IMG/VR virus record: IMGVR_UViG_3300005529_000001
Coordinates: 62,001-126,000 of that record
Reading direction: 5' to 3' (one strand)
Length of the DNA stretch: 64,000 nucleotides
The notes beneath the pieces were generated by a model that saw only the letters and a list, made by a program, of their open reading frames with translations, was not told where the DNA came from and searched no databases. Shown here one piece after another: positions 1 through 64,000 of the stretch (within the stretch, counting starts at the first letter, position 1; each line of letters starts with the position of its first letter). Both the position numbers and the translations under genes were made by a program.

Positions 1-37
1 CTGGCAACATGACAGTGTCGTCAGCCATGGCGAGATC

Positions 38-298
38 CTACTTCTCGTGACGACGCTTTTTCACAGGCGGGCCGAGGACCTCTCTCCGGCCTATCGCTGA
101 TGAATCACTGGTCCAGGGCTGCCACATCATGTGGACAACAGCGTTAACGAGACCGACGATGACACCGAACCTGGGCATAACACCGCTCGTCTCGGGGTAC
201 CAGATGACCAGGGTGCCCGGAGCGAGGGGACCTTCAAGGCTGATGTGGCGTCGGTCGGAAAACAACCCGTCGGACAACCGGTGGGTCGCGAAGTCCAT
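38..298 (-). CDS. hypothetical protein, SH3-like 'PG..V/FG.IVG/MW' type
   Basis: ORF; PGTLVIW...FGVIVGLV...HMMW pattern resembles the 56.6-59.3 kb family; start chosen at ATG 298. Confidence 0.5.
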   Translation of the reverse strand: MDFATHRLSDGLFSDRRHISLEGPLAPGTLVIWYPETSGVMPRFGVIVGLVNAVVHMMWQPWTSDSSAIGRREVLGPPVKKRRHEK

Positions 299-299
299 C

Positions 300-536
300 T
301 CAGTTGACCTGATAAAGATCGGCAGAGGGAACCCAACCAAACTGGGTACGGGACGTCAGCAACATCACGTAACCGTGGCTTGCAGCGACAACAAGGACCA
401 TGTCATTGGGCATGACCCTGCCACAACGAAAGGCGTCAGCATCCAGGCTGGAGAAAAGCTGCCGCGAGAACTTGTGGGTATAGACGGCCAAGTCCCCGGG
501 TTTCAGACCGGGTCCTGTTCCTGCTTGCGCATCCAT
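300..536 (-). CDS. SH3b-like paralog family protein
   Basis: KPGDLAV...CG...MVLVVAA...MLLT...FGWV family motif; start uncertain. Confidence 0.65.
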   Translation of the reverse strand: MDAQAGTGPGLKPGDLAVYTHKFSRQLFSSLDADAFRCGRVMPNDMVLVVAASHGYVMLLTSRTQFGWVPSADLYQVN

Positions 537-1147
537 TCAGCGATCTCGTGTTGGATGTCCCAGTAAGCTCGCGAAGCCTCACGGTAACGCTCCACCAGCG
601 ACGGAGGGAGCGGGACGGAGTGCTTGTAGAGCAAGGATGCCGACGAGCCCGCCGCCGCTTCGGGCGGCGGGCGCGGCACCGGGTCTTCGATCCCATAGAC
701 CGGGAACTGCTCCGACTCGCTGACGTAGTACCGTGGCAACCCGCTGCGGACCGCCCGTGCGCGCTCGCGGTTCACTGTCTCCCGACGTTCCAGGTTCTTG
801 GCGACGTTGCCGTTACGCTCGCGGCGGCCCTGCCGGACCCAGCCGACGGTCGCGTCAGAGGCACGGGCCATCGCCTCGTCTCGCTCGGCATCGGTGAGGT
901 AGCCGCCCGACGTCGAGAACTCCCCGACGTAGCAACGGGGCTTGACCAGCATGTGGTAGACGACGACCCGGCTGGGATGGATGCCTGTCGCGTGGAACCA
1001 CCGCTGGGTCATGTCATCGCAACCCGGTCCATCGCCGACGACGAAGCTGTAACCGCACTCAGCGGCCTGCACCAGCTTGGGAACGTAGTGCTCGGTGAAC
1101 TCCTCGGGGGTCAGGTCGAGGTGACCCGTCACCATCACTGTCTTCAT
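503..1147 (-). CDS. SLOG-superfamily (YspA/DprA-like) protein, putative
   Basis: TVMVTGH, FVVGDGPGCD, RDEAMARASD pattern; GGAG SD before ATG 1147. Confidence 0.5.
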   Translation of the reverse strand: MKTVMVTGHLDLTPEEFTEHYVPKLVQAAECGYSFVVGDGPGCDDMTQRWFHATGIHPSRVVVYHMLVKPRCYVGEFSTSGGYLTDAERDEAMARASDATVGWVRQGRRERNGNVAKNLERRETVNRERARAVRSGLPRYYVSESEQFPVYGIEDPVPRPPPEAAAGSSASLLYKHSVPLPPSLVERYREASRAYWDIQHEIAEWMRKQEQDPV

Positions 1148-1303
1148 GGCTCTCTCTCCTCCTTCTCCTTGTCTGGGTGGAAGCGGCAGAGGACGTTGTG
1201 GGTGCCGAAGCCCGCGGCGGCACCGCAGCACCGGCAGGTCCAGCAGTTGGCATAGACGCACCAGGCGTCCCAGGGCGGTTCGGGCACCCGGGTGTGGTCG
1301 TCG

Positions 1304-1690
1304 CTAGTAGTCCAGCTTGGTTGGCTCACTGGGAGCCCCCTCCTGTTGGTCGCCGTGGAGCAGCCAGCGACCCAAGCGCTGCAGCTGGGCCCAGGCGAAG
1401 GAAACGAGCACCCCGGCGAAGAACACCGGCGAGTAGGACACCGCCATCGCTCGCTTGCGCCAGCCCCAGCCCTTGGCACGCCGCCAGCCGACCCCGGGAT
1501 CGAGAGCGATGCCCGAGAAGGCATAGCTGATGAAACTGATGATGAAAGCGAAGACGCAGGGCATCACCCAGCTGGGACCACGGTGGAGCTGGGCCAGGCG
1601 GACCGCGACGAACAGCGGGGTGCCCAGGCACGCGAACGGGCCCGCGGCGACGCCGAACAGGAAGACGAAGCGTCTCCAGATGGGTTCCAT
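1304..1690 (-). CDS. membrane protein, paralog of 1690-2058
   Basis: three hydrophobic segments; shared RxF..LF..GP, S(Y/W)xP.FF and W..(H/T)GD motifs; start/stop overlap. Confidence 0.6.
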   Translation of the reverse strand: MEPIWRRFVFLFGVAAGPFACLGTPLFVAVRLAQLHRGPSWVMPCVFAFIISFISYAFSGIALDPGVGWRRAKGWGWRKRAMAVSYSPVFFAGVLVSFAWAQLQRLGRWLLHGDQQEGAPSEPTKLDY

Positions 1691-2058
1691 CACTCGACCC
1701 CCGGGTCGCCGGTGGCGATCCAGCAGACCAGCCGCCACAGCAGCTTGCCGGCACCGGCAACAGCTTGGACAACGAAGACGATGGGCGCCCAAGAAGCCAG
1801 CAGCCACCTCTGCCGGAGAGAGCGGCCCTCAGACTCGCTCCAGAGCCAGACGCGCTCGGTGGAGCCGAGGATGCCGACGATGAAAGAGAGGGCTGACCAG
1901 ACAAAGAAGCACGCCGCGTAGACGCCGGCGGGGGATTGGCGATGGTCCTGAGCGAACACCCACGAACCGACCAACAACAGGCCGGGACCGCAAAAGAGCG
2001 ACAGGACAAAGAACAACCGCTTGAGCGCGTTGTCACGAGCGATGACGGTGCCGCTCAT
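1690..2058 (-). CDS. membrane protein, paralog of 1304-1690
   Basis: three hydrophobic segments; ATGA overlap with the upstream gene. Confidence 0.6.
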   Translation of the reverse strand: MSGTVIARDNALKRLFFVLSLFCGPGLLLVGSWVFAQDHRQSPAGVYAACFFVWSALSFIVGILGSTERVWLWSESEGRSLRQRWLLASWAPIVFVVQAVAGAGKLLWRLVCWIATGDPGVE

Positions 2059-2273
2059 CGCACCACCAGGACGTCGATGCGCTTGCCGTTCTCGGGATCC
2101 GACATGTGCTGCTTGCCGTGGTACTCGCACAGGAACCGCCGGCGACCCTCGGTGAGCTCCTCAGCCTCGGCGAGGCGGACGTCAGCGAGGCGGTACGAGT
2201 GATCGGGCCCGGTGACGACGACCTCAGCGTCGGGGCACTGGAGGCACAGCTTGGCGAGGTCTTTCGCTCTCAT
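2055..2273 (-). CDS. hypothetical protein
   Basis: ORF with cassette promoter 6 nt upstream of ATG. Confidence 0.75.
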   Translation of the reverse strand: MRAKDLAKLCLQCPDAEVVVTGPDHSYRLADVRLAEAEELTEGRRRFLCEYHGKQHMSDPENGKRIDVLVVR

Positions 2274-2305
2274 GGGTACATCCTACCACAGGGCGCGCCA
2301 GACTT

Positions 2306-2638
2306 TCACCGGTAACGGGGCCCCAGCACGAACAGGGTCTCGAAGCCATCGTGAGAGACCTGTTCGAACGGAAACAGGCTGGGCACGTCGCCCCAACGGG
2401 TGCTGTCGTTGTGCCACAGCTGGACGCCACGCCTTGACTCGACCCACCAGTTGTGAGGAGAGGCACCCATCCAGCGATGGAGGGGTTGCCCTGCCCTGAG
2501 GGCCCTGAGGGCCCAGGGACCGACGTGGGCCCGGAGCTTCAGCAAGTCAAACTCGATGCCGGCGGGGGTCTGGCGCATCCGTGCCTCAGCACGGGCGAGG
2601 TCCTCCCGGAGGTGGCGGGCCCTACGTGCGGTTTCCAT
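2306..2638 (-). CDS. hypothetical protein
   Basis: ORF; TGA stop lies in the next -35 box. Confidence 0.65.
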   Translation of the reverse strand: METARRARHLREDLARAEARMRQTPAGIEFDLLKLRAHVGPWALRALRAGQPLHRWMGASPHNWWVESRRGVQLWHNDSTRWGDVPSLFPFEQVSHDGFETLFVLGPRYR

Positions 2639-2643
2639 GTGAC

Positions 2644-2808
2644 TCACCTGTGATAGCAGAGGAGGGCGATGAGCGTCGCGGCGATGAAGGCCAGGCCGAG
2701 CGGCCACGGCCGGGCACGGACGTAGAGGGAGCTGCGCCGCGGCGAGCTCAACATGCTGCGACGCCGCGCGGTCCCGTCAGGGAGGACCTGCTTGAAGGAG
2801 TGACCCAT
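2644..2808 (-). CDS. 54-aa membrane peptide
   Basis: not in ORF track; own promoter GTGAAA..TACAGT; C-terminal hydrophobic segment. Confidence 0.55.
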   Translation of the reverse strand: MGHSFKQVLPDGTARRRSMLSSPRRSSLYVRARPWPLGLAFIAATLIALLCYHR

Positions 2809-3068
2809 GGGAGCACTGTAACACGGGGGCGGCGCACCGTTTCACTGCCGGGGCTGACCGCGGTGTGGCGCATCACCAGGGGGACCAAATTCGAGCGTGA
2901 AATGTCCCGGGATTTTTGTGTGCGATCTAAGCGGGGGCCTCCCCGGCAATGGCCTGCAAAGGTTGCCAGGGGGCCGGGGGGCCATGGGGCCCGCTCGACC
3001 CCATCTTGGGGCCAGGCCCCTAGGCCTTCTGTGGGCCTTCTACGGGGCCCCCTGCCGCCCCGGCCCGT

Positions 3069-3296
3069 TCAACCGTGATCGCGGACAGCTCTGACGAACG
3101 CGCCCGGCACCAGGTCGACGTTGACCCAGTTGGCGCGCTGGCACGTCGGGCAGCGCCAGGTGATCGCGTCGCCGTCGCGGCAGTCGGGCTCGAGCCTGCA
3201 ATCGCTGGGCTCCAGCTCGACGACTGCCTCGCAGGTGCTGTCCTGGCACGTCTGCTGGATCGCTCCCGCTTGCTTCCCTGCCATGATGATCTTCAT
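3069..3296 (-). CDS. Zn-ribbon protein
   Basis: CxxxxC...CPTC; cassette promoter. Confidence 0.7.
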   Translation of the reverse strand: MKIIMAGKQAGAIQQTCQDSTCEAVVELEPSDCRLEPDCRDGDAITWRCPTCQRANWVNVDLVPGAFVRAVRDHG

Positions 3297-3329
3297 GAAA
3301 TTGACTCTACACCCGTTCTTCCATCGGGT

Positions 3330-3536
3330 TCACTCGCCAGCGACGAAGTACGTCGGTTGCCCGGCGAGCCAACGCAGCAGCGTCAGCCACAGCGACTCCC
3401 TGACGAACGTCCGCATGCATGGACGACACATCGCGAGGCTCGGGTGGATCCCCCAGGCGTGCGGTGGGAAGACAGTCTGCGACATCTGGAGCTCCGCGTC
3501 GCAGCAGGTGCAGGCGTACTTCGGGAGGGCGTCCAT
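3330..3536 (-). CDS. small Cys-motif protein
   Basis: CTCC...CRPC; TGATG coupling to 3536-3676. Confidence 0.6.
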   Translation of the reverse strand: MDALPKYACTCCDAELQMSQTVFPPHAWGIHPSLAMCRPCMRTFVRESLWLTLLRWLAGQPTYFVAGE

Positions 3537-3676
3537 CAGTGACAGCAACGCAGCGCGAGGAGGACCCCGACGCCGGCTGCGAGGTAGAAGTAACCCATCC
3601 CGACGAAGACCTCGACCGTCTTGGTCGACGGGACCCGCCGGATGTACGCGTCCCAGATGCTGTGCTGCTCGTCCAT
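3536..3676 (-). CDS. 46-aa membrane peptide
   Basis: not in ORF track; promoter ATGAAA..TAGGGT-N6-ATG. Confidence 0.55.
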   Translation of the reverse strand: MDEQHSIWDAYIRRVPSTKTVEVFVGMGYFYLAAGVGVLLALRCCH

Positions 3677-3688
3677 GAGCTGACCCTA

Positions 3689-4204
3689 TCAGGCGACGTC
3701 GGCCTCTTTCATCTGGTCCTTCCAGGCGTCCCAGTCGAAGTCGCTGTCGTCTCCCGCTGCCATGATGCGAGCCACGCTCGCCCAGCTCCCCGCAGGCGGC
3801 TGCGTCACGTCGTGGTCCTCGAACGCAGCCTTGCGAGCCTCCCGCACGTCCTCGTCAGCGTTGACCTGGGCGAGGCGCTCGGCTGACAGCGTGGTGACGG
3901 GCGCCGAGAACGCCTCTCGCTGCTTGCTGTTGGCGATGTCGCACAGCTGGCGGTGGTACTGCATCGCGATCGTCCGGGCGTTCTGGAGGTGGAAGCCCGT
4001 CAGCTGGCGGCCGCTCTTGACCCAGCGGGCGTAGTAGCTGCCCTTGCTGGCGTGGTTGCTGCGGAAGCCGACCGAGTTGTCGTGCCGCGTGTGGGAGGTC
4101 GCCTTCTCGTCGGCGGTCTGGCGCTCGTAGATCGCCACGATGGCACGCTCGACCGCGCGGGGATTCGTCTGGAGCATCTGCTGGATCCGCTCTTTGTTCC
4201 ACAT
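3689..4204 (-). CDS. conserved phage hypothetical protein (MWNKERIQQML...)
   Basis: true start set by TATACT-N6-ATG; the 417-aa track ORF is an upstream overrun. Confidence 0.8.
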   Translation of the reverse strand: MWNKERIQQMLQTNPRAVERAIVAIYERQTADEKATSHTRHDNSVGFRSNHASKGSYYARWVKSGRQLTGFHLQNARTIAMQYHRQLCDIANSKQREAFSAPVTTLSAERLAQVNADEDVREARKAAFEDHDVTQPPAGSWASVARIMAAGDDSDFDWDAWKDQMKEADVA

Positions 4205-4281
4205 GAGCCCAGTATAACACGCGTCGCCCGAGACCTTCACAGTCCCGAGCGATTCGTTGCTATTTTGTCCGGATGGGCCCG

Positions 4282-4545
4282 TTACCGCAGCATCGACGGG
4301 AAGACCCACGAGGAGACTTCCAGGGCGTACCCCAGGGCGTCGACCTCGTGGGGCTTGGAGGTGTCGTGGGGGCCCTTGAAGGCCACCCCGACGCGGATCA
4401 CCGAGTCTTTCCCGACCTCGACCGCAAGGACCTTGCACGGCTGGTGCTGGCGGGGGCGGTGGGCGTCCGCCGCGACGATGTCCTTGAGCTCGTAGACGCT
4501 GCCGACGACGAGCTCGCACTGGCCGAAGAGTTTGGACCTTGACAT
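4282..4545 (-). CDS. hypothetical protein
   Basis: cassette promoter + ORF. Confidence 0.75.
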   Translation of the reverse strand: MSRSKLFGQCELVVGSVYELKDIVAADAHRPRQHQPCKVLAVEVGKDSVIRVGVAFKGPHDTSKPHEVDALGYALEVSSWVFPSMLR

Positions 4546-4577
4546 GGGTCGACTCTACCAGGATCTGCGATCGTCTT

Positions 4578-4772
4578 TCACCCATTGTCCGGGAATGGAT
4601 GGTAGTTGGTGGGGACGCGTCCCCTGTCGTCGACGGCGTTGAGCGCCTCGACGAGGGCGGTGATGGCTGGGTTCGACATGCCGTCGGTGTTGATGCCGTC
4701 GTTGTCCTCGACCCGACGGATGAAGGTCTGTAGCTCCTGCAGCTGAGCGTGAGTGAAGGTGATGGTTGCCAT
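4578..4772 (-). CDS. hypothetical protein
   Basis: cassette promoter + ORF. Confidence 0.75.
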   Translation of the reverse strand: MATITFTHAQLQELQTFIRRVEDNDGINTDGMSNPAITALVEALNAVDDRGRVPTNYHPFPDNG

Positions 4773-4802
4773 GATGGCAACCTACCACTTTCGTCCGTGA
4801 CC

Positions 4803-5105
4803 TTACACCGGGAGGCGGTCGTTGTAGGTGATGCTGTCCGCCTCATGGAGCGTCCAGTAGAGGTCCCAGTCGGCGTCCTCCAGGTTACGCCAGTCCTGGA
4901 TCCCCGGGTCCCAGACCGCCCATGAGATGAAGCTGATCTCATAGCAGGAGGAGAGCAACCGCGTGCCGTCGGGGGAGAGCGAGAGGGTGTGGTAGCCTTC
5001 CTCGACCTTGTTCTGTTCCTCCGATTCCATGACGTCGTCCGTCAGGCAACCGGGGAAGAGCCGCGCTGCTTGGTCCGGGGTGAGGCGCTTGAGGGTGATG
5101 TCCAT
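4803..5105 (-). CDS. acidic hypothetical protein
   Basis: cassette promoter + ORF. Confidence 0.75.
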   Translation of the reverse strand: MDITLKRLTPDQAARLFPGCLTDDVMESEEQNKVEEGYHTLSLSPDGTRLLSSCYEISFISWAVWDPGIQDWRNLEDADWDLYWTLHEADSITYNDRLPV

Positions 5106-5164
5106 GACAGCATCCTAACACGCGCGTGCCCGACCTTTCACAGATCGGGCACGAGTTTTGTTGG

Positions 5165-5344
5165 TCAGTGGTTGTCGTTGGTCCGGACCCCGATGTACGG
5201 TCCCCAGTCGTCTTGGTACTCGGAACGTGGGATGAGTTCGATGTCAAACGCGACGGACGGGTCGGTGTCCATGGACAGTTCCTTGTCACCGTGACCCTCG
5301 GACACGAGGGCGTCAACCATCTCCTTCAGGTCGTTCAGTGTCAT
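5165..5344 (-). CDS. 59-aa acidic protein, GC-dinucleotide-depleted gene
   Basis: not in ORF track; MTLNDLKEMVDALVSEGHGD...; own promoter; only 2 GC dinucleotides, both Ala codons. Confidence 0.75.
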   Translation of the reverse strand: MTLNDLKEMVDALVSEGHGDKELSMDTDPSVAFDIELIPRSEYQDDWGPYIGVRTNDNH

Positions 5345-5618
5345 GAACCGAATCTACCACGAGTCGTTGCCTGTTTTCACCGAAAGACGCGCGGACCTGT
5401 CGCACCCAGTCCTGGGCATCGTAGAGACCGGCTTGCGCAGCGAGCCCATCGAGCTCATCAAGCTGGTCCTGGAGTGACTTCTGCGACTGCGGCTTGGTCC
5501 CCATCAGCTTCCTCCGGCGCTTTTCTCGACGGTCACCGAGCCGTTCGAGGGAGAGCCCTATCACGAAGATGGCAACGAACATGACGATAACGCCGTGGAA
5601 GAAGCACGTCTCGTCCAT
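5313..5618 (-). CDS. membrane-anchored hypothetical protein
   Basis: cassette promoter; N-terminal TM segment. Confidence 0.65.
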   Translation of the reverse strand: MDETCFFHGVIVMFVAIFVIGLSLERLGDRREKRRRKLMGTKPQSQKSLQDQLDELDGLAAQAGLYDAQDWVRQVRASFGENRQRLVVDSVHDTERPEGDG

Positions 5619-5650
5619 GTCCCGATCCTACCTCAGCTCATCAGCGACTT

Positions 5651-5842
5651 TCACCCGAGACGTGCTTCGACGACCTTGCTCTGGACGACAACGCAGCTGA
5701 CGCGGTCAGCGACGCTGTCTGCGGGCCAGCCGAGCATCGGCTCGCCGTCGACCGAGACGAGCCGGAAGATCATGTTCTTTGCTTCGGCGAGGTTCTGGGC
5801 GCCCTTCTTGCTGAGGCCGATGAAGTCGGCTGCGCCGCTCAT
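5651..5842 (-). CDS. hypothetical protein
   Basis: ATGA-coupled to 5839-6036; stop in next -35 box. Confidence 0.7.
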   Translation of the reverse strand: MSGAADFIGLSKKGAQNLAEAKNMIFRLVSVDGEPMLGWPADSVADRVSCVVVQSKVVEARLG

Positions 5843-6036
5843 CGCGGGCCCGCCCGGAGACCCGCGGCCTCCTGGATGTCGAGGCGCATCAGCCTGCACT
5901 CGTCTGCCGCAGTCACCAGCGCGTCTTGTTGGAGCTTGACCTGCGACGTCAGCTGCTCGATCTTGTCAGCTGCGTCGTTGTGGTTGAAGAGGCGGAGCTC
6001 TGCGATGAGCTGCTCGGTGGTCTTGCGCTTTGCCAT
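5839..6036 (-). CDS. hypothetical coiled-coil protein
   Basis: cassette promoter + ORF. Confidence 0.7.
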   Translation of the reverse strand: MAKRKTTEQLIAELRLFNHNDAADKIEQLTSQVKLQQDALVTAADECRLMRLDIQEAAGLRAGPR

Positions 6037-6119
6037 GGTCTCACTCTACCTGGATCTGCGGGTGATTTTCACCGAGCACCCGCGTCGGGGACACATCCAA
6101 CCCGTCTTGAGCCTGATCT

Positions 6120-6293
6120 TCATCGGTCGTCTCCACGCAGACGATACCCGTCCGCTCTGAGCGTTGCCTCGACGAGGCGTGAGCGCGGTGTCTCGAACGA
6201 GAACACGAAGCCCTGGGCTTCACGGACCTCCCGCTCGGCGATCGTCTCGAGCATCGTCTTCTTGTTGTCAACGGCGAGCGGGGAGCGCGGCAT
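6120..6293 (-). CDS. 57-aa hypothetical protein
   Basis: not in ORF track; TAGAGT-N6-ATG promoter. Confidence 0.6.
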   Translation of the reverse strand: MPRSPLAVDNKKTMLETIAEREVREAQGFVFSFETPRSRLVEATLRADGYRLRGDDR

Positions 6294-6308
6294 GTCCAGA
6301 CTCTACCC

Positions 6309-6545
6309 TCAGTAGCACGCCTGTTTCACCGAGGCCATGAAGCCCTGGGCGAAGAGCTGCTCCTCTTTCACGTCACGTGCTCCCGCTTCGGCCTTGAGCA
6401 TGAAAGCGGTGGGCGAGTCACCCGGGATGCCGAAGAACTCGGTGTCCAGGAAACGGTGCCGCAACGCGGCGATGCAACGCTCGGCGTTGCGCTTCGCCTC
6501 AGCCGGGCTGAACGGGTGGTCGATCATGATGATGTCCTGCACCAT
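6309..6545 (-). CDS. hypothetical protein
   Basis: cassette promoter + ORF. Confidence 0.7.
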   Translation of the reverse strand: MVQDIIMIDHPFSPAEAKRNAERCIAALRHRFLDTEFFGIPGDSPTAFMLKAEAGARDVKEEQLFAQGFMASVKQACY

Positions 6546-6577
6546 GATCGAATCCTACCTCGTTCTCGCCTGACCTT

Positions 6578-7006
6578 TCACTGCTTCAGGCCGAAGCCCT
6601 CGGTGACACCACGTGCTCGCCGGGCAGCTGCCGTCAGGTAGACGGTGTAGACGCGGCGCTCGTGGGCCTGGTAGGTGACGTACTGCAGGTCGTCGGCGAT
6701 GCTCCAGTAGACGTCGCTCTTCACCTTGTTCTCGTCCTCGACGAAGTCGGCCTCGCACTTCTGCCCATCGCCCGTCATCGCAGCGTGGGCCTGCACCTGC
6801 TTGAGGACCCGCTTCACCTGTTTCGGGTTCACCGCCTCGTCGTCGTAGGCGTATCCGGTCTCCGCTTCTGCCTCCTTGCGGTTCTCCGCGGTGATGCAGT
6901 ACTTGCCGTTGCAGCCGCAGGCGCAGCCGGGCTTGCCGCTGTACGCCTTGATGATGTCCGAGACGGTGAGGGAAGCGAGGTGTTGCTTGGCGGTGGTAGC
7001 GTCCAT
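6578..7006 (-). CDS. hypothetical protein with YSGKPGCACGC motif
   Basis: TATAGT-N6-ATG fixes the start. Confidence 0.75.
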   Translation of the reverse strand: MDATTAKQHLASLTVSDIIKAYSGKPGCACGCNGKYCITAENRKEAEAETGYAYDDEAVNPKQVKRVLKQVQAHAAMTGDGQKCEADFVEDENKVKSDVYWSIADDLQYVTYQAHERRVYTVYLTAAARRARGVTEGFGLKQ

Positions 7007-7038
7007 GACCAAACTATACCTCGCTTCCCCGTTGACTT

Positions 7039-7335
7039 TCACCGCCACTCGCAGGTGGCCGCGCGCCCGCCGGTGTACAGGTCCTGCATCTCTCCACACA
7101 CCCAGTGACGGGTGGTCTTGGCGACCGCGTGCTGGGGGACGCTGGCGACGATGGTGAACTCGTGGACCTGGATGACCTCGGGTGCCGCCGGGATGTCGAG
7201 GCTGGTGGGAGCCTCCAGCGCCGGGACGGGAACGCTCGGGTCGGCGTGGGAGCCGGTGCCCTGCGAAGCAAGGGCGATGCCAGTGCCGAGGAAGAGACCG
7301 ATGACCGCAGCGATGAAGAAGATGTGGAATTTCAT
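7039..7335 (-). CDS. secreted/membrane protein
   Basis: signal-peptide-like N-terminus; leadered promoter with AAAGGA SD. Confidence 0.7.
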   Translation of the reverse strand: MKFHIFFIAAVIGLFLGTGIALASQGTGSHADPSVPVPALEAPTSLDIPAAPEVIQVHEFTIVASVPQHAVAKTTRHWVCGEMQDLYTGGRAATCEWR

Positions 7336-7401
7336 GGGGTGGTGTCCTTTCCGTTGATGGACTGACTCTACCTCGATCTGCGCTGATCTTTCACAGGTTC
7401 A

Positions 7402-7528
7402 GCTCGTCGCTCCCAGTTGTCACTGGGCTCGCGCCGTGGGGCACCAGGCGTACTCGCTCCCGAGCAAGGAGCTTTCGGCCCAGCGGCTCTTCCCCGCCGG
7501 GAGCGACGAGCCGAGCCCGTGAGGGCTC
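7402..7528. ncRNA. candidate structured RNA
   Basis: perfect 13-bp closing stem 7402-7414/7499-7511 with internal hairpins, plus a GAGCCC-GTGA-GGGCTC hairpin; no credible ORF. Confidence 0.4.
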
Positions 7529-7534
7529 AGGCGT

Positions 7535-7729
7535 TCAGCTGTCGCCGAACATCTTGTCGTTGACGACGAATGACGTGGTCGCCGCGCACCACAGCAGGCA
7601 CAGCTGCTCATCCGTCATCGACGGGAAGGCGTTGCGGAGGTCATCGGTGCTCCCACCCGCGTTGTAGAGGATGGTGGCACGGGCGATGTCATCGCAGTTG
7701 GGGCGAGAATCGTAGCTTCCGATGTCCAT
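7535..7729 (-). CDS. hypothetical protein
   Basis: TACAGT-N6-ATG fixes the start. Confidence 0.7.
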   Translation of the reverse strand: MDIGSYDSRPNCDDIARATILYNAGGSTDDLRNAFPSMTDEQLCLLWCAATTSFVVNDKMFGDS

Positions 7730-7733
7730 GACC

Positions 7734-7829
7734 TTACTGTACCTCCTTTCCCTTCCGGCTTTCACTGATCTGCGTGAAGATGGAGACGACGCCGACACAG
7801 ATGAAGAAGAGCGCGATGCCAGGGTTCAT
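7734..7829 (-). CDS. 31-aa membrane micropeptide
   Basis: MNPGIALFFICVGVVSIFTQ...; own promoter. Confidence 0.6.
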   Translation of the reverse strand: MNPGIALFFICVGVVSIFTQISESRKGKEVQ

Positions 7830-7861
7830 GACCCCAGTCTATCCTGATCTGCGCTGACCTT

Positions 7862-8116
7862 TCACTCCGTGACGACGTTGCCGCGCTTGTCGTAGCGGAC
7901 GACGCTGTCAGCACCCGTCCCGTCCTGCGACGGCTCACCGACGACAGTGGTCTGGGTCACTTCAGACCAACCACCGGTCCCGTCGGGGACGTCAAGGCGC
8001 TGGGTGACCTGGACAGCGTTGCAGTTGTTGCAGACGTGGATGATGAGCCCGCCTCGAGAGCGAAGGGACTCGACCATGGCTGACCTGGGAAAGCGGTGCT
8101 TGGTGCAAGTGTCCAT
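7862..8116 (-). CDS. small Zn-binding protein
   Basis: CxxH...CNNC; cassette promoter. Confidence 0.75.
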   Translation of the reverse strand: MDTCTKHRFPRSAMVESLRSRGGLIIHVCNNCNAVQVTQRLDVPDGTGGWSEVTQTTVVGEPSQDGTGADSVVRYDKRGNVVTE

Positions 8117-8148
8117 GTCAGCATCCTACCATGATCTGCGTTGGTCTT

Positions 8149-8403
8149 TCACTCGTCGTCGTACTTCACGTACTCCGCCTTGATGGCGACGGTGTAGATG
8201 ATGTGCCCCTTCGGGGCGCCGGTGCCCTTCTGGTCGATGTCCTTGCGCATGGTGAACTCGCACGTGGTGGGCGTTCCGGGGGCGGTCAGGTCAACCACCG
8301 CGTTCGGGTGGGCGTCCAGCGAGTCAATGAACGGGTCCATCGGCGCCGCGAGCTCGCACGCGTCGATCATCGCCTGGGCGACCTGTATCAGGTTGGTGTC
8401 CAT
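8149..8403 (-). CDS. hypothetical protein
   Basis: cassette promoter + ORF. Confidence 0.75.
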   Translation of the reverse strand: MDTNLIQVAQAMIDACELAAPMDPFIDSLDAHPNAVVDLTAPGTPTTCEFTMRKDIDQKGTGAPKGHIIYTVAIKAEYVKYDDE

Positions 8404-8435
8404 GGTGTCAGTCTACCACGATCTGCGCGGCGCTT

Positions 8436-8690
8436 TCACCAAGTGCGGCGCTTCGTGTAAACAGCAAAGACGCCCTCCGTTGTGACGGACGCCCACACCC
8501 GCATCCAACCGTTGGCTTCCATGTCGGAGTCAGACTGTGACGACGTGCCGCTCGGGTAGGGCAACACCCGGGTGACGAAGGTGTCGCCACCGCGCTTTTG
8601 CGCAGCGCTAACGGGTGGGTCGATGTCGACCGAGCGTCCCGTTGTGCGGTCGAGAATGACGGTGTCTTCGGGAGAGAATCTGTTGTCCAT
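8436..8690 (-). CDS. hypothetical protein
   Basis: cassette promoter + ORF. Confidence 0.75.
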   Translation of the reverse strand: MDNRFSPEDTVILDRTTGRSVDIDPPVSAAQKRGGDTFVTRVLPYPSGTSSQSDSDMEANGWMRVWASVTTEGVFAVYTKRRTW

Positions 8691-8726
8691 GACAAGACTC
8701 TACCAGGATCTGCGCGATCCTTTCAC
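8691..8726 (-). promoter_or_regulatory. type example of the cassette promoter
   Basis: GTGAAA(8726-8721)-GGATCGCGCAGATCCTGG-TAGAGT(8702-8697)-CTTGTC-ATG; the TGA of the upstream gene lies within the -35 box. Confidence 0.9.
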
Positions 8727-8923
8727 CCGTCGACGTAGGCGGTGCCCTCGACCACGCGGGCGTTGATGCCCTTCTGCTTCAGGAAACGCTGGTACGCTTC
8801 GTCTTCCTGTTCGGCGTCGTAGCCGTCGGCGCCCGTGAAGATGCGGTCGTCCCGGGTCATCATCCCCAGCTCGGGGTGCCCGATGGTCGCATCGTCATAC
8901 TCGAGCTCGTACTTCTTGGTCAC
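8723..8923 (-). CDS. acidic hypothetical protein
   Basis: GTGA-coupled; stop in next -35 box. Confidence 0.7.
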   Translation of the reverse strand: MTKKYELEYDDATIGHPELGMMTRDDRIFTGADGYDAEQEDEAYQRFLKQKGINARVVEGTAYVDG

Positions 8924-9141
8924 GCTGGCACCGCCTTTCCGGGGATGAGGGTCCGCGTTGCGCGCTTCTGAGAGACGAGACCGCTGGCGAAGCCGTCAGC
9001 GAACTCGAACGAGGTGTTGCAGAGCCGGTAGTGCGCCTTCCGCAGCGCCAGCTTGAAACCGGGCTTGCGACAGGGGACCACCGCGACCCGCCCAGCGTGC
9101 GTGCCCTCGAGGACCTCGATCACGTTCCATGTTATGTCCAT
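8920..9141 (-). CDS. hypothetical protein
   Basis: cassette promoter + ORF. Confidence 0.7.
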   Translation of the reverse strand: MDITWNVIEVLEGTHAGRVAVVPCRKPGFKLALRKAHYRLCNTSFEFADGFASGLVSQKRATRTLIPGKAVPA

Positions 9142-9173
9142 GACTCCACTCTACTCCGATCTGTGCGGTGCTT

Positions 9174-9257
9174 TCACCGCGTGGAGAGGAAGCGCTTCCA
9201 AGCGACGATGCCGATGAACTCCAACAGCAACCAGCCTGTCAAGACGAGGTAGAGCAT
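9174..9257 (-). CDS. 27-aa membrane micropeptide
   Basis: MLYLVLTGWLLLEFIGIVAWKRFLSTR; own promoter; stop in next -35 box. Confidence 0.65.
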   Translation of the reverse strand: MLYLVLTGWLLLEFIGIVAWKRFLSTR

Positions 9258-9281
9258 GTAGCAACTCTACCTTGATCTGCG

Positions 9282-9617
9282 TCAGGCTTTCACCCTGACG
9301 TGGATGCTGAAGGAGTTCTCGTACGCCGTCTGCCCGTAGTACGAGCCGAGCAGCAGCTCGATGACGGTGCCATCGGGGAGCGTCTTGGTCAGGTCGGCAC
9401 CCCGCGACACGCGATCTCCCGTCGGGTCGGTGCCGACCGACGCGTGGCTGATGCTGAAGCCGTGGGCACGAGCATTGGCTGACACCCGAGCGAGCACCCG
9501 CGCGCCCGCGTGACCGTGGCGTTTCTCCCAGTCAGCCGACGTGGCAGTGACCCGGGTGCCAGCGCCGCCCGGGAACTTGATGTCCTTGAGTAGCTTCTTG
9601 AACTCTTTGGCGTCCAT
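9282..9617 (-). CDS. hypothetical protein
   Basis: cassette promoter + ORF. Confidence 0.75.
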   Translation of the reverse strand: MDAKEFKKLLKDIKFPGGAGTRVTATSADWEKRHGHAGARVLARVSANARAHGFSISHASVGTDPTGDRVSRGADLTKTLPDGTVIELLLGSYYGQTAYENSFSIHVRVKA

Positions 9618-9655
9618 GTCAGCAATCCTATCTTGATCTGCGGGCGGTTTTGCAC

Positions 9656-9850
9656 TCAGGGCGTGCCGAAGTCGGAGACGGCCTTCTCCATCACCGCCTT
9701 CCTGATCTGGACCTCCTTCAACGCCTTCTCCAGTGCATCCTCGAGCATCTGGAGCTGGTACAGCCCATCGTGGAGTGACCCAGCGATCGGGGACATGGTG
9801 TTGTTGATCGCTTCCTCGACCTCAGCAGTGAAACTCGGTCCGGGCATCAC
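9656..9850 (-). CDS. hypothetical coiled-coil protein
   Basis: promoter at 9862-9897 with GAGGTG SD. Confidence 0.65.
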   Translation of the reverse strand: MMPGPSFTAEVEEAINNTMSPIAGSLHDGLYQLQMLEDALEKALKEVQIRKAVMEKAVSDFGTP

Positions 9851-9893
9851 CTCACCTCCATGGTCATGTTATACCAGGATCTGCGCGATCCTT

Positions 9894-10199
9894 TCACACG
9901 TCGAGGCCGCAGTACTGCGTCACCAACACCTTGGTGCCGAAGACTTGGACCTTTGGCTCCTCCGAGAAGGAGCGACCTGGGCCACCGTAGTGACGGTCCC
10001 AGCCGGTGAGGACGTGTGCCAGGTCGTAGTCGTCGTCCTGTGCGCGGGGACCGATCGTGCGGAGCAGCTCCGCCTCGCACTCTGCCTTGTCCAGCACCAC
10101 GTACTTGGTGCACGAGGCCTCGCTGGGGTCACGGAAGGAGATGCCGCTGCGGAGGACGGTGAAGCCGGTGTCGATGGTGACGTGCTCGTTGGTTGCCAT
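9894..10199 (-). CDS. hypothetical protein
   Basis: cassette promoter + ORF. Confidence 0.75.
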   Translation of the reverse strand: MATNEHVTIDTGFTVLRSGISFRDPSEASCTKYVVLDKAECEAELLRTIGPRAQDDDYDLAHVLTGWDRHYGGPGRSFSEEPKVQVFGTKVLVTQYCGLDV

Positions 10200-10231
10200 G
10201 AGACCAGTCTACACTGATCTGCGCTTGGCTT

Positions 10232-10945
10232 TCACCGGTCCGAGCAGATTTCACAAGGAATGGGCATTCCCGTGGTGTCGGTGGGACAGAAGCCACCCGT
10301 GTTGGGGACCGACGACCCCGTCACCGAAACAACCCCGTTGGTGCACTTGACATCGAAGTAGCTGGAACAAGCGCTGCCCAGTCCCAAGCAGATGTTGACA
10401 TCGGAGCCGCTGGCAGCGAGACCCGTCGCGGTCGGGGTTGCGCTGCTGTAACGTTGGTAGTAGTCGATGCGGACCTCGCCCCCACAGGTGCCGTTGACGA
10501 CGAACTTGCCCGGGACGGTGTCGCCGAACGCGATGTCCATGCCCGGGATGTCGAAGGTGTACGAGTAAGTGTTGGGACCCGCCGCAGCTTCGGGCGCGGC
10601 GTCCGCGGCAACCACGACGTCAGCAGTCACCACGTCAGGGTCAGACCCAGCGTCGGGGTCACTGGGAGCGTCGGTCCCAGCGTCGACAGTGGAACCTGCC
10701 TCGACGTCCTGCTTGGTGAGCTTGGGGCTGTCGGTGAGCCCCGCGTCGGGGACGACCGCTGAGGCTTCGGGGACGGGCGTCGCGTCGGGAACGGGCGGGT
10801 CACCTGCGTCATCTCCAGCGAACCCAGCTTCACCCATCGGCTGGGCGATCGGCTTGTTGAGGGGCGGGACGTTCTCAGGGCCCGAGAAAGCGCTGCCGCC
10901 GCAGGCGACGAGGAAGAGAGCCGTGATGGCGACTGTGTGTCTCAT
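10232..10945 (-). CDS. lipoprotein with D-A-G low-complexity linker and Cys-rich C-terminal domain
   Basis: lipobox LVAC-GG; repeated DAG/DAA; cassette promoter. Confidence 0.75.
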   Translation of the reverse strand: MRHTVAITALFLVACGGSAFSGPENVPPLNKPIAQPMGEAGFAGDDAGDPPVPDATPVPEASAVVPDAGLTDSPKLTKQDVEAGSTVDAGTDAPSDPDAGSDPDVVTADVVVAADAAPEAAAGPNTYSYTFDIPGMDIAFGDTVPGKFVVNGTCGGEVRIDYYQRYSSATPTATGLAASGSDVNICLGLGSACSSYFDVKCTNGVVSVTGSSVPNTGGFCPTDTTGMPIPCEICSDR

Positions 10946-11009
10946 GTTACCAGTCTACCCCAACTCGGGTCGGACTTGCACAAGTCCCTCGCGAGCGGCC
11001 CGCGCGCTC

Positions 11010-11052
11010 GCGCAAACGCAACAAGCCCGGAGCCTTGTGAGCCCCGAGCCGG
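11010..11052 (-). terminator. intrinsic terminator
   Basis: GGCTCGGGGCT-loop-GGCTCCGGGCT followed by TGTTGCGTTT, downstream of 11069-11731. Confidence 0.5.
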
Positions 11053-11068
11053 TGCGGTTTGTTTTCGC

Positions 11069-11731
11069 TCAGCTCGCTGCAGCCGTCGCCGCAGCGGTGA
11101 CCGGCTCGACGTCCGAGGTGAAGAGGTAGACGGGCTTCTTGGAGCCCTCGACCTCGACGTAGCAGCGGATGCGCTGCGCCTTGGACACGGTGCCGACCTG
11201 GCCGATGAAGCGGGAGTCGCCGCCGACGATGCGGACCTGCTGTCCCGCCTCGATGCGCTGGGTCAGGGCGCGCTCGGTCGCCTTGACGCGGTTGAAGTGC
11301 TGGAGGTGTGCGGACAGCTTCGCCACCTGGGCTGCGGTGTAGTTGGCCGTGATCTCGCTGAAGAGCAGCTCGAGGGCCTCGTTGCCGAGGGGTCCGAGCT
11401 TCTCCGCGGCCTTCGCGACCTTGCGCATGTGAGCCGGCTGCTTGGAGGCGTCCTTCGCCGCCTTCTTCGCCTGCCGCGCTGCGTCCCGCTCGGCCTTCCG
11501 TGCGGTGCGAGCAGCCTGCTTCTCGGTCTCCCGGGCGGCCTTCTGCTCGTCGGTGAGGCGGGGACGCTTGGGAGCCGAGGGCTCCTTCTCGGCCTTCGGA
11601 GCCTTCGCGGGCTTCTCGGTCGCCGTCGTTCCCGTCGATGCCGCCCGGCGGTTCTTCGCCTTGGCCAGCGCCTTGTCAAGCTCCGTGACCGCTTCGTCGG
11701 TCATCGGGGCAGTTCCCTTCTTCTCGCTCAT
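11069..11731 (-). CDS. Lys/Ala-rich protein with C-terminal KOW motif
   Basis: basic AK-rich N-half; IEAGQQVRIVGGDSRFIGQVGTV fits KOW; AAGGAG SD. Confidence 0.75.
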   Translation of the reverse strand: MSEKKGTAPMTDEAVTELDKALAKAKNRRAASTGTTATEKPAKAPKAEKEPSAPKRPRLTDEQKAARETEKQAARTARKAERDAARQAKKAAKDASKQPAHMRKVAKAAEKLGPLGNEALELLFSEITANYTAAQVAKLSAHLQHFNRVKATERALTQRIEAGQQVRIVGGDSRFIGQVGTVSKAQRIRCYVEVEGSKKPVYLFTSDVEPVTAAATAAAS

Positions 11732-11951
11732 GATGTGATTCTCCTTTTCACCCCGGAGACACGGGAGCAGGAACAGCCCGGCTCGCGTATGCCCAGGGTG
11801 ACATTGTCTCTTTGGCACATCACCGTGCCATCTGAGTTGACTTTACTATGACAGCCTGTGCTGTTTCACTTTGAGTGAGTCAGTTTTGCACCACAACCGT
11901 TTCATAGGCGAAAAGTGCAAGTTGTGTGATGTTATGGTACATCTCGTGACC

Positions 11952-12347
11952 ATGGAACCCAAGACAACCGCGAGTCACAAGCCCCCGAAAAGGCTTTCTC
12001 AGAGTCCACCCAACCCAGAAAGGTGGGAAACACCGATCGTCCTAAGGACCGCTCGCTCTCGGATGCGAGAGCTGGTCAACGAGAACAACGCTCATATCCA
12101 GAAGATGCTCGCTGACCTGCTCGTCGAGGCTGGCTGGACCGAGAAGGACTTCCTCGACGCCCTCGTCCGGGACGTGGCTGCAAACGGCCGCGACCGGTGG
12201 ATGGTCCCGTCCCCCTCCCTCGCACCGGCCCTTCAGGGGCCACTGGAGGGTGAAAGGCAACCGACGAGGACCAAGTCTGGCACGCAGCCCAAGGTTCAGC
12301 CCTCCCATGGCGGCTACCGCTACGTCAGGGGCAAGAAGGTAGGTTGA
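11952..12347 (+). CDS. hypothetical protein
   Basis: divergent promoter GTGCAA..TACATC. Confidence 0.6.
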   Translation: MEPKTTASHKPPKRLSQSPPNPERWETPIVLRTARSRMRELVNENNAHIQKMLADLLVEAGWTEKDFLDALVRDVAANGRDRWMVPSPSLAPALQGPLEGERQPTRTKSGTQPKVQPSHGGYRYVRGKKVG

Positions 12348-12394
12348 GCTGGCTCTGGGTGCAAGTTCATACCCGAATTGGGTACCATGCAGCC

Positions 12395-12616
12395 ATGGGC
12401 CGACGAATCAGCGAAGCAACCCGGTACACCGTGTGCTACACCCTAGGCAAGGGAACGGAGCAACGCTTCGAGTGTACTGCCCGGGACCGAGGCGACGCCT
12501 TGGCCCAGCTCAAGCAACAACTGAAGGGACCGGATTGGAAAGGCGATCCGATCCCATCTCCCAACGTCTTACGCATCGTGCCCTGTTGGCTCGGCCGCGT
12601 AGGTCTGAAACCGTAG
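12395..12616 (+). CDS. hypothetical protein
   Basis: GTGCAA-N18-TACCAT-N6-ATG. Confidence 0.7.
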   Translation: MGRRISEATRYTVCYTLGKGTEQRFECTARDRGDALAQLKQQLKGPDWKGDPIPSPNVLRIVPCWLGRVGLKP

Positions 12617-12637
12617 CTCAGAAAGGACAAACGCAAC

Positions 12638-12922
12638 ATGATGCGTGCACAGGGCGCTCCGCGCAAGGTCTACACCCGCAACGGTGTCACCCACGTCTGC
12701 TTCCAGGGCATCTACTTCAGGGCCCCGAAAGCGAGCAGGATCGACCCCGAGCGCGAGGTCTCGAAGATCGAGGTCCTTGACAAGAGCGGGGGCAAGCACC
12801 GGGTCGGTGTCACCCAGCGTGTCGCGGGCAAGAACGTCACCGAGACGTGGCACGAGGGCTCTGTCCCGGTGCAGGGTCGCCGCAAGAAGCAAGGCAAGCG
12901 CCAGGCTTCCATTTCAGCCTAG
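12638..12922 (+). CDS. basic protein, paralog of 14837-15082
   Basis: APRKVYTRNGVTHVCF...VTQR...ETW; AAAGGA SD. Confidence 0.75.
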   Translation: MMRAQGAPRKVYTRNGVTHVCFQGIYFRAPKASRIDPEREVSKIEVLDKSGGKHRVGVTQRVAGKNVTETWHEGSVPVQGRRKKQGKRQASISA

Positions 12923-12929
12923 TGGCTCT

Positions 12930-13067
12930 TCACTTGATGAAGAGGCTGAGGACGAAGGAGACTCCCGACGAGATGGCGAGGCCGAGTGCTGCGCCGTGCG
13001 CGTCGTTGACGCAGAAGCCGATCGCAGTGCTAGTGACCCAGAGGTTGATCGCGGTGGGATTCATCAT
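12930..13067 (-). CDS. 45-aa membrane peptide
   Basis: not in ORF track; own promoter; two hydrophobic stretches. Confidence 0.6.
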   Translation of the reverse strand: MMNPTAINLWVTSTAIGFCVNDAHGAALGLAISSGVSFVLSLFIK

Positions 13068-13135
13068 GATCCTACCCTACCACGACGTGAGGATACGATT
13101 CACTATCCTCCACGTCGTGGCGATCGTCCGCTCGA

Positions 13136-13471
13136 TCAAATCGACCTGAACAAGACCTGGCAGTTCAGCTTCGCACAGAAGCCGGTCCTGAGGCCCTTCG
13201 GCTTCCGGTGCCAGCCTGCCCACTGTCCGCGACAGGAAGTGACGACCAGGGTCAGCTGGGGGACGCCATCCGGCCATCCCTTCCACGGGCCGACCATGAT
13301 GGGCTCGCCCCCGTCGTCACACCAACGACCCGCGGCTGCGTTCGCATCGTGGATCGCCTTGACATCCTCCGCCGTCCGACGGATCCAGACGTCGTGCTTG
13401 TTGCGCAGGAGGACGACTGTCTCACCACGCTTGACGTGTCGGTTGTAGACCCCGTTGGATTCCTTGCTCAT
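13136..13471 (-). CDS. hypothetical protein
   Basis: TATGAT-N7-ATG. Confidence 0.7.
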   Translation of the reverse strand: MSKESNGVYNRHVKRGETVVLLRNKHDVWIRRTAEDVKAIHDANAAAGRWCDDGGEPIMVGPWKGWPDGVPQLTLVVTSCRGQWAGWHRKPKGLRTGFCAKLNCQVLFRSI

Positions 13472-13561
13472 GAGTCGTATCATACTCCTGTTCTGCAGCG
13501 ACTTGCACTGGAAACGCGAATGGGCCGGATGTGAAATCCGACCCACCGCGGGTCTACAGCC

Positions 13562-13732
13562 TTAGACCGAGAAGCGTCCCATCCGGATGGCCCGGCGAGG
13601 CCAGGCGAAAGCGTGGCGGAGCGGGCGCCAGGCGATGCAGACGGAGATGACCACGTAGGCCATGAACTCCAGGGCAACCCAGGCGAGGATGCAGGTGATG
13701 ACGGGGTGGGTGGACCAGGTGGTGTTGAGCAT
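13562..13732 (-). CDS. 56-aa membrane peptide
   Basis: not in ORF track; own promoter; LAWVALEF resembles the 9174-9257 peptide. Confidence 0.6.
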   Translation of the reverse strand: MLNTTWSTHPVITCILAWVALEFMAYVVISVCIAWRPLRHAFAWPRRAIRMGRFSV

Positions 13733-13768
13733 GATCAGACTCTACCAGGAATGTCCCCGATCTTTCAC

Positions 13769-14269
13769 TCAGTCGGAAGAGTCGACCCGGCTCTCGCACC
13801 GGTAGACGTAGTAAGGCGTCTCGATCGGCTCGTAAGGCAAGCCGCTGTACGGGTTGATCGCCGCACCGGGGATGGGCTCCTGGGTGAAGCGATTGAACAT
13901 CTGACACTCGATCTTGTCGAGCCCAGATGGCTTGGTGTCCGTTGTTTTGGGTCCCGGTTTCCCGTAGTCAGCAAACTCCTCGGGGACCGGCGTCTCCATC
14001 CCGTTGATGACCTGGCAGGCCTTGAACTCTTGGCCATAGCCGAGGTATCCGATGTCGCGGAGCAACCACAGCTGCTTCAGCGACAGGGGCTTGAGCGAAG
14101 CCACCTCATAGTACGAGGCGTTATAGCAGTTGCCCAGCTGCCTGCCACCCTTGTTGACGATAGACAGCGCCGGACGCGGGTTGAGGTAGAGAAAGTCCAC
14201 ATCGTTCCGCGGGCGGGGTCGAGCGATCGGGTTGGTGTTGGTTGAGGGGAAGTTTGGTCGTCTTGCCAT
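13769..14269 (-). CDS. hypothetical protein
   Basis: cassette promoter + ORF. Confidence 0.75.
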   Translation of the reverse strand: MARRPNFPSTNTNPIARPRPRNDVDFLYLNPRPALSIVNKGGRQLGNCYNASYYEVASLKPLSLKQLWLLRDIGYLGYGQEFKACQVINGMETPVPEEFADYGKPGPKTTDTKPSGLDKIECQMFNRFTQEPIPGAAINPYSGLPYEPIETPYYVYRCESRVDSSD

Positions 14270-14307
14270 GACACTAACCTACCATTGATCTGCAGCGACT
14301 TGCATCG

Positions 14308-14481
14308 TCAGTTGAGGTCTTCGGGGCGCGGGGCGGGAGCGTTGGGCTTGTTGAAGATCCGTTCCCAGCCGTCGTTGTAGGCTTGGGTCGAGGTCCGGGA
14401 CCGAATGCCGTTGGACCCCTGCTCGTCCTTCGAGGTCACCGTCTCGATGACCGCCACGACCACGATGGTATCGTCTTTCAT
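14308..14481 (-). CDS. small hypothetical protein (AYNDGWERIF motif)
   Basis: GGAGG SD. Confidence 0.6.
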   Translation of the reverse strand: MKDDTIVVVAVIETVTSKDEQGSNGIRSRTSTQAYNDGWERIFNKPNAPAPRPEDLN

Positions 14482-14482
14482 C

Positions 14483-14737
14483 TCATCCTCCGAATTGGTT
14501 GAGGGGCACCCGGAACGTCCGGTCGTCGACCTGTGAGAAGAACTTGTTGTCGTTGAGCAACGCAAACGAGAATAGCGAGCTCAGCGTGTCGCTGTCCGTC
14601 TCCTCAGAGGAGCGGAACCTGACGAACACCGTCCCATCCCGCTTGGTGTCCGACAGCTCGTAGCACGAGCTCATCGTGACGTGGGTGCGGATGTACGCCT
14701 GCAGGTTCCGGGTCAGCTTGCGAGAGTTGGCGACCAT
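14483..14737 (-). CDS. hypothetical protein
   Basis: cassette promoter + ORF. Confidence 0.7.
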   Translation of the reverse strand: MVANSRKLTRNLQAYIRTHVTMSSCYELSDTKRDGTVFVRFRSSEETDSDTLSSLFSFALLNDNKFFSQVDDRTFRVPLNQFGG

Positions 14738-14836
14738 GATGGTAGTCTATCCAAAGTCACCGCGATCTTTCACTGAAACGAACATGGTCCCAGCCTTTGA
14801 CGACTGGGACCATGGTGACGCCATCGGCGTGCAGGT

Positions 14837-15082
14837 TCAGGCCCGAGCGTTGCAGGGCACCTTGACCTTGCCCCAGGTCTCGGAGACACCGGCCTTGCCC
14901 GGCTTGCGCTGGGTGACGGTGATGGTGCCGTCGCCGTTGCCGACGATCTTGACGAGGTTCGTCTCGCTGGCGATGATCTTGCTGTCGGCCTTGGTGCCGA
15001 AGTGCTCGCCGGCGAAGAGGACATGGAGGACGTTGTTGCGGCTGTAGACGCGGCGGGGGGCGTTGGCGGACTTCATCGACAT
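14837..15082 (-). CDS. basic protein, paralog of 12638-12922
   Basis: APRRVYSRNNVLHVLF...VTQR...ETW; leadered with GGAG SD. Confidence 0.75.
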   Translation of the reverse strand: MSMKSANAPRRVYSRNNVLHVLFAGEHFGTKADSKIIASETNLVKIVGNGDGTITVTQRKPGKAGVSETWGKVKVPCNARA

Positions 15083-15165
15083 GGCTTCTTCTCCGTTTTC
15101 GTTTTGTTGGGGTTGGTTGGGGTGACTTGACTGTTGTACCACTGAACTACGCAGTATTGCACAGT

Positions 15166-15504
15166 TCAGTCGTTGTAGATGATGATGGTGCAGCCGGGTT
15201 CGCAGTTGGGATCTGCCTGCTCGAAGCGCCATGAAGAGATTTCATGGTCATCGGTGGTCGAGACCTGTGACAGGGTAAACAGGCGACGTTCGCCCGTCCG
15301 GCCAGCGACGATGAAGCCGACGTCAGCAGCGTCTTTCCAGATGCGAGTGTTCAGCATGCTGGACAGCAAGCCGTTGTGCTGGTTGAACTGGCTGGCTTCG
15401 GCGGTGCCGTAGTACCAGTACCAAGTGCCAGCCTTCGCTCGTCGCTCCCACTGGAAGAAGTGGGTGCTGAGGACCGAGAGGTTGTCAGTGTCGGGTGCTC
15501 TCAT
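15166..15504 (-). CDS. hypothetical protein
   Basis: cassette promoter + ORF. Confidence 0.7.
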   Translation of the reverse strand: MRAPDTDNLSVLSTHFFQWERRAKAGTWYWYYGTAEASQFNQHNGLLSSMLNTRIWKDAADVGFIVAGRTGERRLFTLSQVSTTDDHEISSWRFEQADPNCEPGCTIIIYND

Positions 15505-15544
15505 GATCTGCAGTCTACCTTGATCTGAGGGGATGTTGCACAGT

Positions 15545-15892
15545 TCACCAGCGGTGGGTGCGTGCCTTCAGCTGGCTGACGAACCTGAGGGACACATCAA
15601 AGGACACGTAGTCCCTTCCCTGCATTCCCTGCTCGGTGTAGTCGACGTGCCCCTTCAGGCCCGCGGCCTTGAGAGCTGCCCTGAGCTCCCGGAGGAAGCG
15701 CGGGTCGGAGTAGATGAGCCCGTGCTTGGCGATGTCCCACGTGCCCTTGGTGAAGTAGACGCGGAGCTCAGCGCACTTGATGTCGGGCTGGTAGTACTCG
15801 TTCCTGCAGCTGATCCGGGTGACGCGGACCTCGCGGGCTTCGCGTGACCAAAAGCCCTTGCCATTGGTGTGAAGGGTGACTCCGAACCTCAT
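15545..15892 (-). CDS. conserved phage hypothetical protein (GLIYSD...YTEQGMQG)
   Basis: GGAGG SD; stop in next -35 region. Confidence 0.75.
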   Translation of the reverse strand: MRFGVTLHTNGKGFWSREAREVRVTRISCRNEYYQPDIKCAELRVYFTKGTWDIAKHGLIYSDPRFLRELRAALKAAGLKGHVDYTEQGMQGRDYVSFDVSLRFVSQLKARTHRW

Positions 15893-15893
15893 G

Positions 15894-16040
15894 TCAGTAT
15901 TCCTCCCTCTTCCAGCTCTTGCGAGCGTCCTTGGCGCGCCGGTCTCGCCGGTCACGCATCACCTGCTTCCGCTCCTGGAACGCGCCGAGCGGGTTGCGCT
16001 TCTGCTCCTTCGGGAGCTCGATGGTGAAGATCGTTGCCAT
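15894..16040 (-). CDS. 48-aa basic peptide
   Basis: not in ORF track; own promoter. Confidence 0.6.
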   Translation of the reverse strand: MATIFTIELPKEQKRNPLGAFQERKQVMRDRRDRRAKDARKSWKREEY

Positions 16041-16071
16041 GGTCCTAATCTACCACGACCAACGTGATCTT

Positions 16072-16305
16072 TCACTGCCACCGGCGCAATGACGGGACCC
16101 ACTCGTAGCTGAAGACAGTGCAATCCAGGTCCTCGATCGTCAGCTTGCCGTTACGGCTGGTGACGCAACAGGCGTTGAGAATGGCGTCACGCCGCGACCC
16201 GGTGAACTTCACCTCTTTCTTGAGGTACCGTGCGACCGCCTTGTGCTCGAACAGGCGATCGACCTGCTCATCCGTCAGCTCTGTGACGTCATGTGACATG
16301 TTCAT
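16072..16305 (-). CDS. hypothetical protein
   Basis: cassette promoter + ORF. Confidence 0.7.
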   Translation of the reverse strand: MNMSHDVTELTDEQVDRLFEHKAVARYLKKEVKFTGSRRDAILNACCVTSRNGKLTIEDLDCTVFSYEWVPSLRRWQ

Positions 16306-16336
16306 GGTAGCATCCTACCACAGTCACCATGATCTT

Positions 16337-16732
16337 TCACTGTGTCTCGCGAGCCCAAGCGAGAGCACCAGCGCACAGCTTGTTGCTGAGGCCGGTGGTG
16401 TTGGGGTACCAACGGAAGTTCTTGGTGGGCTTTCCGTACCGCTGGAAGAGGAACTTACTGTTGGCAATGGCGCTCTTGACAAGGGCCATCACGTCCTTGG
16501 CAGTGGGCTGCTGGCCAGTCGAGCGATCGAACTCAGCGCGGGGCTCGTAGGAATCGGAGCGTCCGGAGTCCATGCCTCCCACTGCGCCGGTGGTGAAGAC
16601 GCGGACCCGCACCGTGTCGTTGTTCGGGTCCCACTCCACCTTGAGGGAGTCGTTGTACCGGAAGTCTCCGGTGATGTGGGCGCTGAGAGAACCGATGACG
16701 ACGGGCGACTTCTTAGCGGGGGTGGTGTCCAT
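16337..16732 (-). CDS. hypothetical protein
   Basis: TACATT-N6-ATG fixes the start. Confidence 0.75.
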   Translation of the reverse strand: MDTTPAKKSPVVIGSLSAHITGDFRYNDSLKVEWDPNNDTVRVRVFTTGAVGGMDSGRSDSYEPRAEFDRSTGQQPTAKDVMALVKSAIANSKFLFQRYGKPTKNFRWYPNTTGLSNKLCAGALAWARETQ

Positions 16733-16745
16733 GTCTCGAATGTAC

Positions 16746-16779
16746 CACGGTCCCCGATGATCTTTCACCGGGGACCGTG
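16746..16779. repeat. 11-bp inverted repeat overlapping a cassette promoter
   Basis: CACGGTCCCCG / CGGGGACCGTG with a 12-nt loop containing the -35 box. Confidence 0.7.
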
Positions 16780-16788
16780 TGATGATCT

Positions 16789-17436
16789 TTACTTCAGGAA
16801 GATGTGGTTCTCCGAGATGAGTCGGTTGTACACCTCCAGACGGGACTCCTTGTACTGGTCGTCGAGTCTCGAGATCCTCCCGTAGTGGAGGAGACAATGA
16901 CACTCCGACTTCGGAACACCCATCCCGACGAGGACCTCGGTCTGGGTCTTCTCCCACTCCTTCTCCTCGTTCATCATCCGGAGGACGATCTTCCAGTTCG
17001 GGTCGTCGGTGTCCTTGTAGTCGGGGTGACGATCGAAGAGACCCTTGGACATCTCGTCGAACATCTTCTCGAGGGTCGACCGGAGGGTCCCCAACTTGAC
17101 GGGGTCGGTCTTCTTGTTCTGGGCGAGGTAGAGGACACCCGTCCAGTCCTTGATCTCCTCGTTGACGACACGAGGAGAATCTTCCTCCCCACACTCCCGG
17201 AGATGGGTCATCGAGTTGAGGACGCTCTCGGCGACCTCGGGGGTGACGTTGAAGATCTTCACCACCTGGTCCTTGACGACCTGACGGTTCTTCTCTTCGT
17301 CCTTCTTGTCCAGGTACGACCCCCACTCTGGGAGTTCGTATTCCACACTCCGGACTGTGACTTCGTCATCGTGTCGGTACGCTTCGTACACTGTCCAGAC
17401 GATGTCTTTGACGGCCGAGCGGGTGAGACGCTTCAT
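16789..17436 (-). CDS. 215-aa charged protein, GC-dinucleotide-depleted gene
   Basis: leadered promoter with GGAGG SD; 7 GC dinucleotides in 648 nt; 4 Ala. Confidence 0.85.
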   Translation of the reverse strand: MKRLTRSAVKDIVWTVYEAYRHDDEVTVRSVEYELPEWGSYLDKKDEEKNRQVVKDQVVKIFNVTPEVAESVLNSMTHLRECGEEDSPRVVNEEIKDWTGVLYLAQNKKTDPVKLGTLRSTLEKMFDEMSKGLFDRHPDYKDTDDPNWKIVLRMMNEEKEWEKTQTEVLVGMGVPKSECHCLLHYGRISRLDDQYKESRLEVYNRLISENHIFLK

Positions 17437-17479
17437 GTGTCCTCCAGTCAGACCAGTCTACCACGACTGGCGTGATCTT

Positions 17480-17794
17480 TCACCGTCTCTCGACGACTTC
17501 CAGCGTCAGCATGCGACCGAGCTGCGGATTGAAGGCGCGGAACGCGCCGCGCTTGCCGTCGCTGTCTCGCTCCTCGACCCACAGGGTGAGGACGGGCTCC
17601 TTCCACTTCTGGGTGAAGTAGATGCCCCTGAACTTTCCGGTGAAGTGGCGAGGGTTGATACCCTCGCTCACCGAACGAGCGGCTTCCTGCCGTGCCTGTG
17701 GGCCGGGACGCCTGCCCGCGAGGTAGGAGACGAAGACGGTGGAGTTGAGTGGGACGTCCTTCAACGCTGCGACCATCTGCTTGCCGTTGACCAT
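17480..17794 (-). CDS. hypothetical protein (possible SH3/WYL-like fold)
   Basis: cassette promoter; C-terminal FRAFN motif. Confidence 0.7.
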   Translation of the reverse strand: MVNGKQMVAALKDVPLNSTVFVSYLAGRRPGPQARQEAARSVSEGINPRHFTGKFRGIYFTQKWKEPVLTLWVEERDSDGKRGAFRAFNPQLGRMLTLEVVERR

Positions 17795-17833
17795 AGAAGC
17801 AGTGTACCACAGATCAGTAGTGAGTTACACTTA

Positions 17834-18022
17834 AACGCCGACGGGGACCGAAGTCCCCGCAGCGTACAGTTTGGGTATTCCCGACTAGGTCTGCGCGCTC
17901 CGCGCTGCCCGTTCCGTGTAGCCTCCGTCAAAGGATCGCATCGATGATCTTTCTCGTTGTGGGTGTCTCTACTCTCAGGTGGGTCGAGTTCCTCGTCAAC
18001 GCTGGTGATGCAAGTCCTAGAC
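17834..18022 (-). ncRNA. candidate structured RNA ending in a cUUCGg terminator-like hairpin
   Basis: ~190 nt without a credible ORF; CGGGGAC-TTCG-GTCCCCG hairpin then TTT; CTAGG...CCTAG outer pairing. Confidence 0.35.
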
Positions 18023-18052
18023 CATGGTGACCTCCGTGTTGCGTTCCACACC

Positions 18053-18553
18053 CTACATGGTGAACATGACCGCGTGGGCTCCCGGCTTCCCGGGATCGAC
18101 CTTCAGCAAGCGCTTGCACGCCTTGCCGATGCGTTCGATGTCACTCGCGTGCTTGGTGATGTCCTTGAGCGAGGCGAACTCGTCCTTGGTCGAGACCTTC
18201 AGCGACTCGAGGCAGACGTAGATGCCGCAGCCGTTGTAGAAGTCACCGATCACCTGGACGGAGCAATCCAGCGCCTCCTGGAGCGCCTCGATGATCCAGT
18301 CCTCGGGGCACCAGTTCTCGGGGTCGAAGCCGTCAGCGCACGGTCCCTCGTACGTCTTGCCGCAGATGACGACGTCGTATGACTCCTCTTCGTCGATCAC
18401 CACCTCGGGGATCTCGAACTTCTTGCCGGTCTTGGGGTCGAACCTGTCTTCCTTGTGCGACTTCTGCGGGTGACGCTGCAACAGCTTCTGGAAGAAGCTC
18501 TGTAGCGGGATGACATAACCGATGACGAGTTCTGCGCTGCGGTCGACGCTCAT
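18053..18553 (-). CDS. hypothetical protein
   Basis: leadered promoter, GGAG SD. Confidence 0.75.
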   Translation of the reverse strand: MSVDRSAELVIGYVIPLQSFFQKLLQRHPQKSHKEDRFDPKTGKKFEIPEVVIDEEESYDVVICGKTYEGPCADGFDPENWCPEDWIIEALQEALDCSVQVIGDFYNGCGIYVCLESLKVSTKDEFASLKDITKHASDIERIGKACKRLLKVDPGKPGAHAVMFTM

Positions 18554-18610
18554 GGTTTCTCTCCGGTGTAGACTGAATCTACCACGATCACCCGTGAGTT
18601 TTCACTCCCG

Positions 18611-18874
18611 TCAATCGATGTCCACGCGGATCATCGGGTTGTCAGCGTGTTTCTCGAGCCAATCCGCTGCTTTGCGCAGCTCCTTGGCAAACGCGGCAGG
18701 CGTGGATCGCCACTTCAGCTCGTGACTGGGACCGTCGTCAGCGAGATCCGCCTCGGAGTGTGGGTTTGTGCAGTCGGAGGCCCTACACTTGCAGAACCCG
18801 CCTTTCGGCGGCGGGGGTTCAGCACAGAAATACATCCCGTTGTGGGCATCGAACTCGAGCCGGCCGCGCTTCAC
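18611..18874 (-). CDS. hypothetical Cys-containing protein
   Basis: GTGA-coupled to 18871-19203. Confidence 0.6.
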   Translation of the reverse strand: MKRGRLEFDAHNGMYFCAEPPPPKGGFCKCRASDCTNPHSEADLADDGPSHELKWRSTPAAFAKELRKAADWLEKHADNPMIRVDID

Positions 18875-19203
18875 GATCCCACCGACCAGTAGTAGATCTT
18901 CTTGCGCATCCCTGTCACGTTGAAGCGCTTGCCCAGGTACTGGTCGAGGCGTTGGTAGCCCTCGACGACCGTCTCGGCGTTGCCTCGGTTCATGTCCTGT
19001 TCGAGGACGCGGATGTCTTCCTGGATGGACTCGACACTCCGGATGAGGCCGGCGACGACGTCCTTCGGACAAGCGACCTCTCGGAGGAGGTCCTTGATGT
19101 CACGCCTGGGGTCGCCGAAGCAGTTTCCGGGATTGGCAGCGTCACCGAGCATCTCTTCGAGCTCGTCGGCTTGGTTGATCGTCAGCGTGGTCTTCTTGGC
19201 CAT
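18871..19203 (-). CDS. hypothetical protein
   Basis: leadered promoter, AGGAGG SD. Confidence 0.75.
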   Translation of the reverse strand: MAKKTTLTINQADELEEMLGDAANPGNCFGDPRRDIKDLLREVACPKDVVAGLIRSVESIQEDIRVLEQDMNRGNAETVVEGYQRLDQYLGKRFNVTGMRKKIYYWSVGS

Positions 19204-19252
19204 GGGGTGGTGCCTCCTGATAGGGCGACTCTACCACAGTCGCCACGATCTT

Positions 19253-19576
19253 TCACAGCGACCAGGGAGGCGCCGCGGGCAGGCCCACGCGCGCACGCTC
19301 TGCGTCCAGCCTGGCTTTGTCCTCCCGCGCCGTCACCTCTTCGATGTCGCAGGGCACCGTGGTGAAGGTGTGATCGAACTCCGGCATGGGCGGGAAGTCC
19401 TCGTTGGCAAAGCCGAGGCGACAGATCGCCCGCTCGGTGAGGTCCATGAACCGGTCGTCCTTCGTCGTCATGGCGATGGTCATCTTGCCCTTCTGCCCAC
19501 GACGGTAGCGCTCGACAACGTCGAGCTGGACCTGGATGATCGCTGCGGCGACGAACTTGGCGATGATGTTGTCCAT
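19253..19576 (-). CDS. hypothetical protein
   Basis: cassette promoter + ORF. Confidence 0.7.
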   Translation of the reverse strand: MDNIIAKFVAAAIIQVQLDVVERYRRGQKGKMTIAMTTKDDRFMDLTERAICRLGFANEDFPPMPEFDHTFTTVPCDIEEVTAREDKARLDAERARVGLPAAPPWSL

Positions 19577-19611
19577 GAGCAGAATGTACCTCAGATCGTG
19601 ACCGAGTTACA

Positions 19612-19857
19612 CTAGATGCGGAACGAACGGACGCTCTTGACGCCGTTGCGGTCGCCGACCTTCGCCAACACCTGGATGGGTTTGGCAGCGACGGCGATGG
19701 CCTCGTACTGCCTGTAACCGTAGCCGAAAGCTGAGTGAGCGGCGTCTTCCCCGAACGTCTGCCGGAGGAAGGTGATGAGGGGCGTGTGGAACCTCGGCTC
19801 GGTGACGATGACGACAGCCATGAACCGCTTGTCGTGGAGGTCGGGTCGGGCGCTCAT
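19612..19857 (-). CDS. hypothetical protein
   Basis: ATGA-coupled to 19854-20075. Confidence 0.65.
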   Translation of the reverse strand: MSARPDLHDKRFMAVVIVTEPRFHTPLITFLRQTFGEDAAHSAFGYGYRQYEAIAVAAKPIQVLAKVGDRNGVKSVRSFRI

Positions 19858-20075
19858 GCGTAGCTGTAGGGCTTGGCGGTGACGACGATGGCCCAGCGAT
19901 CGCCCTTCTCCCAGTTGACGGTGATGCTGGTCCCGTTCGCGAGCTCGACGGTCACGTCGCCGCTCGTGGTGTCCACCTTGGTGATGGTGCCAATGTCCCC
20001 ACGTTTGCAATGGGGACAGAGCTGGAACATGATCCGTTTGCCTTCGAGCGACTTGGAGGGGAGCCTGTTTGCCAT
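19854..20075 (-). CDS. small beta-barrel protein (DUF4314-like)
   Basis: GDIGTITKVD...V.V...NG pattern; cassette promoter. Confidence 0.6.
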   Translation of the reverse strand: MANRLPSKSLEGKRIMFQLCPHCKRGDIGTITKVDTTSGDVTVELANGTSITVNWEKGDRWAIVVTAKPYSYA

Positions 20076-20107
20076 GGTCCCAGTCTACCACGCTCGCGCC
20101 GGTTCTG

Positions 20108-20359
20108 TCACTCCCAGTGGGAAGCGAGCAGCGCGTCAGTGTTGGGGAACAGGCCCTGCAACTCTTCCGGCACCTGCCCCTCGTCGCCACCACACACCAG
20201 CTCCTCGCACTCTTTCTCGGTCGGGTAGCGCTCCGCGATCTCATAGTCGAGCTGGAGCGCCTCGCTGATGTCAGCGGGCAGGATGTGGACGAGGCTGTCG
20301 CTGAACGCCCAGTGCCGGATCGACTCGGTCGCAGCGTTGATGGTCAGGGGTGTGTCCAT
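20108..20359 (-). CDS. acidic hypothetical protein
   Basis: cassette promoter + ORF. Confidence 0.75.
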   Translation of the reverse strand: MDTPLTINAATESIRHWAFSDSLVHILPADISEALQLDYEIAERYPTEKECEELVCGGDEGQVPEELQGLFPNTDALLASHWE

Positions 20360-20411
20360 GTTGCTACACTACCACGATCCCTCGCGAGCTTGCACCCGCG
20401 CCTGCGCTCTC

Positions 20412-20687
20412 TCAGAGCTCTTCGTACGTCAGTGAAGCCGGGCACGGCATCCAACCGTCGTCAATGTCGAAGAAGTACCCGGGCTGATCGGTGGGCTGAG
20501 TGTTGCCGTCGCGGACCAGGCGAGTGATGAGGCACGGCACCCAGCCGCCGGGGGTCTTCACCTCGCCCCACGGCTTGTCGGGGAACTGCATGCTGCCCAG
20601 GTCGATCTCGTCATCCATCGCCTGCGCCTCGTCGGGGTACCGCGCGGTGAACTCGCTCTCGGCCAGGCGCTTATACTTGACAGGCAT
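20412..20687 (-). CDS. hypothetical protein
   Basis: cassette promoter + ORF. Confidence 0.75.
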   Translation of the reverse strand: MPVKYKRLAESEFTARYPDEAQAMDDEIDLGSMQFPDKPWGEVKTPGGWVPCLITRLVRDGNTQPTDQPGYFFDIDDGWMPCPASLTYEEL

Positions 20688-20709
20688 GACCAGACCTTAC
20701 CACGGAACG

Positions 20710-20940
20710 CTAGCGAGTTTCACCGGGTGCCAGGCACAGGATCTCCTCGCGGTTGACACGCGCTTTCTCGCCATCGCTGACGAAGTAACCCAGGCACGCG
20801 CGGCCGATGCAGCTGGGGACGCAGCCGAAGCCGCCGGTGCACATGAAGGTGCGTTCCTCGTCAGTCCCCTTGTAGTAGCGGGGGTCGAGGATGACTTTCT
20901 TGTTGGTGAGGTCGACGCCGGGGACGCTGGTGTTCGCCAT
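20710..20940 (-). CDS. hypothetical protein (GGFGC motif)
   Basis: GGAGG SD. Confidence 0.7.
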   Translation of the reverse strand: MANTSVPGVDLTNKKVILDPRYYKGTDEERTFMCTGGFGCVPSCIGRACLGYFVSDGEKARVNREEILCLAPGETR

Positions 20941-20957
20941 CTTGGTTCCTCCAACGC

Positions 20958-20996
20958 GGAAAGCCCGGACCCCCGTCTCAAGGGATCCGGGCCCTC
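20958..20996 (-). terminator. terminator-like hairpin
   Basis: GGGCCCGGATCCC-loop-GGGGGTCCGGGC-TTT. Confidence 0.55.
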
Positions 20997-21010
20997 CGGG
21001 TGGGAAGCCG

Positions 21011-21394
21011 TCAGCGACCGATGCCGAGGAGCGAGGCGATGCGCCCGTCCTTGAGCGCCTCCAGCTCCTTGGCCAGGATGGTGTCCATCTTGGCGCGGTC
21101 CATGCCGAGGTCGAGGCCGTGGCGCTTGCACAGGCTGTCGAGGAGGCCGCCGAGCTCGTGAGCCGTCGACTCCGTCGGGGTCATCTCCCGGTACACCGGG
21201 TCGACGATGAAGTGACCGTGCTCGACGTCGGGGTTCGAGTCGAGGAAGGCCGCCAGGCGCCGGAAGCAGTCACCGCGGGGGACGGGCTTGGGCGCGACGC
21301 TGGTGGTGAAGTTGTTGCCGTTGGCATCGGTGTCGACGAAGTACTCGCCGATCTCATTGATGACGACGTAGCCGGTGATCTCGTTGGTCTTCAT
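21011..21394 (-). CDS. hypothetical protein (MKTNEITG...), nested in frame in 21011-21835
   Basis: own promoter GTGCAA-N18-TATACT and GGAGG SD. Confidence 0.7.
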   Translation of the reverse strand: MKTNEITGYVVINEIGEYFVDTDANGNNFTTSVAPKPVPRGDCFRRLAAFLDSNPDVEHGHFIVDPVYREMTPTESTAHELGGLLDSLCKRHGLDLGMDRAKMDTILAKELEALKDGRIASLLGIGR

Positions 21395-21835
21395 GGGGTG
21401 GTTGCCTCCAGTGGAACCAGTATAACCCGGTTCGCTCGTGTCTTGCACCCGCGCTTGCGCTTCCTGGTTCAGGACGCCCTTGAGGCTGCGCCAGACGCCG
21501 CTGTCGTCACCGAAGCAGGAGAACACCATCCAGCTGCCCTCGGCGGTCAGCAGGTAGGCGTAGTCAACAGGACCCGCACCGATGTCGTCTTCGTAGTCCT
21601 GGACGCAGTCGACGATCACGCTGGGATCAGCGCAACCAGCGAGGGGCTTGGGACTGTAGGGCGGCACCAGGCTGACACAGCGCATGTCCCCGAAGTCAGC
21701 GACCCTCGCCGCCTGCTCGGAACTCATGCAGAGGAGCAGCTTGCCGACAGAGCGGGGGAAACCGTCGCTGTGGCAGTACGAGTAGGTGACCATGCCGTTG
21801 GGCGCTTCGACACCGATGTAACAGTGGGTTGACAT
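21011..21835 (-). CDS. phage protein (MST..IG...YCH.DG motif) reading in frame into the next cassette
   Basis: cassette promoter; no stop before 21394. Confidence 0.6.
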   Translation of the reverse strand: MSTHCYIGVEAPNGMVTYSYCHSDGFPRSVGKLLLCMSSEQAARVADFGDMRCVSLVPPYSPKPLAGCADPSVIVDCVQDYEDDIGAGPVDYAYLLTAEGSWMVFSCFGDDSGVWRSLKGVLNQEAQARVQDTSEPGYTGSTGGNHPMKTNEITGYVVINEIGEYFVDTDANGNNFTTSVAPKPVPRGDCFRRLAAFLDSNPDVEHGHFIVDPVYREMTPTESTAHELGGLLDSLCKRHGLDLGMDRAKMDTILAKELEALKDGRIASLLGIGR

Positions 21836-21844
21836 GGTCCTAGT

Positions 21845-22132
21845 CTACCACGAACGTGGCAGTCCTTTCACTCTGGCGCGGCTGATCCTCGGGTGGTGCC
21901 AGGGCCTGTTGTGGTGGGGGACATCGTTCCGGTGCCAGAGCCCATCGGAGCCCTTGAAACAATACGTCTCCAGCAGGCCGAGGTAGCCCAGGTTGGTGCC
22001 CCAGTAGGCCCTGCACCGCATCGGCTCGCCCGGGTGGCTCATCTCCCACAGGGCACGCTGGATGTCGGTGTACCGCATCCCGCCACGGTCAGCGATCAGG
22101 TCGAGGACCCTGACGGACTTTGACTGCAGCAT
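21845..22132 (-). CDS. hypothetical protein (possible winged helix)
   Basis: cassette promoter + ORF. Confidence 0.65.
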   Translation of the reverse strand: MLQSKSVRVLDLIADRGGMRYTDIQRALWEMSHPGEPMRCRAYWGTNLGYLGLLETYCFKGSDGLWHRNDVPHHNRPWHHPRISRARVKGLPRSW

Positions 22133-22211
22133 GGTCCCAACCTACCACAAAAAGGATCGCGGGTGCACACCCGCGCCCGCGCCCACGCAATGGCTCATCG
22201 ATGAACCCACA

Positions 22212-22241
22212 GTGCAACCAAGAGTTCATCGATGGTACACT
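22212..22241 (+). promoter_or_regulatory. cassette promoter with no downstream ATG
   Basis: GTGCAA-N18-TACACT. Confidence 0.7.
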
Positions 22242-22247
22242 GGACCC

Positions 22248-22355
22248 AATCCGCTTGAAGCTGGCCTGGAGAGCGAGCCCTGGTCCGGGAGGACGGCGGG
22301 GAGCCACGCAGCCTGCCCAACGGTTGGGCTCCCCAGAAAGCGCTGCCCGTCCACA
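22248..22355 (+). ncRNA. candidate small RNA
   Basis: between two promoters; GGACGG/CCGTCC and GGGGAGCC/GGCTCCCC stems, alternative GCCCAA/TTGGGC hairpin. Confidence 0.45.
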
Positions 22356-22428
22356 CCGTCTGTGCAACCCCCGGTGCTTTCCTGGTAGACTGGGACCATC
22401 AACGCTCCACCACCCCGGAGGAAACACA

Positions 22429-23250
22429 ATGGCTGGCATGAACCTGAAGGTGGCCCGAGGCTTCGCCCTCGGCACCCGCCGATCGACCATCAAGGTCCCA
22501 CCCGAGCTCCGCGTCAAGCACTCGACCGGCATGGACTGGCTCGACGACGTGCTGGGCAGCGAGGGCGGTGTCACCGCCTCGTCTGTCATCATGCTGACGG
22601 GCGGTCCCGGCTGCGGCAAGAGCACCCTGATCCGGCAGCTGGCCAACTCGATGGCCCGCGACGGCTCGACGCTGCTCCCCATCTACAACTGCGGCGAGGA
22701 GAGCCTGTTCCAGGCTGAGCTCGCCAACGAGCGGCTGCAGGTCACCAACGACTTCATGGTCGGTGAGGAGACGGAGCTGCCCAAGCTGCTGACCTTCGCC
22801 GACAACGTGAGGAAGGCCAACCCGAAGAAGGTCGTCACCATCCTGCAAGACAGCCTCCAGACCCTGAACGACATGAAGTACAAGGACGGCGGCACCACGG
22901 GCAACACCCCGGTCCGCTGCGCCGAGGCGCTGGTCAGCTGGTCGCAGGAGAAGGTGGGCAACTTCGGCCACGTCTGGTTCGTCGGCCAGGTGACGAAGGG
23001 CGGCGAGTTCGCCGGCAAGAACGTCATCAAGCACGCGATTGACGTCCACATGCACCTGTTCTACGACGAGGACAAGAAGTCGGCGACCTACGGCATGCTG
23101 CTGGGCGAGGTCCAGAAGAACCGCTGGGGTTGCAACGGCAAGACCTACATCCTCGGCCTGACCAAGACGGGCATCGAGGAGCGCGGCTCCTTCACCAAGG
23201 GCCAGGACTTCGACGTCGACGGCAAGGAAGACGAGGGGGAGGCTGCCTGA
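22429..23250 (+). CDS. RadA/Sms-like RecA-family ATPase (ATPase domain only)
   Basis: Walker A GGPGCGKST, GEES, DSLQT, GQVTKGGEFAG, KNRWG; own promoter and GGAGG SD. Confidence 0.85.
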   Translation: MAGMNLKVARGFALGTRRSTIKVPPELRVKHSTGMDWLDDVLGSEGGVTASSVIMLTGGPGCGKSTLIRQLANSMARDGSTLLPIYNCGEESLFQAELANERLQVTNDFMVGEETELPKLLTFADNVRKANPKKVVTILQDSLQTLNDMKYKDGGTTGNTPVRCAEALVSWSQEKVGNFGHVWFVGQVTKGGEFAGKNVIKHAIDVHMHLFYDEDKKSATYGMLLGEVQKNRWGCNGKTYILGLTKTGIEERGSFTKGQDFDVDGKEDEGEAA

Positions 23251-23510
23251 TGATCAGCATCGTGCAAGTCCAAGCAGCGACTCCTCCCTACGAAGAGGTC
23301 CACGTGCGGATGTCCCGCGCCGAGGCCGTCGCCCTGTTCCACGACCTCAACCGGGTCATGGCGATCCTCGACGACGCTCGCGCGAACGAGGACGACGGCA
23401 TGGTCGGGGACATGGACGGCGCTGACCAAGCCGCCTACGATCACGCCAACGACTTCCTGGCTCTCATCCAGCGCGAGCTGCAGATCGACCCGGAAGATCC
23501 CAGGGACTGA
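23250..23510 (+). CDS. acidic hypothetical protein
   Basis: TGATG coupling to the ATPase gene. Confidence 0.7.
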   Translation: MISIVQVQAATPPYEEVHVRMSRAEAVALFHDLNRVMAILDDARANEDDGMVGDMDGADQAAYDHANDFLALIQRELQIDPEDPRD

Positions 23511-23523
23511 GCACAGACCACTG

Positions 23524-23595
23524 GGCGCATGCGTGGGGGGGCTGGACGAGCCAGGGGTGGTGATGACAGCCCCCCCACGCATGCGCCGCTTTTTT
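23524..23595 (+). terminator. intrinsic terminator with a 21-bp perfect stem
   Basis: GGCGCATGCGTGGGGGGGCTG / CAGCCCCCCCACGCATGCGCC then GCTTTTTT. Confidence 0.8.
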
Positions 23596-23645
23596 CGTCA
23601 CCCGGCTGTGAAAGTCGCTGGTGACTTGTGGTAATTTGGTGGCCC

Positions 23646-23891
23646 ATGGGGGGGACCGCAGCTGCTGGTCGACATGTCCGGCCAGACGGCAACGCCTTCC
23701 GGCTGATCGCGCGCGTACGTGAGCAGATCAGGGGAGAGGCAGCCAGGGCGCAGTTCGTCAGGCAGGCGCTGTACGGGTGCAAGACCTATGACGCGGTGCT
23801 GCGGCTGTGCCTCGAGCACGTGGAGGTGGTCGACCCGTCGGGCTACCTGGCGCAGCACCTGGAGCGGGCGGCGCGGGGCGACGAGCCCTGA
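23646..23891 (+). CDS. small phage protein (DGNAF motif)
   Basis: promoter GTGAAA-N18-TAATTT upstream. Confidence 0.6.
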   Translation: MGGTAAAGRHVRPDGNAFRLIARVREQIRGEAARAQFVRQALYGCKTYDAVLRLCLEHVEVVDPSGYLAQHLERAARGDEP

Positions 23892-24300
23892 ACCGCTGGG
23901 CGACCGCCATCGCGCGCCGGCGTTCTGTGCCGACAGGGCCCGCGCAGATCGTACGCCACCCGGGCCGCAGTGTTCACCCGGTGCGTTCTGTGCAGATCGC
24001 TGACCTGCATGTGACGCGGGAGGACCGGAGAGGCAGCCAGGGAGGGTGGCGGACCTGCAGCAGCCGGGCGGGCGAGCGGGGAGGCAGCGTCACCCGACCC
24101 GTGCCAGCGCGTGCGTGTTCTGTGGGGATCTATCGCGATCTGCGGGTCGCGGACCGGCGGGCGGCGCATGCTCCACCCCTCGTCCGTTCGCCTTCCCGCG
24201 CTCACGTGCCCCTTTTGCTCCCCTGGGCCCTGCGTCCGCGTGCACCCAGGATAGCCTATCCGATCTGTGGCTTGTGGGCCGCTGCGGGGCTTTTTACCCC

Positions 24301-24552
24301 CTAGGGAACCCGGGCGACGGGCACGCGTGCGCGCGAGACCAGCTCCAGCTCGTCACCCGTGTACCAAACGTACGAAGTCGTTGGGGTATTGCTGAAGTTC
24401 ACCGCATAGACACGCTCGTGTGGAGCAACTCCCTCGATGCGTTTGATGCAACCGATTGTCCCGTCCCCGCCTCGCAGGGTGACATAATCATCTACTTGGA
24501 AGACCGTGTGCAGCACTGCGGTAGGTGCAGAGTCTAGTTTTTCTTTCGTCAT
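24301..24552 (-). CDS. small SH3-like beta-barrel protein
   Basis: FQVDDYV...G.I...YAV.F...ELELV; ATGA-coupled. Confidence 0.6.
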   Translation of the reverse strand: MTKEKLDSAPTAVLHTVFQVDDYVTLRGGDGTIGCIKRIEGVAPHERVYAVNFSNTPTTSYVWYTGDELELVSRARVPVARVP

Positions 24553-24746
24553 CTGGGGATTGTAAGCTGTCTCCCGTCACTGGGTCGCGCGCACGCGTCC
24601 GCGCAAGGATCGTAGCCCTCGATCACGCACGTCCATAGCTTGGGTTCCGGAGTCAGGTAAACCAGCACCGTCTTCTTCTCATCCTCGGCATACACCGCGA
24701 TGACCAGGTCCTCGCCCACCATGTCCCCGGGTTTCACCATCGTCAT
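24549..24746 (-). CDS. SH3b-like paralog (short variant)
   Basis: KPGDMVG.DLVIAV. Confidence 0.6.
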   Translation of the reverse strand: MTMVKPGDMVGEDLVIAVYAEDEKKTVLVYLTPEPKLWTCVIEGYDPCADACARPSDGRQLTIPR

Positions 24747-25012
24747 CTCAAGAGACGGCCCTCGCCCTCGTCAGCTTGTTCGACCAGGAACGGGCTGCAC
24801 CAGCCCAGCTCCATCCGGTGGTTCAGCACCAAGATGCCCCGTTCCCTGCAGACAGCGATAACCAGGGCGACCTCGTCGGCGGTCAGGTCACCGCAGGCTG
24901 GGTTGTCATCGCTCTCGCCCGCACCGTGCCTGCGCCCGCGCCACAGGGTCGGCCTCCAGTACCCGGTCACCAGGTCGCCTGGGGAGATGGGTTGCGGTCT
25001 CCCGTCAGACAC
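24743..25012 (-). CDS. SH3b-like paralog
   Basis: PGDLV...ALVIAV...LGWC. Confidence 0.75.
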   Translation of the reverse strand: MSDGRPQPISPGDLVTGYWRPTLWRGRRHGAGESDDNPACGDLTADEVALVIAVCRERGILVLNHRMELGWCSPFLVEQADEGEGRLLR

Positions 25013-25232
25013 TGTCCACGAACTCGGTGAAGGCCCAGCCCAGCTCTGATCGCGAGTTGAGCAACAACGCCACGCCGATCGCCTGTTCGTTTGGCTCTGG
25101 GGGCACGACCGCGATGACCAGCATCACCTCTCCCGGTGAGAAGCTGCCGCACTGGTTCCTGACAGCGGGCGTCCGGTACAGGTGGCGCTTCACCATCCTC
25201 GCGTTGGTGGTGACCAGGTCCCCGGGCTTCAA
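25005..25232 (-). CDS. SH3b-like paralog
   Basis: family motif. Confidence 0.75.
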   Translation of the reverse strand: MKPGDLVTTNARMVKRHLYRTPAVRNQCGSFSPGEVMLVIAVVPPEPNEQAIGVALLLNSRSELGWAFTEFVDSV

Positions 25233-25582
25233 TAGTGACGCCTGTACCAGCCCGGCGGGGGACAGAACGGGATGAACCGGTGCAGCAACGTCGACACCGC
25301 TGCCTCGACCTCCTGGTTCTTGGCCAGCTCCCGTTTCATGTCCTGCGTCGCCCGGGTGCAGTCACAGAGCAGCTGTTCGTCGTTGAGGTCGACCCGGGTG
25401 TACTGGTGCTTGTTGTGGTCCCACGCCGAAGCTTGCGACGTCTCGACCCTCAGCAGCGCTGCCAGCTGTTCCAGCTGCTTCCTCAGCTTGGTCTTCTCCG
25501 GCGGGGGCTCGCCCGACTTCATGATGTCCTTGGCGAACGACATGCTGGTGAACGGGTCCCTGGTCGGGGTCTTGTCCTTCAT
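25229..25582 (-). CDS. hypothetical helical protein
   Basis: cassette promoter GTGCAA-N18-TATACT-N6-ATG. Confidence 0.7.
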   Translation of the reverse strand: MKDKTPTRDPFTSMSFAKDIMKSGEPPPEKTKLRKQLEQLAALLRVETSQASAWDHNKHQYTRVDLNDEQLLCDCTRATQDMKRELAKNQEVEAAVSTLLHRFIPFCPPPGWYRRHY

Positions 25583-25805
25583 GGCTCCAGTATACGGTCT
25601 CCCGCCCCGGGCTTGCACCCGCGCGCACGCGCAGCGAGTCGCTCCGGGATCTCAACGAATCGACGGATCCCTCGAGGCCGTCATCGCAGACCACGTCGTA
25701 GGTCCGCAGCCTGGGCCCAGGGGTGAGGCACGTCACCGTCGTCACTTCGCCCCTGGTCACCACGGCCACGACCAAGTCAGCGCCCATCATCTCTCCCGGT
25801 TTCAC
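25362..25805 (-). CDS. SH3b-like paralog (short variant), 3' end overlapping the next gene
   Basis: VKPGEMMGADLVVAV is similar to 24549-24746. Confidence 0.4.
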   Translation of the reverse strand: MKPGEMMGADLVVAVVTRGEVTTVTCLTPGPRLRTYDVVCDDGLEGSVDSLRSRSDSLRVRAGASPGRETVYWSHEGQDPDQGPVHQHVVRQGHHEVGRAPAGEDQAEEAAGTAGSAAEGRDVASFGVGPQQAPVHPGRPQRRTAAL

Positions 25806-26059
25806 GTGCCCGTCTCCCTGAGGTACCAGGCATAGCTCCAGCCGAGCTCGGACCGGGGCGACAGCAACAGGGCTCTCGTGTCGTCGTTTGGGTCTGTCTC
25901 GGGCACCGTCGCGATGACCAGGGCGACCTCTCCCTCCATCAGCCTCCCGCACCTGTGGAACTGAGCAGTGTCCATCGACCGGTACAACGGGATTGTCAGG
26001 ATGGGCTCGTTGTTGTGGCCCCCGTCGGGCCTGATCGTCACCAGGTCACCCGGCTTCAT
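25802..26059 (-). CDS. SH3b-like paralog
   Basis: family motif. Confidence 0.75.
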   Translation of the reverse strand: MKPGDLVTIRPDGGHNNEPILTIPLYRSMDTAQFHRCGRLMEGEVALVIATVPETDPNDDTRALLLSPRSELGWSYAWYLRETGT

Positions 26060-26291
26060 CGAAGAGCCCCTCCCTCTGCCAACCGAAGGTCGTCCCCACC
26101 AGGACCAGCAGCTGCTGCCCAAGCTCGTGGGGGATGTCCGCGGTGGCCAGCACGATCCCGAGGCTGCTGCTGTTGAGCCATAGCACCGACCGGCCCGCGC
26201 TCGAGCCGATCCGGTTGTCCCACAGGGGTGCGGTGCCTCCGTCCACGTCGGCGCGCCACTTGGCCAGTCTGACCAGGGTCCCGGGCTTCAT
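26046..26291 (-). CDS. SH3b-like paralog
   Basis: family motif. Confidence 0.75.
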   Translation of the reverse strand: MKPGTLVRLAKWRADVDGGTAPLWDNRIGSSAGRSVLWLNSSSLGIVLATADIPHELGQQLLVLVGTTFGWQREGLFDEAG

Positions 26292-26527
26292 GGGTTGCTG
26301 TCACCCGTCGAGACGGTGATCGTCTTTGTGAATGATTCGTAGATCCAGCCGAGCTCCGCCTTCGAGTTCAGGACTAACAACATGTTTGCTCCAACGCCGT
26401 CAACGGCAATGACAAGGGCAATGCCATCAGGTGTCAGCTCGCCGCAGTGTTGCCAGGGTGCATGGTTGGTCCTGAAGATGAGTCGCTTTTGCAGGTCGAA
26501 CGTAGTGATCAGGTCTCCGGGTCTCAT
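26288..26527 (-). CDS. SH3b-like paralog
   Basis: family motif. Confidence 0.75.
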   Translation of the reverse strand: MRPGDLITTFDLQKRLIFRTNHAPWQHCGELTPDGIALVIAVDGVGANMLLVLNSKAELGWIYESFTKTITVSTGDSNP

Positions 26528-26757
26528 GTGTCAAACCCGTCGATGAAGGAGATGTAGATCCATCCCAGTTGAGCCCTGTTCCCAATCACTAGAGCCTTGA
26601 TCTTGTCCGATGCCACGACCAACGCAACCTCCTTGGGACCCAGCTCACCGCACCTGTTGTCACCGCCCCGGAATGCGTCGAGATCGAGTTGCTTGTACAA
26701 CCCACGGGTCACGTTGAAGGAGACAGTGACCAGGTCTCCGGGCATGATCGGTCTCAC
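26524..26757 (-). CDS. SH3b-like paralog
   Basis: family motif. Confidence 0.75.
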   Translation of the reverse strand: MRPIMPGDLVTVSFNVTRGLYKQLDLDAFRGGDNRCGELGPKEVALVVASDKIKALVIGNRAQLGWIYISFIDGFDT

Positions 26758-27035
26758 TTGCGGTCTCCCGCTCGGTTCTTGAGCGTCCTGTTCAGCAGCC
26801 AGTCATCCTCGCCGACAGTGACGACGAACCCAGCATAGCACCAGCCCAGCTCACCACGTTCCGTCAGGACCAGCACTGTCACGTTCGGCCTGAAAGACGC
26901 GATGACCATGCCCAGCTCGCCCGGTTCCAGTGACCCGCATGATGCTGAGAAGCCGGTGTCCCGGTACAGGAACCTGGGCCCTCTTGGATGGTCACTCGTC
27001 ACCAGGTCGCCCGGCCGGGAGAACCTCCATTCCAC
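26754..27035 (-). CDS. SH3b-like paralog
   Basis: family motif; start uncertain. Confidence 0.7.
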   Translation of the reverse strand: MEWRFSRPGDLVTSDHPRGPRFLYRDTGFSASCGSLEPGELGMVIASFRPNVTVLVLTERGELGWCYAGFVVTVGEDDWLLNRTLKNRAGDRK

Positions 27036-27061
27036 GCTCGTGTTGCTCGTTGCCGCCGCGG

Positions 27062-27358
27062 TCACGGTGTCCCTCGCGCGCACGCGTGTGGCGACAGCTG
27101 TCGCACGTTCATGCAAAAAGTGATGTTGATCCAACCCAGCTCCATCCTGCCGTTTAGCAGCAACAACCACCGTGAATCACCGACCGTGGCGACGTTGTCA
27201 ACGGCGTTAGCGATGGAAATGAGCAGGGCAACATCGTCTTTGTCCAAAGAACCGCAACTGCCGCTCCCGAAACTGGCATCATTGTAGATGAGGTTGTGCG
27301 TGAACAGCCCGCTGTTGACGATGAGGTCGCCGGGCAGCATCGCGTCTTTTATCATCAC
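27062..27358 (-). CDS. SH3b-like paralog
   Basis: family motif. Confidence 0.75.
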   Translation of the reverse strand: MMIKDAMLPGDLIVNSGLFTHNLIYNDASFGSGSCGSLDKDDVALLISIANAVDNVATVGDSRWLLLLNGRMELGWINITFCMNVRQLSPHACARGTP

Positions 27359-27630
27359 ACATCACCCAGCAATTTGGTGACGAACCTGGCGACGATCCAT
27401 CCGAGCTGGGTCCGGTTGTTCAGCAACAGGAACCAGTTTTCTCGTCCGACTGCATCCCCGTCAGCTTGACCGAGACACTGGACCTCGTCAGCAGCGACGA
27501 GGAGAGCTATGTCACCAACCTTCATCTCTCCACACACGTTGTTGGAGAACTGGATCGCCGTCCTGTATAGGCACCTAATAACCAGGGTTGGGTCAAGCTC
27601 GACGAGGTCGCCTGGGACGGGACGGTTCAT
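27355..27630 (-). CDS. SH3b-like paralog
   Basis: family motif; ATGA overlap. Confidence 0.75.
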   Translation of the reverse strand: MNRPVPGDLVELDPTLVIRCLYRTAIQFSNNVCGEMKVGDIALLVAADEVQCLGQADGDAVGRENWFLLLNNRTQLGWIVARFVTKLLGDV

Positions 27631-27884
27631 CTCTTCCCCCGTGCACGCCTCTTGAGTCGTCGGGTGAACCCAGCATAGACCCAACCCAGTTCCATCCGCG
27701 GTGTCAGCAGCAGCTGGTCCAGCCCATTGGCGGACGTAGCGATGAGCAGGCCCACCTCGTTTGGCCACAGGGTCCCACACCTGTCACCAGCATATTCTCC
27801 CCTGGGTTCTTTGAACAGCCACCTGTCGGTGGTGTCATCGACAGTCTGGATGAGCTCTCCGGGGGCGGGGAAACCGTTCACCAT
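27627..27884 (-). CDS. SH3b-like paralog
   Basis: family motif. Confidence 0.75.
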   Translation of the reverse strand: MVNGFPAPGELIQTVDDTTDRWLFKEPRGEYAGDRCGTLWPNEVGLLIATSANGLDQLLLTPRMELGWVYAGFTRRLKRRARGKR

Positions 27885-28144
27885 GACGCGTGTCTCAGGA
27901 AGCCGCCAAAGATCCAACCCAACTCCATTCGTTGGTTCAACACCAGCACGACTTTCTTTTCAAGCACCGCAATGATCATCGCTAGTTCTTCTGGTTTGAG
28001 GCTGCCACAGTACGTTATTGAGTTGGGATCACGGTGTAACATCCGAGATTGTTTGGCACGGTCGATAAAGACCATGTCGCCAGGAGCGGGTGACCATTCT
28101 TGTTTCACTGACGTCTCGTGATCAAGCCAGTTCGATCCAGTCAT
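27878..28144 (-). CDS. SH3b-like paralog
   Basis: family motif. Confidence 0.7.
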   Translation of the reverse strand: MTGSNWLDHETSVKQEWSPAPGDMVFIDRAKQSRMLHRDPNSITYCGSLKPEELAMIIAVLEKKVVLVLNQRMELGWIFGGFLRHASW

Positions 28145-28334
28145 CCCAACACCAGCCCAATTGCATCCGGTGGTTCAACAGCAACGACTTTCCAGAACTC
28201 ATGGCCAAGACAAGCATCACGTCATCCCAGTCGCAGCCCCCTGTGACTTCACCTCCCGGGGACTCGAATGACCTAAACAGGGTCAGGTATGTCACCCCGT
28301 TGGGACAGACAAGGTCGCCAGGAACGATCATCAC
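28122..28334 (-). CDS. SH3b-like paralog
   Basis: family motif. Confidence 0.75.
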   Translation of the reverse strand: MMIVPGDLVCPNGVTYLTLFRSFESPGGEVTGGCDWDDVMLVLAMSSGKSLLLNHRMQLGWCWDDWIELA

Positions 28335-28570
28335 ACGCCCGACGGGGGAACTCGCCGCAACGCCTCTGCTAGCCTCGCTACCCGAGCTATCTCGTTGACG
28401 TTGAACGTCTGCTGCACCTCCATGTTGTTCACGTAGTACGTGAACACGATCACGTCCGAGTCGATCTGGACCTTGGCGGCTGTACCCTGGGCATCTTGCG
28501 GCCGCGCTCCTGGCATGGTGAGCTGCAACGAGAAGATCGCTTCAGTGACCGTGGTTGTCTTGCGCGGCAT
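28331..28570 (-). CDS. hypothetical protein
   Basis: ORF with GAGG SD. Confidence 0.65.
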   Translation of the reverse strand: MPRKTTTVTEAIFSLQLTMPGARPQDAQGTAAKVQIDSDVIVFTYYVNNMEVQQTFNVNEIARVARLAEALRRVPPSGV

Positions 28571-28841
28571 CGGTTTCCTCGTTCTCTCGTCTCAGGATGA
28601 CTTCGGGCGTGATGCAGTAACCCTTCAGGACGTTGATGACCTTCTCGGCGTTGTTGTCAGCCACCATCACCAACCGCATGACGGGCTCGCCGTTCTCGTC
28701 AGGGTGACACGGGTCCGTCCGCAAGTGACCGACCTTGCGTAGGATGTCAAGCTCGATGCGAGCGTACCTGCTCCAGCTCTCCTTCCACTTCCGGAACTGG
28801 ACCTCGAGTACGTGTTCTTTCCTGACAATCGTGACTTGCAT
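28542..28841 (-). CDS. hypothetical protein
   Basis: starts just after the 28843 stop; GGAG SD. Confidence 0.6.
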   Translation of the reverse strand: MQVTIVRKEHVLEVQFRKWKESWSRYARIELDILRKVGHLRTDPCHPDENGEPVMRLVMVADNNAEKVINVLKGYCITPEVILRRENEETDAAQDNHGH

Positions 28842-28842
28842 G

Positions 28843-30024
28843 TCATTCACTCCGTTGCTCGGGTGTGGTGACCTTGGGAGGTTGTGCTCCGTGCCGGTGA
28901 ACGACCCTGATGTAAGCTGTCTCTCCGCTCGTGAGCCGCACCTCAAAAGTTGTCTCAGAGTTGACGTGATTCCACCCCTTTGGGGGACGGATATCGACCT
29001 GAGCGACCAGGGCATGGCCCGTGTCCAACTGGTTCGCAAGGGCTGCCACCCAACCCCTGGCAGCGTTCTCGAGTCTCTCGTTGTAGGCTTTGGCTCTCGC
29101 AAGATTGAGCTTTGCCTCGAGCTCATGGCGCAGTTTGTCTGTCTCGTTCGCCAAGCGTTTGGTCTTCTCGAGCTCCTGCTCGAGCTGGGCAACCACATCA
29201 ACGGAGGCGGCGTTCGGGGGTGGCACTGCAACGCTCTTGTCGTGATGGTACACGTTCCAGCAACCACGGTGAGCGAACCGGTGACCAGAGCCATCGCCCG
29301 CACCGACTCGTGTTCCCTGGCCCAGCGGTTCACCGCAATAGCAGCAGTGATCAGGCGAGTCAGTGTACAACCCATGCGATTTGCACCACTCGTCTCGGCA
29401 GCCCTGGTGAGCTCGGTTGGAGACGTTCGACCAGATGTAGAAGTCAACAGTGGGAATGTCCTGTGCTACGCCCAACGCGTGGCCGCAGATACCACAGTTG
29501 TTCGCGTCATGGCGACCGCTGAACGATGGCGACACAAAGCGAGTTGTCTTGTTGTCCCGGAAGCACTGCCGGTGAGCGAAGTCAGAGTTCCCAACGGGTA
29601 CGTAAGCCTCCGAAGAGTCTTTCAACGGGTGCTTGCAGTAAACGCAGGGCGTATTGTCGCCCGCCAACGCTGCCGCTCCGCGATCCGCCTCAGCCGTCTT
29701 CCGTCCCGCCCGTGCTTCGAGACATGACCTGTGAATCATCCTGCCTGGGTCATCAGGGTCTTGGAGCGATATCTGCAGCTCCTTGAGGTCTTCATTGAAC
29801 AGCTCGAGCCCACACCAAGTGCAGCTCTTGTCGTCAGCATCGCCAAGCATCGGGTTCCCTTTCGGTGACTCGCCACGTTCTTTGCCCGTCATCCGGGCGG
29901 GTGGGTTGTAAGCTTTGTAACAAGCGGTGTGAGCGTACCGAGTCACCGTCTCTCCCGGTTTTACCACGAGCGTTTTCGGCCCGCGACCCAGCGCTCGGTA
30001 GCAGTAAACACAACTATCGTCCAT
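28843..30024 (-). CDS. protein with five tandem CxxC...HxxC Zn-finger repeats and a coiled coil
   Basis: CVYC..HTAC, CTWC..HRSC, CVYC..HRQC, CGIC..HQGC, CCYC..HRGC. Confidence 0.8.
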   Translation of the reverse strand: MDDSCVYCYRALGRGPKTLVVKPGETVTRYAHTACYKAYNPPARMTGKERGESPKGNPMLGDADDKSCTWCGLELFNEDLKELQISLQDPDDPGRMIHRSCLEARAGRKTAEADRGAAALAGDNTPCVYCKHPLKDSSEAYVPVGNSDFAHRQCFRDNKTTRFVSPSFSGRHDANNCGICGHALGVAQDIPTVDFYIWSNVSNRAHQGCRDEWCKSHGLYTDSPDHCCYCGEPLGQGTRVGAGDGSGHRFAHRGCWNVYHHDKSVAVPPPNAASVDVVAQLEQELEKTKRLANETDKLRHELEAKLNLARAKAYNERLENAARGWVAALANQLDTGHALVAQVDIRPPKGWNHVNSETTFEVRLTSGETAYIRVVHRHGAQPPKVTTPEQRSE

Positions 30025-30166
30025 GACGTCTCCTCCAGGACCAGAGCTGGCTCACCATGTCTTTGATCTCGAAAGCCGCAGCGATGATGACGAAAGCGAC
30101 GCCAAAAATCATGGCGATGATCCCTATCGACGTGGCGACGACTTCGACAAAACCAAAGAAGGTCAT
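30014..30166 (-). CDS. small membrane protein
   Basis: long hydrophobic segment; AGGAG SD. Confidence 0.55.
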   Translation of the reverse strand: MTFFGFVEVVATSIGIIAMIFGVAFVIIAAAFEIKDMVSQLWSWRRRHGR

Positions 30167-30237
30167 GTTTCCGCTCCTAACCTTACTACCAACACTGTCA
30201 CAGCTTTCACAAGCATGCAGCACCGATGAGGAATCGT

Positions 30238-30498
30238 TTAGAGCTCGACCAAACCCGCCGCTGAACACCATCCCAGTCGATTGTGGACGAGAACCAGCAC
30301 CTCGTCCCGGGTCGCACTCAATGATTCTTTGTCGGGGGTGGCAAGCACCAATGCCACGTCGCCCCGGGATATTCTGGTGACCTCTGGGTTGCGGTCGTTG
30401 GCCATCCCTGGCATGCAGGTCACCGATATCGACGGGCCGGAGACGCGAGGGGCCACCGTTGCGAGCTGTCCCGGCCTAAGCCTGTCACCCTTCCCCAC
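30238..30498 (-). CDS. SH3b-like paralog
   Basis: family motif, subtype with MPG...NP loop. Confidence 0.75.
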   Translation of the reverse strand: MGKGDRLRPGQLATVAPRVSGPSISVTCMPGMANDRNPEVTRISRGDVALVLATPDKESLSATRDEVLVLVHNRLGWCSAAGLVEL

Positions 30499-30766
30499 CT
30501 ACAGACTTATCTACGGGAACCAGCGAGCTAGCAAACGCCCAACCCAACAGCTCTCCCGACAGCACCAGGACCTCGGTCATTGACCCATTACCGTGTGTCG
30601 TGATCACGAGCCCGATGCATTTCCACTGCAACTTGCCCACATTCGGGTTGACGTTGTTCATCGACCCGTACATCGCTGTGATGCCGCTTGTTCCTCCGGG
30701 AGAGAGCGTGACCAGGTCGCCCGGTTTGAATGTCACACTTGTTCGAGCCATGACGTGCTCAACCAC
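30485..30766 (-). CDS. SH3b-like paralog
   Basis: family motif. Confidence 0.75.
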   Translation of the reverse strand: MVEHVMARTSVTFKPGDLVTLSPGGTSGITAMYGSMNNVNPNVGKLQWKCIGLVITTHGNGSMTEVLVLSGELLGWAFASSLVPVDKSVGGEG

Positions 30767-31023
30767 CCGTACCGTGAGCGGCAGACCAACAACACGTATG
30801 CATTGCCGTCATTGTCCACGTTTGCGACGACCAGTGCGACATCATTGCAATTGATCTTCCCGGTCACCACATCAGGCTCTCTTTGTGTGTCACCAACGCT
30901 GATGAACCCAGGCCTGCGATAGAGCCCGAACGACAGGCCCAACTGCCGGTACTCAGCGCTAAGACTGGCGAGGTCACCGGGAGCCAGCATCGTCTGCGTT
31001 GACACAAGTTTCGTTTTCTTCAT
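30733..31023 (-). CDS. SH3b-like paralog
   Basis: family motif. Confidence 0.75.
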   Translation of the reverse strand: MKKTKLVSTQTMLAPGDLASLSAEYRQLGLSFGLYRRPGFISVGDTQREPDVVTGKINCNDVALVVANVDNDGNAYVLLVCRSRYGWLSTSWLEQV

Positions 31024-31301
31024 GCGTGCTCATCATCGTTCTCCTCGTCTTCTATCCAGAGCGTATTCGCAACAATCCAACCAAGACGTTGACCAGCTAA
31101 TATCAGAGCCTCTTGTCGAGCACGCTCTGGGTGTTGCATCTTAACATCGACCACTGCGATAACAAGCGCTAGTTCATGCCACCTAAGCGAGCCGATGAAC
31201 GGGTTGTTATCGCTGCAGTTGCCTGGGTTAGCGGTCATCACCCCGACAACGTCACTGTTTGCAAGAGTGATCATGTTGCCCGGTCTAACGCTCATTAACA
31301 A
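31020..31301 (-). CDS. SH3b-like paralog
   Basis: family motif. Confidence 0.75.
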   Translation of the reverse strand: MLMSVRPGNMITLANSDVVGVMTANPGNCSDNNPFIGSLRWHELALVIAVVDVKMQHPERARQEALILAGQRLGWIVANTLWIEDEENDDEHA

Positions 31302-31587
31302 TCACCGATAACTCATTAGCGATAGCCCAACCCAAATGTCGCTTCGTCAAGAGGAGCGCTTCTCGGCGCGGGTTATGTTTAGAACCAAAAACTATCTTGT
31401 CGGTGATCGCAACAACAAGCGCTACCTCATCGATCTCCAAGCGCCCGGTTTCTACGTTATCGGGTGGCTTCGGGTCTCCAGGCATTTTCGTCAACATCAA
31501 CGATGGTTTATCGAGCAATCGCATCGCTGCCTCACGATCAAGACCGATGTAGCCAAGATCAATCTGAACGAGGTCGCCTGGTTGCAT
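31285..31587 (-). CDS. SH3b-like paralog
   Basis: family motif. Confidence 0.75.
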   Translation of the reverse strand: MQPGDLVQIDLGYIGLDREAAMRLLDKPSLMLTKMPGDPKPPDNVETGRLEIDEVALVVAITDKIVFGSKHNPRREALLLTKRHLGWAIANELSVIVNER

Positions 31588-31589
31588 GG

Positions 31590-31829
31590 TCACACCTTCA
31601 CTAGGTCTTCTTGATAAGCCCAGCCCAAGCATAATCCTGACAGCAACAACACCTCGTCAGTGTAATCATACTTGTCAGATGTTAACGCAATGACGATCGC
31701 AACGTGACCAGAACGGAGCTGGCCCACAAATGGGTTATCTCTGACGTGAAACCTGCCTGGTTGTGCAGTCATCCGTCCCTGGCCACGAGTGACAAGGCTG
31801 GTTGTGACGAGGTCACCGGGAAGCATCAC
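31590..31829 (-). CDS. SH3b-like paralog
   Basis: family motif. Confidence 0.75.
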   Translation of the reverse strand: MMLPGDLVTTSLVTRGQGRMTAQPGRFHVRDNPFVGQLRSGHVAIVIALTSDKYDYTDEVLLLSGLCLGWAYQEDLVKV

Positions 31830-32131
31830 TTGTCATCCTTGGTTCCCGTTGACGATTCGTACTGGCAATACTGCGTGGGCTCGCTCCCGATGCTGTGCCT
31901 AGCGTGGCGGTCTGGACGTGACACATGCAACGAACCCTCACCCACATCGGGTGCATTTTTCAATGAGTCAATGGTCGCCTGGAGCCGCGAGCACTCCCGC
32001 TTCCACCAGCACAATTCGTGACACCAGCCGTCGTCCATGATCGCCGTCTTGTTTTCGTCTGTACCGATCTCTTTGTGGCAGAACTGGCAACGAGGCCTCA
32101 GGGGTCCAACATCTCTCGTCGGCCACATCAC
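31826..32131 (-). CDS. single CxxC...HxxC Zn-finger protein
   Basis: CQFC...HELC, same unit as 28843-30024. Confidence 0.6.
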   Translation of the reverse strand: MMWPTRDVGPLRPRCQFCHKEIGTDENKTAIMDDGWCHELCWWKRECSRLQATIDSLKNAPDVGEGSLHVSRPDRHARHSIGSEPTQYCQYESSTGTKDDK

Positions 32132-32544
32132 ACAACCTCCAGCTCGTCATCGCCGAGCCACCCGAACTTCTCACCGACGAGGACAAACCACCACCGCTTG
32201 CTGCCCTCTTTCTTCAGGTGTGGGATGTCTTGCGGTCCGCCCAACACTAGGACCGGGCTACCTCCCTTGACCATGACGCCATCGCCTGGTATCTTGCCAT
32301 TCGAATCTTCAGGCATCGCGTCGTTCCACAGGACGGCAACTTCTTTGGTGATCCAACCTCCCGTGACTGCGTAACCCTTGACGATGCGGACAAAATCACC
32401 TGGAAGCAGGTTTTTGGTGGGAGGCTTTGTTATCTCGGCTGCACGGGCTTCGATAGCATCAGGGCACCTGTCAGCAAGGGTGTGCCCGCACGTGACCACC
32501 ATGTTGCCGTCATCGTAATACCCGGTGCACTTCACCCCGGCCAT
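32128..32544 (-). CDS. SH3b-like paralog with Cys/His N-terminal extension
   Basis: LLPGDFV...VLVLG...FGWL. Confidence 0.7.
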   Translation of the reverse strand: MAGVKCTGYYDDGNMVVTCGHTLADRCPDAIEARAAEITKPPTKNLLPGDFVRIVKGYAVTGGWITKEVAVLWNDAMPEDSNGKIPGDGVMVKGGSPVLVLGGPQDIPHLKKEGSKRWWFVLVGEKFGWLGDDELEVV

Positions 32545-32792
32545 CTTCGCGTCTCTTCTCGGTAACGGAGGATTTTGGGTCTCCGCTTGACATTGACGAT
32601 GTATTCAGCCATGACATAGAACCTGCCGGGCTGCGACTCGCTCTCAGCCAACAGTTCCACAACGGCTTTCTTGTTCCCATCACGATCATCATAATCGGAG
32701 ACCAACAACTTGACGGGCCGGGGGTTATCGACAGCCTTCCAGCTTGAATCACCCAACCTACGTGATAATTTGTCGTTCCACTCACGTCCCAT
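32532..32792 (-). CDS. hypothetical protein
   Basis: GGAGG SD. Confidence 0.55.
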   Translation of the reverse strand: MGREWNDKLSRRLGDSSWKAVDNPRPVKLLVSDYDDRDGNKKAVVELLAESESQPGRFYVMAEYIVNVKRRPKILRYREETRRWPG

Positions 32793-32991
32793 GGAGCCTC
32801 CCAATGATGTGAGCTGCAGCACACGCAGCAACCAACACGGTCATGATAATGTACATGACTCGCGTCACTTTCTTGTCCATCTCAGCTTCACGTTGGCTGA
32901 CCACACGTTTTTCCTCGTCGGTCAATGATGCCCACCACCGAGCTCGACGACGCCTTGCTTCTGAGTTCCGACGTGTCCAGCCAACCATCAC
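32782..32991 (-). CDS. small membrane protein
   Basis: C-terminal TM; GTGA coupling. Confidence 0.55.
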   Translation of the reverse strand: MMVGWTRRNSEARRRRARWWASLTDEEKRVVSQREAEMDKKVTRVMYIIMTVLVAACAAAHIIGRLHGT

Positions 32992-33359
32992 TTCTTCCCC
33001 TTGTTACCCGAGCCCTTTTCCCACCCGGGTTCGTTCTCGTCCCACTCAACAGTGACAGTGCCCGTGTAACGACGGCCCTTTTTCTCGAGACCAAAGTCAG
33101 CGGTGACACAATCGCTGGTGTCTGTGAAGTCATCGAGCGGTTCTGTTGATGAATCACGTCGGGTCAGCGGGTCATCTCCGTTTGATTGGTCCCACAAGGC
33201 ATTCATCTGCAAGCTGTCAGCCAACGATTCCACCGCTTGTTCGAGGGTGTCACCCTGGCTGACGATGTTGAACGTGGTCGTCCCCGCGACCCACGCAATC
33301 TCGGACCAAAACGCAACGTACTCAAGCGTCTTTGATCGCATCACCCGCTTGTGCGCCAT
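32988..33359 (-). CDS. HicB-like antitoxin-fold protein (orphan)
   Basis: IVSQGDTLEQAVESLADSL matches the HicB (T/S)QG.T.EEA...L..A motif; no hicA-like neighbour. Confidence 0.6.
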   Translation of the reverse strand: MAHKRVMRSKTLEYVAFWSEIAWVAGTTTFNIVSQGDTLEQAVESLADSLQMNALWDQSNGDDPLTRRDSSTEPLDDFTDTSDCVTADFGLEKKGRRYTGTVTVEWDENEPGWEKGSGNKGKK

Positions 33360-33633
33360 GCGGTGATTTTACGTGGTCCCGACCGTCTTGGATCTTTTTA
33401 AACCAATGAGCAGTGTTCCACCCAATCCTACCAGACACTAGCAACATCACGTGGTCGGTGTCAGTGCCGGGAATCCCCATCAAACTTGGGTAACGAGCTA
33501 GGACCAAGACGATGTCGTTGGTGTGAATGGCACCACGGTTTTCTGTTCCCTCTTCGGGGTCTTTCCAGAGCGTGAGCGGGACCTTGTTTCTATTCTTATC
33601 GATGTTTATCCTGACTAGGTCTCCCGGTCTCAT
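33322..33633 (-). CDS. SH3b-like paralog
   Basis: family motif. Confidence 0.75.
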   Translation of the reverse strand: MRPGDLVRINIDKNRNKVPLTLWKDPEEGTENRGAIHTNDIVLVLARYPSLMGIPGTDTDHVMLLVSGRIGWNTAHWFKKIQDGRDHVKSPHGAQAGDAIKDA

Positions 33634-33914
33634 CACAGCACCCTGAACTGGTCGGTCTCCCGCCAACCCAACAACGTCGCTCCTTCTGGCATCGGCACCA
33701 TGATCAGGCACTCTTCCCAAGCGACATCAGCTTTGGTGAGTTCCTCAACGTAGTTGATAACGGCGATGACCAAGCCAACAGACTCGGGTGTCATCCGCAC
33801 GACTTCCCTGACTTGGGTGCCGCCACCGACAGTGATGCCAACTGGACCAGGCTTCTCAAACAACGTAACAAAACCTTGCGACTGGCGGATCTGGACAGTG
33901 TCACCGGGCTTCAT
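33633..33914 (-). CDS. SH3b-like paralog
   Basis: family motif. Confidence 0.75.
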   Translation of the reverse strand: MKPGDTVQIRQSQGFVTLFEKPGPVGITVGGGTQVREVVRMTPESVGLVIAVINYVEELTKADVAWEECLIMVPMPEGATLLGWRETDQFRVL

Positions 33915-34134
33915 TGATGACCCTAAAGAGCTCTTGTTCACGCCAACCAAAGCAGACGTTCCCGTCGTTCGTGGGCACCATCACCATGGCTTGGTTACGG
34001 TACAATCCGATGACGATAACAGGCTGGTCCCACCGGAGGTTTATCACGGTGTTACTGTAAAACTCGTCTGGGTAATCGTTCAACTGTAGGAAGCCCCACC
34101 AGGCCTTGGTACAGACGAGGTCACCCGGTTTCAT
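33901..34134 (-). CDS. SH3b-like paralog
   Basis: family motif. Confidence 0.75.
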   Translation of the reverse strand: MKPGDLVCTKAWWGFLQLNDYPDEFYSNTVINLRWDQPVIVIGLYRNQAMVMVPTNDGNVCFGWREQELFRVINEAR

Positions 34135-34357
34135 TGTCAATGACCTTAAACTGACGTGCTGACCGCCAACCAATGCGTTGCTCACATAGAATTAGAAGTC
34201 TTATGTCATCGTCGCACCACCTAACTGCCGCAAGCACCAATGCGATGTGGGCAGGATACGCTATGTGAACGACAACATCATCGCTCCTTGCATCATAGTC
34301 CCACTTGCGAAAGATCCGCGTGGGATACGTTACCCTTATGAGGTCGCCTGGTTTCAC
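34121..34357 (-). CDS. SH3b-like paralog
   Basis: family motif. Confidence 0.75.
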   Translation of the reverse strand: MKPGDLIRVTYPTRIFRKWDYDARSDDVVVHIAYPAHIALVLAAVRWCDDDIRLLILCEQRIGWRSARQFKVIDNETG

Positions 34358-34596
34358 AGCAACGTCTCAAAGAACGATATGCTCTGCCAACCGAGCTTCA
34401 TCCCGCAGAGGATCAACGCTTGCTTTGATTTCCACATCACTGGTTCAGTGAGTGCTAGCACGATACAGTGATTGTTGGGTTTGACCCAACCGACAACTTT
34501 CGCTCCGCTGCCATCAAGCTGCCACTCACGGATGTTCCACAGCGCAACGGAAGCACCGCCAGTCGCTTTTATCTTGATCATGTCGCCAGGCTTCAT
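34354..34596 (-). CDS. SH3b-like paralog
   Basis: family motif. Confidence 0.75.
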   Translation of the reverse strand: MKPGDMIKIKATGGASVALWNIREWQLDGSGAKVVGWVKPNNHCIVLALTEPVMWKSKQALILCGMKLGWQSISFFETLL

Positions 34597-34838
34597 CGGA
34601 TCAGCTCAACATGTCGAAAACGGATCGCAGCCGCCCAACCTAGCTTTATGCCAAATAGGACTAGCACTTCCGGGAACCTATTGTCAGCCTCAGCATCACA
34701 AGCAAGCTCACGAGCGATGATAAGTCCTACTTCGGTGCACTTGGCGATACCCGCGGGTTCACGACGAACATCAATGGGTTGCTTTGACAACACGACGTGC
34801 GAAGCACCCTTTGTCATGACAAGGTCACCCGGACGCAT
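34593..34838 (-). CDS. SH3b-like paralog
   Basis: family motif. Confidence 0.75.
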   Translation of the reverse strand: MRPGDLVMTKGASHVVLSKQPIDVRREPAGIAKCTEVGLIIARELACDAEADNRFPEVLVLFGIKLGWAAAIRFRHVELIR

Positions 34839-35085
34839 GTGACCTCAAGACACTGTGATCAGTTATCCATCGGATTTGATCATCAACGATGATGCCATAC
34901 ATGTCATTGTTGTTCCAGAAATCATCTGGAGATTGGGATTTCACGCATGCAAAAACAAGGACCAGCTTGTTGCCACGAGCAAATGACCATGCTGGACCGT
35001 TCATGGTTGACGGGTTTGGGTTTGGTCCGTGCCACAATGTCGCCGTGTCCTGTATCTCAAGCATGTCACCGGGTTTTCTTCTCAT
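34825..35085 (-). CDS. SH3b-like paralog (divergent)
   Basis: KPGDML...LVFA...IRWI. Confidence 0.65.
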   Translation of the reverse strand: MRRKPGDMLEIQDTATLWHGPNPNPSTMNGPAWSFARGNKLVLVFACVKSQSPDDFWNNNDMYGIIVDDQIRWITDHSVLRSHASG

Positions 35086-35333
35086 GTTTCGAACGCCCTT
35101 AGCATGGTCCAACCAAAAGTTGTCCCGCACATGACCATGCACTCGTCACCGACCAAGGCAATGCAAAGAGCGACGTCTGTCCGTCTGACCTTACCAACGA
35201 TCCGATCATTGAGGTGCATGTCACCCGCAGAGTTTGCTTTAGAATTTTGCCATGGCATCAACCACAGGTCAACGCCATCTCGATCAACGACCGTGAGAAG
35301 GTCGCCGGGTTTCAAGTTATCCTCCTCAACCAA
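35082..35333 (-). CDS. SH3b-like paralog
   Basis: family motif. Confidence 0.75.
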   Translation of the reverse strand: MVEEDNLKPGDLLTVVDRDGVDLWLMPWQNSKANSAGDMHLNDRIVGKVRRTDVALCIALVGDECMVMCGTTFGWTMLRAFET

Positions 35334-35590
35334 CTACTGGGTATCCAACACAGGGTGGGTCCAATTGTCAATAGCAAACACCAAGTCCAATTGGATCCCT
35401 TCTTGGGTTGAAACTCTTGTGTTGTTGCAATGATCAGTGCTAACTGATCGTACTCCAACACAACAGTCCCATTAATGGTGTGGTTGGTGGAATCGAGCTG
35501 ACATTCAGAGGGATGGGTCCATGCGTACTTGTAAAGGGTCCTACACAAGTCACCAGGCCAATCTCCCCACATGTCAAGACGTGCTGTCAT
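35312..35590 (-). CDS. SH3b-like paralog (divergent)
   Basis: WPGDLC...ALIIA...LCWI. Confidence 0.65.
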   Translation of the reverse strand: MTARLDMWGDWPGDLCRTLYKYAWTHPSECQLDSTNHTINGTVVLEYDQLALIIATTQEFQPKKGSNWTWCLLLTIGPTLCWIPSSWLRRIT

Positions 35591-35871
35591 GCGTATTCCT
35601 GTTCGGGCTTCTCTACGCCCGCAGGCTGCCAGAACAGCCGGTGTGTCCAGCCCAACCTGCAGTTGGGACCCAACACCAGCATGACGCTGTCATCGCCAGC
35701 CGCGAAGCAGATCATCAAGCATGACATCTGGAACGGGACCTCACCGACGATGTCATTGGCGTTGTCAGCCTCACCCGCATCTTCGGTCTTGTAGAGCTTG
35801 ACGCCCGGGTGCAGCATGGGCCAGACAAGGTCGCCTGGCCTGATCTTTGCCCATACCAGCCGCGGGCACAT
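35587..35871 (-). CDS. SH3b-like paralog
   Basis: family motif. Confidence 0.7.
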   Translation of the reverse strand: MCPRLVWAKIRPGDLVWPMLHPGVKLYKTEDAGEADNANDIVGEVPFQMSCLMICFAAGDDSVMLVLGPNCRLGWTHRLFWQPAGVEKPEQEYA

Positions 35872-36110
35872 CAGCGTGCCCTCGGTTCTTCAAGCCGATC
35901 TACGTAAGTCCAACCCAGCATGTTGGGACCCAGGACCAGGCACTCTGTTTTCATGCTGTGGCCCACGATAGCACAGATGAGAACGATTGCATCTTCTGGG
36001 ACAATGCCTGCGTCGATCGTGTCAAGCGTCAGGTTCTCCGGCGTCGCATTGATCTTCGTCAACATGCGGGGCTTGCCGAGCTTGACCACGGCCAGGTCAC
36101 CAGGCTTCAT
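35871..36110 (-). CDS. SH3b-like paralog
   Basis: family motif. Confidence 0.75.
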   Translation of the reverse strand: MKPGDLAVVKLGKPRMLTKINATPENLTLDTIDAGIVPEDAIVLICAIVGHSMKTECLVLGPNMLGWTYVDRLEEPRAR

Positions 36111-36427
36111 TCGTCAAACTCCACATTGAAGACATCTTGACAGTTGTTGCATCGCCGCATCCAGCCCGTCGGACGGTTTTTCACGTCGAACATCCTGACT
36201 CGTTTGATATGCTTGCTACCACAGCATGGGCACGCTGACAACACGGGGACGTCCTTCTTGGTCCCTCGTTCCCGCCCACGGTGAGCCCACCAGAGCGCCC
36301 ACACGGTGATGGCCATGGCAACCGCAGCCCGCATGTCAGCATTCCCAGAGGAGCCAGTGCCAGGCTCGACCGACCAAACCTCGAGGCCAGTGACGGCGCT
36401 CGTAGTGACCGTTAAGTTCGTCTTCAA
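36107..36427 (-). CDS. membrane-anchored Zn-ribbon protein
   Basis: hydrophobic segment then CPCC...CNNC; start uncertain. Confidence 0.5.
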   Translation of the reverse strand: MKTNLTVTTSAVTGLEVWSVEPGTGSSGNADMRAAVAMAITVWALWWAHRGRERGTKKDVPVLSACPCCGSKHIKRVRMFDVKNRPTGWMRRCNNCQDVFNVEFDE

Positions 36428-36602
36428 GCTGCTGGACCTGGTTGCGCAGGCCCTCGATGATGTTGAGCCTGACAGAAGCCACGTGACGAAGCTGACACAC
36501 CTCGTGAGCCCAACCCTCTTTCAGGTTCCCGCCTGTCCGCACAGCGATGCTGGAGACTGTGTCGACCGGGTTACCGCAAAGGGTGCATGCTTCGTACTTC
36601 AT
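36336..36602 (-). CDS. single CxxC...HxxC Zn-finger protein with coiled coil
   Basis: CTLC...HEVC. Confidence 0.6.
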   Translation of the reverse strand: MKYEACTLCGNPVDTVSSIAVRTGGNLKEGWAHEVCQLRHVASVRLNIIEGLRNQVQQLEDELNGHYERRHWPRGLVGRAWHWLLWEC

Positions 36603-36609
36603 CGTTTGC

Positions 36610-37137
36610 TCACTCGTATACATCGCACAAGAAAGCAAAGAGAGATTGGGCATCTCTTGCTCTCAAGGCTGGAACCCAGATGTAGTTGCCCTTATTCTCA
36701 CCCACGTTTGGATTACGGGCTTCCTTGCCCGTTGTCCAACCCAGGAAGTAACAGGTCTGTGTTGCTTCGTCAGTGACCGTCTGGGTAGTGATGACGTTGT
36801 CTGGTGACTTCACCGAGACCTGGATACCAAGCTTGTTACAAGCATCGGCTGCGGTCCCGTACGATGGATCATTGACTTTATCCTTGTGATCGATACACAA
36901 GAAGTCAATGGACGCAAACCGATCGCGCATGGACCACATCCGTTCGACGCAATCACGAAACGCCTGGCCCCGAGCCTTGAAAACGTTGTCGTCGATCCAA
37001 CGAGCCATCGCCAGCTGCGCGCGGCCACCCGTCAACGCGTTACGCATCTCTTCGGGAGTACGTTGTCCCCTAAACGATTTTGCCCAGGCTTCGGCGTGGT
37101 GCTCATCGCTAGGGAGGTACCTGAACTGACAGACCAT
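36610..37137 (-). CDS. hypothetical protein
   Basis: cassette-type promoter GTGAAC..TAGTGT-N6-ATG. Confidence 0.7.
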   Translation of the reverse strand: MVCQFRYLPSDEHHAEAWAKSFRGQRTPEEMRNALTGGRAQLAMARWIDDNVFKARGQAFRDCVERMWSMRDRFASIDFLCIDHKDKVNDPSYGTAADACNKLGIQVSVKSPDNVITTQTVTDEATQTCYFLGWTTGKEARNPNVGENKGNYIWVPALRARDAQSLFAFLCDVYE

Positions 37138-37180
37138 GCCCTAACACTATTCCACGTCATGGGCTAGTTCACCTGAGTTT

Positions 37181-37507
37181 TCAGGAACGTGTGCCCCCAC
37201 GTCGCTCCATGACTCGGTTGTAAGCCATGAGCCCATGGATGTTGTTTCGGAACGCTATCGTGTTGACGATCAGGGTGAAGACGACCACCGGCACGAAGAT
37301 AAGGCCATACGCTAGGTGGTGTGCGAACCAGTTGACGATGCCGAGAAAGCAGAACAAGAAACTCATGCAGTTGACAGCGATCAACAGCTTGTATTGCTTG
37401 TCACGCGTCATGGCGGTGACCCCTGCCCCTGCCTTCAGAGAACCCATAGCTGAATCCTTTCCTAGTACCTTCGTTGTGGCCTCGCTCGTAGCCACGAGCG
37501 TAGGCAA
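37181..37507 (-). CDS. 2-TM membrane protein
   Basis: two hydrophobic segments; start probably at MTRDK. Confidence 0.55.
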   Translation of the reverse strand: MPTLVATSEATTKVLGKDSAMGSLKAGAGVTAMTRDKQYKLLIAVNCMSFLFCFLGIVNWFAHHLAYGLIFVPVVVFTLIVNTIAFRNNIHGLMAYNRVMERRGGTRS

Positions 37508-37571
37508 TGAGTCCCGTCACCGCGGAACACACGAATGCCGTCAGCAACAACACGATGTACGGGTGTCCCAT
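37401..37571 (-). CDS. small membrane protein
   Basis: TGATG coupling to the SET gene; N-terminal TM. Confidence 0.55.
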   Translation of the reverse strand: MGHPYIVLLLTAFVCSAVTGLIAYARGYERGHNEGTRKGFSYGFSEGRGRGHRHDA

Positions 37572-37933
37572 CAGCCGCCCCGAGCTTTGCGAGCTTTCTC
37601 GCCTTTCAGGAAATCTGGGTTGTCGCTGTAGCTGATGAACAGCTCGTCGCCAGACAGGACCAGCTGGTTGGTTGTGAACATGATGCACCGACGTTTCTTG
37701 TCAAGCCACCAGTCAACATTGGGGGTGTCGCTGTGGTTGAAGAACAACGAAACGCCGCTAGCGATAGCACAGTTCCGCTTGTCCCATTCGTAACAGTAGT
37801 GGCACATGATGCCCTTGATATCACGGTTAGGGATCACGATGACGTGAGCCCACTCCACCAGCGCGCCTGGACCGATAGTCCGGCCAGCGAAAACGCCTCG
37901 TCCCCTGCCTGGAGCTTTATCGATGTAGACCAT
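37571..37933 (-). CDS. SET-domain protein lysine methyltransferase
   Basis: GRGRGVFA, FFNHSDTPN and ELFISY SET signature motifs. Confidence 0.85.
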   Translation of the reverse strand: MVYIDKAPGRGRGVFAGRTIGPGALVEWAHVIVIPNRDIKGIMCHYCYEWDKRNCAIASGVSLFFNHSDTPNVDWWLDKKRRCIMFTTNQLVLSGDELFISYSDNPDFLKGEKARKARGG

Positions 37934-38214
37934 TAACGTCCCTTGTCTAGCTTCTCGTAGGCCGCCCAACCTGCCTTAAAACCAACCACGATGCCCTGCA
38001 CTTCTCGCATCTTTGCATCGTAGGACATTCTCGGCCCGGGCTGGAGCTCGCTGACGCAATCAGTGACGGCGTAGATCTTGACAGTGTCACCGACCATCTT
38101 CAGCTCGATCGAGACAAACGAGCCCTGCTTAGATCGGAGAGTATCGTAGAGTGCAAATGCGATGTCCCTGTCGCTGGAAACAGCCTCGACTAGCAGGATT
38201 TCCTTGTCACTCAT
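37933..38214 (-). CDS. hypothetical protein
   Basis: cassette-type promoter GTGCAA..TAAGGT-N6-ATG. Confidence 0.7.
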   Translation of the reverse strand: MSDKEILLVEAVSSDRDIAFALYDTLRSKQGSFVSIELKMVGDTVKIYAVTDCVSELQPGPRMSYDAKMREVQGIVVGFKAGWAAYEKLDKGR

Positions 38215-38250
38215 GTGTCCACCTTATCACCGGGACGGTACGGTTTGCAC

Positions 38251-38535
38251 ATGACATTGTTGCCAGGCGACCTGGTGATTCGTAGCGTGTCACCCAGGCT
38301 TGACACTCCGCCACGAGTTCACCTGGAGCCCGTGCCCGACAACATGACACGTAAACATGTCATCGAGTTCAAACGCGATGAACCCGCGCTGGTCATCGCG
38401 GTGAGCTGGGTCCAGCTAGCTGAACAATTCGGTGGTGAATATTCGTTGTTACTCTACAAGCACCGCATCGGCTGGTGCTTGAGTGGGGAGTGTGAGCTGC
38501 TCAGCGATGACCCTGCAACTCGTCGAGACGATTGA
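38251..38535 (+). CDS. SH3b-like paralog
   Basis: LLPGDLV...ALVIAV...IGWC. Confidence 0.7.
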   Translation: MTLLPGDLVIRSVSPRLDTPPRVHLEPVPDNMTRKHVIEFKRDEPALVIAVSWVQLAEQFGGEYSLLLYKHRIGWCLSGECELLSDDPATRRDD

Positions 38536-38758
38536 CAAGGGTGCGTTCTAACGCTTCGAGCGCAAGCACCTCATTGCGAGTCTTGTCAAGGAGTTGCTGC
38601 ACTTCACCGAGGCGGTGGCGGTAATGCTCAACATCAGCGTTCGCTCGCTTGGATTTCTTGGCTGGTTTCTTCAGGATCTCGGCACGTGCCTTGGGTTTCC
38701 GACCCAGGTCGGGTCCATCAGTGATGCGGATCGGGTGATTTTTCTTCTTGGTAGCCAT
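38501..38758 (-). CDS. basic coiled-coil protein
   Basis: ORF; Lys-rich N-terminus. Confidence 0.6.
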   Translation of the reverse strand: MATKKKNHPIRITDGPDLGRKPKARAEILKKPAKKSKRANADVEHYRHRLGEVQQLLDKTRNEVLALEALERTLVNRLDELQGHR

Positions 38759-38767
38759 CTCTGAACT

Positions 38768-39646
38768 CTACTTCTTCTTGGGTCGGTTGGGATTCTTGTA
38801 GTCGTACCCGGCGGCAAAGTACACGTTACGGGCACCCACGTTGCTTAGCGCTTTGCGGAGATTGACGAAGGTGAAACCAGTGTCAACGTTGTCATCAATG
38901 ACCAACACGTTCTTGCCACGAAGCGAACCAGCTTCGTCGGTAGTGTCATGGAGGTGAAGGAACTTGCGCCATGAGTGCGGCACGCCTTTCATCTCAGGCT
39001 CTACGTTTGGATTCTTTTTCCAGATAGCAAGCTGTTTGTCGAGAAGCTTTTGTGTCTTGATGACCTCAGCAGGATTCGTTTCAGCGACGTAAGCATCCCA
39101 TGCCTCTGGGTCGACCTCCATGTCTCCCGCGCTTCTCTTACGAGTCGCACCGAGCAGGACCTGTGCAAGCGGCTCGCCATGTTCGGCATGCAGGAGATCA
39201 GCAACATGTTCTGATAACTCCCACGCCATGGTGCTGTTCGACGAGACAGGGATGATAACATCGATGTCATCGTCATTGAAACGTCGAGCAATGCGGGCGG
39301 CGATCCTCCTGTACGCAATGGCCTGGTCTTGCGGCCTTGTCTTCAGGACAACGTCGCCTGCTTGGACAGACGTCTGCTTGAGCAGCTTCATCACGTCACG
39401 CGGAGTGAACTTGTGTTTCTGTGCCAGGTCGGCGAGAGAAGACTCGTAACCAGGACCCGACCCAAAAGCTTTCCTGGGCATGAAGGCAACGAAATAGTCA
39501 GTGCCCTTCACTTCCCTATTACTGCTTCCCTGGGGCAGCTCGCTGGGAGACACCATGCTCAAGGTCAATGCATCAGATGGCAACGTCAGAGAGCCATCGA
39601 ACGCCTCGAGCAGGATCAGTCGCAGGTCACCCAGAGTCAGCTGCAC
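38768..39646 (-). CDS. type I phosphoribosyltransferase-domain protein
   Basis: PRPP loop VLVIDDNVDTGFT; IIPVSS motif. Confidence 0.8.
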   Translation of the reverse strand: MQLTLGDLRLILLEAFDGSLTLPSDALTLSMVSPSELPQGSSNREVKGTDYFVAFMPRKAFGSGPGYESSLADLAQKHKFTPRDVMKLLKQTSVQAGDVVLKTRPQDQAIAYRRIAARIARRFNDDDIDVIIPVSSNSTMAWELSEHVADLLHAEHGEPLAQVLLGATRKRSAGDMEVDPEAWDAYVAETNPAEVIKTQKLLDKQLAIWKKNPNVEPEMKGVPHSWRKFLHLHDTTDEAGSLRGKNVLVIDDNVDTGFTFVNLRKALSNVGARNVYFAAGYDYKNPNRPKKK

Positions 39647-39671
39647 CAGTTAAATACCGCTCTTTTGTCTG

Positions 39672-40424
39672 TTACACGTACCCGAGCGCTGCATCACAGG
39701 CTCTGTAAAAATCGTCAGAGAACGATGTACGACGGAACTCATGCTTACGACTCTTTCCCTGGTGCACGACAAAGACCTCGTCGTAGTACCACCACTCTTC
39801 GTATGACCGCCCGACCAGCTTGGGCACGTTAACGTTGGGCAACGCCATCGACGACAAGCCATGCTCGTAAAGGAACAACGGGAAGTTCCAGCAGGTGTCC
39901 GTCAGCAGCTGGTAATCTGTGGGAAGGCCAAACGTGTCTGATTGTTCTGGGGAGGTGATGGTGAAGTTGTCAACGAGTTGCTTGTTCCCAACCGAGTACT
40001 GAGACCAGGGGATGCCTGGTTTCAAAGCTAGCCACTGGACGTTTGGCTTCCCCTTGTACGTCTGCAGCTTCTGTGACCGAGAGAAGCGACAGCCTATGTC
40101 TTGGTACGCTGTCCCAAAACAGTCAATCTCGTCAAGGATTCGAGACACCAGCTCGTCCCACCCCTGTTTGACGACAACCGTGTCTGAATCACAGATGACA
40201 TGCACTGCATCAGGACGGTGTTCAGTCGCTTTGAATGCCAGCTCGCACGCCAAACTGTGGCGTCTTGCAGCGTTAGCAGTGCCCTGGTAGAACGAGTCGG
40301 GCTGCACTCGCACCCGCTCAAATTCAAGCTGGTCGGGCTGGGATGCCAGCTTTGTCATCGCCGCCTGGGCGTAGTCAGCGTACCTGAACGTCGCTGGGTC
40401 CTGCATGATGTGAACGTAGATCAC
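39672..40424 (-). CDS. glycosyltransferase-like protein (GT-A)
   Basis: H...C...VICDSDT (DxD), DT.W pattern. Confidence 0.5.
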   Translation of the reverse strand: MIYVHIMQDPATFRYADYAQAAMTKLASQPDQLEFERVRVQPDSFYQGTANAARRHSLACELAFKATEHRPDAVHVICDSDTVVVKQGWDELVSRILDEIDCFGTAYQDIGCRFSRSQKLQTYKGKPNVQWLALKPGIPWSQYSVGNKQLVDNFTITSPEQSDTFGLPTDYQLLTDTCWNFPLFLYEHGLSSMALPNVNVPKLVGRSYEEWWYYDEVFVVHQGKSRKHEFRRTSFSDDFYRACDAALGYV

Positions 40425-40663
40425 GGCACCCTGCCCCTGAGCGTGATCATTACTCCACCCGCGCCGAGGTAGTCACCCTGGAGGGGTTCGATACAGACGA
40501 CCAGCTTCCCGTTGTCGTCCCAAGGCCAACAACAACGTGTCCCCTTGCATGACAGGGTGTGCCCGCCGACCTGGGATTGGACGACTGGGAAGCCGTCAAC
40601 TGCTGGGACAGCCGAGCACGCAACGACCAGCAACAACGCTAACGCTACGAACCACTTCCACAC
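40421..40663 (-). CDS. small lipoprotein
   Basis: lipobox LLVVAC. Confidence 0.65.
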   Translation of the reverse strand: MWKWFVALALLLVVACSAVPAVDGFPVVQSQVGGHTLSCKGTRCCWPWDDNGKLVVCIEPLQGDYLGAGGVMITLRGRVP

Positions 40664-40888
40664 TCATGTACGTATCATCACCTTGGTGTCGCCGTAGGCA
40701 AACGCGAGCCCGTGGTCACGTGTCTTGAGTGCCCACCTGTCACGTTTGGGGTCATAGACGTGGGGCTTGCCCGCGACGATGTGCCAGATCCCGATGTCGG
40801 GCCGCAGCGAGAACACGTCACCCCATTTCAACTCAGAGAATTTCACGATTGTTTCAACGAAAGGGCGGTCCTGTGCTTGAGCTGTCAT
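40664..40888 (-). CDS. hypothetical protein
   Basis: ORF at a divergent junction. Confidence 0.6.
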   Translation of the reverse strand: MTAQAQDRPFVETIVKFSELKWGDVFSLRPDIGIWHIVAGKPHVYDPKRDRWALKTRDHGLAFAYGDTKVMIRT

Positions 40889-41171
40889 TTGACGGGTATA
40901 TCATAGCCCGATTCGGTCGGGAACCAAATTTGCACCACGGTGACCCGAGGGCTTTTGTGACCCGGGTAAGGGGTGACACTGTCCCCGGTCGCCGGTCGCT
41001 TCGTGGGCCCACGTGGGGGCTTGGGTAACCGGTCACGGGCCGCAAGGACCGAGACAGTTTCGGGGACGTCAGACTGACACTGGTTGAGTTGATTCGATCT
41101 CGAAATAACCAAAGCGTTTGGCCTGGCGCGATGATGAACCTATCGCCGTCAGCATTTTATGGTGTCTTGAC

Positions 41172-41627
41172 ATGCTCAAGGTCGGGAAGCAATACAAGGC
41201 AGATCTTTCGTTGCCTGTGTTCAACAGCAACACGTCGGTACCGCCAAATACCGAGCTCACTGTCATTGCCAAAGACACAGTCATCGACAAGTCGGGAACG
41301 ACCTACTGTCTGCAAATGCTCCAGCTCAACAGACCTGAGTGGTTCATGACCGAAACCGGGGGTTTTAATCCACCACCCAGGATCATCCCCACTCTCGCTG
41401 AGCTCGTTTTCGAGTCCGTCCGTGCATATCCGGACCTGATGCGTGAGGAGTTGTACGACCGCATCATGGAGTGCAACCCTCGTGCCAAACGCTTTACCAT
41501 CGACACGATGTCAGGCATGCTCGCAGATGACACTCGCGTCGAGATGTTCAAAGACGGTGTCAAGGTCGACAAGATCGGGCACAACGCTCGTTACTGCACT
41601 TTCCGTCCCAAGGGTTGGCAACCGTAG
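41172..41627 (+). CDS. hypothetical protein (possible C-terminal winged helix)
   Basis: ORF; start uncertain. Confidence 0.6.
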   Translation: MLKVGKQYKADLSLPVFNSNTSVPPNTELTVIAKDTVIDKSGTTYCLQMLQLNRPEWFMTETGGFNPPPRIIPTLAELVFESVRAYPDLMREELYDRIMECNPRAKRFTIDTMSGMLADDTRVEMFKDGVKVDKIGHNARYCTFRPKGWQP

Positions 41628-41768
41628 AGGAAGTGACTATGAACACCAACGAAGCCAAGAAGGAACGTAGCAAGGAACGAGCGCAGCGCGAGAAGCGCAT
41701 CGACCACTACGTCAAGAATTACAGCGTCCGTACGCTGGCCGAGATGATCGTCTCGTTGGAGGACCAGC

Positions 41769-42203
41769 ATGGTGTCCCGTCGGCGATTGACTGAGCTGGG
41801 TCGAGCTCTCCGGAAGGAGATGAAGCCCTTCATCAAGAAGCACGAGTCAGACTTCTACGGCAACTTCGGTGGCGCTTGCGGCGTGATGTCTTACGCCATG
41901 TACCAGGTACTGAAACGTCTGGGCCTGAAGCCCGTGTTAGCACTGGCGGGTCCTCAGACCCAGACGTTTCAGCACTGCTGGGTAGAAGTGGACGGGTTGA
42001 TCGTGGACCTGACCGCGACCCAATTCGGCTACGACAAAACGGTCCAGGTCACTTCACGGCCCAGCGAATGGCACAAACCCCTGAAGTACAGGGGTCACCG
42101 TGTCATCAACGAGCTCAAGACTTGGCATGACGGGCAGAGCCCGATGAACAACCGCCGTGCAGTCAACGCCGCAGTGAACCGCGTACTGGAGAGCCATGGC
42201 TAG
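41769..42203 (+). CDS. transglutaminase/papain-like fold protein, putative
   Basis: GACGVMS...HCWVEVDGLIVDLTATQF gives a Cys-His-Asp arrangement. Confidence 0.55.
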   Translation: MVSRRRLTELGRALRKEMKPFIKKHESDFYGNFGGACGVMSYAMYQVLKRLGLKPVLALAGPQTQTFQHCWVEVDGLIVDLTATQFGYDKTVQVTSRPSEWHKPLKYRGHRVINELKTWHDGQSPMNNRRAVNAAVNRVLESHG

Positions 42204-42456
42204 GAAAGACCTGCGTCAGCGAGCGCTTGACACCAAAGACGGCATTAAACAAGCGAAAGCTGCGGCAACGGCTGCATTGAAAACCGTTGACGATTCTCAG
42301 GCACGAACATTGTTACGTCGTGTCATCGATGACCTGACCATTGCCGCGACGTGCATCGTTATCCCGCTTAAACCGAGAGCGCCCAAGAAGGAGCCCTATC
42401 GTGGTGGCGGCACCTGGCACCCGCCGGGCATGATGCCGGGCGGTCGGTATTGGTGA
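42196..42456 (+). CDS. hypothetical protein
   Basis: coupled ORF. Confidence 0.6.
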   Translation: MARKDLRQRALDTKDGIKQAKAAATAALKTVDDSQARTLLRRVIDDLTIAATCIVIPLKPRAPKKEPYRGGGTWHPPGMMPGGRYW

Positions 42457-42662
42457 TGAGACCCGGACCACCCAGGGATCCCAGTAACGCGAAACAGCCG
42501 CTGCCCAACACCTGCAAGATGATGGCGCAGCTAGTCAAGACGGCACGCGGCCGCGGGTGCAGCCTGGAGTACTTACAATCACTCCTGAAAGAGGAGTGGG
42601 ACAGAGCGGTGAAGCCTCGACCTATTCCCGTCGCGGTGGTCTCGAAGTCTGACGCTGGTTGA
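42450..42662 (+). CDS. hypothetical protein
   Basis: coupled ORF. Confidence 0.5.
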   Translation: MVMRPGPPRDPSNAKQPLPNTCKMMAQLVKTARGRGCSLEYLQSLLKEEWDRAVKPRPIPVAVVSKSDAG

Positions 42663-42996
42663 TGCCGCTGGGTGGTCTGCTGCTTGGCCTGACCAGTGAC
42701 CTGACGTCGGGATCGGGCACCATCAGCGGGATCGTACGGGTGCCAACCCGGTAACGGTGCTCGATGCCCATGACGTCGAGGTACACCACGAACCTAGCAG
42801 CATCGGAAACGTGTTCGAAGAACAGCCATGCGCTGCTGAACATCTCCAGCTCTGACCCGATCCAGTCGGGACCGAGGCCTATGTCTGTCTGAGCCGCGTC
42901 AAGCACGCTGCACAGCCACTCTGCTCTTGTAGTCTGCATGAGCAGCTTTCTAACATAGATTGCTGGGTCACGTACAGGATTTTGTGCCTGGGTCAC
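42622..42996 (-). CDS. hypothetical protein
   Basis: GTGA-coupled ORF. Confidence 0.55.
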   Translation of the reverse strand: MTQAQNPVRDPAIYVRKLLMQTTRAEWLCSVLDAAQTDIGLGPDWIGSELEMFSSAWLFFEHVSDAARFVVYLDVMGIEHRYRVGTRTIPLMVPDPDVRSLVRPSSRPPSGINQRQTSRPPRRE

Positions 42997-43274
42997 AGGA
43001 CGCTAAAGTGCCGGGCATCAGTCCAACCGAGACGGTTGCCAAAGAGAGTGCAGACCTCGAGGCTTTTCCCTGTCACCTTGAGACGGTGTCTCTCGTTTTT
43101 TACAAAAACGATGGCGATGATCAACCCGATCTCGTTCTCAACGAGCTGAGCGGTGAAGGGATTAGTGACAGAATTGTATCGACCCGGCATCGCTTTCAGG
43201 ACAATGTGGTTGGTCAGCTTGTGCGTCCCGTCCCAATCAACAGGATCAACCCTGACCAGGTCGCCTGGCTTCAC
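42993..43274 (-). CDS. SH3b-like paralog
   Basis: KPGDLV...MPG...NPF...GLIIA...LGWT. Confidence 0.75.
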   Translation of the reverse strand: MKPGDLVRVDPVDWDGTHKLTNHIVLKAMPGRYNSVTNPFTAQLVENEIGLIIAIVFVKNERHRLKVTGKSLEVCTLFGNRLGWTDARHFSVL

Positions 43275-43711
43275 GGGTCCCAGCCCTTAGCGTTTGCCCA
43301 CCAACCACCCGCTTCGTTGACGTGCTTGAGAGCTACCAACAACGGATTCTGGGCATCATCTTCATCGAACCAGATGACAAACAGGTGACTGCCACACCAC
43401 TCCTCGCCAGGTGGAGATGAGTACGAGTTGAGCCATGCCATCATGCAACGTGATGGCAAGCGCTGGAGCTTCTTCCCGCCATCGTACGTTGGCGGTCCGT
43501 CTTGGAGGACGGGTTGCACCACCAAGACAGGGCGGTGCATGCCCCACACGTGTTCGAGCCGCCGTGTGGCGTGAGCGAGCGATGACTTCACGTCTGGCAA
43601 GCCCTCCAGGCATCCCGCGTAAGTGTCCTGGATGTGATAAGAGTCGAGGAAGACATTCACGCCGTCGGCAGACTTTTCTTGGGGAGCTGGCATGTCACCA
43701 TTGTTTTCCAC
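43271..43711 (-). CDS. hypothetical protein (TYAGCLEGLP motif)
   Basis: ORF. Confidence 0.65.
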   Translation of the reverse strand: MENNGDMPAPQEKSADGVNVFLDSYHIQDTYAGCLEGLPDVKSSLAHATRRLEHVWGMHRPVLVVQPVLQDGPPTYDGGKKLQRLPSRCMMAWLNSYSSPPGEEWCGSHLFVIWFDEDDAQNPLLVALKHVNEAGGWWANAKGWDP

Positions 43712-43771
43712 GAGTTTCTCGTGTACTCACGTTGGTGAATTTTGCCCCTCTTTAGGGTTACCATGAGACCA

Positions 43772-44305
43772 ATGGAGCCAACCCAGCAAGCCGTGGATGA
43801 CTCGGTTCTCACCGGCGACGAGGGCCTCTCATACGAGGTCCGCATGGCCCGGTGGCAGGCGAAGCGTCCGCCCATTGACCACCTCAAGTCGGGAATCATG
43901 GTCGACCCGAGCAGCGGCGCCACGCTGCCGCTGTTTGATGTTGGCGACCGCATCGTTGTTGACTGCCGGACTGGCCTCCTCAAAGGCAGCCCCTGGTTGG
44001 AGACCTTGGTGGGCAAGGTCCGCAGCATCGACGATGACAGCGGCCTCGTCACCTTGTTCGATGAGGACTCGGATCCGCGGTGCCCGACCATCCGGTACGC
44101 CTCGTTCAAGAGGCCCCTGTTCACCTTCTGCCTCGCACCCGACAGGGGCGACCCGTTCGAGCCGCCTCCTCCTCCCAAGAAGGAGAAGCCCCAACGCTTG
44201 CCCGGCCAGAAAGGCCGTGGGCGGCCCAAGGGTTCGAAGAACCGTCCGAAGGACGTCATCAAGGCCGAGCGTGAGGCACGCAAAGCTGCCCGGAAAGAGA
44301 AGTAG
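43772..44305 (+). CDS. SH3-like barrel plus AT-hook DNA-binding protein
   Basis: FDVGDRIV barrel start; GRGRPKGSKNRPK AT-hook; promoter GTGAAT-N18-TACCAT. Confidence 0.7.
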   Translation: MEPTQQAVDDSVLTGDEGLSYEVRMARWQAKRPPIDHLKSGIMVDPSSGATLPLFDVGDRIVVDCRTGLLKGSPWLETLVGKVRSIDDDSGLVTLFDEDSDPRCPTIRYASFKRPLFTFCLAPDRGDPFEPPPPPKKEKPQRLPGQKGRGRPKGSKNRPKDVIKAEREARKAARKEK

Positions 44306-44307
44306 AA

Positions 44308-44589
44308 ATGGAACGCCCTCGCATCACCCATGTCGCGATCAGGTTCCGTGACAAAGTCCACTCCCTGCCGGAACCCAACCGACACGCAGACATCATCTAC
44401 ACGATGATCCGTGAGGACAAGGAGCTTGACTACATGGACATCGACCGCGACGGGGAGTTTGGCTTCCTGGATGCAACGGGTCGCTTCCTGACCCGCAAAC
44501 AAGCGACTGTCAGTGCAGACCTCAACGATCAGGTTAAGGACCGAACCAAGGTCCTCCTCGGCCAGCTCTACTCGGAGGCGCTGTGGTGA
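44308..44589 (+). CDS. conserved phage hypothetical protein
   Basis: RH.D...GFLD..GRFL.R..A...LYSE.LW. Confidence 0.75.
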   Translation: MERPRITHVAIRFRDKVHSLPEPNRHADIIYTMIREDKELDYMDIDRDGEFGFLDATGRFLTRKQATVSADLNDQVKDRTKVLLGQLYSEALW

Positions 44590-44798
44590 AAGACGAGAAA
44601 AAAGCAGAGAAGCACGCAACGAGCCGAGCCAAGCTCGCCGACGTCAGGTTCTCGATCGAGAACGAGGGCTTCGATTACGCCTTCCGCAACTACTCCGACT
44701 TCAAGGAAGTCGATGACCCGGAGTTCCACAAGCTCCGTCAGGACTACGTCAACGCCGCCAACGCGTTGGAGAAGTACGTTGGCACCGAAGAGGAATGA
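44583..44798 (+). CDS. conserved phage hypothetical protein
   Basis: EGFDYAF..YS.F.E..D.EFH.LR..Y. Confidence 0.7.
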   Translation: MVKDEKKAEKHATSRAKLADVRFSIENEGFDYAFRNYSDFKEVDDPEFHKLRQDYVNAANALEKYVGTEEE

Positions 44799-45004
44799 TG
44801 GCTGACAAGAGACGACTCCCACTCGAGAAGACGTGCCAGAAGTGTCACAAGCGCGTTGACTCGACCCATCGTCGGGAGATCTACACCAAGAACTACACGG
44901 GCCCGTGCGGCGATTCATTCTGTTTCGCTTCCTGCGATTCGTCATCGTGCCGGCCGATCTCCGTCACGGTGTGTGATGATTGCGCAAAGAAGATCTCCAA
45001 ATGA
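44795..45004 (+). CDS. Cys-rich Zn-binding protein
   Basis: multiple CxxC. Confidence 0.6.
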   Translation: MMADKRRLPLEKTCQKCHKRVDSTHRREIYTKNYTGPCGDSFCFASCDSSSCRPISVTVCDDCAKKISK

Positions 45005-45465
45005 GCTATAACATCGACACCATTGACGAGATCAAGTGCGCGGCGTGGATGGATGTCGATGACGTCACAGACATCCTGGAAAACCACGAGGACAAGCTGC
45101 CGGAAGACTGTTTCCTCTACGAGCTGCGTGACCGGGCTTACGAAACCAATAGTGTCAAGTTCACCTGCGACTGTGGACACAAGAACGTCAAGGGCAGCAA
45201 GTTCTGCAACGAGTGTGGCAGCAAGCTGCCCAAGTCGAAACCTGCCAATCGCATCCAGCTCGAGGACATCACATGGCAAGGCGAAGGCAGCGGCCGTGAC
45301 AGCTGGTATTTCTTCAAGTCTTATGTTGCGCCCAAGATCCGTGGCGAGGTGCAAGCAATCATCGTTTGGGCGTGTGGTGACACCATCAGTGGCCTCGCCA
45401 TCAAGGATGGCCGGGTCGAAGAGCCCGATGTCATCCAGTCGCTCAAGCTGCCGGAAGACTGGTGA
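45001..45465 (+). CDS. protein with inserted Zn ribbon
   Basis: CDCGH...FCNECG. Confidence 0.7.
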   Translation: MSYNIDTIDEIKCAAWMDVDDVTDILENHEDKLPEDCFLYELRDRAYETNSVKFTCDCGHKNVKGSKFCNECGSKLPKSKPANRIQLEDITWQGEGSGRDSWYFFKSYVAPKIRGEVQAIIVWACGDTISGLAIKDGRVEEPDVIQSLKLPEDW

Positions 45466-45469
45466 ACCC

Positions 45470-45766
45470 GTGGTCCCATTTGGTGTATTCCCTGCTGGTA
45501 CTGAGGAGAAGAAAGTGACCGCTCCCAAGGGCCCTTCCACCTGCTGCATCCGGAAATTCCCAGGCGTTGCTTACTGTGGGCGTGACATCGATGAGTCGTA
45601 CGACCAGGTGTTCAACGACGCAGCGTACGCTGTCGCTCACTACAAGAACTGCACCTTCCTTCGCGCCTGTCCTGACTGTGTCAAGAAGTGCGAAGACGCG
45701 GGTGTGGGACAAGTACAGTACCTGGCGCCGATGGCGACCAGGGATCTCAAGGAGAACAACCGATGA
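45470..45766 (+). CDS. Cys-containing hypothetical protein
   Basis: CI...YCG...ACPDC; start uncertain. Confidence 0.55.
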   Translation: MVPFGVFPAGTEEKKVTAPKGPSTCCIRKFPGVAYCGRDIDESYDQVFNDAAYAVAHYKNCTFLRACPDCVKKCEDAGVGQVQYLAPMATRDLKENNR

Positions 45767-45999
45767 GCATGTTTGACCAGATCGATCAGCCGTTTGATGT
45801 CGAGGCTGTCAGCCAGCCCATCTCATTCGTGCCACACGCGATGATCGTCAACACCCCGGTGGGTGACGAGGTCGTGCCGTTGGACGCTTTCGATGAGCCG
45901 ACGTCCGTCACCAACCCAGTGGAGCTCGCGGCGCTGCTTGCGGACGCGAGCCCCCACACCCACGCGACGGTGCCCAGCTTCCATGCAGTCGAACCGTGA
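45763..45999 (+). CDS. acidic hypothetical protein
   Basis: ATGA-coupled; AAGGAG SD. Confidence 0.6.
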   Translation: MSMFDQIDQPFDVEAVSQPISFVPHAMIVNTPVGDEVVPLDAFDEPTSVTNPVELAALLADASPHTHATVPSFHAVEP

Positions 46000-46240
46000 G
46001 TAAGATCACGTCACTGCGGTGGCACTTGGGAACGCTGTTCTGGGCGGTGTCTGGGGCTGCTTTCAGCCTTGCGATGATCGTTCCCGTCGCTGTCGCTCAT
46101 CCGTTCAGGACGTACCGAGACATCAAAGAAGCCTGGGACGAGTACGATGGAGACGATAGCGACTGACATCTTTTTCACGATGCCCGCTGCGATCTCGGTT
46201 CTTCTCTTCTTCGCAACAGTGAGCATGAGGACAGGTCGCC

Positions 46241-46579
46241 GTGGACGTTCGTGAATCTCTCCTGGTTGGAGCTTGCATCGGAGCGGTGCTGTCAGGCTTC
46301 GTCTTTGCCTATGTTGCACCCGCGATCTCTAGCCCAGACCCAGCACCGAAACAGCAGGCGCCCCTGTCCAGGGACCGCGTCAAGGTGATCCTTGAGGGCG
46401 AGTTCCAGCTCCACCACCAGGACTGCATCATCCTCAGCATCTGGACGTCACATGACGGGAATTGGACGGAATTCCTGAAGACCTACGAGTGTGGTCGCGG
46501 CACCATCCCCAGCAATCCAATCCCGCCTGATGGCGGTCCCAGCGTCAACTGGGAGTGGGAAGAGTACGGGATGAGATGA
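46241..46579 (+). CDS. membrane-anchored protein
   Basis: N-terminal TM. Confidence 0.6.
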   Translation: MDVRESLLVGACIGAVLSGFVFAYVAPAISSPDPAPKQQAPLSRDRVKVILEGEFQLHHQDCIILSIWTSHDGNWTEFLKTYECGRGTIPSNPIPPDGGPSVNWEWEEYGMR

Positions 46580-46839
46580 AGCTCGTCCCGGGTGCTCGCG
46601 TTGAGGTGATGCAGGGGATACCAGCGAACAATTTTCAAGTCGTTGTTCGTGATGCACGCTCGATAAAAGAACGTCGATTCGTCCCGCACGGTCACCAAGC
46701 GTTGGTCATCGGGGTGGAGAATCAAAACCCTAACGGATCACTTTCCGATTATTACGTCTGCTGTTTTTCGCCCGAGCATGGCTTTTGGCGCTGTGGCTCA
46801 GCGAAGCTACGAGTGATCTGGAGCCCGGAGAACACGTGA
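46576..46839 (+). CDS. SH3b-like paralog (divergent)
   Basis: VPGARV...ALVIG...GFW. Confidence 0.55.
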   Translation: MKLVPGARVEVMQGIPANNFQVVVRDARSIKERRFVPHGHQALVIGVENQNPNGSLSDYYVCCFSPEHGFWRCGSAKLRVIWSPENT

Positions 46840-47123
46840 AAGACGAACGCTGCGAAGCGATCCATGGGCCGTCGGGCGAGCGTTGCTTGCGAGGCCCACA
46901 CGTGGGAAAGCACGTTGGTCGTGGTCCCGTGGACTGGTTTACTGGTGGTGAAGACACGGTCCGTAGTGGCAAGAAATCGACCAAACAGAGCGATGGACCT
47001 GTCTACTTAGAATTTCGTTATGGGCCCAAGAGGGTCCCTCTCGGTTACTTCTGGGGTCCCGCCCGTGAGAAGGAGGGTCTGGCTGGAAAGCCTGCTCACT
47101 TCGGCCTCGATGAACCAGAGTGA
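46836..47123 (+). CDS. Cys/His hypothetical protein
   Basis: C...C...H...H; GTGA coupling. Confidence 0.5.
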   Translation: MKDERCEAIHGPSGERCLRGPHVGKHVGRGPVDWFTGGEDTVRSGKKSTKQSDGPVYLEFRYGPKRVPLGYFWGPAREKEGLAGKPAHFGLDEPE

Positions 47124-47155
47124 CTCGGGACCCGGAAGAGGGATAGGATGACGCC

Positions 47156-47455
47156 ATGGCTGGTCCGTGGGAGGGAACCGGGACACACGAAATGATGGCG
47201 GGTCACCTGCGACCCGGTGACTTGTTCTTCATCCTCGGATATGAGGACAAGGCATGGTACACCTGCCTCGGCGTCATTCATACCGAAGACAGGGATGGCT
47301 TTAAGCGATCACGAGGCTTGTTGTTGGCTGCTTCAGGCCGTCTTCACGCGTTTGATGTGGGGTCTGCCAAAGAGATCACGGTGCCCGACGGGTTCCAACG
47401 CTCATGGGAGGAGGCGAGATGGGACGTCGTGCCCTACGAACAGGCGACCTGGTGA
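47156..47455 (+). CDS. PGDL-family protein (divergent)
   Basis: LRPGDLF...CLGV...LLL. Confidence 0.5.
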   Translation: MAGPWEGTGTHEMMAGHLRPGDLFFILGYEDKAWYTCLGVIHTEDRDGFKRSRGLLLAASGRLHAFDVGSAKEITVPDGFQRSWEEARWDVVPYEQATW

Positions 47456-47691
47456 CACCGAGATTTCCCAAGTACCTTGGCGGTCCCAGCGATGCCGTGC
47501 CGCTATGGCGTGAGCCCGAGAAATGTCTCGACTCAAGCGATATCGTCGTAAACTGCCAGATGGGCCTGTTGTTGGGTACTATCAGCATAGAGTGGCGACC
47601 TGGTCATTACGTTACCAAGGCGATGGTCTTAGACAACGTGAGCGGGAAGTTTGGGTGGTGTGATCTTAAGTTCCTCAGACGGGTTGACTGA
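47404..47691 (+). CDS. SH3b-like paralog
   Basis: TGDLV...GLLLG...FGWC. Confidence 0.7.
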   Translation: MGGGEMGRRALRTGDLVTPRFPKYLGGPSDAVPLWREPEKCLDSSDIVVNCQMGLLLGTISIEWRPGHYVTKAMVLDNVSGKFGWCDLKFLRRVD

Positions 47692-47954
47692 TGCCGAGGC
47701 GAGACAGCAAACCCAAACCTGGTGAATTAGTGCTCTTGCGAGGCAAGACGCCTCGCGATGTTTGGGTAGTTCCCAATAGCCCGAACGTTACGCCTGAGAA
47801 GCTCCAGCGAGCTGGCGTGGTCATGCCTGGCTCTGTCGGTCTTGTCATCTCTTCGGCCCACCCAGACATGCACCGTTTCTACACCTACGTTTTGTGGTCA
47901 GTACCCTGTGTTTGTGGGTGGATTGAAGATGGCTTTGTGAGCAAAGTGACATGA
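47691..47954 (+). CDS. SH3b-like paralog
   Basis: KPGELV...GLVIS...VLWS...CGWI. Confidence 0.7.
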   Translation: MPRRDSKPKPGELVLLRGKTPRDVWVVPNSPNVTPEKLQRAGVVMPGSVGLVISSAHPDMHRFYTYVLWSVPCVCGWIEDGFVSKVT

Positions 47955-48187
47955 TCGCACCGGGCACGCTTTGTAGGCTTCACAACCCGATAAGCGTGGG
48001 CTTTGCTTTCTACACGAGCTTTGATGATGAACCCGAGCTGCTTGACAACGACAAACACCTGTTCCTGATCGTGATGGTTCCCATCAGGCATGCGGGCAGG
48101 AACGAGCACTTTGCGTGGGGTTTGCTCAACGACGGAAGATTCGGGTTTGTGAACTACAAGTGGCTCATTGAGGTTCGCGACGGTTGA
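47951..48187 (+). CDS. SH3b-like paralog (divergent)
   Basis: APGTLC...FGFV. Confidence 0.6.
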   Translation: MIAPGTLCRLHNPISVGFAFYTSFDDEPELLDNDKHLFLIVMVPIRHAGRNEHFAWGLLNDGRFGFVNYKWLIEVRDG

Positions 48188-48283
48188 ACATGACATCTCA
48201 ATGGGGTACCGTAAATCACGAATTCCATGACAGGAGTTGGGTCCGAACCCCTACCTGTCACCCTCTATTAGACGGAGAGGTGC

Positions 48284-51200
48284 ATGATCAAGTGCCAGAT
48301 GTGCCGCGGCTCTGGGTGGTACCAGTCGTCGCCAGGCAACAGGAGCCAGTGTCCGTATTGCAACGGACGTGGTAGCATCAACGAGAACTCGCCCAGCGAG
48401 CAACGTAGAGCTCGTGACTTCGAGTCTTTCTATGGCGATGACCTCAATCGAGCTGGTTATAGCACGAAAGAGATCAGCCGCATCTTGGAGGAGAAGTCGG
48501 GCCAGATCGTACAAGCGCTGAAGACGATGCCTGTGAAGGGCCCTATCGCTTCGTCTCAGGTCGGTCGCCCGCCCCAACTTCGTCCCACACGAGTGCCATA
48601 TAAGCTTGACTCTGACGAGAAAGAGCGGCTCAGGCAACTTCGTGATCCTTCGCAACAGACTTTGCCTCCGACGCAGGCAACATCAACTGATGTAAAGCGC
48701 CAACAAACAGAAGTAGTTTCCAGTCACACAACGGCGAAAGCCACAGAAAAGAGAGCAGACATCATGGGAGAAGACGACATTCGCGGCCGACGGGCGCAGG
48801 ACATGATCCTAGCCCCGAACGAGTACGCATACATCAGCGACGAGACCAAGGGCGAAGTCAACGTCTTCGTCGGCCCCAACAAGCAGTCGCTTGCGGGCAC
48901 TGACCAGATGGTCAAGTTCGACACCAAGACGAAGCGGTTCTCGCCGACGTCACGTGAACAGGGCAACCAGCTGTTCCAGACGGCTCCCGAGGGCTGGTAC
49001 GTCGTCCTGAAGAACCCGGCCGAGGGCGACAAGCACCCGGCTGGCAGCGGCAAGCTATCGACCCCCACCCTTCGGGTCGGTAAGAAGGTTAACATCTCCG
49101 GTCCCTGTTCCTTTGCTCTCTGGCCCGGTCAGATGGCCAAGGTCGTCCAGGGCCACTCGCTGAAGTCGAACGAGTACCTGCTGTGCCGGGTCTACGATGA
49201 AGAGGCTGCACGGGCCAACTGGTCCAAAGCAGTCATCAAGACGCAGGGCGAGGCAACGACGGGTGAGGGCGCAGATGCAACTCCGAAGAACCAGCGTCCC
49301 GCCAAGGTGGTGAAGGCTGGCAGCGAGATCCCGTCCGAGGGCGAGCTCACGATGGGCAAGCTCTTCGTGGTCCGTGGCACTGAGGTCTCCTTCTACATCC
49401 CGCCGACGGGCATCGAGGTCGTCGCTGATGGTGAGAAGTATGTCCGCGAGGCCGTCTCTCTGGAACGCCTCGAGTACTGCTTGCTCCTCGACCAGAACGG
49501 CAACAAGCGATACGTCATCGGTCCCGACGTCGTGTTCCCGCGACCGACCGAGAAGTTCGTCGAGGCGCCGATCAAGTCCAACCCGGACAAGGTCAAGGCC
49601 AAGAAGTTCCGTGCCCAGGAGCTGACTCCAACGAGCGGCATCCACATCCGCGTCATCTCGGATTACACCGAGAAAGACGGCACCAAGCGCACCGCGGGTG
49701 AAGAGCTCTTCATCACGGGCAACGAGCAGCCGGTGTACTTCCCCCGTGAGGAGCACGCCATCATCAAGTACGGCGAGCAGGATGTCCACTACGGAATCGC
49801 GATCCCGCCGGGCGAGGCTCGCTACGTGCTGAACAGGCTCACCGGCGAGGCGAGCCTGGTCGACGGTCCGAAGATCTTCCTTCCCGATCCCCGGACGCAA
49901 GTCATCCTCCAGCGCGCCATCCCGCTCGACATGTGCGCTCTCCTTTACCCCGGCAACGAGGAGGCTCTCGCGATCAACGCGGCTCGCCTCGGCGTCGAGG
50001 ACCAGGACTACATGGGTGCTGGTGGAGCAAACGCCGCGTTCCTCAACAGCACTTACGAGCGTAACGCTGGCGAGAACGAGGCCTATGCTGCGGTCGCTGC
50101 AGCGGCTCCGAATGACACCGCTCGCGGTCGCATCCTGATCAAGTCGGCGAGCAAGTCCCTTCCGGGCGACGCCTTCGATCGGAAGGCGAAGTTCACTGCG
50201 CCGCGCTCCGTCATCCTCAACACCAAGTACGACGGCGCCATCGGCATCAACCTCTGGACCGGCTACGCCATGCTGCTCGTCAGCAAGGGCGGCAAGCGCC
50301 GGGTAATCCAGGGACCGGGCACCTTCATGTTCGAGTACGACGAGAACCCGCAGCTCATCTCGCTGTCAACGGGCAAGCCGAAGTCGACCGACAAGCTCTG
50401 CAAGACGTACTACTTGCAGGTCACCAACAACATGGTCAGCGACATCGTCGAGGTCGAGACCAGGGACTTCTGCCGGCTCACTGTCAAGCTGAGCTACCGA
50501 GTCAACTTCGAAGGCAACTCCGAGAAGTGGTTCGCGGTTGACAACTACGTCAAGTTCCTCTGTGACGCGATGCGGTCACGCATCCGCTCCGCGGTGCAGA
50601 AGCTGGGCATCGAGGAGTTCTACGGCAACCACACGCCAATCCTGCGTGACATCATCCTGGGTGCCAAGCCCGCCGAGGGTGGCGAGCGCACAGGCACCAT
50701 GTTTGCCGAGAACGGCATGCGAATCTACGATGCTGAGGTCCTTGGCATCCAGATGCAAAACCAGGACGTCGAGAAGCTCCTGGTCGCTGCACAGCGGTCC
50801 GTCATCCAGAACACCCTCGTCCTTGCTGAAGAGCGGCGCAAGCTGGACTTCGTCAAGGAGACCGAGGAGCTCAAGCGGGAGACAGCTTCCGCTCAGGCCG
50901 AGACGACCCGGGCAACCCTCGAGTTGCAGCGAGTCAACGCCCAGCGCAAGCTGGAGCTTGACCTGGCCCTGATCGCCAACAGCGCCAAGCAGCAGAGCGA
51001 GCAGCTTGCTGTCGAAGCAGCAACGACGGCAGCCCGAGCCACTCTCAACCTGGCCAACGAGAAGGCCGCGGCGGAAGTTGCGGCAGTCGAGCTGGAGACC
51101 GCTGAAGCCCGTCAGGCTTCGGAACGAACGCACCAGGCCGCCCTACAGGCCCTCGAGCTCGCCAAGCTCACGGCCCAGACAGAAGCGACCAAGGAGAAGG

Positions 51201-51436
51201 CAACCGCCATCAGCCCGCAGCTAGTCGCGGCGCTAGAAGCGGCGGGCAACAAGGAAGTGGCGATGAAGCTCGCTGAGTCCTTCAACGTGCTGGGCATCAT
51301 CGGCGGCGGCAAGAAGAGCGTCGCCGAGATCTTCAGTGAGCTGCTCAAGGGCACCGTGCTGGGCCCCCAGCTCGCCGCGGTGGTCAAGGGTGAGAAGAGC
51401 GAGTCGAACGGTTCGAGCAAGACGGCTCGAGCCTGA
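48284..51436 (+). CDS. major vault protein (MVP) homolog with N-terminal Zn-finger extension
   Basis: MVP-type repeats (LAPNEYAYISD..GEV..FVGP; RYVIGP; GIHIRVISDY..KDGTKRTAGEELFITG; YVLNRLTGE..LVDGP); shoulder domain LSTGKPK...SDIVEVETRDF..L.VKLSY..NF...F.V.NYV..LC.A..SRIR.AV...F.ENG; long Ala/Glu-rich cap helix; second possible start at 48764. Confidence 0.85.
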   Translation: MIKCQMCRGSGWYQSSPGNRSQCPYCNGRGSINENSPSEQRRARDFESFYGDDLNRAGYSTKEISRILEEKSGQIVQALKTMPVKGPIASSQVGRPPQLRPTRVPYKLDSDEKERLRQLRDPSQQTLPPTQATSTDVKRQQTEVVSSHTTAKATEKRADIMGEDDIRGRRAQDMILAPNEYAYISDETKGEVNVFVGPNKQSLAGTDQMVKFDTKTKRFSPTSREQGNQLFQTAPEGWYVVLKNPAEGDKHPAGSGKLSTPTLRVGKKVNISGPCSFALWPGQMAKVVQGHSLKSNEYLLCRVYDEEAARANWSKAVIKTQGEATTGEGADATPKNQRPAKVVKAGSEIPSEGELTMGKLFVVRGTEVSFYIPPTGIEVVADGEKYVREAVSLERLEYCLLLDQNGNKRYVIGPDVVFPRPTEKFVEAPIKSNPDKVKAKKFRAQELTPTSGIHIRVISDYTEKDGTKRTAGEELFITGNEQPVYFPREEHAIIKYGEQDVHYGIAIPPGEARYVLNRLTGEASLVDGPKIFLPDPRTQVILQRAIPLDMCALLYPGNEEALAINAARLGVEDQDYMGAGGANAAFLNSTYERNAGENEAYAAVAAAAPNDTARGRILIKSASKSLPGDAFDRKAKFTAPRSVILNTKYDGAIGINLWTGYAMLLVSKGGKRRVIQGPGTFMFEYDENPQLISLSTGKPKSTDKLCKTYYLQVTNNMVSDIVEVETRDFCRLTVKLSYRVNFEGNSEKWFAVDNYVKFLCDAMRSRIRSAVQKLGIEEFYGNHTPILRDIILGAKPAEGGERTGTMFAENGMRIYDAEVLGIQMQNQDVEKLLVAAQRSVIQNTLVLAEERRKLDFVKETEELKRETASAQAETTRATLELQRVNAQRKLELDLALIANSAKQQSEQLAVEAATTAARATLNLANEKAAAEVAAVELETAEARQASERTHQAALQALELAKLTAQTEATKEKATAISPQLVAALEAAGNKEVAMKLAESFNVLGIIGGGKKSVAEIFSELLKGTVLGPQLAAVVKGEKSESNGSSKTARA

Positions 51437-51452
51437 TCTAACCACAACAATG

Positions 51453-51486
51453 GAAGCCGCGGTCTCACGACAGGGACCGCGGCTTT
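51453..51486 (+). terminator. hairpin between the MVP and flotillin genes
   Basis: GAAGCCGCGGTCTC-ACGACA-GGGACCGCGGCTTT; short U tract, may be leaky. Confidence 0.65.
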
Positions 51487-51518
51487 CGCACATCTGAAAA
51501 AAGAAAGAGAGATCAACA

Positions 51519-53435
51519 ATGGATGTTTTCAGCTCACACCTCGGCCTCATCATTGGGGGCGTGGTCTTCCTGTTCGCGGTGTTGCTCCATCGCATGGTGC
51601 TACGCCTTTTCGGGATGGTCGTCATCCCCGAAGACGGCATCGGCATCGTCACAAAGAAGTTCGTGCTCTTCGGAACCAACAAGGTCCTGCCTGACGGAGC
51701 CGTCGTCGCTCTCCAGGGCGAAGCTGGCGTCCAGGCTGACACCCTCGCGCCGGGCGTTCACTTCGGTCTCTGGCCTTGGCAGTTCGACATCGCAGTCCAG
51801 AAGTTCGTCACCATCGCCCGAGGCAACCTGGGTGTTGTCGTCGCTCGGGACGGCAAGGCGATCAGCGGAGGTCGCATCTTGGGCCGCACCGTCGAGTGCG
51901 ACTCCTTCCAGAACGCCAGGCAGTTCCTGCAGTCAGGCGGCGAGCGCGGACCCCAGCTAGCGATCATCCCGCCCGGGACCTACCGCATCAACACCGGGCT
52001 CTTCACCATCCAGATGACTGACGTCACCGAGGTCCATGACAACATGGTCGGCGTCGTCACCACCAAGGAGGGCCAGGCTCTCGACACGGGTGCCATCGCG
52101 GGACCCGAGGTCCCCGATCACAACATGTACCAGGACCCGCAGAAGTTCCTGAACGGCGGTGGCCGCAAGGGTCTCCAGGAGCAGGTGATCCTGGCGGGAC
52201 GTTACTACATCAACCCGCTCTTCGCCACTGTCGAAGAGGTCGCGATGACAGAGGTCCCCATCGCCCAGGCAGGCGTCGTCATCGCCTTCGTCGGCAAGGA
52301 AGGCGTCGATGTCACAGGTGACTCGTTCAAGCACGGCAACCTGGTCAGCAAGGGCCAGCGTGGTGTCTGGGCCGACCCGCTCGATCCCGGTCGCTACCCG
52401 ATCAACCCCTACACCCACCGGGTCGAGAACGTGCCGACAGCAAACATCGTCCTGAACTGGGCGACGGGCAAGTCGGAAGCTCACAACCTCGACAAGAACC
52501 TCAGCACCATCACGGTGCGGTCCAACGACGGGTTCACGTTCAACCTGGATGTCTCGCAGATCATCCACATTCCCAGGGCCAGCGCCTCGAAGGTCATCGC
52601 CCGGTTCGGCAACGTCGCCAACCTGGTCACCCAGGTCCTGGAACCGACGATCGGCAACTACTTCCGCAACGCGGCACAGGGTTCCGACGTCATCAAGTTC
52701 CTCGGTGCCCGCCAGGAACGCCAGAACGATGCCAAGAAGTCGATCGGTGACGCGCTCAATGACTACGACGTTGTCGCGGTTGACACCCTGATCGGAGACA
52801 TCACTCCGCCGAAGGAGCTGATGAAGACCCTGACTGACCGCAAGATCGCTCAGGAAGAACAGGCAACGTTCCAGACCCAGCGCCAGGCGGAAGAGCAGCG
52901 CAAGGACCTCGAGCAGGCCCGAGCGACCGCAGCCACCCAGGCCAAGGTCGTCGATGCCGAGCGGAAGGTCGCCATCGCTGAGTTCGAGGCCCAACAGGCG
53001 GTGAAGAAGGCCGAAGGTGACTCTCGGTCGATGGTCATCAATGCCAGGGCCAGCGCCGAGATGGACGTCGTCAAGGCCGAGGCGGCAGCGAAGGTCAAGA
53101 CGGCGATCGCCGAAGCGGAAGCCAAGGCAACCGTCCTCAACGGTGATGCCCAAGGCAAGTCGATCGCCGCGGTTGGTACCGCAGAAGCCGCGGTCATCAA
53201 GGCCAAGGCGGACGCGGTCGACCAGACCAACTACGCTACGATCGAGGTCGCTCGGGCTCTCGCCAATGGCAAGCACCCGCTCGTTCCCCAGATCGTCGCA
53301 GGCGGCGGTGGCGAGGGCGGGGGCATGAACAACCTGACCAGCGTCCTGATGGCCAACCTCATCGACAGGGAGAGCCACCAGCCAAAGGTGAACGGCACTG
53401 CAACTCGCAAGCCCTCCGAGAAGTCGTCAGACTGA
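51519..53435 (+). CDS. SPFH/flotillin-family membrane protein
   Basis: N-terminal TM; repeated GVV...G.Q...L.PG.Y.IN units; SPFH core (ITVRSNDGF.F.LDVSQI...VLEP.IGNYFRN); AEA-rich coiled coil; LVP.I..GG tail. Confidence 0.9.
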   Translation: MDVFSSHLGLIIGGVVFLFAVLLHRMVLRLFGMVVIPEDGIGIVTKKFVLFGTNKVLPDGAVVALQGEAGVQADTLAPGVHFGLWPWQFDIAVQKFVTIARGNLGVVVARDGKAISGGRILGRTVECDSFQNARQFLQSGGERGPQLAIIPPGTYRINTGLFTIQMTDVTEVHDNMVGVVTTKEGQALDTGAIAGPEVPDHNMYQDPQKFLNGGGRKGLQEQVILAGRYYINPLFATVEEVAMTEVPIAQAGVVIAFVGKEGVDVTGDSFKHGNLVSKGQRGVWADPLDPGRYPINPYTHRVENVPTANIVLNWATGKSEAHNLDKNLSTITVRSNDGFTFNLDVSQIIHIPRASASKVIARFGNVANLVTQVLEPTIGNYFRNAAQGSDVIKFLGARQERQNDAKKSIGDALNDYDVVAVDTLIGDITPPKELMKTLTDRKIAQEEQATFQTQRQAEEQRKDLEQARATAATQAKVVDAERKVAIAEFEAQQAVKKAEGDSRSMVINARASAEMDVVKAEAAAKVKTAIAEAEAKATVLNGDAQGKSIAAVGTAEAAVIKAKADAVDQTNYATIEVARALANGKHPLVPQIVAGGGGEGGGMNNLTSVLMANLIDRESHQPKVNGTATRKPSEKSSD

Positions 53436-53452
53436 CCGTAGGCAACTTCATC

Positions 53453-53484
53453 CAGGCCGCTCTTGGTTATCCAGGGGCGGCCTG
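53453..53484 (+). terminator. hairpin after the flotillin gene
   Basis: CAGGCCGCTCTTGG-TTAT-CCAGGGGCGGCCTG. Confidence 0.55.
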
Positions 53485-53505
53485 AGGGCGTTAAATGGAG
53501 CCAAG

Positions 53506-53907
53506 ATGGGCAAGCAACCAGACGAACGAGCGGTCCCCGACATCAAGCACCTGTGGCTGAAAGACGTGGTCGATCATGACTATGATGCCGCCTTCAGCTT
53601 CCTCTTCATCAGGGTCGGCAAGAAACGTGCGATAACGCTGGTTGACAAGCTTCACAAGGAAGCTGACGTCACCTGGATGCGAGCTAACGACATCCTACGT
53701 GCTTGCAACCTGCCCGCCCTGGGCATCAATGACCCAGGCACCCACCACAACATGGTGAAGACGATCCGGGGCAAGTCGCTAAGCCCGGTGCTGGTGGTTA
53801 CATTGAAGGACGGGACCAGCACCATCGCTGATGGTTACCACCGGGTCTCCTGGGCTTACCAGATCTCACCCTGGGTCATGGTCCCCGGGCGCTTGGTCAC
53901 CGAGTGA
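53506..53907 (+). CDS. ParB/Srx N-terminal-domain-like protein
   Basis: LSPVLVV...IADGYHRV motif. Confidence 0.65.
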   Translation: MGKQPDERAVPDIKHLWLKDVVDHDYDAAFSFLFIRVGKKRAITLVDKLHKEADVTWMRANDILRACNLPALGINDPGTHHNMVKTIRGKSLSPVLVVTLKDGTSTIADGYHRVSWAYQISPWVMVPGRLVTE

Positions 53908-53911
53908 CGGG

Positions 53912-54193
53912 ATGTCACGCGCTGCTGGCACCCGGTGTGGGGGACCCTGGACCGCCAACGTCAATGATGAACACCTCCAGTGGTATGATGAGTGGGTCGA
54001 GCCGGGACAGCTCAGGCGACAGCCCAAGCAAGACTCGATCGCGTTGGTCATCGGTCCCATGGATGACCAAGACAGGCACCAGCACGACAGGACGGTGCGG
54101 TGGTTGCTCCTGATGGACGACAGGCTCATCGCCAAGTCTTTGCAAGAAATCGGTGACTGGTGGCTGGTGCATCCCACCCCCTTTGAGGTTTAG
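53912..54193 (+). CDS. PG-family barrel protein (divergent)
   Basis: EPGQL...ALVIG...WLLL; start uncertain. Confidence 0.5.
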   Translation: MSRAAGTRCGGPWTANVNDEHLQWYDEWVEPGQLRRQPKQDSIALVIGPMDDQDRHQHDRTVRWLLLMDDRLIAKSLQEIGDWWLVHPTPFEV

Positions 54194-54202
54194 GATTTTC
54201 TC

Positions 54203-54451
54203 ATGTCAATATCGGGCGAAGAGTTCTTGTGGATTTACTTCACGATGTGGCCCGTCCTCTTCCTCATCGACGGGCTGTGGCACCGCTTCACTCACAGGAA
54301 GATGAGTGACGGAGACATCCTGATCCACTCGCTCTACATCTTCATCTGGCCCTTCGGCTTGCCCATGCTCGTGGTACTCAAGTGCTGGTGGGTGGGGCTT
54401 GACATGCTCGGGAACGGGTTAATCCGAGCCTGGCGTTGGATCGTCGGATGA
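54203..54451 (+). CDS. small membrane protein
   Basis: two hydrophobic segments with WP motif. Confidence 0.6.
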   Translation: MSISGEEFLWIYFTMWPVLFLIDGLWHRFTHRKMSDGDILIHSLYIFIWPFGLPMLVVLKCWWVGLDMLGNGLIRAWRWIVG

Positions 54452-54759
54452 CAGACCCGACGTGGTGGCGTTTCAACCAGGAGCCTGACGGAAAGGTAGA
54501 TCCGGAGGCTTTCCACTGGACCCACGTCAAGCCCGGTGATGTCGTCCAATCACGTGGGACAAACGCATTCCGCCAGCGTGATTTCGTCGGGCGGACGATG
54601 GACACAAAGGTTCTCACCCTTGCTCGCAGCCCCGTCCTAGTCCTGTCCAGACACGAGGGCATCCCGGGCGAAGAGTCTCCCGGTGATACAGTCACTTTCA
54701 CTTGCTTGTCACGCCATGGGATCATCATCGTTCTCCAATCGGTGAAGAGAAAAACGTGA
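54448..54759 (+). CDS. PG-family barrel protein (divergent)
   Basis: KPGDVV...VLVLS. Confidence 0.55.
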   Translation: MTDPTWWRFNQEPDGKVDPEAFHWTHVKPGDVVQSRGTNAFRQRDFVGRTMDTKVLTLARSPVLVLSRHEGIPGEESPGDTVTFTCLSRHGIIIVLQSVKRKT

Positions 54760-55010
54760 CACGCACCAAACGGAAAAGGCTCTTTTTAGAGAAAGACCCA
54801 CCCAAGCCAGGTGACCTGGTCTTGCTGAAGCGTGGCCATGCTTTCCGGACCCTCCCTCAAGGCAAGGGAGGACTTGTCAGGTACAGCCGCGAAGATGAAG
54901 TTGCGTTGCTCATCGGGTTTGATCATTTCCTAGAAGATGCGTTGTTGCTGTCGTTGGGTAGCTACACAATGGGCTGGTATGACGTTAGAGAGTACACGAT
55001 CGTTCCTTGA
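54756..55010 (+). CDS. SH3b-like paralog
   Basis: KPGDLV...ALLIG...MGWY. Confidence 0.65.
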   Translation: MTRTKRKRLFLEKDPPKPGDLVLLKRGHAFRTLPQGKGGLVRYSREDEVALLIGFDHFLEDALLLSLGSYTMGWYDVREYTIVP

Positions 55011-55759
55011 AAGGTGATCGAAAACTACGCGTGGTGGCGAAGTATATTGAGAGGGTGACGCCTAAATTTCTCGTCTACACCATGTATTGTGGTGAGTTTG
55101 ACTTCAATCACTGCGTGAGAGCCATTGCCTCACAACGTGACGTGGAGGTCAAGCACGAGGTCGTCAGCTACCTTCCAGAAATGGAAGCACACAACGTCGT
55201 CTACCAGGCGTTCAACGCCGCGGGACCCGAGTGGTACCGTGCTAAGATCGACGCTGACGTAGAGCTGCTTGATGATCGCGTCCTGCAACGGGCGGCTCAA
55301 CGGTTCAGGGAGTTGCCCCTCGCCCACGGGATCAGCCCGTTGGTTCACGATTATCTCTCTGATAGCGAGATCCATGCAGGCGTGAATTTCTACACTCACC
55401 ATGTTGGGTTTGATGTCCAAAAAGACAACTTGCGATGCGATCGTGGCATGGTCTTTAGGGAGTCTGAGCACTGGCTTGGCGGTGACATGCCCGTTGTTGG
55501 CAAGCACATGCATCATTGCAACGAGCTGGCAGCATTCAGGTACGGGTTCCATCGTGGTATGAAGGGGCAGATCTCGATCCGCGACAAGGTTAAGGTTGCT
55601 TCAGAGAAACACGTAGCTGACACACGTAATCACCTTCGTGCTTTAGCATTGAAGGGATTTGATGTGGGACTTTCAGCAAATCGCAACATCGGTCACAACT
55701 ACGGTGACAGTGACCTCATGGACGCATTCAAACGAGCAACCGCACAAGGATCTCAATGA
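55007..55759 (+). CDS. glycosyltransferase-like protein (GT-A)
   Basis: C...IASQ, AKIDADV (DxD); start uncertain. Confidence 0.5.
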   Translation: MKGDRKLRVVAKYIERVTPKFLVYTMYCGEFDFNHCVRAIASQRDVEVKHEVVSYLPEMEAHNVVYQAFNAAGPEWYRAKIDADVELLDDRVLQRAAQRFRELPLAHGISPLVHDYLSDSEIHAGVNFYTHHVGFDVQKDNLRCDRGMVFRESEHWLGGDMPVVGKHMHHCNELAAFRYGFHRGMKGQISIRDKVKVASEKHVADTRNHLRALALKGFDVGLSANRNIGHNYGDSDLMDAFKRATAQGSQ

Positions 55760-56622
55760 GATACGTTGACATTATCAAGATGCGTGCCGCTTGCAAGTCA
55801 GCCGCTGAGACGTTGCAATACGTGGGTGGGTTGGTCAGGCCAGGCATCACCACTGCGGAGATCGACAGGCTTGTTCACAATGATACCGTCAGACGTGGTG
55901 GCAAGCCCGCGCCCTTGAACTACAGGGGATTCCCCAAATCATGCTGCACGTCGATAAACGACGTCGTCTGCCACGGCATCCCAGACAAGACGGTGCTAAA
56001 AGAAGGTGACATCGTCAACATTGACGTGACGACGATCCTCGATGGACACTTCGGTGACACCAACGCCACGTTCTACGTGGGACAGGTGAAGCCCGAAGTC
56101 GAGCGGTTCGTGTCACGTGCAGCGATGGCGATGTGGGCAGGCATCCACGTCGTCCGCCCGGGCATCAAACTAGGAATGGTGGGCCAAGCGATCGAGGCTT
56201 ATGCCAAGAGTGAAGGGTACAGTGTGGTCAGGGATTTCGGCGGTCACGGCATTGGCCGGATCTTCCACGCCAAGCCACATGTCCATCACTTTGCCAATGA
56301 TGAGGGTCCGGTCCTCAAGGTCGGCGACACCTTCACCATCGAACCCATGATCAACATGGGTGGGCCCGACGTGGTCATCGACAAAGCTGACAGCTGGACA
56401 GCGCGGACTGCTGATGGCTCGCTCAGTGCGCAGTTCGAAAACACCGTCCTTGTAACAGATGATGGTGTTGAAGTGTTGACAATGGCAGAGAGCCCAGACG
56501 TCCAGTGTCACGTTTGTGGCACTTGGAGCTGGCTCGAGGGCAGCGATCCCGTCAAGTGGGGCTGGACAGAGAAAGAGGGTAGGTGGACGTGCAAGCAGTG
56601 CAGAACCAATGAGTCACCTTGA
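55756..56622 (+). CDS. map: methionine aminopeptidase type I with C-terminal Zn-ribbon tail
   Basis: FPKSCCTSINDVVCHGIP, DIVNIDVT, GDT, GHGIG..FH, TIEPMI, SAQFE; tail CHVC...CKQC. Confidence 0.92.
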   Translation: MRYVDIIKMRAACKSAAETLQYVGGLVRPGITTAEIDRLVHNDTVRRGGKPAPLNYRGFPKSCCTSINDVVCHGIPDKTVLKEGDIVNIDVTTILDGHFGDTNATFYVGQVKPEVERFVSRAAMAMWAGIHVVRPGIKLGMVGQAIEAYAKSEGYSVVRDFGGHGIGRIFHAKPHVHHFANDEGPVLKVGDTFTIEPMINMGGPDVVIDKADSWTARTADGSLSAQFENTVLVTDDGVEVLTMAESPDVQCHVCGTWSWLEGSDPVKWGWTEKEGRWTCKQCRTNESP

Positions 56623-56848
56623 TGACTACCCGCTCATTGAGCTTGATCGGGTCGAGGGCGGTCCCATTGACGACGCTAAGCCCGGTGATTTCGTGAGGTA
56701 CAGCAACGAACCTGCTACCACGTTTGGGATGCTGATCGCCCGGGTTGACAGGGGATCGTTTCACGGTGACGTGGTGATGGTGCTGTGGTCACAAGCACCC
56801 GTCGCCCGCCTCAGCTCCAGCCGCGTCAACAGGTGGGAGGATCTGTGA
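56609..56848 (+). CDS. SH3-like 'VLWS' family protein
   Basis: KPGDFV...FGMLIA...VLWS..P. Confidence 0.7.
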   Translation: MSHLDDYPLIELDRVEGGPIDDAKPGDFVRYSNEPATTFGMLIARVDRGSFHGDVVMVLWSQAPVARLSSSRVNRWEDL

Positions 56849-57303
56849 GCCAGCTCGAGCGAGTGACGACTCGAGACGTGTGGTGCCCGTCTGAGGAGTA
56901 CCCGTCGCCCGGCGTCTTTGTCAAGCACATCGCGGACGACAAGTCCTTGGGCATGATCGTTGGTCGCGAGGGAACTGACCTTCTAGTCCTGTGGTCAAAG
57001 CAACCGTTTCACATCAAGATTGAGACACGAGACATCAAGCCAACGTCGCGGAAGCTTCGCATCAAGTTCAGTGTTGTTCCTGACGTCATGTCGCCAGAGT
57101 TCCAACAACTAGCGCAGCACGAGGTGCATGAGGATTTCGCCCCGGGTGAGCTGACGCCGAGCGGGATCAACTGGTACCAACGTCACGGTGGACGGGTAAC
57201 ACTTCACCAGGACGGACACGCTGAGGTTGACCGAACCGTGAGTGACCTCGGAGAGTACGATCTTAAAAGAGCTCAAGTGGAATATGAAACTCGACGTCGT
57301 TGA
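56845..57303 (+). CDS. SH3-like 'VLWS' protein fused to a gp23-like capsid fragment (middle region)
   Basis: SPGVFV...LGMIVG...VLWS..P then IKIETRDIKPTSRKLRIKFS. Confidence 0.65.
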   Translation: MSQLERVTTRDVWCPSEEYPSPGVFVKHIADDKSLGMIVGREGTDLLVLWSKQPFHIKIETRDIKPTSRKLRIKFSVVPDVMSPEFQQLAQHEVHEDFAPGELTPSGINWYQRHGGRVTLHQDGHAEVDRTVSDLGEYDLKRAQVEYETRRR

Positions 57304-57658
57304 CAAGAAAGAAGTCGAACACGAGCTCAAGCCTGGTCAGCTGTGGCAATGGGTTTTTGATGTCGAAATGCCAAACGTTCCCAAAGGTTGGTGGATGGCG
57401 CAGAGGGTGACTGAAGAGGGTCGGCGCTTAGGCATCGCCGCAAACCACCCATTCATCATGAGTTATGGGATGACATTCGTCATCATTCACCCTGATGATA
57501 CGGGCCCTTACCAATACAACCTCACTCACGTTGATGAGAACGGGCTCGTACAGTCTGACCCACCCCTACGTTATCACGTCGTCCTCATCGGAGACACACT
57601 TGTCTGGTTCCAACATGATTGGTTAAAATCATGCACATTGCTGACTGACGTGGAGTAG
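57284..57658 (+). CDS. PG-family barrel protein (divergent)
   Basis: LKPGQLW...VVLIG..LVW. Confidence 0.55.
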   Translation: MKLDVVDKKEVEHELKPGQLWQWVFDVEMPNVPKGWWMAQRVTEEGRRLGIAANHPFIMSYGMTFVIIHPDDTGPYQYNLTHVDENGLVQSDPPLRYHVVLIGDTLVWFQHDWLKSCTLLTDVE

Positions 57659-57678
57659 GATAACGATGCCATGCGTTA

Positions 57679-57978
57679 GTGATGCTTACAACAATTCGCA
57701 ACGACATGCAATCACGGCGGCAGGTCCAACGACGCTTTCCGCCGGGCTCGTTCATCATCAATCACCCCGGCGATCGGATCGCGCTCGTCGTGGGTTGGGG
57801 ACCGACGGAGTCCACACTTCGGCAGTCGATCACCGAACCCAGCCGGATGTTAGGACGGCCTCGTTCATGGGTCGCTTACATCATCGAGGACAACAGGATC
57901 AAGACCGTCATGTGGGAGGTCGTCCGGGATGGATACACGATGGAAGAGTGGGAGGCTCTCCGTGAAGCTGGTCCGTGA
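57679..57978 (+). CDS. PG-family barrel protein (divergent)
   Basis: PPGSFI...ALVVG. Confidence 0.55.
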   Translation: MMLTTIRNDMQSRRQVQRRFPPGSFIINHPGDRIALVVGWGPTESTLRQSITEPSRMLGRPRSWVAYIIEDNRIKTVMWEVVRDGYTMEEWEALREAGP

Positions 57979-58318
57979 AAAAGACGTCAACAGGGGTCAC
58001 CTGGTCAGGACTATCTGTGCGGGTGATCCCAACACTCCCCTGTTGCCGGGCGACATGGTCAGGCACTGGCAAGACTCCCAGAGCTCGGGCACCGTCATCT
58101 CAGTCTCAGACGATGGACGGGTGAATGGCGACCTTGAAGCGATGGTGCTCTGGACGAAGCTGCCCTTCAACGGACAATACCCTCCCTCGCCAGTGATGCC
58201 CACGGACACCAACCCGTGTGCAGAAGTCACGTTGATGACCGACATGTTCACAGCTGGCATCATCAGCAAGAAGACGATGTACGAACACCTCGGACTGGAT
58301 CCAGATGAGCAACCTTAA
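57962..58318 (+). CDS. SH3-like 'VLW' protein with an RNR-like TNPCAE motif in its tail
   Basis: LPGDMV...GTVIS...VLWT..P then TNPCAEVTL. Confidence 0.6.
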   Translation: MKLVREKDVNRGHLVRTICAGDPNTPLLPGDMVRHWQDSQSSGTVISVSDDGRVNGDLEAMVLWTKLPFNGQYPPSPVMPTDTNPCAEVTLMTDMFTAGIISKKTMYEHLGLDPDEQP

Positions 58319-58712
58319 AACGTATGAAGGCCAGCTAGCGCGTGATATCGTGAGCATTGACGCTCGATCCTTTCAAGTCAGCGAACACACATTAGCAATC
58401 TGTCTTTCTCCGGGCGATTGGGTCAAGCACCGCTTTTACGAACGAGCTCCGGGTTTAGGCATGTTGGTTGCTGTCGGCAAGAAACGTGATTCCTTGATGA
58501 AAGAGATCGATTTTATCACGGTCCTGTGGTCAGTTGAACCCACAAACCCGTTCAATGCGTTGTCACCCAGCCTCGTGTACGCTCCATACATCCCGCTTGT
58601 AATAACGCCAACAGTGATTGAAACCGAGTCACCCGTCGCCGCTTATCAATACCATCGTAAGTTGGTAAACAAGTCATATTTTAGCAGCATCAAAGTCAAG
58701 GACATCAAGTGA
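58305..58712 (+). CDS. SH3-like 'VLWS' protein fused to a gp23-like capsid C-terminal fragment
   Basis: SPGDWV...LGMLVA...VLWS..P then VYAPYIPL..TP...KLVNKSYFSSIKVKDI. Confidence 0.75.
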   Translation: MSNLKTYEGQLARDIVSIDARSFQVSEHTLAICLSPGDWVKHRFYERAPGLGMLVAVGKKRDSLMKEIDFITVLWSVEPTNPFNALSPSLVYAPYIPLVITPTVIETESPVAAYQYHRKLVNKSYFSSIKVKDIK

Positions 58713-59317
58713 GCGCTCTCAAAACATACGGTCGCTTGTTCAATGACGAGGATGGGAAATATTACCCCTGGGACTTCCGGCTCACCAACGGGTGTGGCAA
58801 TCCCAACTGTGATGTGTTAGCTCCTGGCGAGTGGGTAGAACACAGATCCTGGGGTGGCTTCGGGATGATCATCGCCATTGATGATCAGCAAATCACCATC
58901 CTGTGGAGCGAAGAGCCCCACACCCCAACATTCCCCAGCATTGCGGGCCTGACTCACCGCGTCAACATGCAACAGGTGGCTCAAGCTCTGATTGCAGTCC
59001 AGCCGATGTCACTGCCCGCAGGTGCCATCTTCTACATGGACTACACGTATGGAGGTTACAAGCTCGACCCCAGGTGCAACGAGGGTCCCCTGTGGCGTAG
59101 GATGTTCTGGCGAGCATGCCTGTACACGTCTACACGGATCCAGTCGTGGTGGTCGTCTTTCTCATCCTGGTCACGCTCCTTGTTGTCCAAGCCTACCATA
59201 CCAATCGAGCCCGATCAGTTCGAAAAGGAACTGAAGAACATCATCACAAGATGCGGGAGACGGACGACGGCCAGCAAGCCAAAGGCCCTGCCCACAAAGA
59301 CGCCTGAGGGAGGTTGA
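58709..59317 (+). CDS. SH3-like 'ILWS' protein fused to a gp23-like capsid fragment (Gol region)
   Basis: APGEWV...FGMIIA...ILWS..P then LIAVQPMSLPAGAIFYMDYTYG. Confidence 0.75.
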   Translation: MSALKTYGRLFNDEDGKYYPWDFRLTNGCGNPNCDVLAPGEWVEHRSWGGFGMIIAIDDQQITILWSEEPHTPTFPSIAGLTHRVNMQQVAQALIAVQPMSLPAGAIFYMDYTYGGYKLDPRCNEGPLWRRMFWRACLYTSTRIQSWWSSFSSWSRSLLSKPTIPIEPDQFEKELKNIITRCGRRTTASKPKALPTKTPEGG

Positions 59318-59320
59318 CCA

Positions 59321-59611
59321 GTGCCCCCGGTCCGCCCCCAAGAAAACCCGTACAAGCCCGGTGATTGGGTCACCATGGCACAGGGAAACGGTGCTGGTGA
59401 GGGAATCCTGTGGCGGGTCAACAAAGTTGATGGCAGCTGGATCAAGATCGAACCCGCGTGGGCGGTGACAGGGCGCAGCGTGCTCCGACCGAAGCGGGTG
59501 CAATACTTCCAAGTAGATGCAGCCGATATCGTCCAGCTTGGTTCCGCCTTCCAGCAACTCTCAAACATCATCCGCGACATTGCTATCTCGCGAGGCATGG
59601 ACCGTGAGTGA
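59321..59611 (+). CDS. barrel + helix protein, paralog of 59604-59930
   Basis: KPGDWV...I.PAW...DIV.LG..F...IRD.A..GMD. Confidence 0.65.
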   Translation: MPPVRPQENPYKPGDWVTMAQGNGAGEGILWRVNKVDGSWIKIEPAWAVTGRSVLRPKRVQYFQVDAADIVQLGSAFQQLSNIIRDIAISRGMDRE

Positions 59612-59930
59612 GGGTGACCTGGTTATGTGGCACGGCAAGCAGACTGAGCACACATCGCTCAAGAACAGGGTCGTTTACCAGGTGATGCAGGTCGAGGAGA
59701 GGGACAGCGACCTGATCGGGACGATGGTCACCTTCAAGCTCCGACCCGCGTTTGACATCGGCCAACCGATGGGCGTTGCTGTTCACACCATCTCATGGTC
59801 GAGCAGCGAGCTACGCAAGGTGACGCTGGTTGACCTCGGCGTCATCAGGCTCTCATTTGACAATTTCATCCGTGAGTATGCCCGAATGTTGGGCATGGAA
59901 ACGACGGACAATGAACTTCCCGGAACGTGA
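59604..59930 (+). CDS. barrel + helix protein, paralog of 59321-59611
   Basis: EGDLV...L.PAF...TLV.LG....FIRE.A..GME. Confidence 0.65.
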   Translation: MSEGDLVMWHGKQTEHTSLKNRVVYQVMQVEERDSDLIGTMVTFKLRPAFDIGQPMGVAVHTISWSSSELRKVTLVDLGVIRLSFDNFIREYARMLGMETTDNELPGT

Positions 59931-60273
59931 GCGACGTCATCACAGCGACATCTTTGCTGGGATGATGTTCTGTTTTGTCGAGGGTCCCGACAAGGAGAAG
60001 CCGACGTTCGTGACATTGGATGATGGTGGCGTTGACAGGACCAAGCCACAGATGGTCATCGGCAAAGAGTACGTCCAAAAATTCTCAGGTGGGTGGTGGA
60101 GGTACCTGTTGTTGGGACCCGGCCCTGACGGGCTGCCTCACCTGGCTTGGTTCGAGGGCAACCTCCATTGGATCAAGCGCATCGCTGACCCGGTGTGGGA
60201 AGAGCGAGAGCGTGATGAGCTTCAGAAGCAACGCAAAGCTATGTACGAACGCGGAGAAGTAGTGCGAGCCTGA
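59911..60273 (+). CDS. hypothetical protein (possible divergent barrel family member)
   Basis: MVIG...YLLLG...LAW. Confidence 0.55.
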   Translation: MNFPERERRHHSDIFAGMMFCFVEGPDKEKPTFVTLDDGGVDRTKPQMVIGKEYVQKFSGGWWRYLLLGPGPDGLPHLAWFEGNLHWIKRIADPVWEERERDELQKQRKAMYERGEVVRA

Positions 60274-60274
60274 T

Positions 60275-60619
60275 TCAGGCTCGCGTTGGCCCACGCTTGA
60301 TGCTTCCCGTCGGGTTGGGCGAGGTGTCCCGTGCGAACGGGTCCTGCCCGACGTACGGAGGCTCAGCATCAGGGGGCACGGGACCGTAGCAGTCTTCTGG
60401 GCTCACGGTGGGATCGAGCAAGTGATCGGGCAGCCCGTCTGGGTCAGCAATGGTGTCGATTGGGTCACCCGCTAGGCTGCCCAGCTGCTCTCGCTTGTTG
60501 ACGTCAGGCGACAGCACGTTGCGCCCGTACGGTTGCCCAGGGTACGAGTTGTTCGCACCAACTTCCAGGATGACAGCCTCCCGGATGAATCGTTTCAACG
60601 TTCCTAGCCTGACCCTCAC
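60275..60619 (-). CDS. Pro/Asp-rich protein with N-terminal L..LK.FI.E motif
   Basis: GTG start preceded by TACTTA. Confidence 0.65.
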   Translation of the reverse strand: MRVRLGTLKRFIREAVILEVGANNSYPGQPYGRNVLSPDVNKREQLGSLAGDPIDTIADPDGLPDHLLDPTVSPEDCYGPVPPDAEPPYVGQDPFARDTSPNPTGSIKRGPTRA

Positions 60620-60633
60620 ATCAGGTAAGTAGG

Positions 60634-61413
60634 TCAGTCAAACCGCAGGCCACGCCTGTAAGCAGCTCCGCCGCCATCAACCACGAGGCTCTTGGCGTTT
60701 CCTGGTGATGGGTTATGGGGCGTGAAGGGAGGCTGCTTGTCTGGGCTGGGATACGGGCTGTCTTTCTTGAACTCCTGCCTCAGGCGTTCGAGAGTTTCAG
60801 CATCGAGCGGCGAGTGGATGTTGACGGTCTTGTTCTCGTCCTGGGTCCACCCCAACACTTTCAGCAGCACATCAACTGCTTTGATCCCATTCGCTTGGGC
60901 AAACTGTAAGATCGTCATGTGTTCCGAGGGTTCAAGCACCGGGCGTGAACCGTCAAGGATGACATCATCGTCAGCGGGACCGAGCGGCGCCAGCGAGGGA
61001 GGTGGGCCCGGTCTTTCTGGGACAGGGACCGCTGCATCAAGCTGTGGGATCGGGTCAGTGGGCTCTCGCTTCTTCACCCATGCTTTGGGCGCAGCTTTTT
61101 CCTTGCGCGGTCGGGTGACATCGGGCTTCGGGATCGTCGTGATGGCCCGGGGCATCTCACCCAACCTCGTCAGCAGGTGATTGGCCTCCATGAGCCAAGC
61201 GTCCTTGGCGATGCTCTTCTTCAGGTACTGGAGCTGGTTGGTTGCAACGGCGCTGTTCGGAGAAGCGTTGATGATGCCGTGCTCGGGATGTAATGTCAGG
61301 ACGAGCCCGACATGCTTCTTCAGCTCAGCAACGTGCTTCTTCGCCCAACGGTTGACCCAGTGGTTGTCCAGGACATCAGTAACCTTGTTCTTTTTCGATT
61401 TCTTTGCCATCAC
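60634..61413 (-). CDS. protein containing an IF2 N-terminal (IF2_N)-like domain
   Basis: MTILQFAQANGIKAVDVLLKVLGW...VNIHSPLDAETLERLRQEF at ~60765-60918; no GTPase domain. Confidence 0.65.
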   Translation of the reverse strand: MMAKKSKKNKVTDVLDNHWVNRWAKKHVAELKKHVGLVLTLHPEHGIINASPNSAVATNQLQYLKKSIAKDAWLMEANHLLTRLGEMPRAITTIPKPDVTRPRKEKAAPKAWVKKREPTDPIPQLDAAVPVPERPGPPPSLAPLGPADDDVILDGSRPVLEPSEHMTILQFAQANGIKAVDVLLKVLGWTQDENKTVNIHSPLDAETLERLRQEFKKDSPYPSPDKQPPFTPHNPSPGNAKSLVVDGGGAAYRRGLRFD

Positions 61414-61418
61414 GTCCC

Positions 61419-61679
61419 TCAGCTCACGATGTCTTCGTCATTGACCTTCATGACCCCGAGCTCGAGTGGCTCGCCGTCATCGGGCTCCTGTTCCCAACCG
61501 TGCGGGTCAAGCAGCTCAGCCCACCGTGATTTCATGTCAGCGATGTGGCGCCTCAGCTTCCTGTTCTCGTTAAGCAGCACAGTGCACCTGTTCTGCGTTG
61601 CGACAAGGTTAGCGTCCAGAGCAGCATTCTCTTCGAGGAGAGCTCGGTCCCGCTGGCGGAGCTCATCGAGTTCAGACAT
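61419..61679 (-). CDS. coiled-coil protein
   Basis: promoter CTGAAC..TACAGT-N6-ATG. Confidence 0.7.
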   Translation of the reverse strand: MSELDELRQRDRALLEENAALDANLVATQNRCTVLLNENRKLRRHIADMKSRWAELLDPHGWEQEPDDGEPLELGVMKVNDEDIVS

Positions 61680-61711
61680 GAGCTAACTGTAACGCGTGAT
61701 CGCTCGGCTGT

Positions 61712-61960
61712 TCAGGGCGCGGGCGTCACAGGAGTGATGATGACTTTGGAACAACCACCGTCAGCTTGCAATGTCCCACCAGCTTGTTCGCAGTGTTCAC
61801 GCTTGAGAGCATGTTCCTCGGCGCCGCAGCTGCCCATGCAGATGCCACCCAAGAATGTTGCAAACATTCCTATCACACACATGACGATGATTTGCCTATA
61901 GTCGTTGCGAATCTGCTCTTCACGAAACAGCTGTTCGAGCCTCGTGGGTTTGGTCTCCAT
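61712..61960 (-). CDS. small membrane protein
   Basis: single TM; GGAG SD. Confidence 0.6.
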   Translation of the reverse strand: METKPTRLEQLFREEQIRNDYRQIIVMCVIGMFATFLGGICMGSCGAEEHALKREHCEQAGGTLQADGGCSKVIITPVTPAP

Positions 61961-62291
61961 CGTCAGTCTCCGTAGTTGCGATCATTGCGTTCCACTCTTC
62001 GTCCTTGCCTTCTACGATGCGGATGGCTTCTTCGTGTCGCCGTCGTCGTTCTTCGCGTGCGTCTCTCCGACGTTGCAAGATGCCCTTTCGCCATTTGGAG
62101 AAATTCTCTTGGACCCAAATGATCGGAAGCACGATAGCTGCAACAACCATAAAGAGAGGCCAGGCTATCGCGATCAACGGGTAAGGAAGTCGATCGCTGT
62201 CATTTGTGTCGTCAAAGAACGCTGCCACAGCGCAGGCAGGATAGCCTAGCACGTAGACAATCAGGAACAACCACCAATACCAGTGCATCAC
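61920..62291 (-). CDS. membrane protein
   Basis: two TM segments with WP motif; charged tail. Confidence 0.65.
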   Translation of the reverse strand: MMHWYWWLFLIVYVLGYPACAVAAFFDDTNDSDRLPYPLIAIAWPLFMVVAAIVLPIIWVQENFSKWRKGILQRRRDAREERRRRHEEAIRIVEGKDEEWNAMIATTETDDGDQTHEARTAVS

Positions 62292-62534
62292 CTACTCCTG
62301 TTGTGTTCTTGAGATGTCAACCGACTGAGCATAAAACGACTTAGCGTTTCGTAGTTTTGCCACCACCAAATCATGACGGATGACTGGGATAGCACACCTG
62401 AAAAATGACTCACGCCATGCCGCAGCCTCCTCAAAGAAAGCTCGCCAGTCGCCTCGCTCGATCGCGAGGCTCATTGACCCCGAGTAACGGGAAGCGTTCT
62501 CAAGCTCTTCGAGCATCCGTTCACTTGTATGCAT
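62292..62534 (-). CDS. hypothetical protein
   Basis: fills the gap on the coding strand; start uncertain. Confidence 0.4.
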   Translation of the reverse strand: MHTSERMLEELENASRYSGSMSLAIERGDWRAFFEEAAAWRESFFRCAIPVIRHDLVVAKLRNAKSFYAQSVDISRTQQE

Positions 62535-62829
62535 CGGGGTCAGCACGCATGTCTTGTTTGCACGACTCACACGGGTAACCGCCGGGCGTCGGGGTGCCGC
62601 ACCCGTACCCGCCACCCTTGCACGGCTTGAGAGGTAGCTTGGCACGTCGTTCCCGCTCCTCAGCTTCTCGGATGGGTCGCAAACGCTGGTTCTCAAGGTC
62701 CTGCATGCGGTACCGTACGAGTTGAAGTTCCTTTGGGTTATCGGTTAGGAACTTGACAACTTCTTGGGGAAGACCACGTGCCATGCAAGCAGTGTACCCT
62801 TTTACGTGAGTAGCGTACACTGTGGTCAC
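62521..62829 (-). CDS. Zn-finger-tail hypothetical protein
   Basis: C.....C...PCESC. Confidence 0.55.
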   Translation of the reverse strand: MTTVYATHVKGYTACMARGLPQEVVKFLTDNPKELQLVRYRMQDLENQRLRPIREAEERERRAKLPLKPCKGGGYGCGTPTPGGYPCESCKQDMRADPDAYK

Positions 62830-62840
62830 GGGGTCCTGGA

Positions 62841-63152
62841 ATGAAAAAGTGGTTCGACCGTGTCCAAATCTGGCTGTACCTTGCGGGCCTTCCCACGATC
62901 GCTTCGTGGGTTGGACGTTTTGGGTCTCCTCCCGTGCTCATCGAGCATGATGATGTTCATGAGCGTATCACGCTCCCAGAGATTGGCATTCCCACGGGCC
63001 GTGAGCACCTAGAGGGTGTTGGCTGGCGTTTGGACGAGTTCCCGCCCGAGCCTTTGCGAATTATTGACTTTGACAACACGTTCAACGACAACAGGCTCAT
63101 TGACATGGGCCGGGACGTTGCGCTGCCTCACTCGAAGCTCGACGTCAACTGA
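62841..63152 (+). CDS. hypothetical protein
   Basis: ORF only. Confidence 0.45.
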   Translation: MKKWFDRVQIWLYLAGLPTIASWVGRFGSPPVLIEHDDVHERITLPEIGIPTGREHLEGVGWRLDEFPPEPLRIIDFDNTFNDNRLIDMGRDVALPHSKLDVN

Positions 63153-63185
63153 ACTACGGACAGCGCGTGGGTTACAATACCCACC

Positions 63186-63959
63186 ATGAGTCGTCTGATT
63201 GTCATTGGTGATTTGCACGGGTGTCTGGCAGAAGCAGAGGAGCTGCTCCAGAAGTGTGACGCCCGTCCCGAGGACCACGTCCTCTTTTTGGGTGACCTCG
63301 TTGACCGTGGGCCCGACAGCGCTGGTTGCGTTGACCTCGCCATGCGCATCGAAGCGCGGCAAAACAAGCGTGCATGCATCCTCGGCAATCACGAAGAAAA
63401 ACACCTTTTCTATGACGACATCGAGCTACGCAAGGGCCACGTGCGTGTTGATGTCGAGACACATATCGAGACCCGCAAGCAGCTGAAGCGTCACCATTAC
63501 GACTACTTCAGGGCGATCCCGAAGTTCTTGCGTTTCCCAGAACACAACCTCGTCGCGGTCCATGCTGGTGTCTACCCTGGTCGCCCGATCGAGAAACAGA
63601 CCGATAGGCACCTGCTCCACATCCAGAGCATCAGGCCGCCCGAGGAGAAATCGATGTGGCCCAGCCGCATCCCACCCAACGAGACGGACTGGCGGTTCTG
63701 GCACCGCTACTGGGACGGGCCCGAACGCATCATCTTCGGTCACAGCGTCCTCAACAAGCCGCTGGTCACCGACAAGGTCATCGGCATCGATGGCGGCGCT
63801 TGTTTCGGCTTGGAGCTGTGGGCGTACGTTTTCCCTGATAATCAGCTCGTCAGCGTCAAGGGCCGTGGCTCACACGATCACAAGGACCTTGACAGGCGCG
63901 GCAACTCAAACAAGAAGCTCTACATCATTGATGAGGACCACGGCGTGGGCACGTACTGA
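63186..63959 (+). CDS. calcineurin-like metallophosphoesterase (ApaH/PrpE/Ser-Thr phosphatase family)
   Basis: GDLHG, GDLVDRG, GNHE, VHAG, FGH, GID.G motifs; promoter TACAAT-N7-ATG. Confidence 0.9.
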   Translation: MSRLIVIGDLHGCLAEAEELLQKCDARPEDHVLFLGDLVDRGPDSAGCVDLAMRIEARQNKRACILGNHEEKHLFYDDIELRKGHVRVDVETHIETRKQLKRHHYDYFRAIPKFLRFPEHNLVAVHAGVYPGRPIEKQTDRHLLHIQSIRPPEEKSMWPSRIPPNETDWRFWHRYWDGPERIIFGHSVLNKPLVTDKVIGIDGGACFGLELWAYVFPDNQLVSVKGRGSHDHKDLDRRGNSNKKLYIIDEDHGVGTY

Positions 63960-64000
63960 TGAGCCAGTCCGACCGTGCCAAGAAGAAGGCGAAGGCGACG

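What the first reader, a model, noticed from the sequence alone, without database searches (positions are those of the whole stretch)
2274..23645. About 50 one-gene cassettes with leaderless promoters whose -35 box doubles as the upstream stop codon
Seen in sequence: GTG(A/C)AA-N17/18-TAnnnT-N6-ATG precedes nearly every gene here (about 53 copies by manual count, against about 6 in the remaining 40 kb). About 40 put the ATG at the expected +1 with no SD, which implies leaderless mRNA. The TGA within GTGAAA often terminates the previous gene, fixing the intergenic gap at 32 nt (2273/2306, 4545/4578, 5618/5651, 6545/6578, 7006/7039, 7829/7862, 8116/8149, 8403/8436, 8690/8723, 9141/9174, 10199/10232, 20075/20108). 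Inference: one 36-bp element supplies stop, promoter and start, so any ORF between two copies is a self-contained, shuffleable unit. This recalls PeSL elements of T4-type phages and the SPO1 host-takeover module. The array could also act as an RNA-polymerase sink.
Basis: partly seen in the sequence, partly recalled or inferred. Interest (0 to 1): 0.78.

Follow-up and report, generated by a model that had tools for sequence, protein, structure and literature searches.

The report
Leaderless promoter array in jumbo phage
A 24-kb stretch of an uncultured 369-kb soil phage holds about 60 tiny genes of unknown function, most with their own promoter placed so that the RNA should begin at the start codon; the elements are real and are packed far more tightly than the comparable early-gene regions of T4-type phages.

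Summary
A matrix scan finds 49 copies of GTGAAA-N18-(TG)nTAnnnT in window 1-24000, where under one is expected by chance. In 41 copies an ATG sits 6-7 nt after the -10 box, with C at -1. Seven copies instead have an 11-23 nt leader with a GGAGG ribosome site, so the motif is a promoter and not a ribosome site. All downstream ORFs show strong coding signal (GC3 about 0.85) and almost none has a known family.

The TGA inside GTGAAA ends the upstream gene in 18 of 49 copies.

The genome is a complete 369-kb metagenomic myovirus with T4-type portal and capsid genes. The same promoter type (GTGNAA) runs through a large uncultured clade.

A 114-kb relative shares only about 20 of about 60 cassette genes. 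One shared gene has moved together with its promoter. Near-identical strains in mine metagenomes lack two whole cassettes, and one edge of that gap lies 1 nt from a -35 box.

The closest known analogue is the PeSL element of T4-type phages, but stem-loop, AT-rich tract and Shine-Dalgarno site are missing. I class it as a new, leaderless, compacted variant. Start sites and host are unverified.

The parts
1..24000 (-). Dense array: 49 promoters and about 60 small genes (27-274 aa, median 93) transcribed leftwards. Two short plus-strand interruptions lie near 12.3-13.0 kb and 22.1-23.9 kb.
   Evidence: independent gene calls agree
26..64 (-). Promoter plus leaderless ATG (28); the gene runs off the window's left end (170 aa)
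   Evidence: -35 GTGAAA, spacer 18, -10 TAGGAT, N6
2271..2309 (-). Promoter plus leaderless ATG 2273 (72 aa). The TGA of the -35 box is the stop of upstream gene 2707-2306.
   Evidence: GTGAAA/18/TAGGAT
2806..2845 (-). Promoter plus leaderless ATG 2808 (54 aa)
   Evidence: GTGAAA/19/TACAGT
3294..3333 (-). Promoter plus leaderless ATG 3296 (75 aa, N7). The TGA of the -35 box is the upstream stop.
   Evidence: GTGAAC/18/TAGAGT
3674..3712 (-). Promoter plus leaderless ATG 3676 (46 aa); the promoter lies inside the 3' end of gene 4204-3689
   Evidence: ATGAAA/18/TAGGGT
4202..4240 (-). Promoter plus leaderless ATG 4204 (171 aa, phrog_21015). This cassette sits elsewhere in relative G001 and moved with its promoter.
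   Evidence: GTGAAG/18/TATACT
4543..4581 (-). Promoter plus leaderless ATG 4545 (87 aa). The TGA of the -35 box is the stop of gene 4772-4578. The strain-level gap ends 1 nt upstream of this -35 box.
   Evidence: GTGAAA/18/TAGAGT
4583..5160 (-). 578-nt segment holding two whole cassettes (5105-4803 and 4772-4578, each with its promoter). It is absent from strains in runs X3 and X4, where 36 unrelated nt stand in its place. It is present in X2 and in the reference.
   Evidence: joint 4582/5161, flanks identical, no shared letters
4770..4808 (-). Promoter plus leaderless ATG 4772 (64 aa). The TAA inside GTGTAA is the stop of gene 5105-4803.
   Evidence: GTGTAA/18/TAGGTT
5103..5141 (-). Promoter plus leaderless ATG 5105 (100 aa); an 11-bp hairpin brackets the -35 box
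   Evidence: GTGAAA/18/TAGGAT
5342..5380 (-). Promoter plus leaderless ATG 5344 (59 aa); the promoter lies inside the 3' end of gene 5618-5313
   Evidence: GTGAAA/18/TAGATT
5616..5654 (-). Promoter plus leaderless ATG 5618 (101 aa). The TGA of the -35 box is the upstream stop.
   Evidence: GTGAAA/18/TAGGAT
6034..6072 (-). Promoter plus leaderless ATG 6036 (65 aa)
   Evidence: GTGAAA/18/TAGAGT
6291..6329 (-). Promoter plus leaderless ATG 6293 (57 aa)
   Evidence: GTGAAA/18/TAGAGT
6543..6581 (-). Promoter plus leaderless ATG 6545 (78 aa). The TGA of the -35 box is the upstream stop.
   Evidence: GTGAAA/18/TAGGAT
7004..7042 (-). Promoter plus leaderless ATG 7006 (142 aa). The TGA of the -35 box is the upstream stop.
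   Evidence: GTGAAA/18/TATAGT
7333..7394 (-). Promoter with a 23-nt leader, a ribosome site and ATG 7335 (98 aa)
   Evidence: GTGAAA/18/TAGAGT
7727..7765 (-). Promoter plus leaderless ATG 7729 (64 aa)
   Evidence: GTGAAA/18/TACAGT
7827..7865 (-). Promoter plus leaderless ATG 7829 (31 aa). The TGA of the -35 box is the upstream stop.
   Evidence: GTGAAA/18/TAGACT
8114..8152 (-). Promoter plus leaderless ATG 8116 (84 aa). The TGA of the -35 box is the upstream stop.
   Evidence: GTGAAA/18/TAGGAT
8401..8439 (-). Promoter plus leaderless ATG 8403 (84 aa). The TGA of the -35 box is the upstream stop.
   Evidence: GTGAAA/18/TAGACT
8688..8726 (-). Promoter plus leaderless ATG 8690 (84 aa). The TGA of the -35 box is the upstream stop.
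   Evidence: GTGAAA/18/TAGAGT
9139..9177 (-). Promoter plus leaderless ATG 9141 (73 aa). The TGA of the -35 box is the upstream stop.
   Evidence: GTGAAA/18/TAGAGT
9255..9293 (-). Promoter plus leaderless ATG 9257 (27 aa, hydrophobic); a 7-bp hairpin brackets the -35 box
   Evidence: GTGAAA/18/TAGAGT
9615..9655 (-). Promoter plus leaderless ATG 9617 (111 aa, N7)
   Evidence: GTGCAA/19/TAGGAT
9845..9897 (-). Promoter with a short leader and GGAGG before the start at 9850/9847 (64 aa). The TGA of the -35 box is the upstream stop.
   Evidence: GTGAAA/18/TATAAC
10197..10235 (-). Promoter plus leaderless ATG 10199 (101 aa). The TGA of the -35 box is the upstream stop.
   Evidence: GTGAAA/18/TAGACT
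10943..10981 (-). Promoter plus leaderless ATG 10945 (237 aa)
   Evidence: GTGCAA/18/TAGACT
11816..11869 (-). Promoter with a leader before gene 11818-11069 (249 aa; relatives in 9 viral contigs)
   Evidence: GTGAAA/18/TAAAGT
13065..13103 (-). Promoter plus leaderless ATG 13067 (45 aa); a 12-bp hairpin lies around the -35 box
   Evidence: GTGAAT/18/TAGGGT
13469..13508 (-). Promoter plus leaderless ATG 13471 (111 aa, N7)
   Evidence: GTGCAA/18/TATGAT
13730..13768 (-). Promoter plus leaderless ATG 13732 (56 aa)
   Evidence: GTGAAA/18/TAGAGT
14267..14305 (-). Promoter plus leaderless ATG 14269 (166 aa)
   Evidence: ATGCAA/18/TAGGTT
14735..14773 (-). Promoter plus leaderless ATG 14737 (84 aa)
   Evidence: GTGAAA/18/TAGACT
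15502..15541 (-). Promoter plus leaderless ATG 15504 (112 aa, N7)
   Evidence: GTGCAA/18/TAGACT
16038..16075 (-). Promoter plus leaderless ATG 16040 (48 aa). The TGA of the -35 box is the upstream stop.
   Evidence: GTGAAA/17/TAGATT
16303..16340 (-). Promoter plus leaderless ATG 16305 (77 aa). The TGA of the -35 box is the upstream stop.
   Evidence: GTGAAA/17/TAGGAT
16730..16768 (-). Promoter plus leaderless ATG 16732 (131 aa); an 11-bp hairpin brackets the -35 box
   Evidence: GTGAAA/18/TACATT
17434..17483 (-). Promoter with a 12-nt leader (GGAGG) and ATG 17436 (215 aa). The TGA of the -35 box is the upstream stop.
   Evidence: GTGAAA/17/TAGACT
17792..17830 (-). Promoter plus leaderless ATG 17794 (104 aa)
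   Evidence: GTGTAA/18/TACACT
18551..18605 (-). Promoter with a 16-nt leader and ATG 18553 (166 aa); the G001 orthologue is leaderless
   Evidence: GTGAAA/18/TAGATT
19201..19256 (-). Promoter with an 18-nt leader (GGAGG) and ATG 19203 (110 aa). The TGA of the -35 box is the upstream stop.
   Evidence: GTGAAA/17/TAGAGT
19574..19612 (-). Promoter plus leaderless ATG 19576 (107 aa); this cassette is absent from G001
   Evidence: GTGTAA/18/TACATT
20073..20111 (-). Promoter plus leaderless ATG 20075 (73 aa). The TGA of the -35 box is the upstream stop.
   Evidence: GTGACA/18/TAGACT
20357..20395 (-). Promoter plus leaderless ATG 20359 (83 aa)
   Evidence: GTGCAA/18/TAGTGT
20685..20723 (-). Promoter plus leaderless ATG 20687 (91 aa)
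   Evidence: GTGAAA/18/TAAGGT
21392..21448 (-). Promoter with an 18-nt leader (GGAGG) and ATG 21394. It lies in frame inside the 274-aa ORF 21835-21011, and neither of its boxes contains a stop codon.
   Evidence: GTGCAA/18/TATACT
21833..21871 (-). Promoter plus leaderless ATG 21835 (274 aa). The TAG of the -10 box is the stop of gene 22132-21845.
   Evidence: GTGAAA/18/TAGACT
22130..22168 (-). Promoter plus leaderless ATG 22132 (95 aa)
   Evidence: GTGCAC/18/TAGGTT
23948..23977 (-). Weak promoter-like site with no gene behind it (doubtful)
   Evidence: 15.2 bits
12359..12397 (+). Plus-strand copy of the same element with a leaderless ATG at 12395
23608..23648 (+).

Best explanation
The region is the hyperplastic, probably early-expressed, part of an uncultured 369-kb myovirus with T4-type portal and capsid genes. 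It holds about 60 small genes of unknown function.

**How each gene is expressed (inferred from geometry).** Forty-eight genes have their own sigma-70-family promoter: -35 GTGNAA, 18-nt spacer, TG-extended -10 TAnnnT. In 41 of them the A of the ATG sits where transcription should start, giving an mRNA with no leader and no Shine-Dalgarno site.

**Why one promoter per gene (inferred).** A ribosome can only use such a start codon when it is at the 5' end of the RNA. No terminators separate the genes. So every gene that lacks a ribosome site needs its own promoter. This explains the density of about 2 promoters per kb.

**Why the stop codon sits in the -35 box.** Selection for compactness pushed upstream genes against the next promoter, so the TGA (or TAA) inside the -35 hexamer often serves as their stop codon. 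The overlap is shown; the selective cause is inferred.

**Which polymerase (inferred).** The promoters are most likely read by host RNA polymerase with the host's primary sigma factor. The phage's own sigma gene lies behind a promoter of the same family and lacks the -35-reading helix.

**Turnover.** Gene content changes gene by gene. Promoter plus ORF behaves as the unit that is gained, lost or moved. This is shown for one relocation and one two-cassette strain difference. Whether the repeated promoters themselves act as recombination sites is not shown.
For: - **Motif counts and significance:**
- **Start-site geometry:** canonical -10-to-ATG distance, and C at -1 in 34 of 35 seeds.
- **Same motif at variable distance from GGAGG-led starts:** 7 copies.
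- **Genes without a promoter:** they use GGAGG sites or 4-8 nt stop/start overlaps.
- **Coding signal:** GC3 0.66-0.95 in every leaderless ORF, against GC2 of about 0.45. Independent gene calls give the same gene set.
- **No terminators:** no excess of T-tract terminators (14 found, 11.3 expected). No general excess of secondary structure at the elements (P = 0.17).
- **Gene content:** 57 proteins, with no Pfam family at the curated threshold (one marginal hit, E 7e-4), 5 PHROGs of unknown function and no paralogues.
- **Phage identity:** T4-type portal, Gp23 capsid and tail sheath.
- **Clade-wide promoter type:**
- **Cassette turnover and relocation against G001:**
- **Two-cassette strain difference abutting a -35 box:**
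- **Stop-in-(-35) enrichment:** 18 of 26 in G000 and 18 of 21 GTGTAA cases in relatives.
- **Sigma gene:** truncated, and lying downstream of a family promoter.
- **Known host-level precedent:** TANNNT 6-7 nt before ORFs gives leaderless mRNA in Deinococcus-Thermus (PMC12340547).
Against: - No transcript 5' ends were obtained; the one read-laying run went on DNA runs.
- The host is unknown. No WhiB was found, and the nearest cellular relatives of the phage's methionine aminopeptidase are scattered over many phyla.
- The -35 GTGNAA departs from TTGACA and is conserved in relatives whose GC content ranges from 35 to 61%. This could point to a phage-specified recognition factor rather than the host sigma.
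- 'Early' timing is inferred only from position and gene type.
- The one strain-level joint has 36 nt of filler and no shared letters. It is therefore not a homologous exchange between promoters.
- Adjacent promoters are not clearly more alike than distant ones (P = 0.22 in G000).
- G001 is so diverged (50-60% amino-acid identity) that nucleotide breakpoints cannot be resolved.
Confidence: 0.7

Rival explanations
1. The architecture is the same, but the promoters are read by a phage-specified factor and not by the host's primary sigma. The candidate is the phage's RpoD-like sigma, which lacks the region-4.2 recognition helix, working together with the separately encoded 95-aa region-4.2-like protein. 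On this view the array is a middle class, or a self-contained phage class.
For: - The -35 GTGNAA is unlike TTGACA, yet it is conserved in clade members of 35-61% GC.
- Every relative examined keeps the truncated sigma.
- The small region-4 protein is kept in 4 of 5 large relatives.
Against: - The sigma gene has no promoter of its own and lies downstream of a promoter of this same family. The family must therefore fire before phage sigma exists, unless the protein is injected.
- The region-4 protein is encoded among late-looking genes at 304 kb, behind a different promoter-like sequence (TTGAAC-N18-TACATT plus leader).
- ORFan-rich arrays of this kind are early regions in T4-type phages (PMC2839356).
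Confidence: 0.2
2. The elements are ordinary densely packed promoters and have no role in gene mobility. Cassette gain, loss and movement come from ordinary illegitimate recombination. Only junctions at gene boundaries survive, and here every gene boundary is occupied by a promoter.
For: - The strain-level joint has 36 nt of filler and no microhomology.
- There is no significant local similarity among neighbouring promoters in G000.
- Intergenic space is 32 nt and is wholly filled by the promoter.
- There are no paralogous cassettes.
Against: - One edge of the joint falls within 1 nt of the -35 hexamer.
- A relocated gene carries its promoter, and homology stops 2 nt beyond the -35 box.
- Nearly identical promoters (30 of 31 nt) precede unrelated genes in G000 and G001 (7364-7394 against G001 98343-98373).
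- In T4-type phages, recombination between such repeats is documented (PMC2839356, PMC4122927).
Confidence: 0.4
3. The conserved block is not a promoter. It is a translation or RNA-processing signal on a long polycistronic RNA. For example, the TAGGAT-type hexamer could act as a weak ribosome site 6 nt before the ATG, and GUGAAA could be a hairpin loop or cleavage site.
For: - TAGGAT contains AGGA at a workable distance from the ATG.
- GUGA and GAAA are GNRA-type loops, and 9 of 49 copies have a stem of 7 bp or more bracketing the hexamer, against 6.7% of controls (P = 0.005).
Against: - The invariant positions are T1, A2 and T6 of the hexamer plus an upstream TG, which is the -10 signature. 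Hexamers such as TACACT, TAGACT and TATAGT carry no ribosome-site core.
- In 7 copies the motif lies 11-23 nt upstream of a separate GGAGG site.
- The 17-19 nt spacing to the second box is a promoter property.
- Hairpins are absent from about 80% of copies, and overall folding energy equals that of controls.
Confidence: 0.05

Closest known systems
PeSL (promoter-early stem-loop) elements in hyperplastic regions of T4-type phages (Arbiol et al. 2010, PMC2839356; Comeau et al. 2014, PMC4122927)
   Same: - Repeated sigma-70-type promoters, about 50 per genome, are concentrated in variable regions directly upstream of small ORFans.
- The phage has T4-type core genes.
- Related genomes differ by gain, loss, replacement and relocation of promoter-plus-ORF units.
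- The upstream stop codon is part of the element.
   Different: - Most copies have no stem-loop, and there is no AT-rich tract.
- There is no Shine-Dalgarno site or leader in 41 of 49 copies.
- The element is about 36-39 bp rather than about 100 bp.
- The stop codon lies inside the -35 hexamer, not upstream of it.
- The -35 box is GTGNAA, not TTGACA.
- Recombination between copies and mini-circles have not been shown here.
Leaderless '-10 box next to the ORF' expression in Deinococcus-Thermus (PMC12340547). The same mode in Actinobacteria is from my own knowledge of Cortes et al. 2013 and Shell et al. 2015; the latter is cited in PMC8244752.
   Same: TANNNT lies 6-7 nt before the start codon. 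GGAG-type ribosome sites are used for the other genes. TACACT, TAGACT and similar hexamers occur.
   Different: In those bacteria it is a scattered cellular mode of expression. Here it is a phage array with about 2 promoters per kb, a strongly conserved -35 box, and stop codons overlapping the promoter.
Thermus phage phiYS40, whose middle and late transcripts are largely leaderless (Sevostyanova et al. 2007, J Mol Biol 366:420). The reference is listed in PMC12340547; its content is from my own knowledge, and the paper could not be opened.
   Same: A large myovirus that expresses many genes from leaderless mRNAs driven by -10-proximal promoters.
   Different: As I recall, the leaderless phiYS40 classes lack a -35 box and are middle/late. 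No dense one-gene cassette array and no stop codon inside a -35 box is described there.
SPO1 host-takeover module (Stewart et al. 1998, Virology; from my own knowledge, not checked here)
   Same: A cluster of small early genes of unknown function with many strong promoters.
   Different: The SPO1 genes have strong ribosome sites, are grouped in operons and lie in the terminal redundancy. Here the end repeat is only 110 bp and the genes are leaderless.
Integron gene cassettes
   Same: Arrays of single small ORFs that differ between relatives.
   Different: Integron cassettes lack promoters and are bounded by attC hairpin sites used by an integrase. Here each unit has a promoter, no hairpin site is general, and no cassette protein matched an integrase family.

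Membership tests
PeSL elements of T4-type phages | Repeated sigma-70-like -35/-10 promoter motif concentrated in variable regions upstream of ORFans | tested here: met
   There are 49 copies in 24 kb against about 0.4 per kb in the neighbouring 62 kb. The downstream genes have no known family. The -35 box is GTGNAA rather than TTGACA.
PeSL elements of T4-type phages | A stable stem-loop (terminator/attenuator) as a constituent of the element | tested here: not met
   Folding energy from -70 to -11 equals that of controls (P = 0.17), and 6 of 49 copies fall below the controls' 5th percentile. Stems of 7 bp or more around the -35 box occur in 9 of 49 copies. T-tract terminators are not enriched.
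PeSL elements of T4-type phages | AT-rich tract upstream of the -35 box that holds the upstream stop codon | tested here: not met
   The positions upstream of the -35 box are G+C-rich and unconserved. The stop codon lies inside the hexamer in 19 of 49 copies.
PeSL elements of T4-type phages | Shine-Dalgarno site and start codon at the 3' end of the element | tested here: not met
   In 41 of 49 copies the ATG lies 6-7 nt after the -10 box with no ribosome site. Only 7 copies have a GGAGG leader.
PeSL elements of T4-type phages | Insertions, deletions and replacements between close relatives whose end points lie in the elements, by recombination between copies | tested here: inconclusive
   One strain-level two-cassette difference has an edge 1 nt from a -35 box, but it carries 36 nt of filler and no shared letters. 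One relocated cassette has homology ending 2 nt beyond its -35 box. G001 is too diverged for nucleotide-level breakpoints.
PeSL elements of T4-type phages | Excised promoter-plus-ORF mini-circles | not testable with these tools
   This needs PCR or long reads from phage DNA.
Leaderless promoters (-10 box adjacent to the ORF) | TANNNT hexamer 6-7 nt upstream of the start codon, with no ribosome site | tested here: met
   There are 37 copies with N6 and 4 with N7. T1, A2 and T6 are invariant, and C stands at -1.
Leaderless promoters (-10 box adjacent to the ORF) | The primary 5' end of the mRNA is at the start codon | not testable with these tools
T4-type myoviruses | Homologues of the gp20 portal, gp23 capsid and tail sheath proteins | tested here: met
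   Portal_T4 scores 1e-75, Gp23 scores 6e-78, and there is a weak match to the sheath C-terminal domain. Only distant relatives exist in GenBank phages: the best full-length capsid match (95% of the query) is 34% identical, and partial matches reach 50% to an uncultured phage.
Integron cassette array | Promoterless cassettes bounded by attC hairpin sites next to an integrase | tested here: not met
   Each unit has its own promoter. No general hairpin is present. The 57 cassette proteins gave no integrase family.

The most novel reading that the evidence does not exclude
The GTGNAA-N18-TGnTAnnnT-N6-ATG element would be a clade-specific, phage-defined minimal expression module that depends on neither the host's -35 preference nor its Shine-Dalgarno pairing. 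It would be read by a split sigma factor: the conserved RpoD-like protein that lacks region 4.2, plus the separate 95-aa region-4.2 protein. Its mRNAs would be translated in leaderless mode. Its embedded stop codon would let any ORF be dropped between two copies, so that the 36-bp unit is both the expression signal and the recombination substrate that builds these arrays.
Probability: 0.12. Interest if true: 0.85.

Novelty: new variant of a known kind. Interest (0 to 1): 0.6.

Why it matters
**Minimal gene-expression signal.** If the start sites are confirmed, this would be about the most compact arrangement I know of for a bacterial virus. About 36 bp would supply the previous gene's stop, a full two-box promoter and the next gene's start. 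The unit is repeated about 50 times in 24 kb.

**A rule for the layout.** Leaderless translation forces one promoter per gene. This gives a simple explanation for such arrays.

**Wider reach of the PeSL idea.** Promoter-bounded ORFan cassettes would extend from cultured T4-type phages to a large uncultured clade of soil and freshwater jumbo phages. In that clade the sigma factor query alone matched 331 stretches of viral contigs.

**Practical uses.**
- The motif lets start codons of tiny phage genes be called precisely.
- It marks a pool of about 60 unknown proteins that probably act on the host or against its defences.
- It gives a short portable promoter to test in hosts that translate leaderless mRNA well.

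Tried and rejected
- **Tandem gene duplication as the origin of the array: rejected.** All-against-all BLASTP finds no paralogues among the cassette proteins. The three consecutive 84-aa genes are unrelated, with z-scores below 1.2.
- **A stem-loop as a general component: rejected**.
- **Close relatives in GenBank phages:** none found by megablast.
- **Host from WhiB:** no WhiB present.
- **Host from the methionine aminopeptidase:** its nearest relatives are spread over Bdellovibrionota, Syntrophales, Proteobacteria, Firmicutes and others. No signal.
- **A second phage sigma at genome 48-49 kb:** the weak match lies in an aminotransferase-like protein.
- **A phage Dam methylase to explain the fixed GATC in spacers:** none of the D12 class.
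- **The 36-nt filler of the strain variant:** no significant match elsewhere in G000 or G001.
- **More strain variants through exact-protein look-up:** only the source sample turned up.
- **A late-promoter motif (ATACTTA):** seen before three structural genes but not enriched genome-wide.
- **Local homogenisation of neighbouring promoters:** not significant in G000.
- **The phiYS40 paper:** could not be opened.

Full report
**Observation.** The motif lies on the minus strand.

I built two position-weight blocks from the hits: the -35 hexamer with its flanks, and the six bases before the -10 box plus the hexamer itself. I allowed spacers of 17-19 nt. This gives 49 sites at 12 bits or more on the minus strand of window 1-24000. 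Shuffled sequence gives about 10 sites for a whole 369-kb strand.

The consensus is GTGAAA, an 18-nt spacer whose last bases are usually TGG (an extended -10), TAGRNT, then 6 nt ending in C, then ATG. An ATG follows the -10 box at 6 nt in 37 copies and at 7 nt in 4 (P about 1e-54). With a sigma-70-type polymerase that places +1 on the A of the ATG, with the preferred C at -1.

Seven copies are followed by an 11-23 nt leader that contains GGAGG or a near variant, 5-9 nt before the start codon. One copy has no gene. The rest of the window has four full copies. The whole genome has about 85, of which 66 lie on the minus strand of genome 0-88 kb.

**Are the ORFs real?** Every leaderless ORF has GC3 of 0.66-0.95 against GC2 of about 0.45. 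Gene calls made independently by two public pipelines give the same series of small genes.

Genes in the array that lack their own promoter either have a GGAGG site or overlap the previous stop by 4-8 nt. So the translation system in play does use Shine-Dalgarno pairing for internal starts. This makes the absence of any such site before 41 promoter-proximal ATGs meaningful.

The 57 proteins have no Pfam family at the curated threshold (one marginal hit, E 7e-4). Five match PHROGs of unknown function. They are not paralogues of one another.

**Where it sits.**
- The window is bases 62001-126000 of a 369,475-bp IMG/VR record with a 110-bp end repeat, rated complete, from a soil metagenome.
- The genome encodes a T4-type portal, a Gp23-type capsid protein, a sheath-like protein, a DnaE-type polymerase and a class II ribonucleotide reductase.
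- It has no close relative among GenBank phages.
- It encodes an RpoD/RpoS-like sigma factor, whose homologues matched 331 stretches of IMG/VR contigs.
- Loci around those sigma genes, from phages of 35-61% GC, carry the same promoter architecture on the same strand, usually with a leaderless ATG. The -35 box there reads GTGCAA, GTGTAA or GTGAAA.
- The element is therefore a clade trait. GTGAAA is the variant favoured in this genome's dense array: 32 of 49 copies against 16 of 41 elsewhere in the genome (P = 0.02, with some scoring bias).

**Stop codon in the -35 box.** In 18 of 49 copies the upstream gene ends on the TGA of GTGAAA, which gives the fixed 32-nt gap. One further gene ends on the TAA of GTGTAA. 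Two or three end on the TAG of a TAGNNT -10 box.

Of the 26 upstream ORFs that reach the hexamer at all, 18 stop in it. One third would be expected from reading frame alone (P = 2e-4). The same holds in G001 (8 of 13). In more distant relatives, frames ending on the TAA of GTGTAA account for 18 of the 21 that reach it. Where the hexamer is GTGCAA, stops are scattered through the spacer and the -10 box. The overlap is therefore a recurrent, selected outcome of compaction and not an accident of one genome.

A counter-example shows what the embedded stops do. The promoter at 21448-21419 has GTGCAA and TATACT, so neither box contains a stop codon. The upstream ORF reads straight through it into the next gene, making a 274-aa fusion frame. 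The G001 orthologue is just the 130-aa downstream part.

**Is the unit mobile?** Three lines of evidence bear on this.

*First, the 114-kb relative G001* (IMGVR_UViG_3300035696_000017). It has the same array, with 54 promoters on one strand in 60 kb. The 62 kb upstream is collinear, with 50-90% amino-acid identity. In the array only about 20 of about 60 genes are shared and the rest are unique to one phage or the other. Two shared genes sit in different places.
- For one of them (ATG 4204) the nucleotide match runs from the last base of the stop codon to 38 nt upstream of the ATG in both genomes. That is through the promoter and 2 nt beyond the -35 box.
- Spacers of orthologous genes are slightly more alike than those of unrelated pairs (0.49 against 0.41, P = 0.03). 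The 12 nt upstream of the -35 box are not more alike.
- Orthologues can differ in mode: three genes are GGAGG-led here and leaderless in G001.

*Second, near-identical strains in four mine metagenomes*. Contigs from two runs skip window 4583-5160 and carry 36 unrelated nt in its place. Both flanks show no differences. A third run has the reference form.
- The skipped 578 nt are exactly two cassettes with their promoters.
- The right edge lies 1 nt upstream of the -35 hexamer of the next gene. The TGA of that hexamer is the stop codon of the second skipped gene.
- The left edge lies 4 nt after the previous stop codon.
- There are no shared letters at the joint, and the filler matches nothing else. 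So this is a replacement at element boundaries, not a crossover between two promoter copies.

*Third, a caveat.* The promoter fills the whole intergenic space, so any breakpoint that leaves genes intact must lie in or beside it.

**Which polymerase form?** The phage sigma aligns with RpoD regions 2 to 4.1 and ends about 26 residues after the LRLRFGL motif. It has no region-4.2 recognition helix. The same short end is kept in 18 relatives. On its own it is a poor candidate for reading a -35 box.

Its gene has no promoter of its own and lies downstream of a promoter of this family. This argues that the family fires before phage sigma exists, that is, on host holoenzyme. Against that, the hexamer differs from TTGACA and is conserved across phages of very different base composition.

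A separate 95-aa protein with a region-4 helix-turn-helix is kept in 4 of 5 large relatives. I give the phage-factor reading 0.2.

**Mechanism proposed.**
- *Shown:* the sequence anatomy, its statistics, its conservation across the clade, and the gene-by-gene turnover.
- *Inferred:* each element starts an mRNA at the A of the AUG. Ribosomes load on the 5'-terminal AUG. No terminators separate the genes, so RNAs run on and form a nested set. Downstream ATGs on those RNAs have no ribosome site and depend on their own promoters. This would explain why there is one promoter per gene.
- *Known precedent:* the TANNNT-N6/7-ORF arrangement is an established leaderless mode in Deinococcus-Thermus (PMC12340547) and, from my own knowledge, in Actinobacteria. 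By contrast, no leaderless transcripts were found in the jumbo phage phiKZ (PMC8244752), and all mapped 5' UTRs of the jumbo phage AR9 were 26 nt or longer (PMC5312081).

**Comparison with known systems.** The nearest described system is the PeSL of T4-type phages. PeSLs are about 100-bp composite elements: an AT-rich tract with the upstream stop, a sigma-70 promoter, a stem-loop, and a Shine-Dalgarno site with the start codon. About 50 occur per genome, upstream of ORFans in hyperplastic regions. They have been shown to mediate insertions, deletions and mini-circles (PMC2839356; PMC4122927).

The present elements share the role and the setting. They lack the stem-loop, the AT-rich tract and the ribosome site, and they fold the stop codon into the -35 box. 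They work like PeSLs in layout but do not meet the PeSL definition. I class them as a new variant of a known kind.

**Limits.**
- There is no RNA evidence.
- The host is unknown.
- Only one moderately close relative and one strain-level event were available.
- 'Early' timing and the RNA-polymerase-sink idea are untested.

Noticed in passing
genome 33359-34174 (minus; L002:13359-14174) and genome 304287-304574 (plus; L020:1318-1605); both outside the window: The phage's RpoD-like sigma stops about 26 residues after LRLRFGL, so it lacks the region-4.2 recognition helix. The same short end is found in 18 relatives. A separate 95-aa protein carrying a Sigma70_r4 helix-turn-helix is kept in 4 of 5 large relatives. 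This may be a split sigma factor.
   Followed up: partly
window promoters, offset +16 to +19 from the first base of the -35 box (for example 4565-4562, 8136-8133): GATC is fixed at one spacer position in 14 of 43 promoters here and in 8 of 33 in G001 (P about 1e-21). It occurs at a second position (GTGAAAGATC) in 4 and 6 more. Local runs occur: CGCAGATC at 4.5-10.3 kb and GAAAGATC at 13.7-19.3 kb. The phage has no D12-class Dam methylase. The GATC could be an operator or a methylation-sensitive site.
   Followed up: partly
window 21011-21835 (minus): A 274-aa ORF contains an in-frame internal promoter without stop codons (GTGCAA / TATACT), followed by GGAGG and ATG 21394. The G001 orthologue is only the C-terminal 130 aa and is leaderless. 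This looks like two cassettes fused by loss of the embedded stops.
   Followed up: partly
window 7862-8690 (minus): Three consecutive genes of exactly 84 aa repeat at an exact 287-nt period, yet their proteins show no detectable similarity (z below 1.2). A fourth 84-aa gene lies at 14483-14737.
   Followed up: yes
window 48284-51436 and 51519-53435 (plus): A 1050-aa protein with major-vault-protein shoulder and repeat domains (1e-28) lies next to a 638-aa SPFH/Band-7 protein. This is unusual cargo for a phage.
   Followed up: no
window 55756-56622 (plus): A phage-encoded type I methionine aminopeptidase (TIGR00500, 2e-82). Its nearest cellular homologues (50-58% identity) are scattered over many phyla.
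   Followed up: partly
window 18553 / 19203 / 21394 against G001 109498 / 110105 / 110826: Orthologous genes switch between a GGAGG-led start (here) and a leaderless start (G001). For 18553/109498 the coding identity is 93% right up to the ATG and drops to background (about 19%) upstream of it.
   Followed up: yes
genome 271867, 279059, 251074 (minus; outside the window): Upstream regions of genes next to the capsid, portal and sheath genes carry GGATACTTA or GGTACTTA about 25-35 nt before a GGAG site and the start codon. This could be a -10-only late promoter, but the heptamer is not enriched genome-wide.
   Followed up: partly
window 7364-7394 against G001 98343-98373: Promoters identical at 30 of 31 nt precede unrelated genes in the two phages.
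   Followed up: no
window 2842-2995 (minus): A 118-nt stretch (2878-2995) is 82% identical to the 5' part of a 250-aa G001 gene (97613-96861), while only a 47-aa ORF is left here. It is probably a gene remnant.
   Followed up: no

Follow-up and report, generated by a model that had tools for sequence, protein, structure and literature searches.

Genomic setting and features of the locus

The DNA stretch analysed here (64,000 nucleotides, hereafter the window) spans positions 62,001 to 126,000 of a virus record that is 369,475 bp long and carries direct terminal repeats; L019, from the JGI soil metagenome contigs, is the same record. The genome is that of a soil jumbo phage (369 kb, 56% G+C) in which the dinucleotide 5'-GC-3' (GC in what follows, as distinct from G+C content) has a near-normal odds ratio of 0.94. 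Small minus-strand genes form a block from position 1 to about 28,000 of the window, and one of them, the 59-aa gene of Table 1, is our subject. An earlier reading made from the letters alone (the sequence-only reading) had described it as a gene missed by the ORF track, with an acidic product, lying in an interval purged of GC from 5151 to 5368. The interval was recovered by measurement; at 59 aa the gene falls one residue under the 60-aa default of the ORF lister; the protein is indeed acidic (pI 4.1; 14 D+E versus 4 K+R); and the gene is real, having a family of homologues with conserved residues in independent samples.

Table 1. Coordinates of the features discussed (window positions unless a locus or genome handle is given; GC denotes the dinucleotide).
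Feature	Position	Strand	Remarks
Next gene's promoter	5112-5141	-	Predicted to drive leaderless ORF 4803-5105
Inverted repeat	5125-5153	-	After the stop of the 59-aa gene; 9-bp stems; the -35-like element of the promoter that follows lies in the loop
GC-poor interval	5150-5368		2 GC (5250, 5310) in 219 nt; bounding GCs at 5149 and 5369
59-aa ORF	5165-5344	-	ATG start, TGA stop; acidic; 2 GC, the minimum possible; family of at least 30 metagenomic proteins
Upstream ORF, 101 aa	5313-5618	-	N-terminal hydrophobic segment; 3' tail overlaps the promoter and first 32 nt of the 59-aa gene
Promoter of the 59-aa gene	5351-5380	-	Sigma70-type; -35-like GTGAAA 5375-5380; extended -10 TGGTAGATT 5351-5359
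215-aa ORF (first purged example)	16789-17436	-	7 GC versus about 32 expected; 406-nt stretch without GC
Promoter of the 215-aa gene	17455-17483	-	Early-class motif; gene has an SD leader
86-aa acidic ORF, third purged family	L023:14069-14329	-	2 GC in 261 nt, its two Ala codons; directly upstream of the 59-aa homologue, one promoter for both
86-aa family homologue, 83 aa	L014:768-1019	+	Same position beside the 59-aa homologue
About 56 tRNA genes and tmRNA (tag ANDNGFADDVRLAA)	G000:C1:765-39338 (L026, L027); 265088-265457 (L036:19588-19957); 369136-369220 (L042:3636-3720)
NADAR (inside the tRNA cluster), two RNA-ligase-family genes, two N6/N4-type DNA methyltransferases	G000:C1:6905-7291; 208167-208715; 22144-22641; 203803-204501; 205052-205699	- (all)

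By mononucleotide expectation the 180 nt of the gene should hold 15.3 GC steps; there are two (gene positions 34 and 94), both in Ala codons (GCC and GCG), and the two Ala codons set the floor at that number. The count thus confirms the earlier statement that the two steps are unavoidable, and the codon list confirms the choices attributed to the gene: Gly is encoded by GGT, GGT, GGA and GGG, Arg by CGT and CGG, and Ser by TCC (four times), while GAA is restricted to sites before CTG or CTC and GAG occupies all other Glu sites; before these Leu codons GAG would create a GC across the codon junction. Import from an AT-rich source is ruled out: the gene is 58% G+C, and 47 of 58 sense codons end in G or C. 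The overlapping upstream ORF aligns with its L002 homologue over just 54 residues.

The start codon of the 59-aa gene begins 7 nt past the -10 element, and its mRNA is predicted to be leaderless. The underlying motif (GTGAAAG, a spacer of 13-20 nt, TGGTAnAnT) has 32 strict hits in the genome versus about 2.6 in shuffled sequence; the hits cluster at 60-90 kb on the minus strand, and in 17 of the 32 an ATG starts 7 nt past the -10, the arrangement of leaderless messages. A simple consensus scanner of the TTGACA/TATAAT type returned no promoter or terminator at the 59-aa gene, and the case for the motif is made by its recurrence and geometry. On these two grounds, the recurrent motif and the fixed distance to the start, the early promoter assigned to the gene by the sequence-only reading is upheld as a prediction. 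Homologues of the gene carry the same motif upstream and are either leaderless or provided with a GGAGG leader; in L014 and L023 the homologue is the downstream member of an operon of two genes (86 aa + 59 aa), and the purge spans the operon from its promoter.

About 22 promoters of this early type lie on the minus strand of the block between window positions 1 and 28000 (e.g. at 2280, 4552, 4779, 5112, 8123, 8410, 8697, 13739, 16312 and 21842). In most of them the ATG lies exactly 7 nt past the -10, implying that the mRNAs are leaderless, and the -35-like element often sits inside the loop of a hairpin trailing the previous gene. Within the block, three consecutive 84-aa ORFs (7862-8116, 8149-8403 and 8436-8690, together 7862-8690 on the minus strand) have their own early promoters and similar spacers, and may be tandem paralogues.

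GC depletion compared with the rest of the genome

The depletion was evaluated against an exact dynamic-programming null in which the amino-acid sequence is fixed and codons are drawn from a given usage. For the 59-aa gene the probability of two or fewer GC is 1.1e-3 with genome-wide codon usage, 6e-5 with the usage of the local early-gene block, and 1.4e-4 with that of 30 neighbouring genes, the last ranking it fifth among 533 genes. Genome-wide, these synonymous p-values show over-dispersion: 1.9% of the genes have values below 1e-3. Two points here could speak for chance or amino-acid composition, that is, for a short, acidic, Ala-poor protein that happens to have few GC steps: fixing the amino-acid sequence cuts the expectation from 15 to 7-9 GC, and a synonymous-only p of 1e-3 to 1e-4 is the fifth of 533 in an over-dispersed distribution for this genome. 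Against this, the 59-aa gene is the only one of the 533 that sits at its theoretical GC minimum, and none of 171,910 sliding 180-nt windows of 55-62% G+C outside the two purged units (mean 14.1 GC, sd 3.1) has as few as two.

The ratio of observed to expected GC is 0.24 for the 59-aa gene and 0.22 for the 215-aa gene, the remaining outliers being large genes with ratios of 0.66-0.82. A scan of all 2-mers and 3-mers across all genes likewise found GC at or below 30% of expectation only in these two. Other purged short motifs were sought in the same scan, which gave only A/T-rich words in G+C-rich large genes, a codon-bias effect. The proposal that avoidance of short words might serve to find genes of this kind thus holds for GC in this genome, where it singles out exactly two genes, and fails for other short motifs, for which it returned nothing. 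Taken alone, the evidence for a GC purge from this single genome is suggestive.

Conservation of the purge in the 59-aa family

An exhaustive HMMER search yielded seven relatives of the 59-aa protein at 53-67% identity, and a profile search extended the family to 30 members in metagenomes. Their alignment has 10 invariant columns, and all the proteins are acidic (pI 4.05-4.5). A megablast of the phage collection with the gene gave no match, nor did a related-locus search with the single 59-aa protein or a pattern scan of viral contigs. The sequencing runs that hold the sequence are soil and mine DNA metagenomes only, with no RNA run among them.

DNA was recovered for 11 further independent members, making 12 with the gene of the window. 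From these independent assemblies the GC counts per gene are 0, 0, 0, 1, 1, 2, 2, 2, 3, 3, 6 and 6, compared with 7-19 GC per 180 nt on their own contigs; one of the members with zero GC belongs to L043, a contig of 187 kb with just 39% G+C. When nine family genes are pooled, 22 GC are observed against 75 expected under codon shuffling (z = -9.1); among the dinucleotides strong depletion is seen for GC alone, CG, GG and CC being at expectation. Fisher combination of the per-gene p-values, each computed with the codon usage of the contig concerned, gives 9e-11. Synonymous-codon identity between members is 0.60, versus 0.56 by chance: synonymous sites are saturated, and the low GC must therefore have been maintained or re-selected rather than inherited.

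The homologues turn the case for a GC purge from suggestive to decisive, and on this comparative evidence we regard selection against GC in the transcription unit as established. Chance or composition is accordingly rejected by the windows, the pooled homologues, the saturated synonymous sites and the combined p-value; it would have to produce the same trait in twelve independent homologues, and the poverty in Ala (1%) that it invokes is itself common to three unrelated purged families. We consider it very improbable.

Other purged families and a shared slot

The sequence-only reading had presented the 59-aa gene as a second, unrelated case beside the 215-aa gene, and sequence comparison agrees that the two proteins are unrelated. 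Homologues of the 215-aa gene in L002, L003 and L004 (77-80% identity) are equally purged. The third family, of 86 aa, is unrelated to the 59-aa family, adjoins the 59-aa gene in two relatives, and has no homologue in the genome studied here. A 110-aa ORF at L044:11748-12080(+) has 8 GC in 333 nt at 57% G+C, the locus mean being 14.6 per 180 nt; it may represent a fourth, more weakly purged family, and no homologue of it was found among the loci examined.

In L045 (5483-6213) the 59-aa gene directly follows a homologue of window gene 18053-18553, and the slot after that homologue is held by the purged 215-aa gene in L002 (9390-10660), L003 (4862-6130) and L004. The 59-aa gene is absent from its syntenic place in L002 and L003. 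Mine-metagenome contigs (runs X3 and X4) match window positions 5161-5338 letter for letter, with an unrelated flank from 4 nt past the stop. A slot shared by the two genes is what interchangeable accessory genes look like, and judging from these arrangements the 59-aa and 215-aa genes appear to be mobile, interchangeable accessory cassettes.

Level at which selection acts

In the 59-aa family GC is removed irrespective of reading frame: NGC codons number 9 against 35.7 expected, GC steps across codon junctions 8 against 34.5, and Ala accounts for 1.0% of residues compared with 9.1% in neighbouring genes. The 215-aa family behaves alike (NGC codons 6 versus 51; junctions 3 versus 38; Ala 1.1%). 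Ala codons, NGC codons and codon junctions being hit about equally, selection must act on the nucleic acid and not on tRNA use. A ribosome-dependent, frame-bound nuclease, which would leave a frame-specific pattern, is excluded by the same frame independence. The avoidance of codons whose tRNA anticodons contain GC (Ala, Gly-GGC, Arg-CGC, Ser-AGC and Cys-TGC), for instance because such tRNAs are depleted or cleaved during infection, would account for the fact that every GC-containing codon is shunned, and the phage does carry a near-complete tRNA set. Yet such a translational cause would spare the codon junctions, which are as depleted as the NGC codons, and the non-coding flanks, which are purged too; it is rejected by the junction test and deserves very little credence.

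All four following-base contexts of GC are depleted, with observed-to-expected ratios of 0.11 for GCT (GCU in RNA), 0.18 for GCA and about 0.31 for GCC and GCG (heterogeneity test, p = 0.02). A by-product of selection on mRNA secondary structure could also be imagined, the GC/GC stack being the most stable nearest-neighbour pair. The dinucleotide profile is at odds with it, as CG, GG and CC remain at expectation, and so are the folding energies: native minimum free energies equal those of codon-shuffled versions in six genes (z from -1.6 to +0.8). We reject a structural by-product on both counts and attach practically no weight to it. Residual GCs are not enriched in predicted paired regions of the purged messages.

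The purge tracks the transcription unit. Across eleven purged units the mean number of GC per 30 nt is 0.29 inside, 0.27 at -1 to -30, 1.6 at -31 to -60 and 2-4 farther upstream; on the 3' side it is 0.45-0.6 in the first 60 nt past the stop and 1.9-2.8 farther downstream. Promoters of this early class are GC-poor in any case (0.92 GC per element), and the difference shown by those of purged units is weak (p = 0.04). The purge affects only a few of the roughly 22 early units of this class in the block; the selection is gene-specific. From the recurrence of the purge the sequence-only reading had argued for selection on the mRNA. Selection on the nucleotide sequence is sustained by the 12 homologues and the third purged family; the preference for mRNA over DNA is not, since GC is its own reverse complement and so gives no indication of strand or, with it, of RNA versus DNA, and the unit edges and flank profile do not separate the two either.

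Evasion at the DNA level has thus to be weighed: a GpC-free cassette of promoter plus gene would stay transcribable while a GpC-directed DNA activity (methylation or hypermodification, ADP-ribosylation, or nicking) marks or damages other DNA. The motif is palindromic, and the purge extends into the spacer of the promoter and into the promoter that follows; the last 30 nt before the predicted start are as GC-poor as the gene. Moreover, the phage encodes two N6/N4-type DNA methyltransferases and a NADAR, and phage C5-methyltransferases coupled to 5mC dioxygenases have been reported to prefer GpC for the most part (bioRxiv 10.1101/2023.12.21.572611). However, searches of the phage recovered no C5-methyltransferase, Tet/JBP or TGT/DpdA; the genome as a whole does not avoid GC, and palindromes with GC in them occur about as often as expected; a GC-cutting nuclease would destroy the remaining genome regardless of one cassette; and, next to the depletion within the unit, that upstream of the start is weak. 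We consider evasion at the DNA level unlikely, though worth keeping in view.

Phage gene content and candidate GC-directed activities

By profile search the genome lacks the C5-methyltransferase family PF00145 and TGT/DpdA of the 7-deazaguanine pathway; Tet/JBP (PF12851) was not found either, an absence that is weaker because its control also matched in no control genome. Phage-encoded GpC C5-methylation, TET and 7-deazaguanine pathways were set aside as candidates, their genes not having been found. Genome-wide restriction-site avoidance was likewise rejected, with GGCC, GCGC, AGCT and TGCA at 0.83-1.09 of expectation and the GC odds ratio as given above. Neither barnase/T1 nor macrodomain genes were found in the phage, nor an MqsR-like gene, whose control also matched in no control genome. 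A literature search for a GC-dinucleotide-specific RNase or RNA modifier found none, and we know of none.

Of interest in this context are the tRNA, tmRNA, RNA-ligase-family and NADAR genes listed in Table 1. The phage tRNAs cover nearly all amino acids, and one with a CUA anticodon would read UAG; two adjoining tRNA-like genes at G000:C1:336639-336792 (L040:11139-11292) have a four-base anticodon (ttca) according to ARAGORN. NADARs reverse guanine and cytidine ADP-ribosylation (PMC11543638, PMC12945103). Together the tRNAs, tmRNA, RNA ligases and NADAR fit a conflict with the host that involves RNA damage, which is circumstantial evidence. Elsewhere in the window, a 1050-aa protein (48284-51436, plus strand) with major-vault-protein shoulder and vault repeat domains (E = 7e-29) is followed by a 638-aa SPFH/Band 7 protein (51519-53435, plus strand), both of them unusual phage cargo.

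None of the 59-aa, 215-aa and 86-aa proteins has a match in Pfam, PHROGs or NCBIfam. An AF2 model of the 59-aa family, of modest confidence (pLDDT 67), comprises a helix plus two short strands and matches nothing in the PDB, and a structure search of the Atlas with it returned only unnamed viral clusters. The model of the 215-aa protein is confident only in its N-terminal 110 residues, which are helical, and has no structural match. For an antitoxin or RNase inhibitor of the Dmd or barstar kind, the searches gave no sequence or fold match to known inhibitors. The suggestion in the sequence-only reading that the product is an anti-RNase is not supported: searches assigned it neither family nor fold nor partner, and the phage yielded no GC-specific RNase.

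The GC-directed activity might also be the phage's own, for example a host shut-off RNase, with the purged genes as the protected set (the enzyme, its inhibitor, or products that outlast early shut-off). The 215-aa protein, which is without assigned function and has an N-terminal half confidently modelled as helical, might serve as the enzyme, regulated by the 59-aa protein; MqsR and MazF are known examples of toxins whose mRNAs lack the site that the toxin cleaves; and the phage supplies tRNAs, tmRNA and RNA ligases. Such an enzyme would, however, also hit some 530 other phage genes with normal GC, and searches with the 215-aa protein gave no RNase family or fold. Nor are the two genes always found together: in L045, L044 and L043 the 59-aa gene is present with no 215-aa gene within 6-10 kb of it, in L002 and L003 the situation is the opposite, and in L045 one purged gene replaces the other in the same slot. 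An activity encoded by the phage itself therefore seems to us improbable.

Comparison with known systems

A few bacterial toxin systems are known in which messages without the motif evade a sequence-specific RNase: the ghoT and mqsR messages are GCU-less, and ACA-less messages escape MazF. As in those systems, a short motif is missing from particular transcripts far beyond chance and independently of frame, and in the purged phage genes avoidance is strongest where U or A follows the GC, which recalls the GCU site at which MqsR is reported to cleave (PMC7781912). The phage genes differ as follows: the avoided word is a dinucleotide in all four following contexts; the purge reaches the protein level (Ala 1%); and it concerns phage early genes, conserved across a phage group, with no cognate nuclease known to us or found in the phage.

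Among defence systems, CmdTAC offers the nearest parallel in recognition. Its CmdT is described as an mRNA ADP-ribosyltransferase that acts at GA dinucleotides and blocks translation, which shows that no more than a dinucleotide in single-stranded mRNA can suffice for recognition by a bacterial effector against phages; the dinucleotide is GA there and GC here, and the accessible part of the source does not describe dinucleotide-free escape genes (PMC11618068).

The purged units can be set beside restriction-site avoidance in that a short palindromic word has been removed from DNA needed before countermeasures are in place. Phages are known to avoid restriction sites, and site-free DNA that enters first is exemplified by the first-step-transfer region of T5 and gene 0.3 of T7. 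Unlike these, the avoidance here is limited to individual transcription units, at about 67 and 79 kb of the 369-kb genome, and concerns a word of just 2 bp.

Small inhibitors of host RNases and other nucleases, such as T4 Dmd (about 60 aa) and barstar, and the acidic DNA mimics Ocr and ArdA, resemble the 59-aa protein in size and charge only, along with its predicted early expression; in sequence, profile and fold there is no similarity. The arrangement of the block brings to mind the PeSL of T4-type phages, cassettes of an early promoter and a stem-loop that flank small ORFs in plastic regions. Each small early ORF here has its own promoter, with a hairpin in the preceding intergenic space, and the plasticity is matched by a 59-aa gene that is 100% identical at another site, with another flank from 4 nt past the stop. 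The promoter sequence (GTGAAAG ... TGGTAnAnT) and the many leaderless starts set the present cassettes apart. Our search of the literature found no description of a conserved, near-total dinucleotide purge in selected phage early genes that reshapes amino-acid composition, and to our knowledge none has been published.

Interpretation and significance

Our preferred reading, to which we give slightly less than an even chance, is that the message of the 59-aa gene escapes a ribosome-independent, GC-directed activity that cuts or marks RNA and is probably the host's, and that its product is an accessory counter-defence or takeover factor. The 59-aa gene is a conserved accessory early gene of the phage, predicted to be transcribed from its own sigma70-type extended -10 promoter, probably into a short message without a leader. 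Its whole unit is kept free of 5'-GC-3' by purifying selection that acts on the nucleic acid. The likeliest reason would be that the transcript has to remain intact and translatable while the GC-directed activity operates in the infected cell. An endoribonuclease would fit that activity, as would an enzyme that modifies RNA bases; a defence effector of the host is the most likely candidate, against which the acidic 59-aa product may serve as a counter-defence factor, unless it is one of host takeover. The unrelated purged 215-aa and 86-aa genes may have similar roles. The gene, its promoter motif, the purge, the conservation of the purge and its frame independence are shown; action at the RNA level, a GC-directed effector and a part in counter-defence are inferred.

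A bolder version seems to us possible, if rather doubtful: soil bacteria may deploy an undescribed immune or toxin effector that cuts or chemically marks single-stranded RNA at bare GC, and a group of jumbo phages may answer with a few unrelated early genes (59, 86 and 215 aa) that are scrubbed of GC even at the cost of alanine, and whose products neutralise or bypass it. If so, dinucleotide purging would provide a sequence-only handle both for counter-defence genes and for the specificity of the effectors they face.

The purge predicts an uncharacterised GC-specific activity on nucleic acid, probably on RNA, and makes the three small protein families candidates for dealing with it. A simple composition scan combined with a check of homologues can pick such genes from unannotated viral dark matter.

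Follow-up and report, generated by a model that had tools for sequence, protein, structure and literature searches.

An early phage gene purged of the dinucleotide GC throughout its predicted transcription unit: a candidate case of a message immune to a GC-directed activity

Results

The locus and its features

The stretch of DNA analysed here, referred to below as the window, is 64 kb long and corresponds to positions 62,001-126,000 of the 369,475-bp IMG/VR contig IMGVR_UViG_3300005529_000001, which represents an uncultivated phage. The first 47 kb of the window are crowded with small genes of the minus strand, nearly all of which lack known relatives. A promoter-like motif of the form GGTG[A/T]AAG, spacer, TGnGGTA[G/C]A precedes many of the genes on the minus strand in the interval 4.5-19.3 kb. 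The subject of this study is an early gene of the phage that encodes a protein of 215 aa (P0001) and contains almost no GC dinucleotides (GC steps). Its position, its putative expression signals and the two ordinary genes that mark its boundaries are listed in Table 1.

Table 1. Features of the purged gene and its immediate surroundings (window coordinates)
Feature	Position	Strand	Details
Downstream ordinary gene, boundary marker	16337..16744	-	-10 box TACATT at 16744-16739; leaderless ATG at 16732
Longest unbroken GC-free stretch, as flagged in the original prediction	16718..17122		Defined by GC step count
3' hairpin	16746..16779	-	15-bp perfect stem; -30.6 kcal/mol (z = -6.2); no GC step
Purged gene, coding sequence (P0001)	16789..17436	-	215 aa; 648 nt; 7 GC steps; 4 Ala
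Predicted short 5' leader	17437..17449	-	Shine-Dalgarno GGAGGA at 17445-17440; no GC step
Promoter-like element of the purged gene	17455..17484	-	GGTGAAAG at 17484-17477, variable spacer, extended -10 TGGTAGACT at 17463-17455
Upstream ordinary gene, boundary marker	17480..17794	-	104 aa; GC-step density normal

A member of the family of the 104-aa upstream gene also adjoins the purged gene in the locus of one of its distant relatives (L011), and the comparison of neighbours across loci revealed no partner gene that adjoins the purged gene in all of them. The 104-aa product is modelled as a small beta-barrel, whose matches, of the Pelota, L19 and CAP-Gly type, are all weak. A deaminase-like nature of this neighbour was also considered, as its family profile matched MBP-AID fusion chains (E = 2e-4), and was rejected as spurious, because the alignment spans the junction of MBP and AID and lacks the HxE and PCxxC residues. 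A search of Rfam gave no match. The methionine aminopeptidase gave no host signal, its identity to homologues from many phyla being 50-58%.

Depth of the depletion

The original prediction drew attention to the gene by a run of 405 nt devoid of GC steps, and the count bears this out: no GC step is present between 16717 and 17123. This gap of 407 nt is the longest in the window and about four times as long as the longest gap outside the purged gene (105 nt). The seven GC steps of the coding sequence stand against 53.0 expected from base composition, which gives an observed-to-expected ratio (o/e) of 0.13, the lowest among the 137 called ORFs (next 0.47, for an ORF of 75 aa; median 0.91). The remaining dinucleotides composed of G and C had been described as common, and their o/e values agree with that (1.06 for CG, 1.12 for GG and 0.90 for CC); GA is enriched, as is its complement TC. 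When every two- and three-letter word was compared across the window genes of 300 nt or longer, no depletion was more extreme than that of GC in the purged gene. The codon count likewise reproduces the reported scarcity of alanine and the reported choice of cysteine and glycine codons: cysteine is encoded by TGT in all three cases, and glycine by GGG five times, by GGT three times and by GGC never. The single GCT of the gene is at coding position 17.

Two null models were applied. In the first one the protein was kept and the codons were drawn from the window usage (2000 draws); it predicts 28.4 +/- 3.6 GC steps, with a minimum of 17 (z = -6.0). The depletion survives this comparison with an amino-acid-matched null, which had been named in advance as a possible refutation. 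In the second one the codons of the gene itself were shuffled among synonymous sites (2000 shuffles), which places 10.9 +/- 2.1 GC steps at codon junctions as compared to one seen in the gene, a number that none of the 2000 shuffles reached. The claim that codon junctions are dodged is thus corroborated. Junction ratios of 0.99 and 1.07 in other genes of the window indicate no such avoidance there.

Conservation in the family and restriction to one gene

A word-indexed search led to five relatives of P0001, of 43-80% identity, and a profile search of 1.84 billion representatives led to twelve more distant ones. The DNA of nine homologues was analysed; their protein identities are 28-80%, and they originate from independent metagenomes (soil, mine and others). 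Each of them is purged, with zero to nine GC steps versus 42-64 expected. The L011 member extends over 873 nt without a GC step and encodes no alanine at all. The amino-acid-matched null and the own-codon null were both rejected in each of the six family members that were so tested. In each homologue locus the family gene is the single purged stretch, and the flanks in the long loci have GC-step o/e values of 0.86-0.94. Hence, a donor genome with global avoidance of GC steps, the other refutation envisaged in the original prediction, is not what these loci show. The comparison of these sequences indicates that the purge is old and upheld by selection across the whole protein family. Since up to nine GC steps per member are tolerated, any immunity conferred by their removal would be quantitative and not absolute.

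No family member was found in 185,579 species genomes, and scans of IMG/VR and of JGI metagenomes for extra homologues returned only the source contig. Among the sequencing runs listed none was of RNA, and the DNA runs contained identical strains only, with no sequence variants.

The purge is confined to one gene. No further purged stretch was found in about 84 kb of the phage genome of 369 kb (the 64-kb window and a further 20 kb) or in about 90 kb of DNA of its relatives, including 21 kb of a 72-kb contig. Neighbours preceded by the same promoter type are not purged. As other genes keep normal numbers of GC steps, the phenomenon is not a genome-wide avoidance of restriction.

The unit that is avoided

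Words were counted in the ten family members pooled, i.e., the window gene and the nine homologues. All four GCN words and all four NGC words are present at 0.06-0.29 of expectation. Among the former, the values are 0.09 for GCA, 0.29 for GCC, 0.18 for GCG and 0.06 for GCT, the last of these words being found four times in the ten genes versus 72.7 expected. The depletion by flanking base is roughly strand-symmetric. By these counts, the unit avoided is the dinucleotide GC and not a longer word. The steps that could be avoided without a change in the protein, namely, those in NGC codons and at codon junctions, are reduced to 17 versus 282 expected, i.e., about 94% of them are gone. The proteins are affected as well, containing zero to six alanines each, as compared to 8.1% alanine in the window proteome. 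The avoidance at junctions is best seen in the third codon base, which in the family genes is G in 49% of codons overall and in 2% of those followed by a codon that starts with C; the respective values for other window genes are 32% and 35%.

The replacements of GC steps include transversions, and GC3 stays at 0.84; the pattern is one of codon choice under selection and not of decay by C-to-T deamination. The avoidance in all three codon phases excludes explanations based on tRNA supply and other ribosome-dependent explanations.

We also searched for a longer motif or a strand asymmetry at the residual GC sites. These sites are uninformative, being mostly alanine codons that follow the GC3 bias of the gene. 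A protective structure around those residual GC steps that are conserved, at coding positions 313 and 387, was rejected as well, the covariation not being convincing.

The purge could in principle be a by-product of foreign origin, mutation bias, protein composition, or mRNA structure and translation rate, with no selection on GC as such. The alanine-poor composition of the protein does, on its own, lower the expected number of GC steps from 53 to 28. A search for further clade members by the promoter motif yielded almost exclusively chance matches, which provided a control set of 1.06 Mb of unrelated viral DNA. In this set comparably GC-poor windows are present, although only in tandem-repeat genes of PEVP-type proteins, two unrelated genes that are GC-poor for trivial reasons. 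The purged gene, however, is not repetitive, and both nulls are rejected in its family as described above. Recent import of DNA with foreign composition was considered and rejected: the G+C content of the gene (57%) and its GC3 are typical of the genome, its CG o/e is normal, and so are the flanks of the homologues. An unusual overall structure of the mRNA was rejected too, as the native sequences beat their synonymous shuffles somewhat in predicted folding energy, but control genes do likewise (z from -1.1 to -3.9 in the family, overlapping the controls with their mean z of -1.3). Effects of tRNAs or codons, in turn, cannot explain the avoidance at junctions. Taken together, the nulls, the conservation in homologues, the pooled word counts and the junction context largely refute the by-product explanation, which we regard as very improbable.

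Boundaries of the purge

The promoter-like motif is conserved upstream of all ten family members. Four distant members (L004, L011, L013 and L014) are leaderless, the ATG lying 14 nt from where the GGTA -10 box begins. The hairpin that follows the stop codon of the purged gene is kept in its relatives and is probably a terminator or a barrier to 3'-exonucleases; the GGTGAAAG box of the next gene (16769-16762) lies inside it and extends over portions of both stem and loop. The leader and the hairpin are free of GC, as originally described. Downstream of the gene, GC steps reappear at 16716. On the other side, the single GC step in the gene's own promoter (17470-17471) belongs to the spacer and precedes the predicted start of transcription.

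The same boundaries emerge from o/e values of GC steps pooled over the ten loci. Upstream of the -10 box the value is 0.77 (60 nt); it is 0.00 between the -10 box and the ATG (none versus 14.9 expected, in 223 nt), 0.09 in the coding sequence, 0.10 between the stop codon and the -10 box of the next gene, and 0.60 in the 60 nt that follow. Moreover, of the three GC steps seen in 3' untranslated regions, two are base-paired in the hairpin stem of a single relative (L009). The extent of the purge coincides with the transcription unit as predicted from these signals, with the -10 box as its first element and the 3' hairpin as its last.

This coincidence with the predicted transcript is the main reason to prefer RNA as the target. 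It falls short of proof, as GC reads the same on both strands and a target in RNA cannot be separated by sequence from one in DNA. We infer that the protected molecule is RNA rather than DNA. The purge could instead leave the DNA of the gene untouched by a GpC-specific methyltransferase, base modification, nickase or nuclease that acts on the genome. GC being palindromic, all our counts fit DNA equally well, and two-base DNA specificities do exist, as exemplified by the GpC methylation in chloroviruses. The first-step-transfer DNA of phage T5 is devoid of EcoRI sites for a comparable reason. However, such an activity would remain lethal through damage to the rest of the genome, where genes do not avoid GC, and the presence of neighbours with the same promoter type makes a stepwise entry of 0.8 kb alone implausible. 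Furthermore, GC is tolerated in the non-transcribed promoter spacer and not in the leader or the 3' untranslated region. Of the five strict promoter matches in the window, four have GC in the spacer, and the exception is the one inside the 3' untranslated region of the purged gene. A methyltransferase or nuclease was not seen in the parts of the genome that were scanned. Protection at the level of DNA seems to us unlikely.

The protein

Glu, Lys, Asp and Val are abundant in P0001, and Ala is scarce. No relatives of it were found in Pfam, PHROGs, NCBIfam, PADLOC, a PDB profile search or the ESM Atlas, and a tblastn search against 50,697 phage records added no annotation. The AlphaFold model, based on an alignment of 18 sequences, is confident (pLDDT 89.5, pTM 0.76) and comprises nine helices and one beta hairpin. 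The Foldseek search of PDB and BFVD with this model yielded nothing better than E = 0.6. P0001 represents an ORFan family, the modelled fold of which is mostly alpha-helical and has no known counterpart. Across the 18 family members only E81 is invariant, and Y20, W38, G39, D86 and R89 are nearly so. The RelE/MqsR, MazF, PIN and barnase folds were not seen in the model. Searches by sequence and by fold indicated no likeness to antitoxins or anti-RNase proteins such as T4 Dmd and MqsA. Toxin-like proteins were not detected among the products of the purged gene and nine flanking genes (padloc, ncbifam) or among the larger proteins (Pfam), and no candidate RNase or RNA-modifying enzyme was recognisable among the neighbours and the larger proteins scanned (about 84 of 369 kb).

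Possibly, P0001 is itself the GC-directed enzyme, and its message is without its own target so that the expression is not self-limiting. Genes free of the cognate site are a natural design for sequence-specific nucleases, the invariant or nearly invariant residues include candidate catalytic types (E81, D86, R89, Y20, W38), and a separate enzyme candidate was not found nearby. On the other hand, the confident model matches no fold of an RNase, ADP-ribosyltransferase or deaminase in PDB or BFVD, and there is no HEPN motif, the sole Rx5H stretch (R205-H211) not being conserved. Additionally, the phage RNase RegB cuts its own message instead of sparing it (PMC3014915). We consider an enzymatic role of this kind decidedly doubtful.

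Discussion

The depth of the purge, its conservation, its independence of codon phase and its boundaries are direct observations. The explanation that we favour, and to which we give about an even chance, is that the transcript of the purged gene is kept immune to an activity that cleaves or modifies RNA at GC irrespective of the reading frame. Selection acting on the nucleic acid, most likely on the mRNA, would keep the whole transcription unit free of GC, and an activity with a specificity for GC in single-stranded RNA would then find no target in the message, whatever the phase. Such an activity could be that of an endoribonuclease of two-base specificity or of an RNA-modifying enzyme. The synthesis of the 215-aa product could then go on during the inactivation of other messages, and the hairpin, being stable and GC-free, may shield the 3' end of the message. 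Because all the members examined of this clade, one of very large phages, carry the purge, and no other gene examined does, the activity is likely to be constant and not that of a sporadic host toxin; it would belong invariably to the infection cycle, being encoded by the phage or a core function of the host.

The existence of an enzyme with GC specificity is what we infer from these features; to our knowledge, no RNase or RNA-modifying enzyme specific for bare GC has been known so far. A weak point of the proposed immunity at the level of RNA is that other messages of the phage, with their normal GC content, must still be translated. A more specific version of it, in which an undescribed enzyme of the phage or its host attacks RNA at bare GC, the one message is invisible to it, and the encoded protein of new fold stops, directs or performs the activity, is tentative and in our opinion has somewhat less than an even chance.

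The original prediction held that this mRNA is built to be translated while a GC-specific RNase is active. The avoidance at the level of nucleic acid, the family-wide selection and the transcript boundaries all speak for this part of it, but the proposed identity of the RNase does not follow. The latter was thought to be a host abortive-infection toxin of the MqsR family that cleaves at GC, the mRNA surviving its action and P0001 being the toxin inhibitor. The same nucleic-acid-level evidence that favours an immune RNA applies here. The proposal is also economical, as a protein needed while an RNase is active could well be the one that stops it, in the way in which T4 Dmd, an early protein, neutralises the host RNase LS (PMC3014915). 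Moreover, GCT and GCA are the most depleted of the GCN words. However, the documented core motif of MqsR is GCU (PMC8546651, PMC13409141), yet GCC and GCG are purged along with GCA and GCT, and the residual bias among these words tracks the GC3 preference of the gene. A purge in ten of ten members, and in no other gene, would fit a constant partner better than a patchily distributed abortive-infection toxin. With regard to the inhibitor role, P0001 has no relative in sequence or fold and resembles no antitoxin, anti-defence protein or PADLOC model, and no conserved partner gene is adjacent to its gene. The toxin-inhibitor version therefore appears quite unlikely.

If the explanation at the level of RNA is true, the sequence alone predicts the specificity of the enzyme, namely, GC in single-stranded RNA, as well as the timing of its action and the protein that matters in the meantime. 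If, more specifically, an enzyme acting on bare GC is involved, the gene would be the genomic footprint of a new RNA-targeting specificity and of a transcript dedicated to immunity against it. A natural two-base cutter or modifier of RNA would be a useful reagent. The case also suggests a search strategy, as single viral genes purged of a short word may expose conflicts between nucleases and counter-nucleases without recourse to homology.

Comparison with known systems

Messages that escape an RNase by the lack of its recognition word have been described. In E. coli, ghoT is one of 14 transcripts without a GCU site, and it survives the action of MqsR (PMC13409141). The likeness to the gene studied here is that a message without the recognition word, which has GC inside, escapes a frame-independent RNase specific for single strands. 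However, ghoT is a very short gene and a single message that lacks one trinucleotide, whereas here about 94% of avoidable GC steps are gone, the purge covers a gene of about 650 nt together with its leader and 3' untranslated region and concerns all GCN words, and the protein itself has been reshaped, with alanine nearly eliminated, in a state that is conserved in the family.

The same principle is used in the production of single proteins under MazF, which is permitted by engineered mRNAs without ACA (PMC5408214, PMC9102682). In both cases a recoded gene would be the sole translatable message under an RNase of short motif. The ACA-less genes, however, are man-made and lack a trinucleotide that synonymous changes suffice to remove. 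The gene described here is a natural one, and the removal of a dinucleotide from it took changes of amino acids.

Two-base specificity towards RNA has precedents as well. Tth-MazF1 is a two-base cutter that recognises UGN and cuts after the U (PMC13107127). CmdT, the anti-phage effector of the CmdTAC system, acts on mRNA without cleaving it, by ADP-ribosylation of GA dinucleotides (PMC11618068). Its target differs from the word avoided here, GA not being depleted in the purged gene, and a motif-free escape gene has not been reported for CmdT.

Among viral enzymes, influenza PA-X is a virus-encoded RNase with a short, GC-containing motif, GCUG, which is enriched in host RNA and not in the viral transcriptome; optimal cut sites that were inserted were quickly selected against (10.1101/2022.07.08.499385). 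That case concerns a eukaryotic virus and a modest genome-wide bias, in contrast to the almost complete purge of one phage gene described here. Phage T4 provides models for either origin of the presumed activity. RegB is a T4-encoded sequence-specific RNase that inactivates early messages and needs GGAG and its context, and RNase LS, the target of Dmd, is of the host (PMC3014915). Nevertheless, RegB does not spare its own message, the review of these T4 systems mentions no T4 gene free of the motif (PMC3014915), and neither protein is similar to P0001 in sequence or fold.

The closest known kind of phenomenon is the message free of nuclease sites, and in this respect the principle is already known. 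We are aware of no natural gene in which the removal of a dinucleotide went so far that alanine had to be given up, nor of any such state that has persisted among homologues whose identity ranges from about 80% to about 28%. New in relation to the described cases are the dinucleotide nature of the avoided word with the accompanying loss of alanine, the conservation of this state and its confinement to one gene of a phage clade.

Tandem-repeat genes in the GC-step scan

Very long proteins built of PEVPDVP-type tandem repeats are encoded in two unrelated viral contigs that served as control DNA for the scan of the GC step (the dinucleotide 5'-GC-3'), namely L033, where the repeat protein has about 2000 aa, and L105. 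GC steps are almost absent from the repeat DNA of both genes. Their scarcity is trivial, as it results from the repeat unit itself, and tandem-repeat genes of this type represent a class of false positives for any word-purge scan.

Surroundings of the purged gene

In L011, the metagenomic relative in which the homologue of the purged gene has no GC steps at all, the GC-free stretch also takes in 105 nt of the downstream gene (L011 10712-10817), and this gene is of the same family as the 104-aa gene that lies upstream of the purged gene in the window. The family comprises at least 27 metagenomic proteins and has many invariant residues (R28, R49-H50, W72, E75-R76-D77, and N89-P90). The model predicted for the 104-aa protein is a small beta-barrel (pLDDT 86). 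Its match to chains of MBP-AID fusions is weak and probably spurious, as the alignment crosses the fusion junction.

A common promoter-like element, GGTG[A/T]AAG followed by a spacer and TGnGGTA[G/C]A, precedes many small genes of the minus strand (window 4554-19256). The first box of this element often contains the TGA stop codon of the upstream gene (e.g., 17480-17482), and several minus-strand genes of this region appear leaderless, with the ATG 6 nt on from the -10 hexamer. A gene of a P-loop ATPase is situated inside the early-gene block but on the opposite strand, and its counterpart is kept in three metagenomic relatives.

Coordinates of genes in the window, in the adjoining contig DNA (L134, L135), and in other loci
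Feature	Location	Strand	Remarks
PEVPDVP-type repeat gene	L033 69-6092		
PEVPDVP-type repeat gene	L105 3000-4800		
104-aa gene	window 17480-17794	-	
P-loop ATPase	window 22120-23250	+	weak STAND/KaiC/AAA matches
P-loop ATPase counterpart	L002 1299-2129		
P-loop ATPase counterpart	L009 734-1564		
P-loop ATPase counterpart	L010 54-884		
1050-aa protein, major-vault-protein shoulder and repeat domains	window 48284-51436	+	MVP_shoulder, E = 6.8e-29
638-aa SPFH/Band 7 protein	window 51519-53435	+	directly 3' of the 1050-aa vault-like gene
UDP-galactopyranose mutase, two family-2 glycosyltransferases, Cpn60/GroEL-type chaperonin	L135 13060-20363		mutase, E = 5e-74; contig about 128.2-135.5 kb, just past the window end
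GNAT acetyltransferase	L134 15740-16360		other side of the window

The vault-like shell protein is unusual for a phage-like genome.
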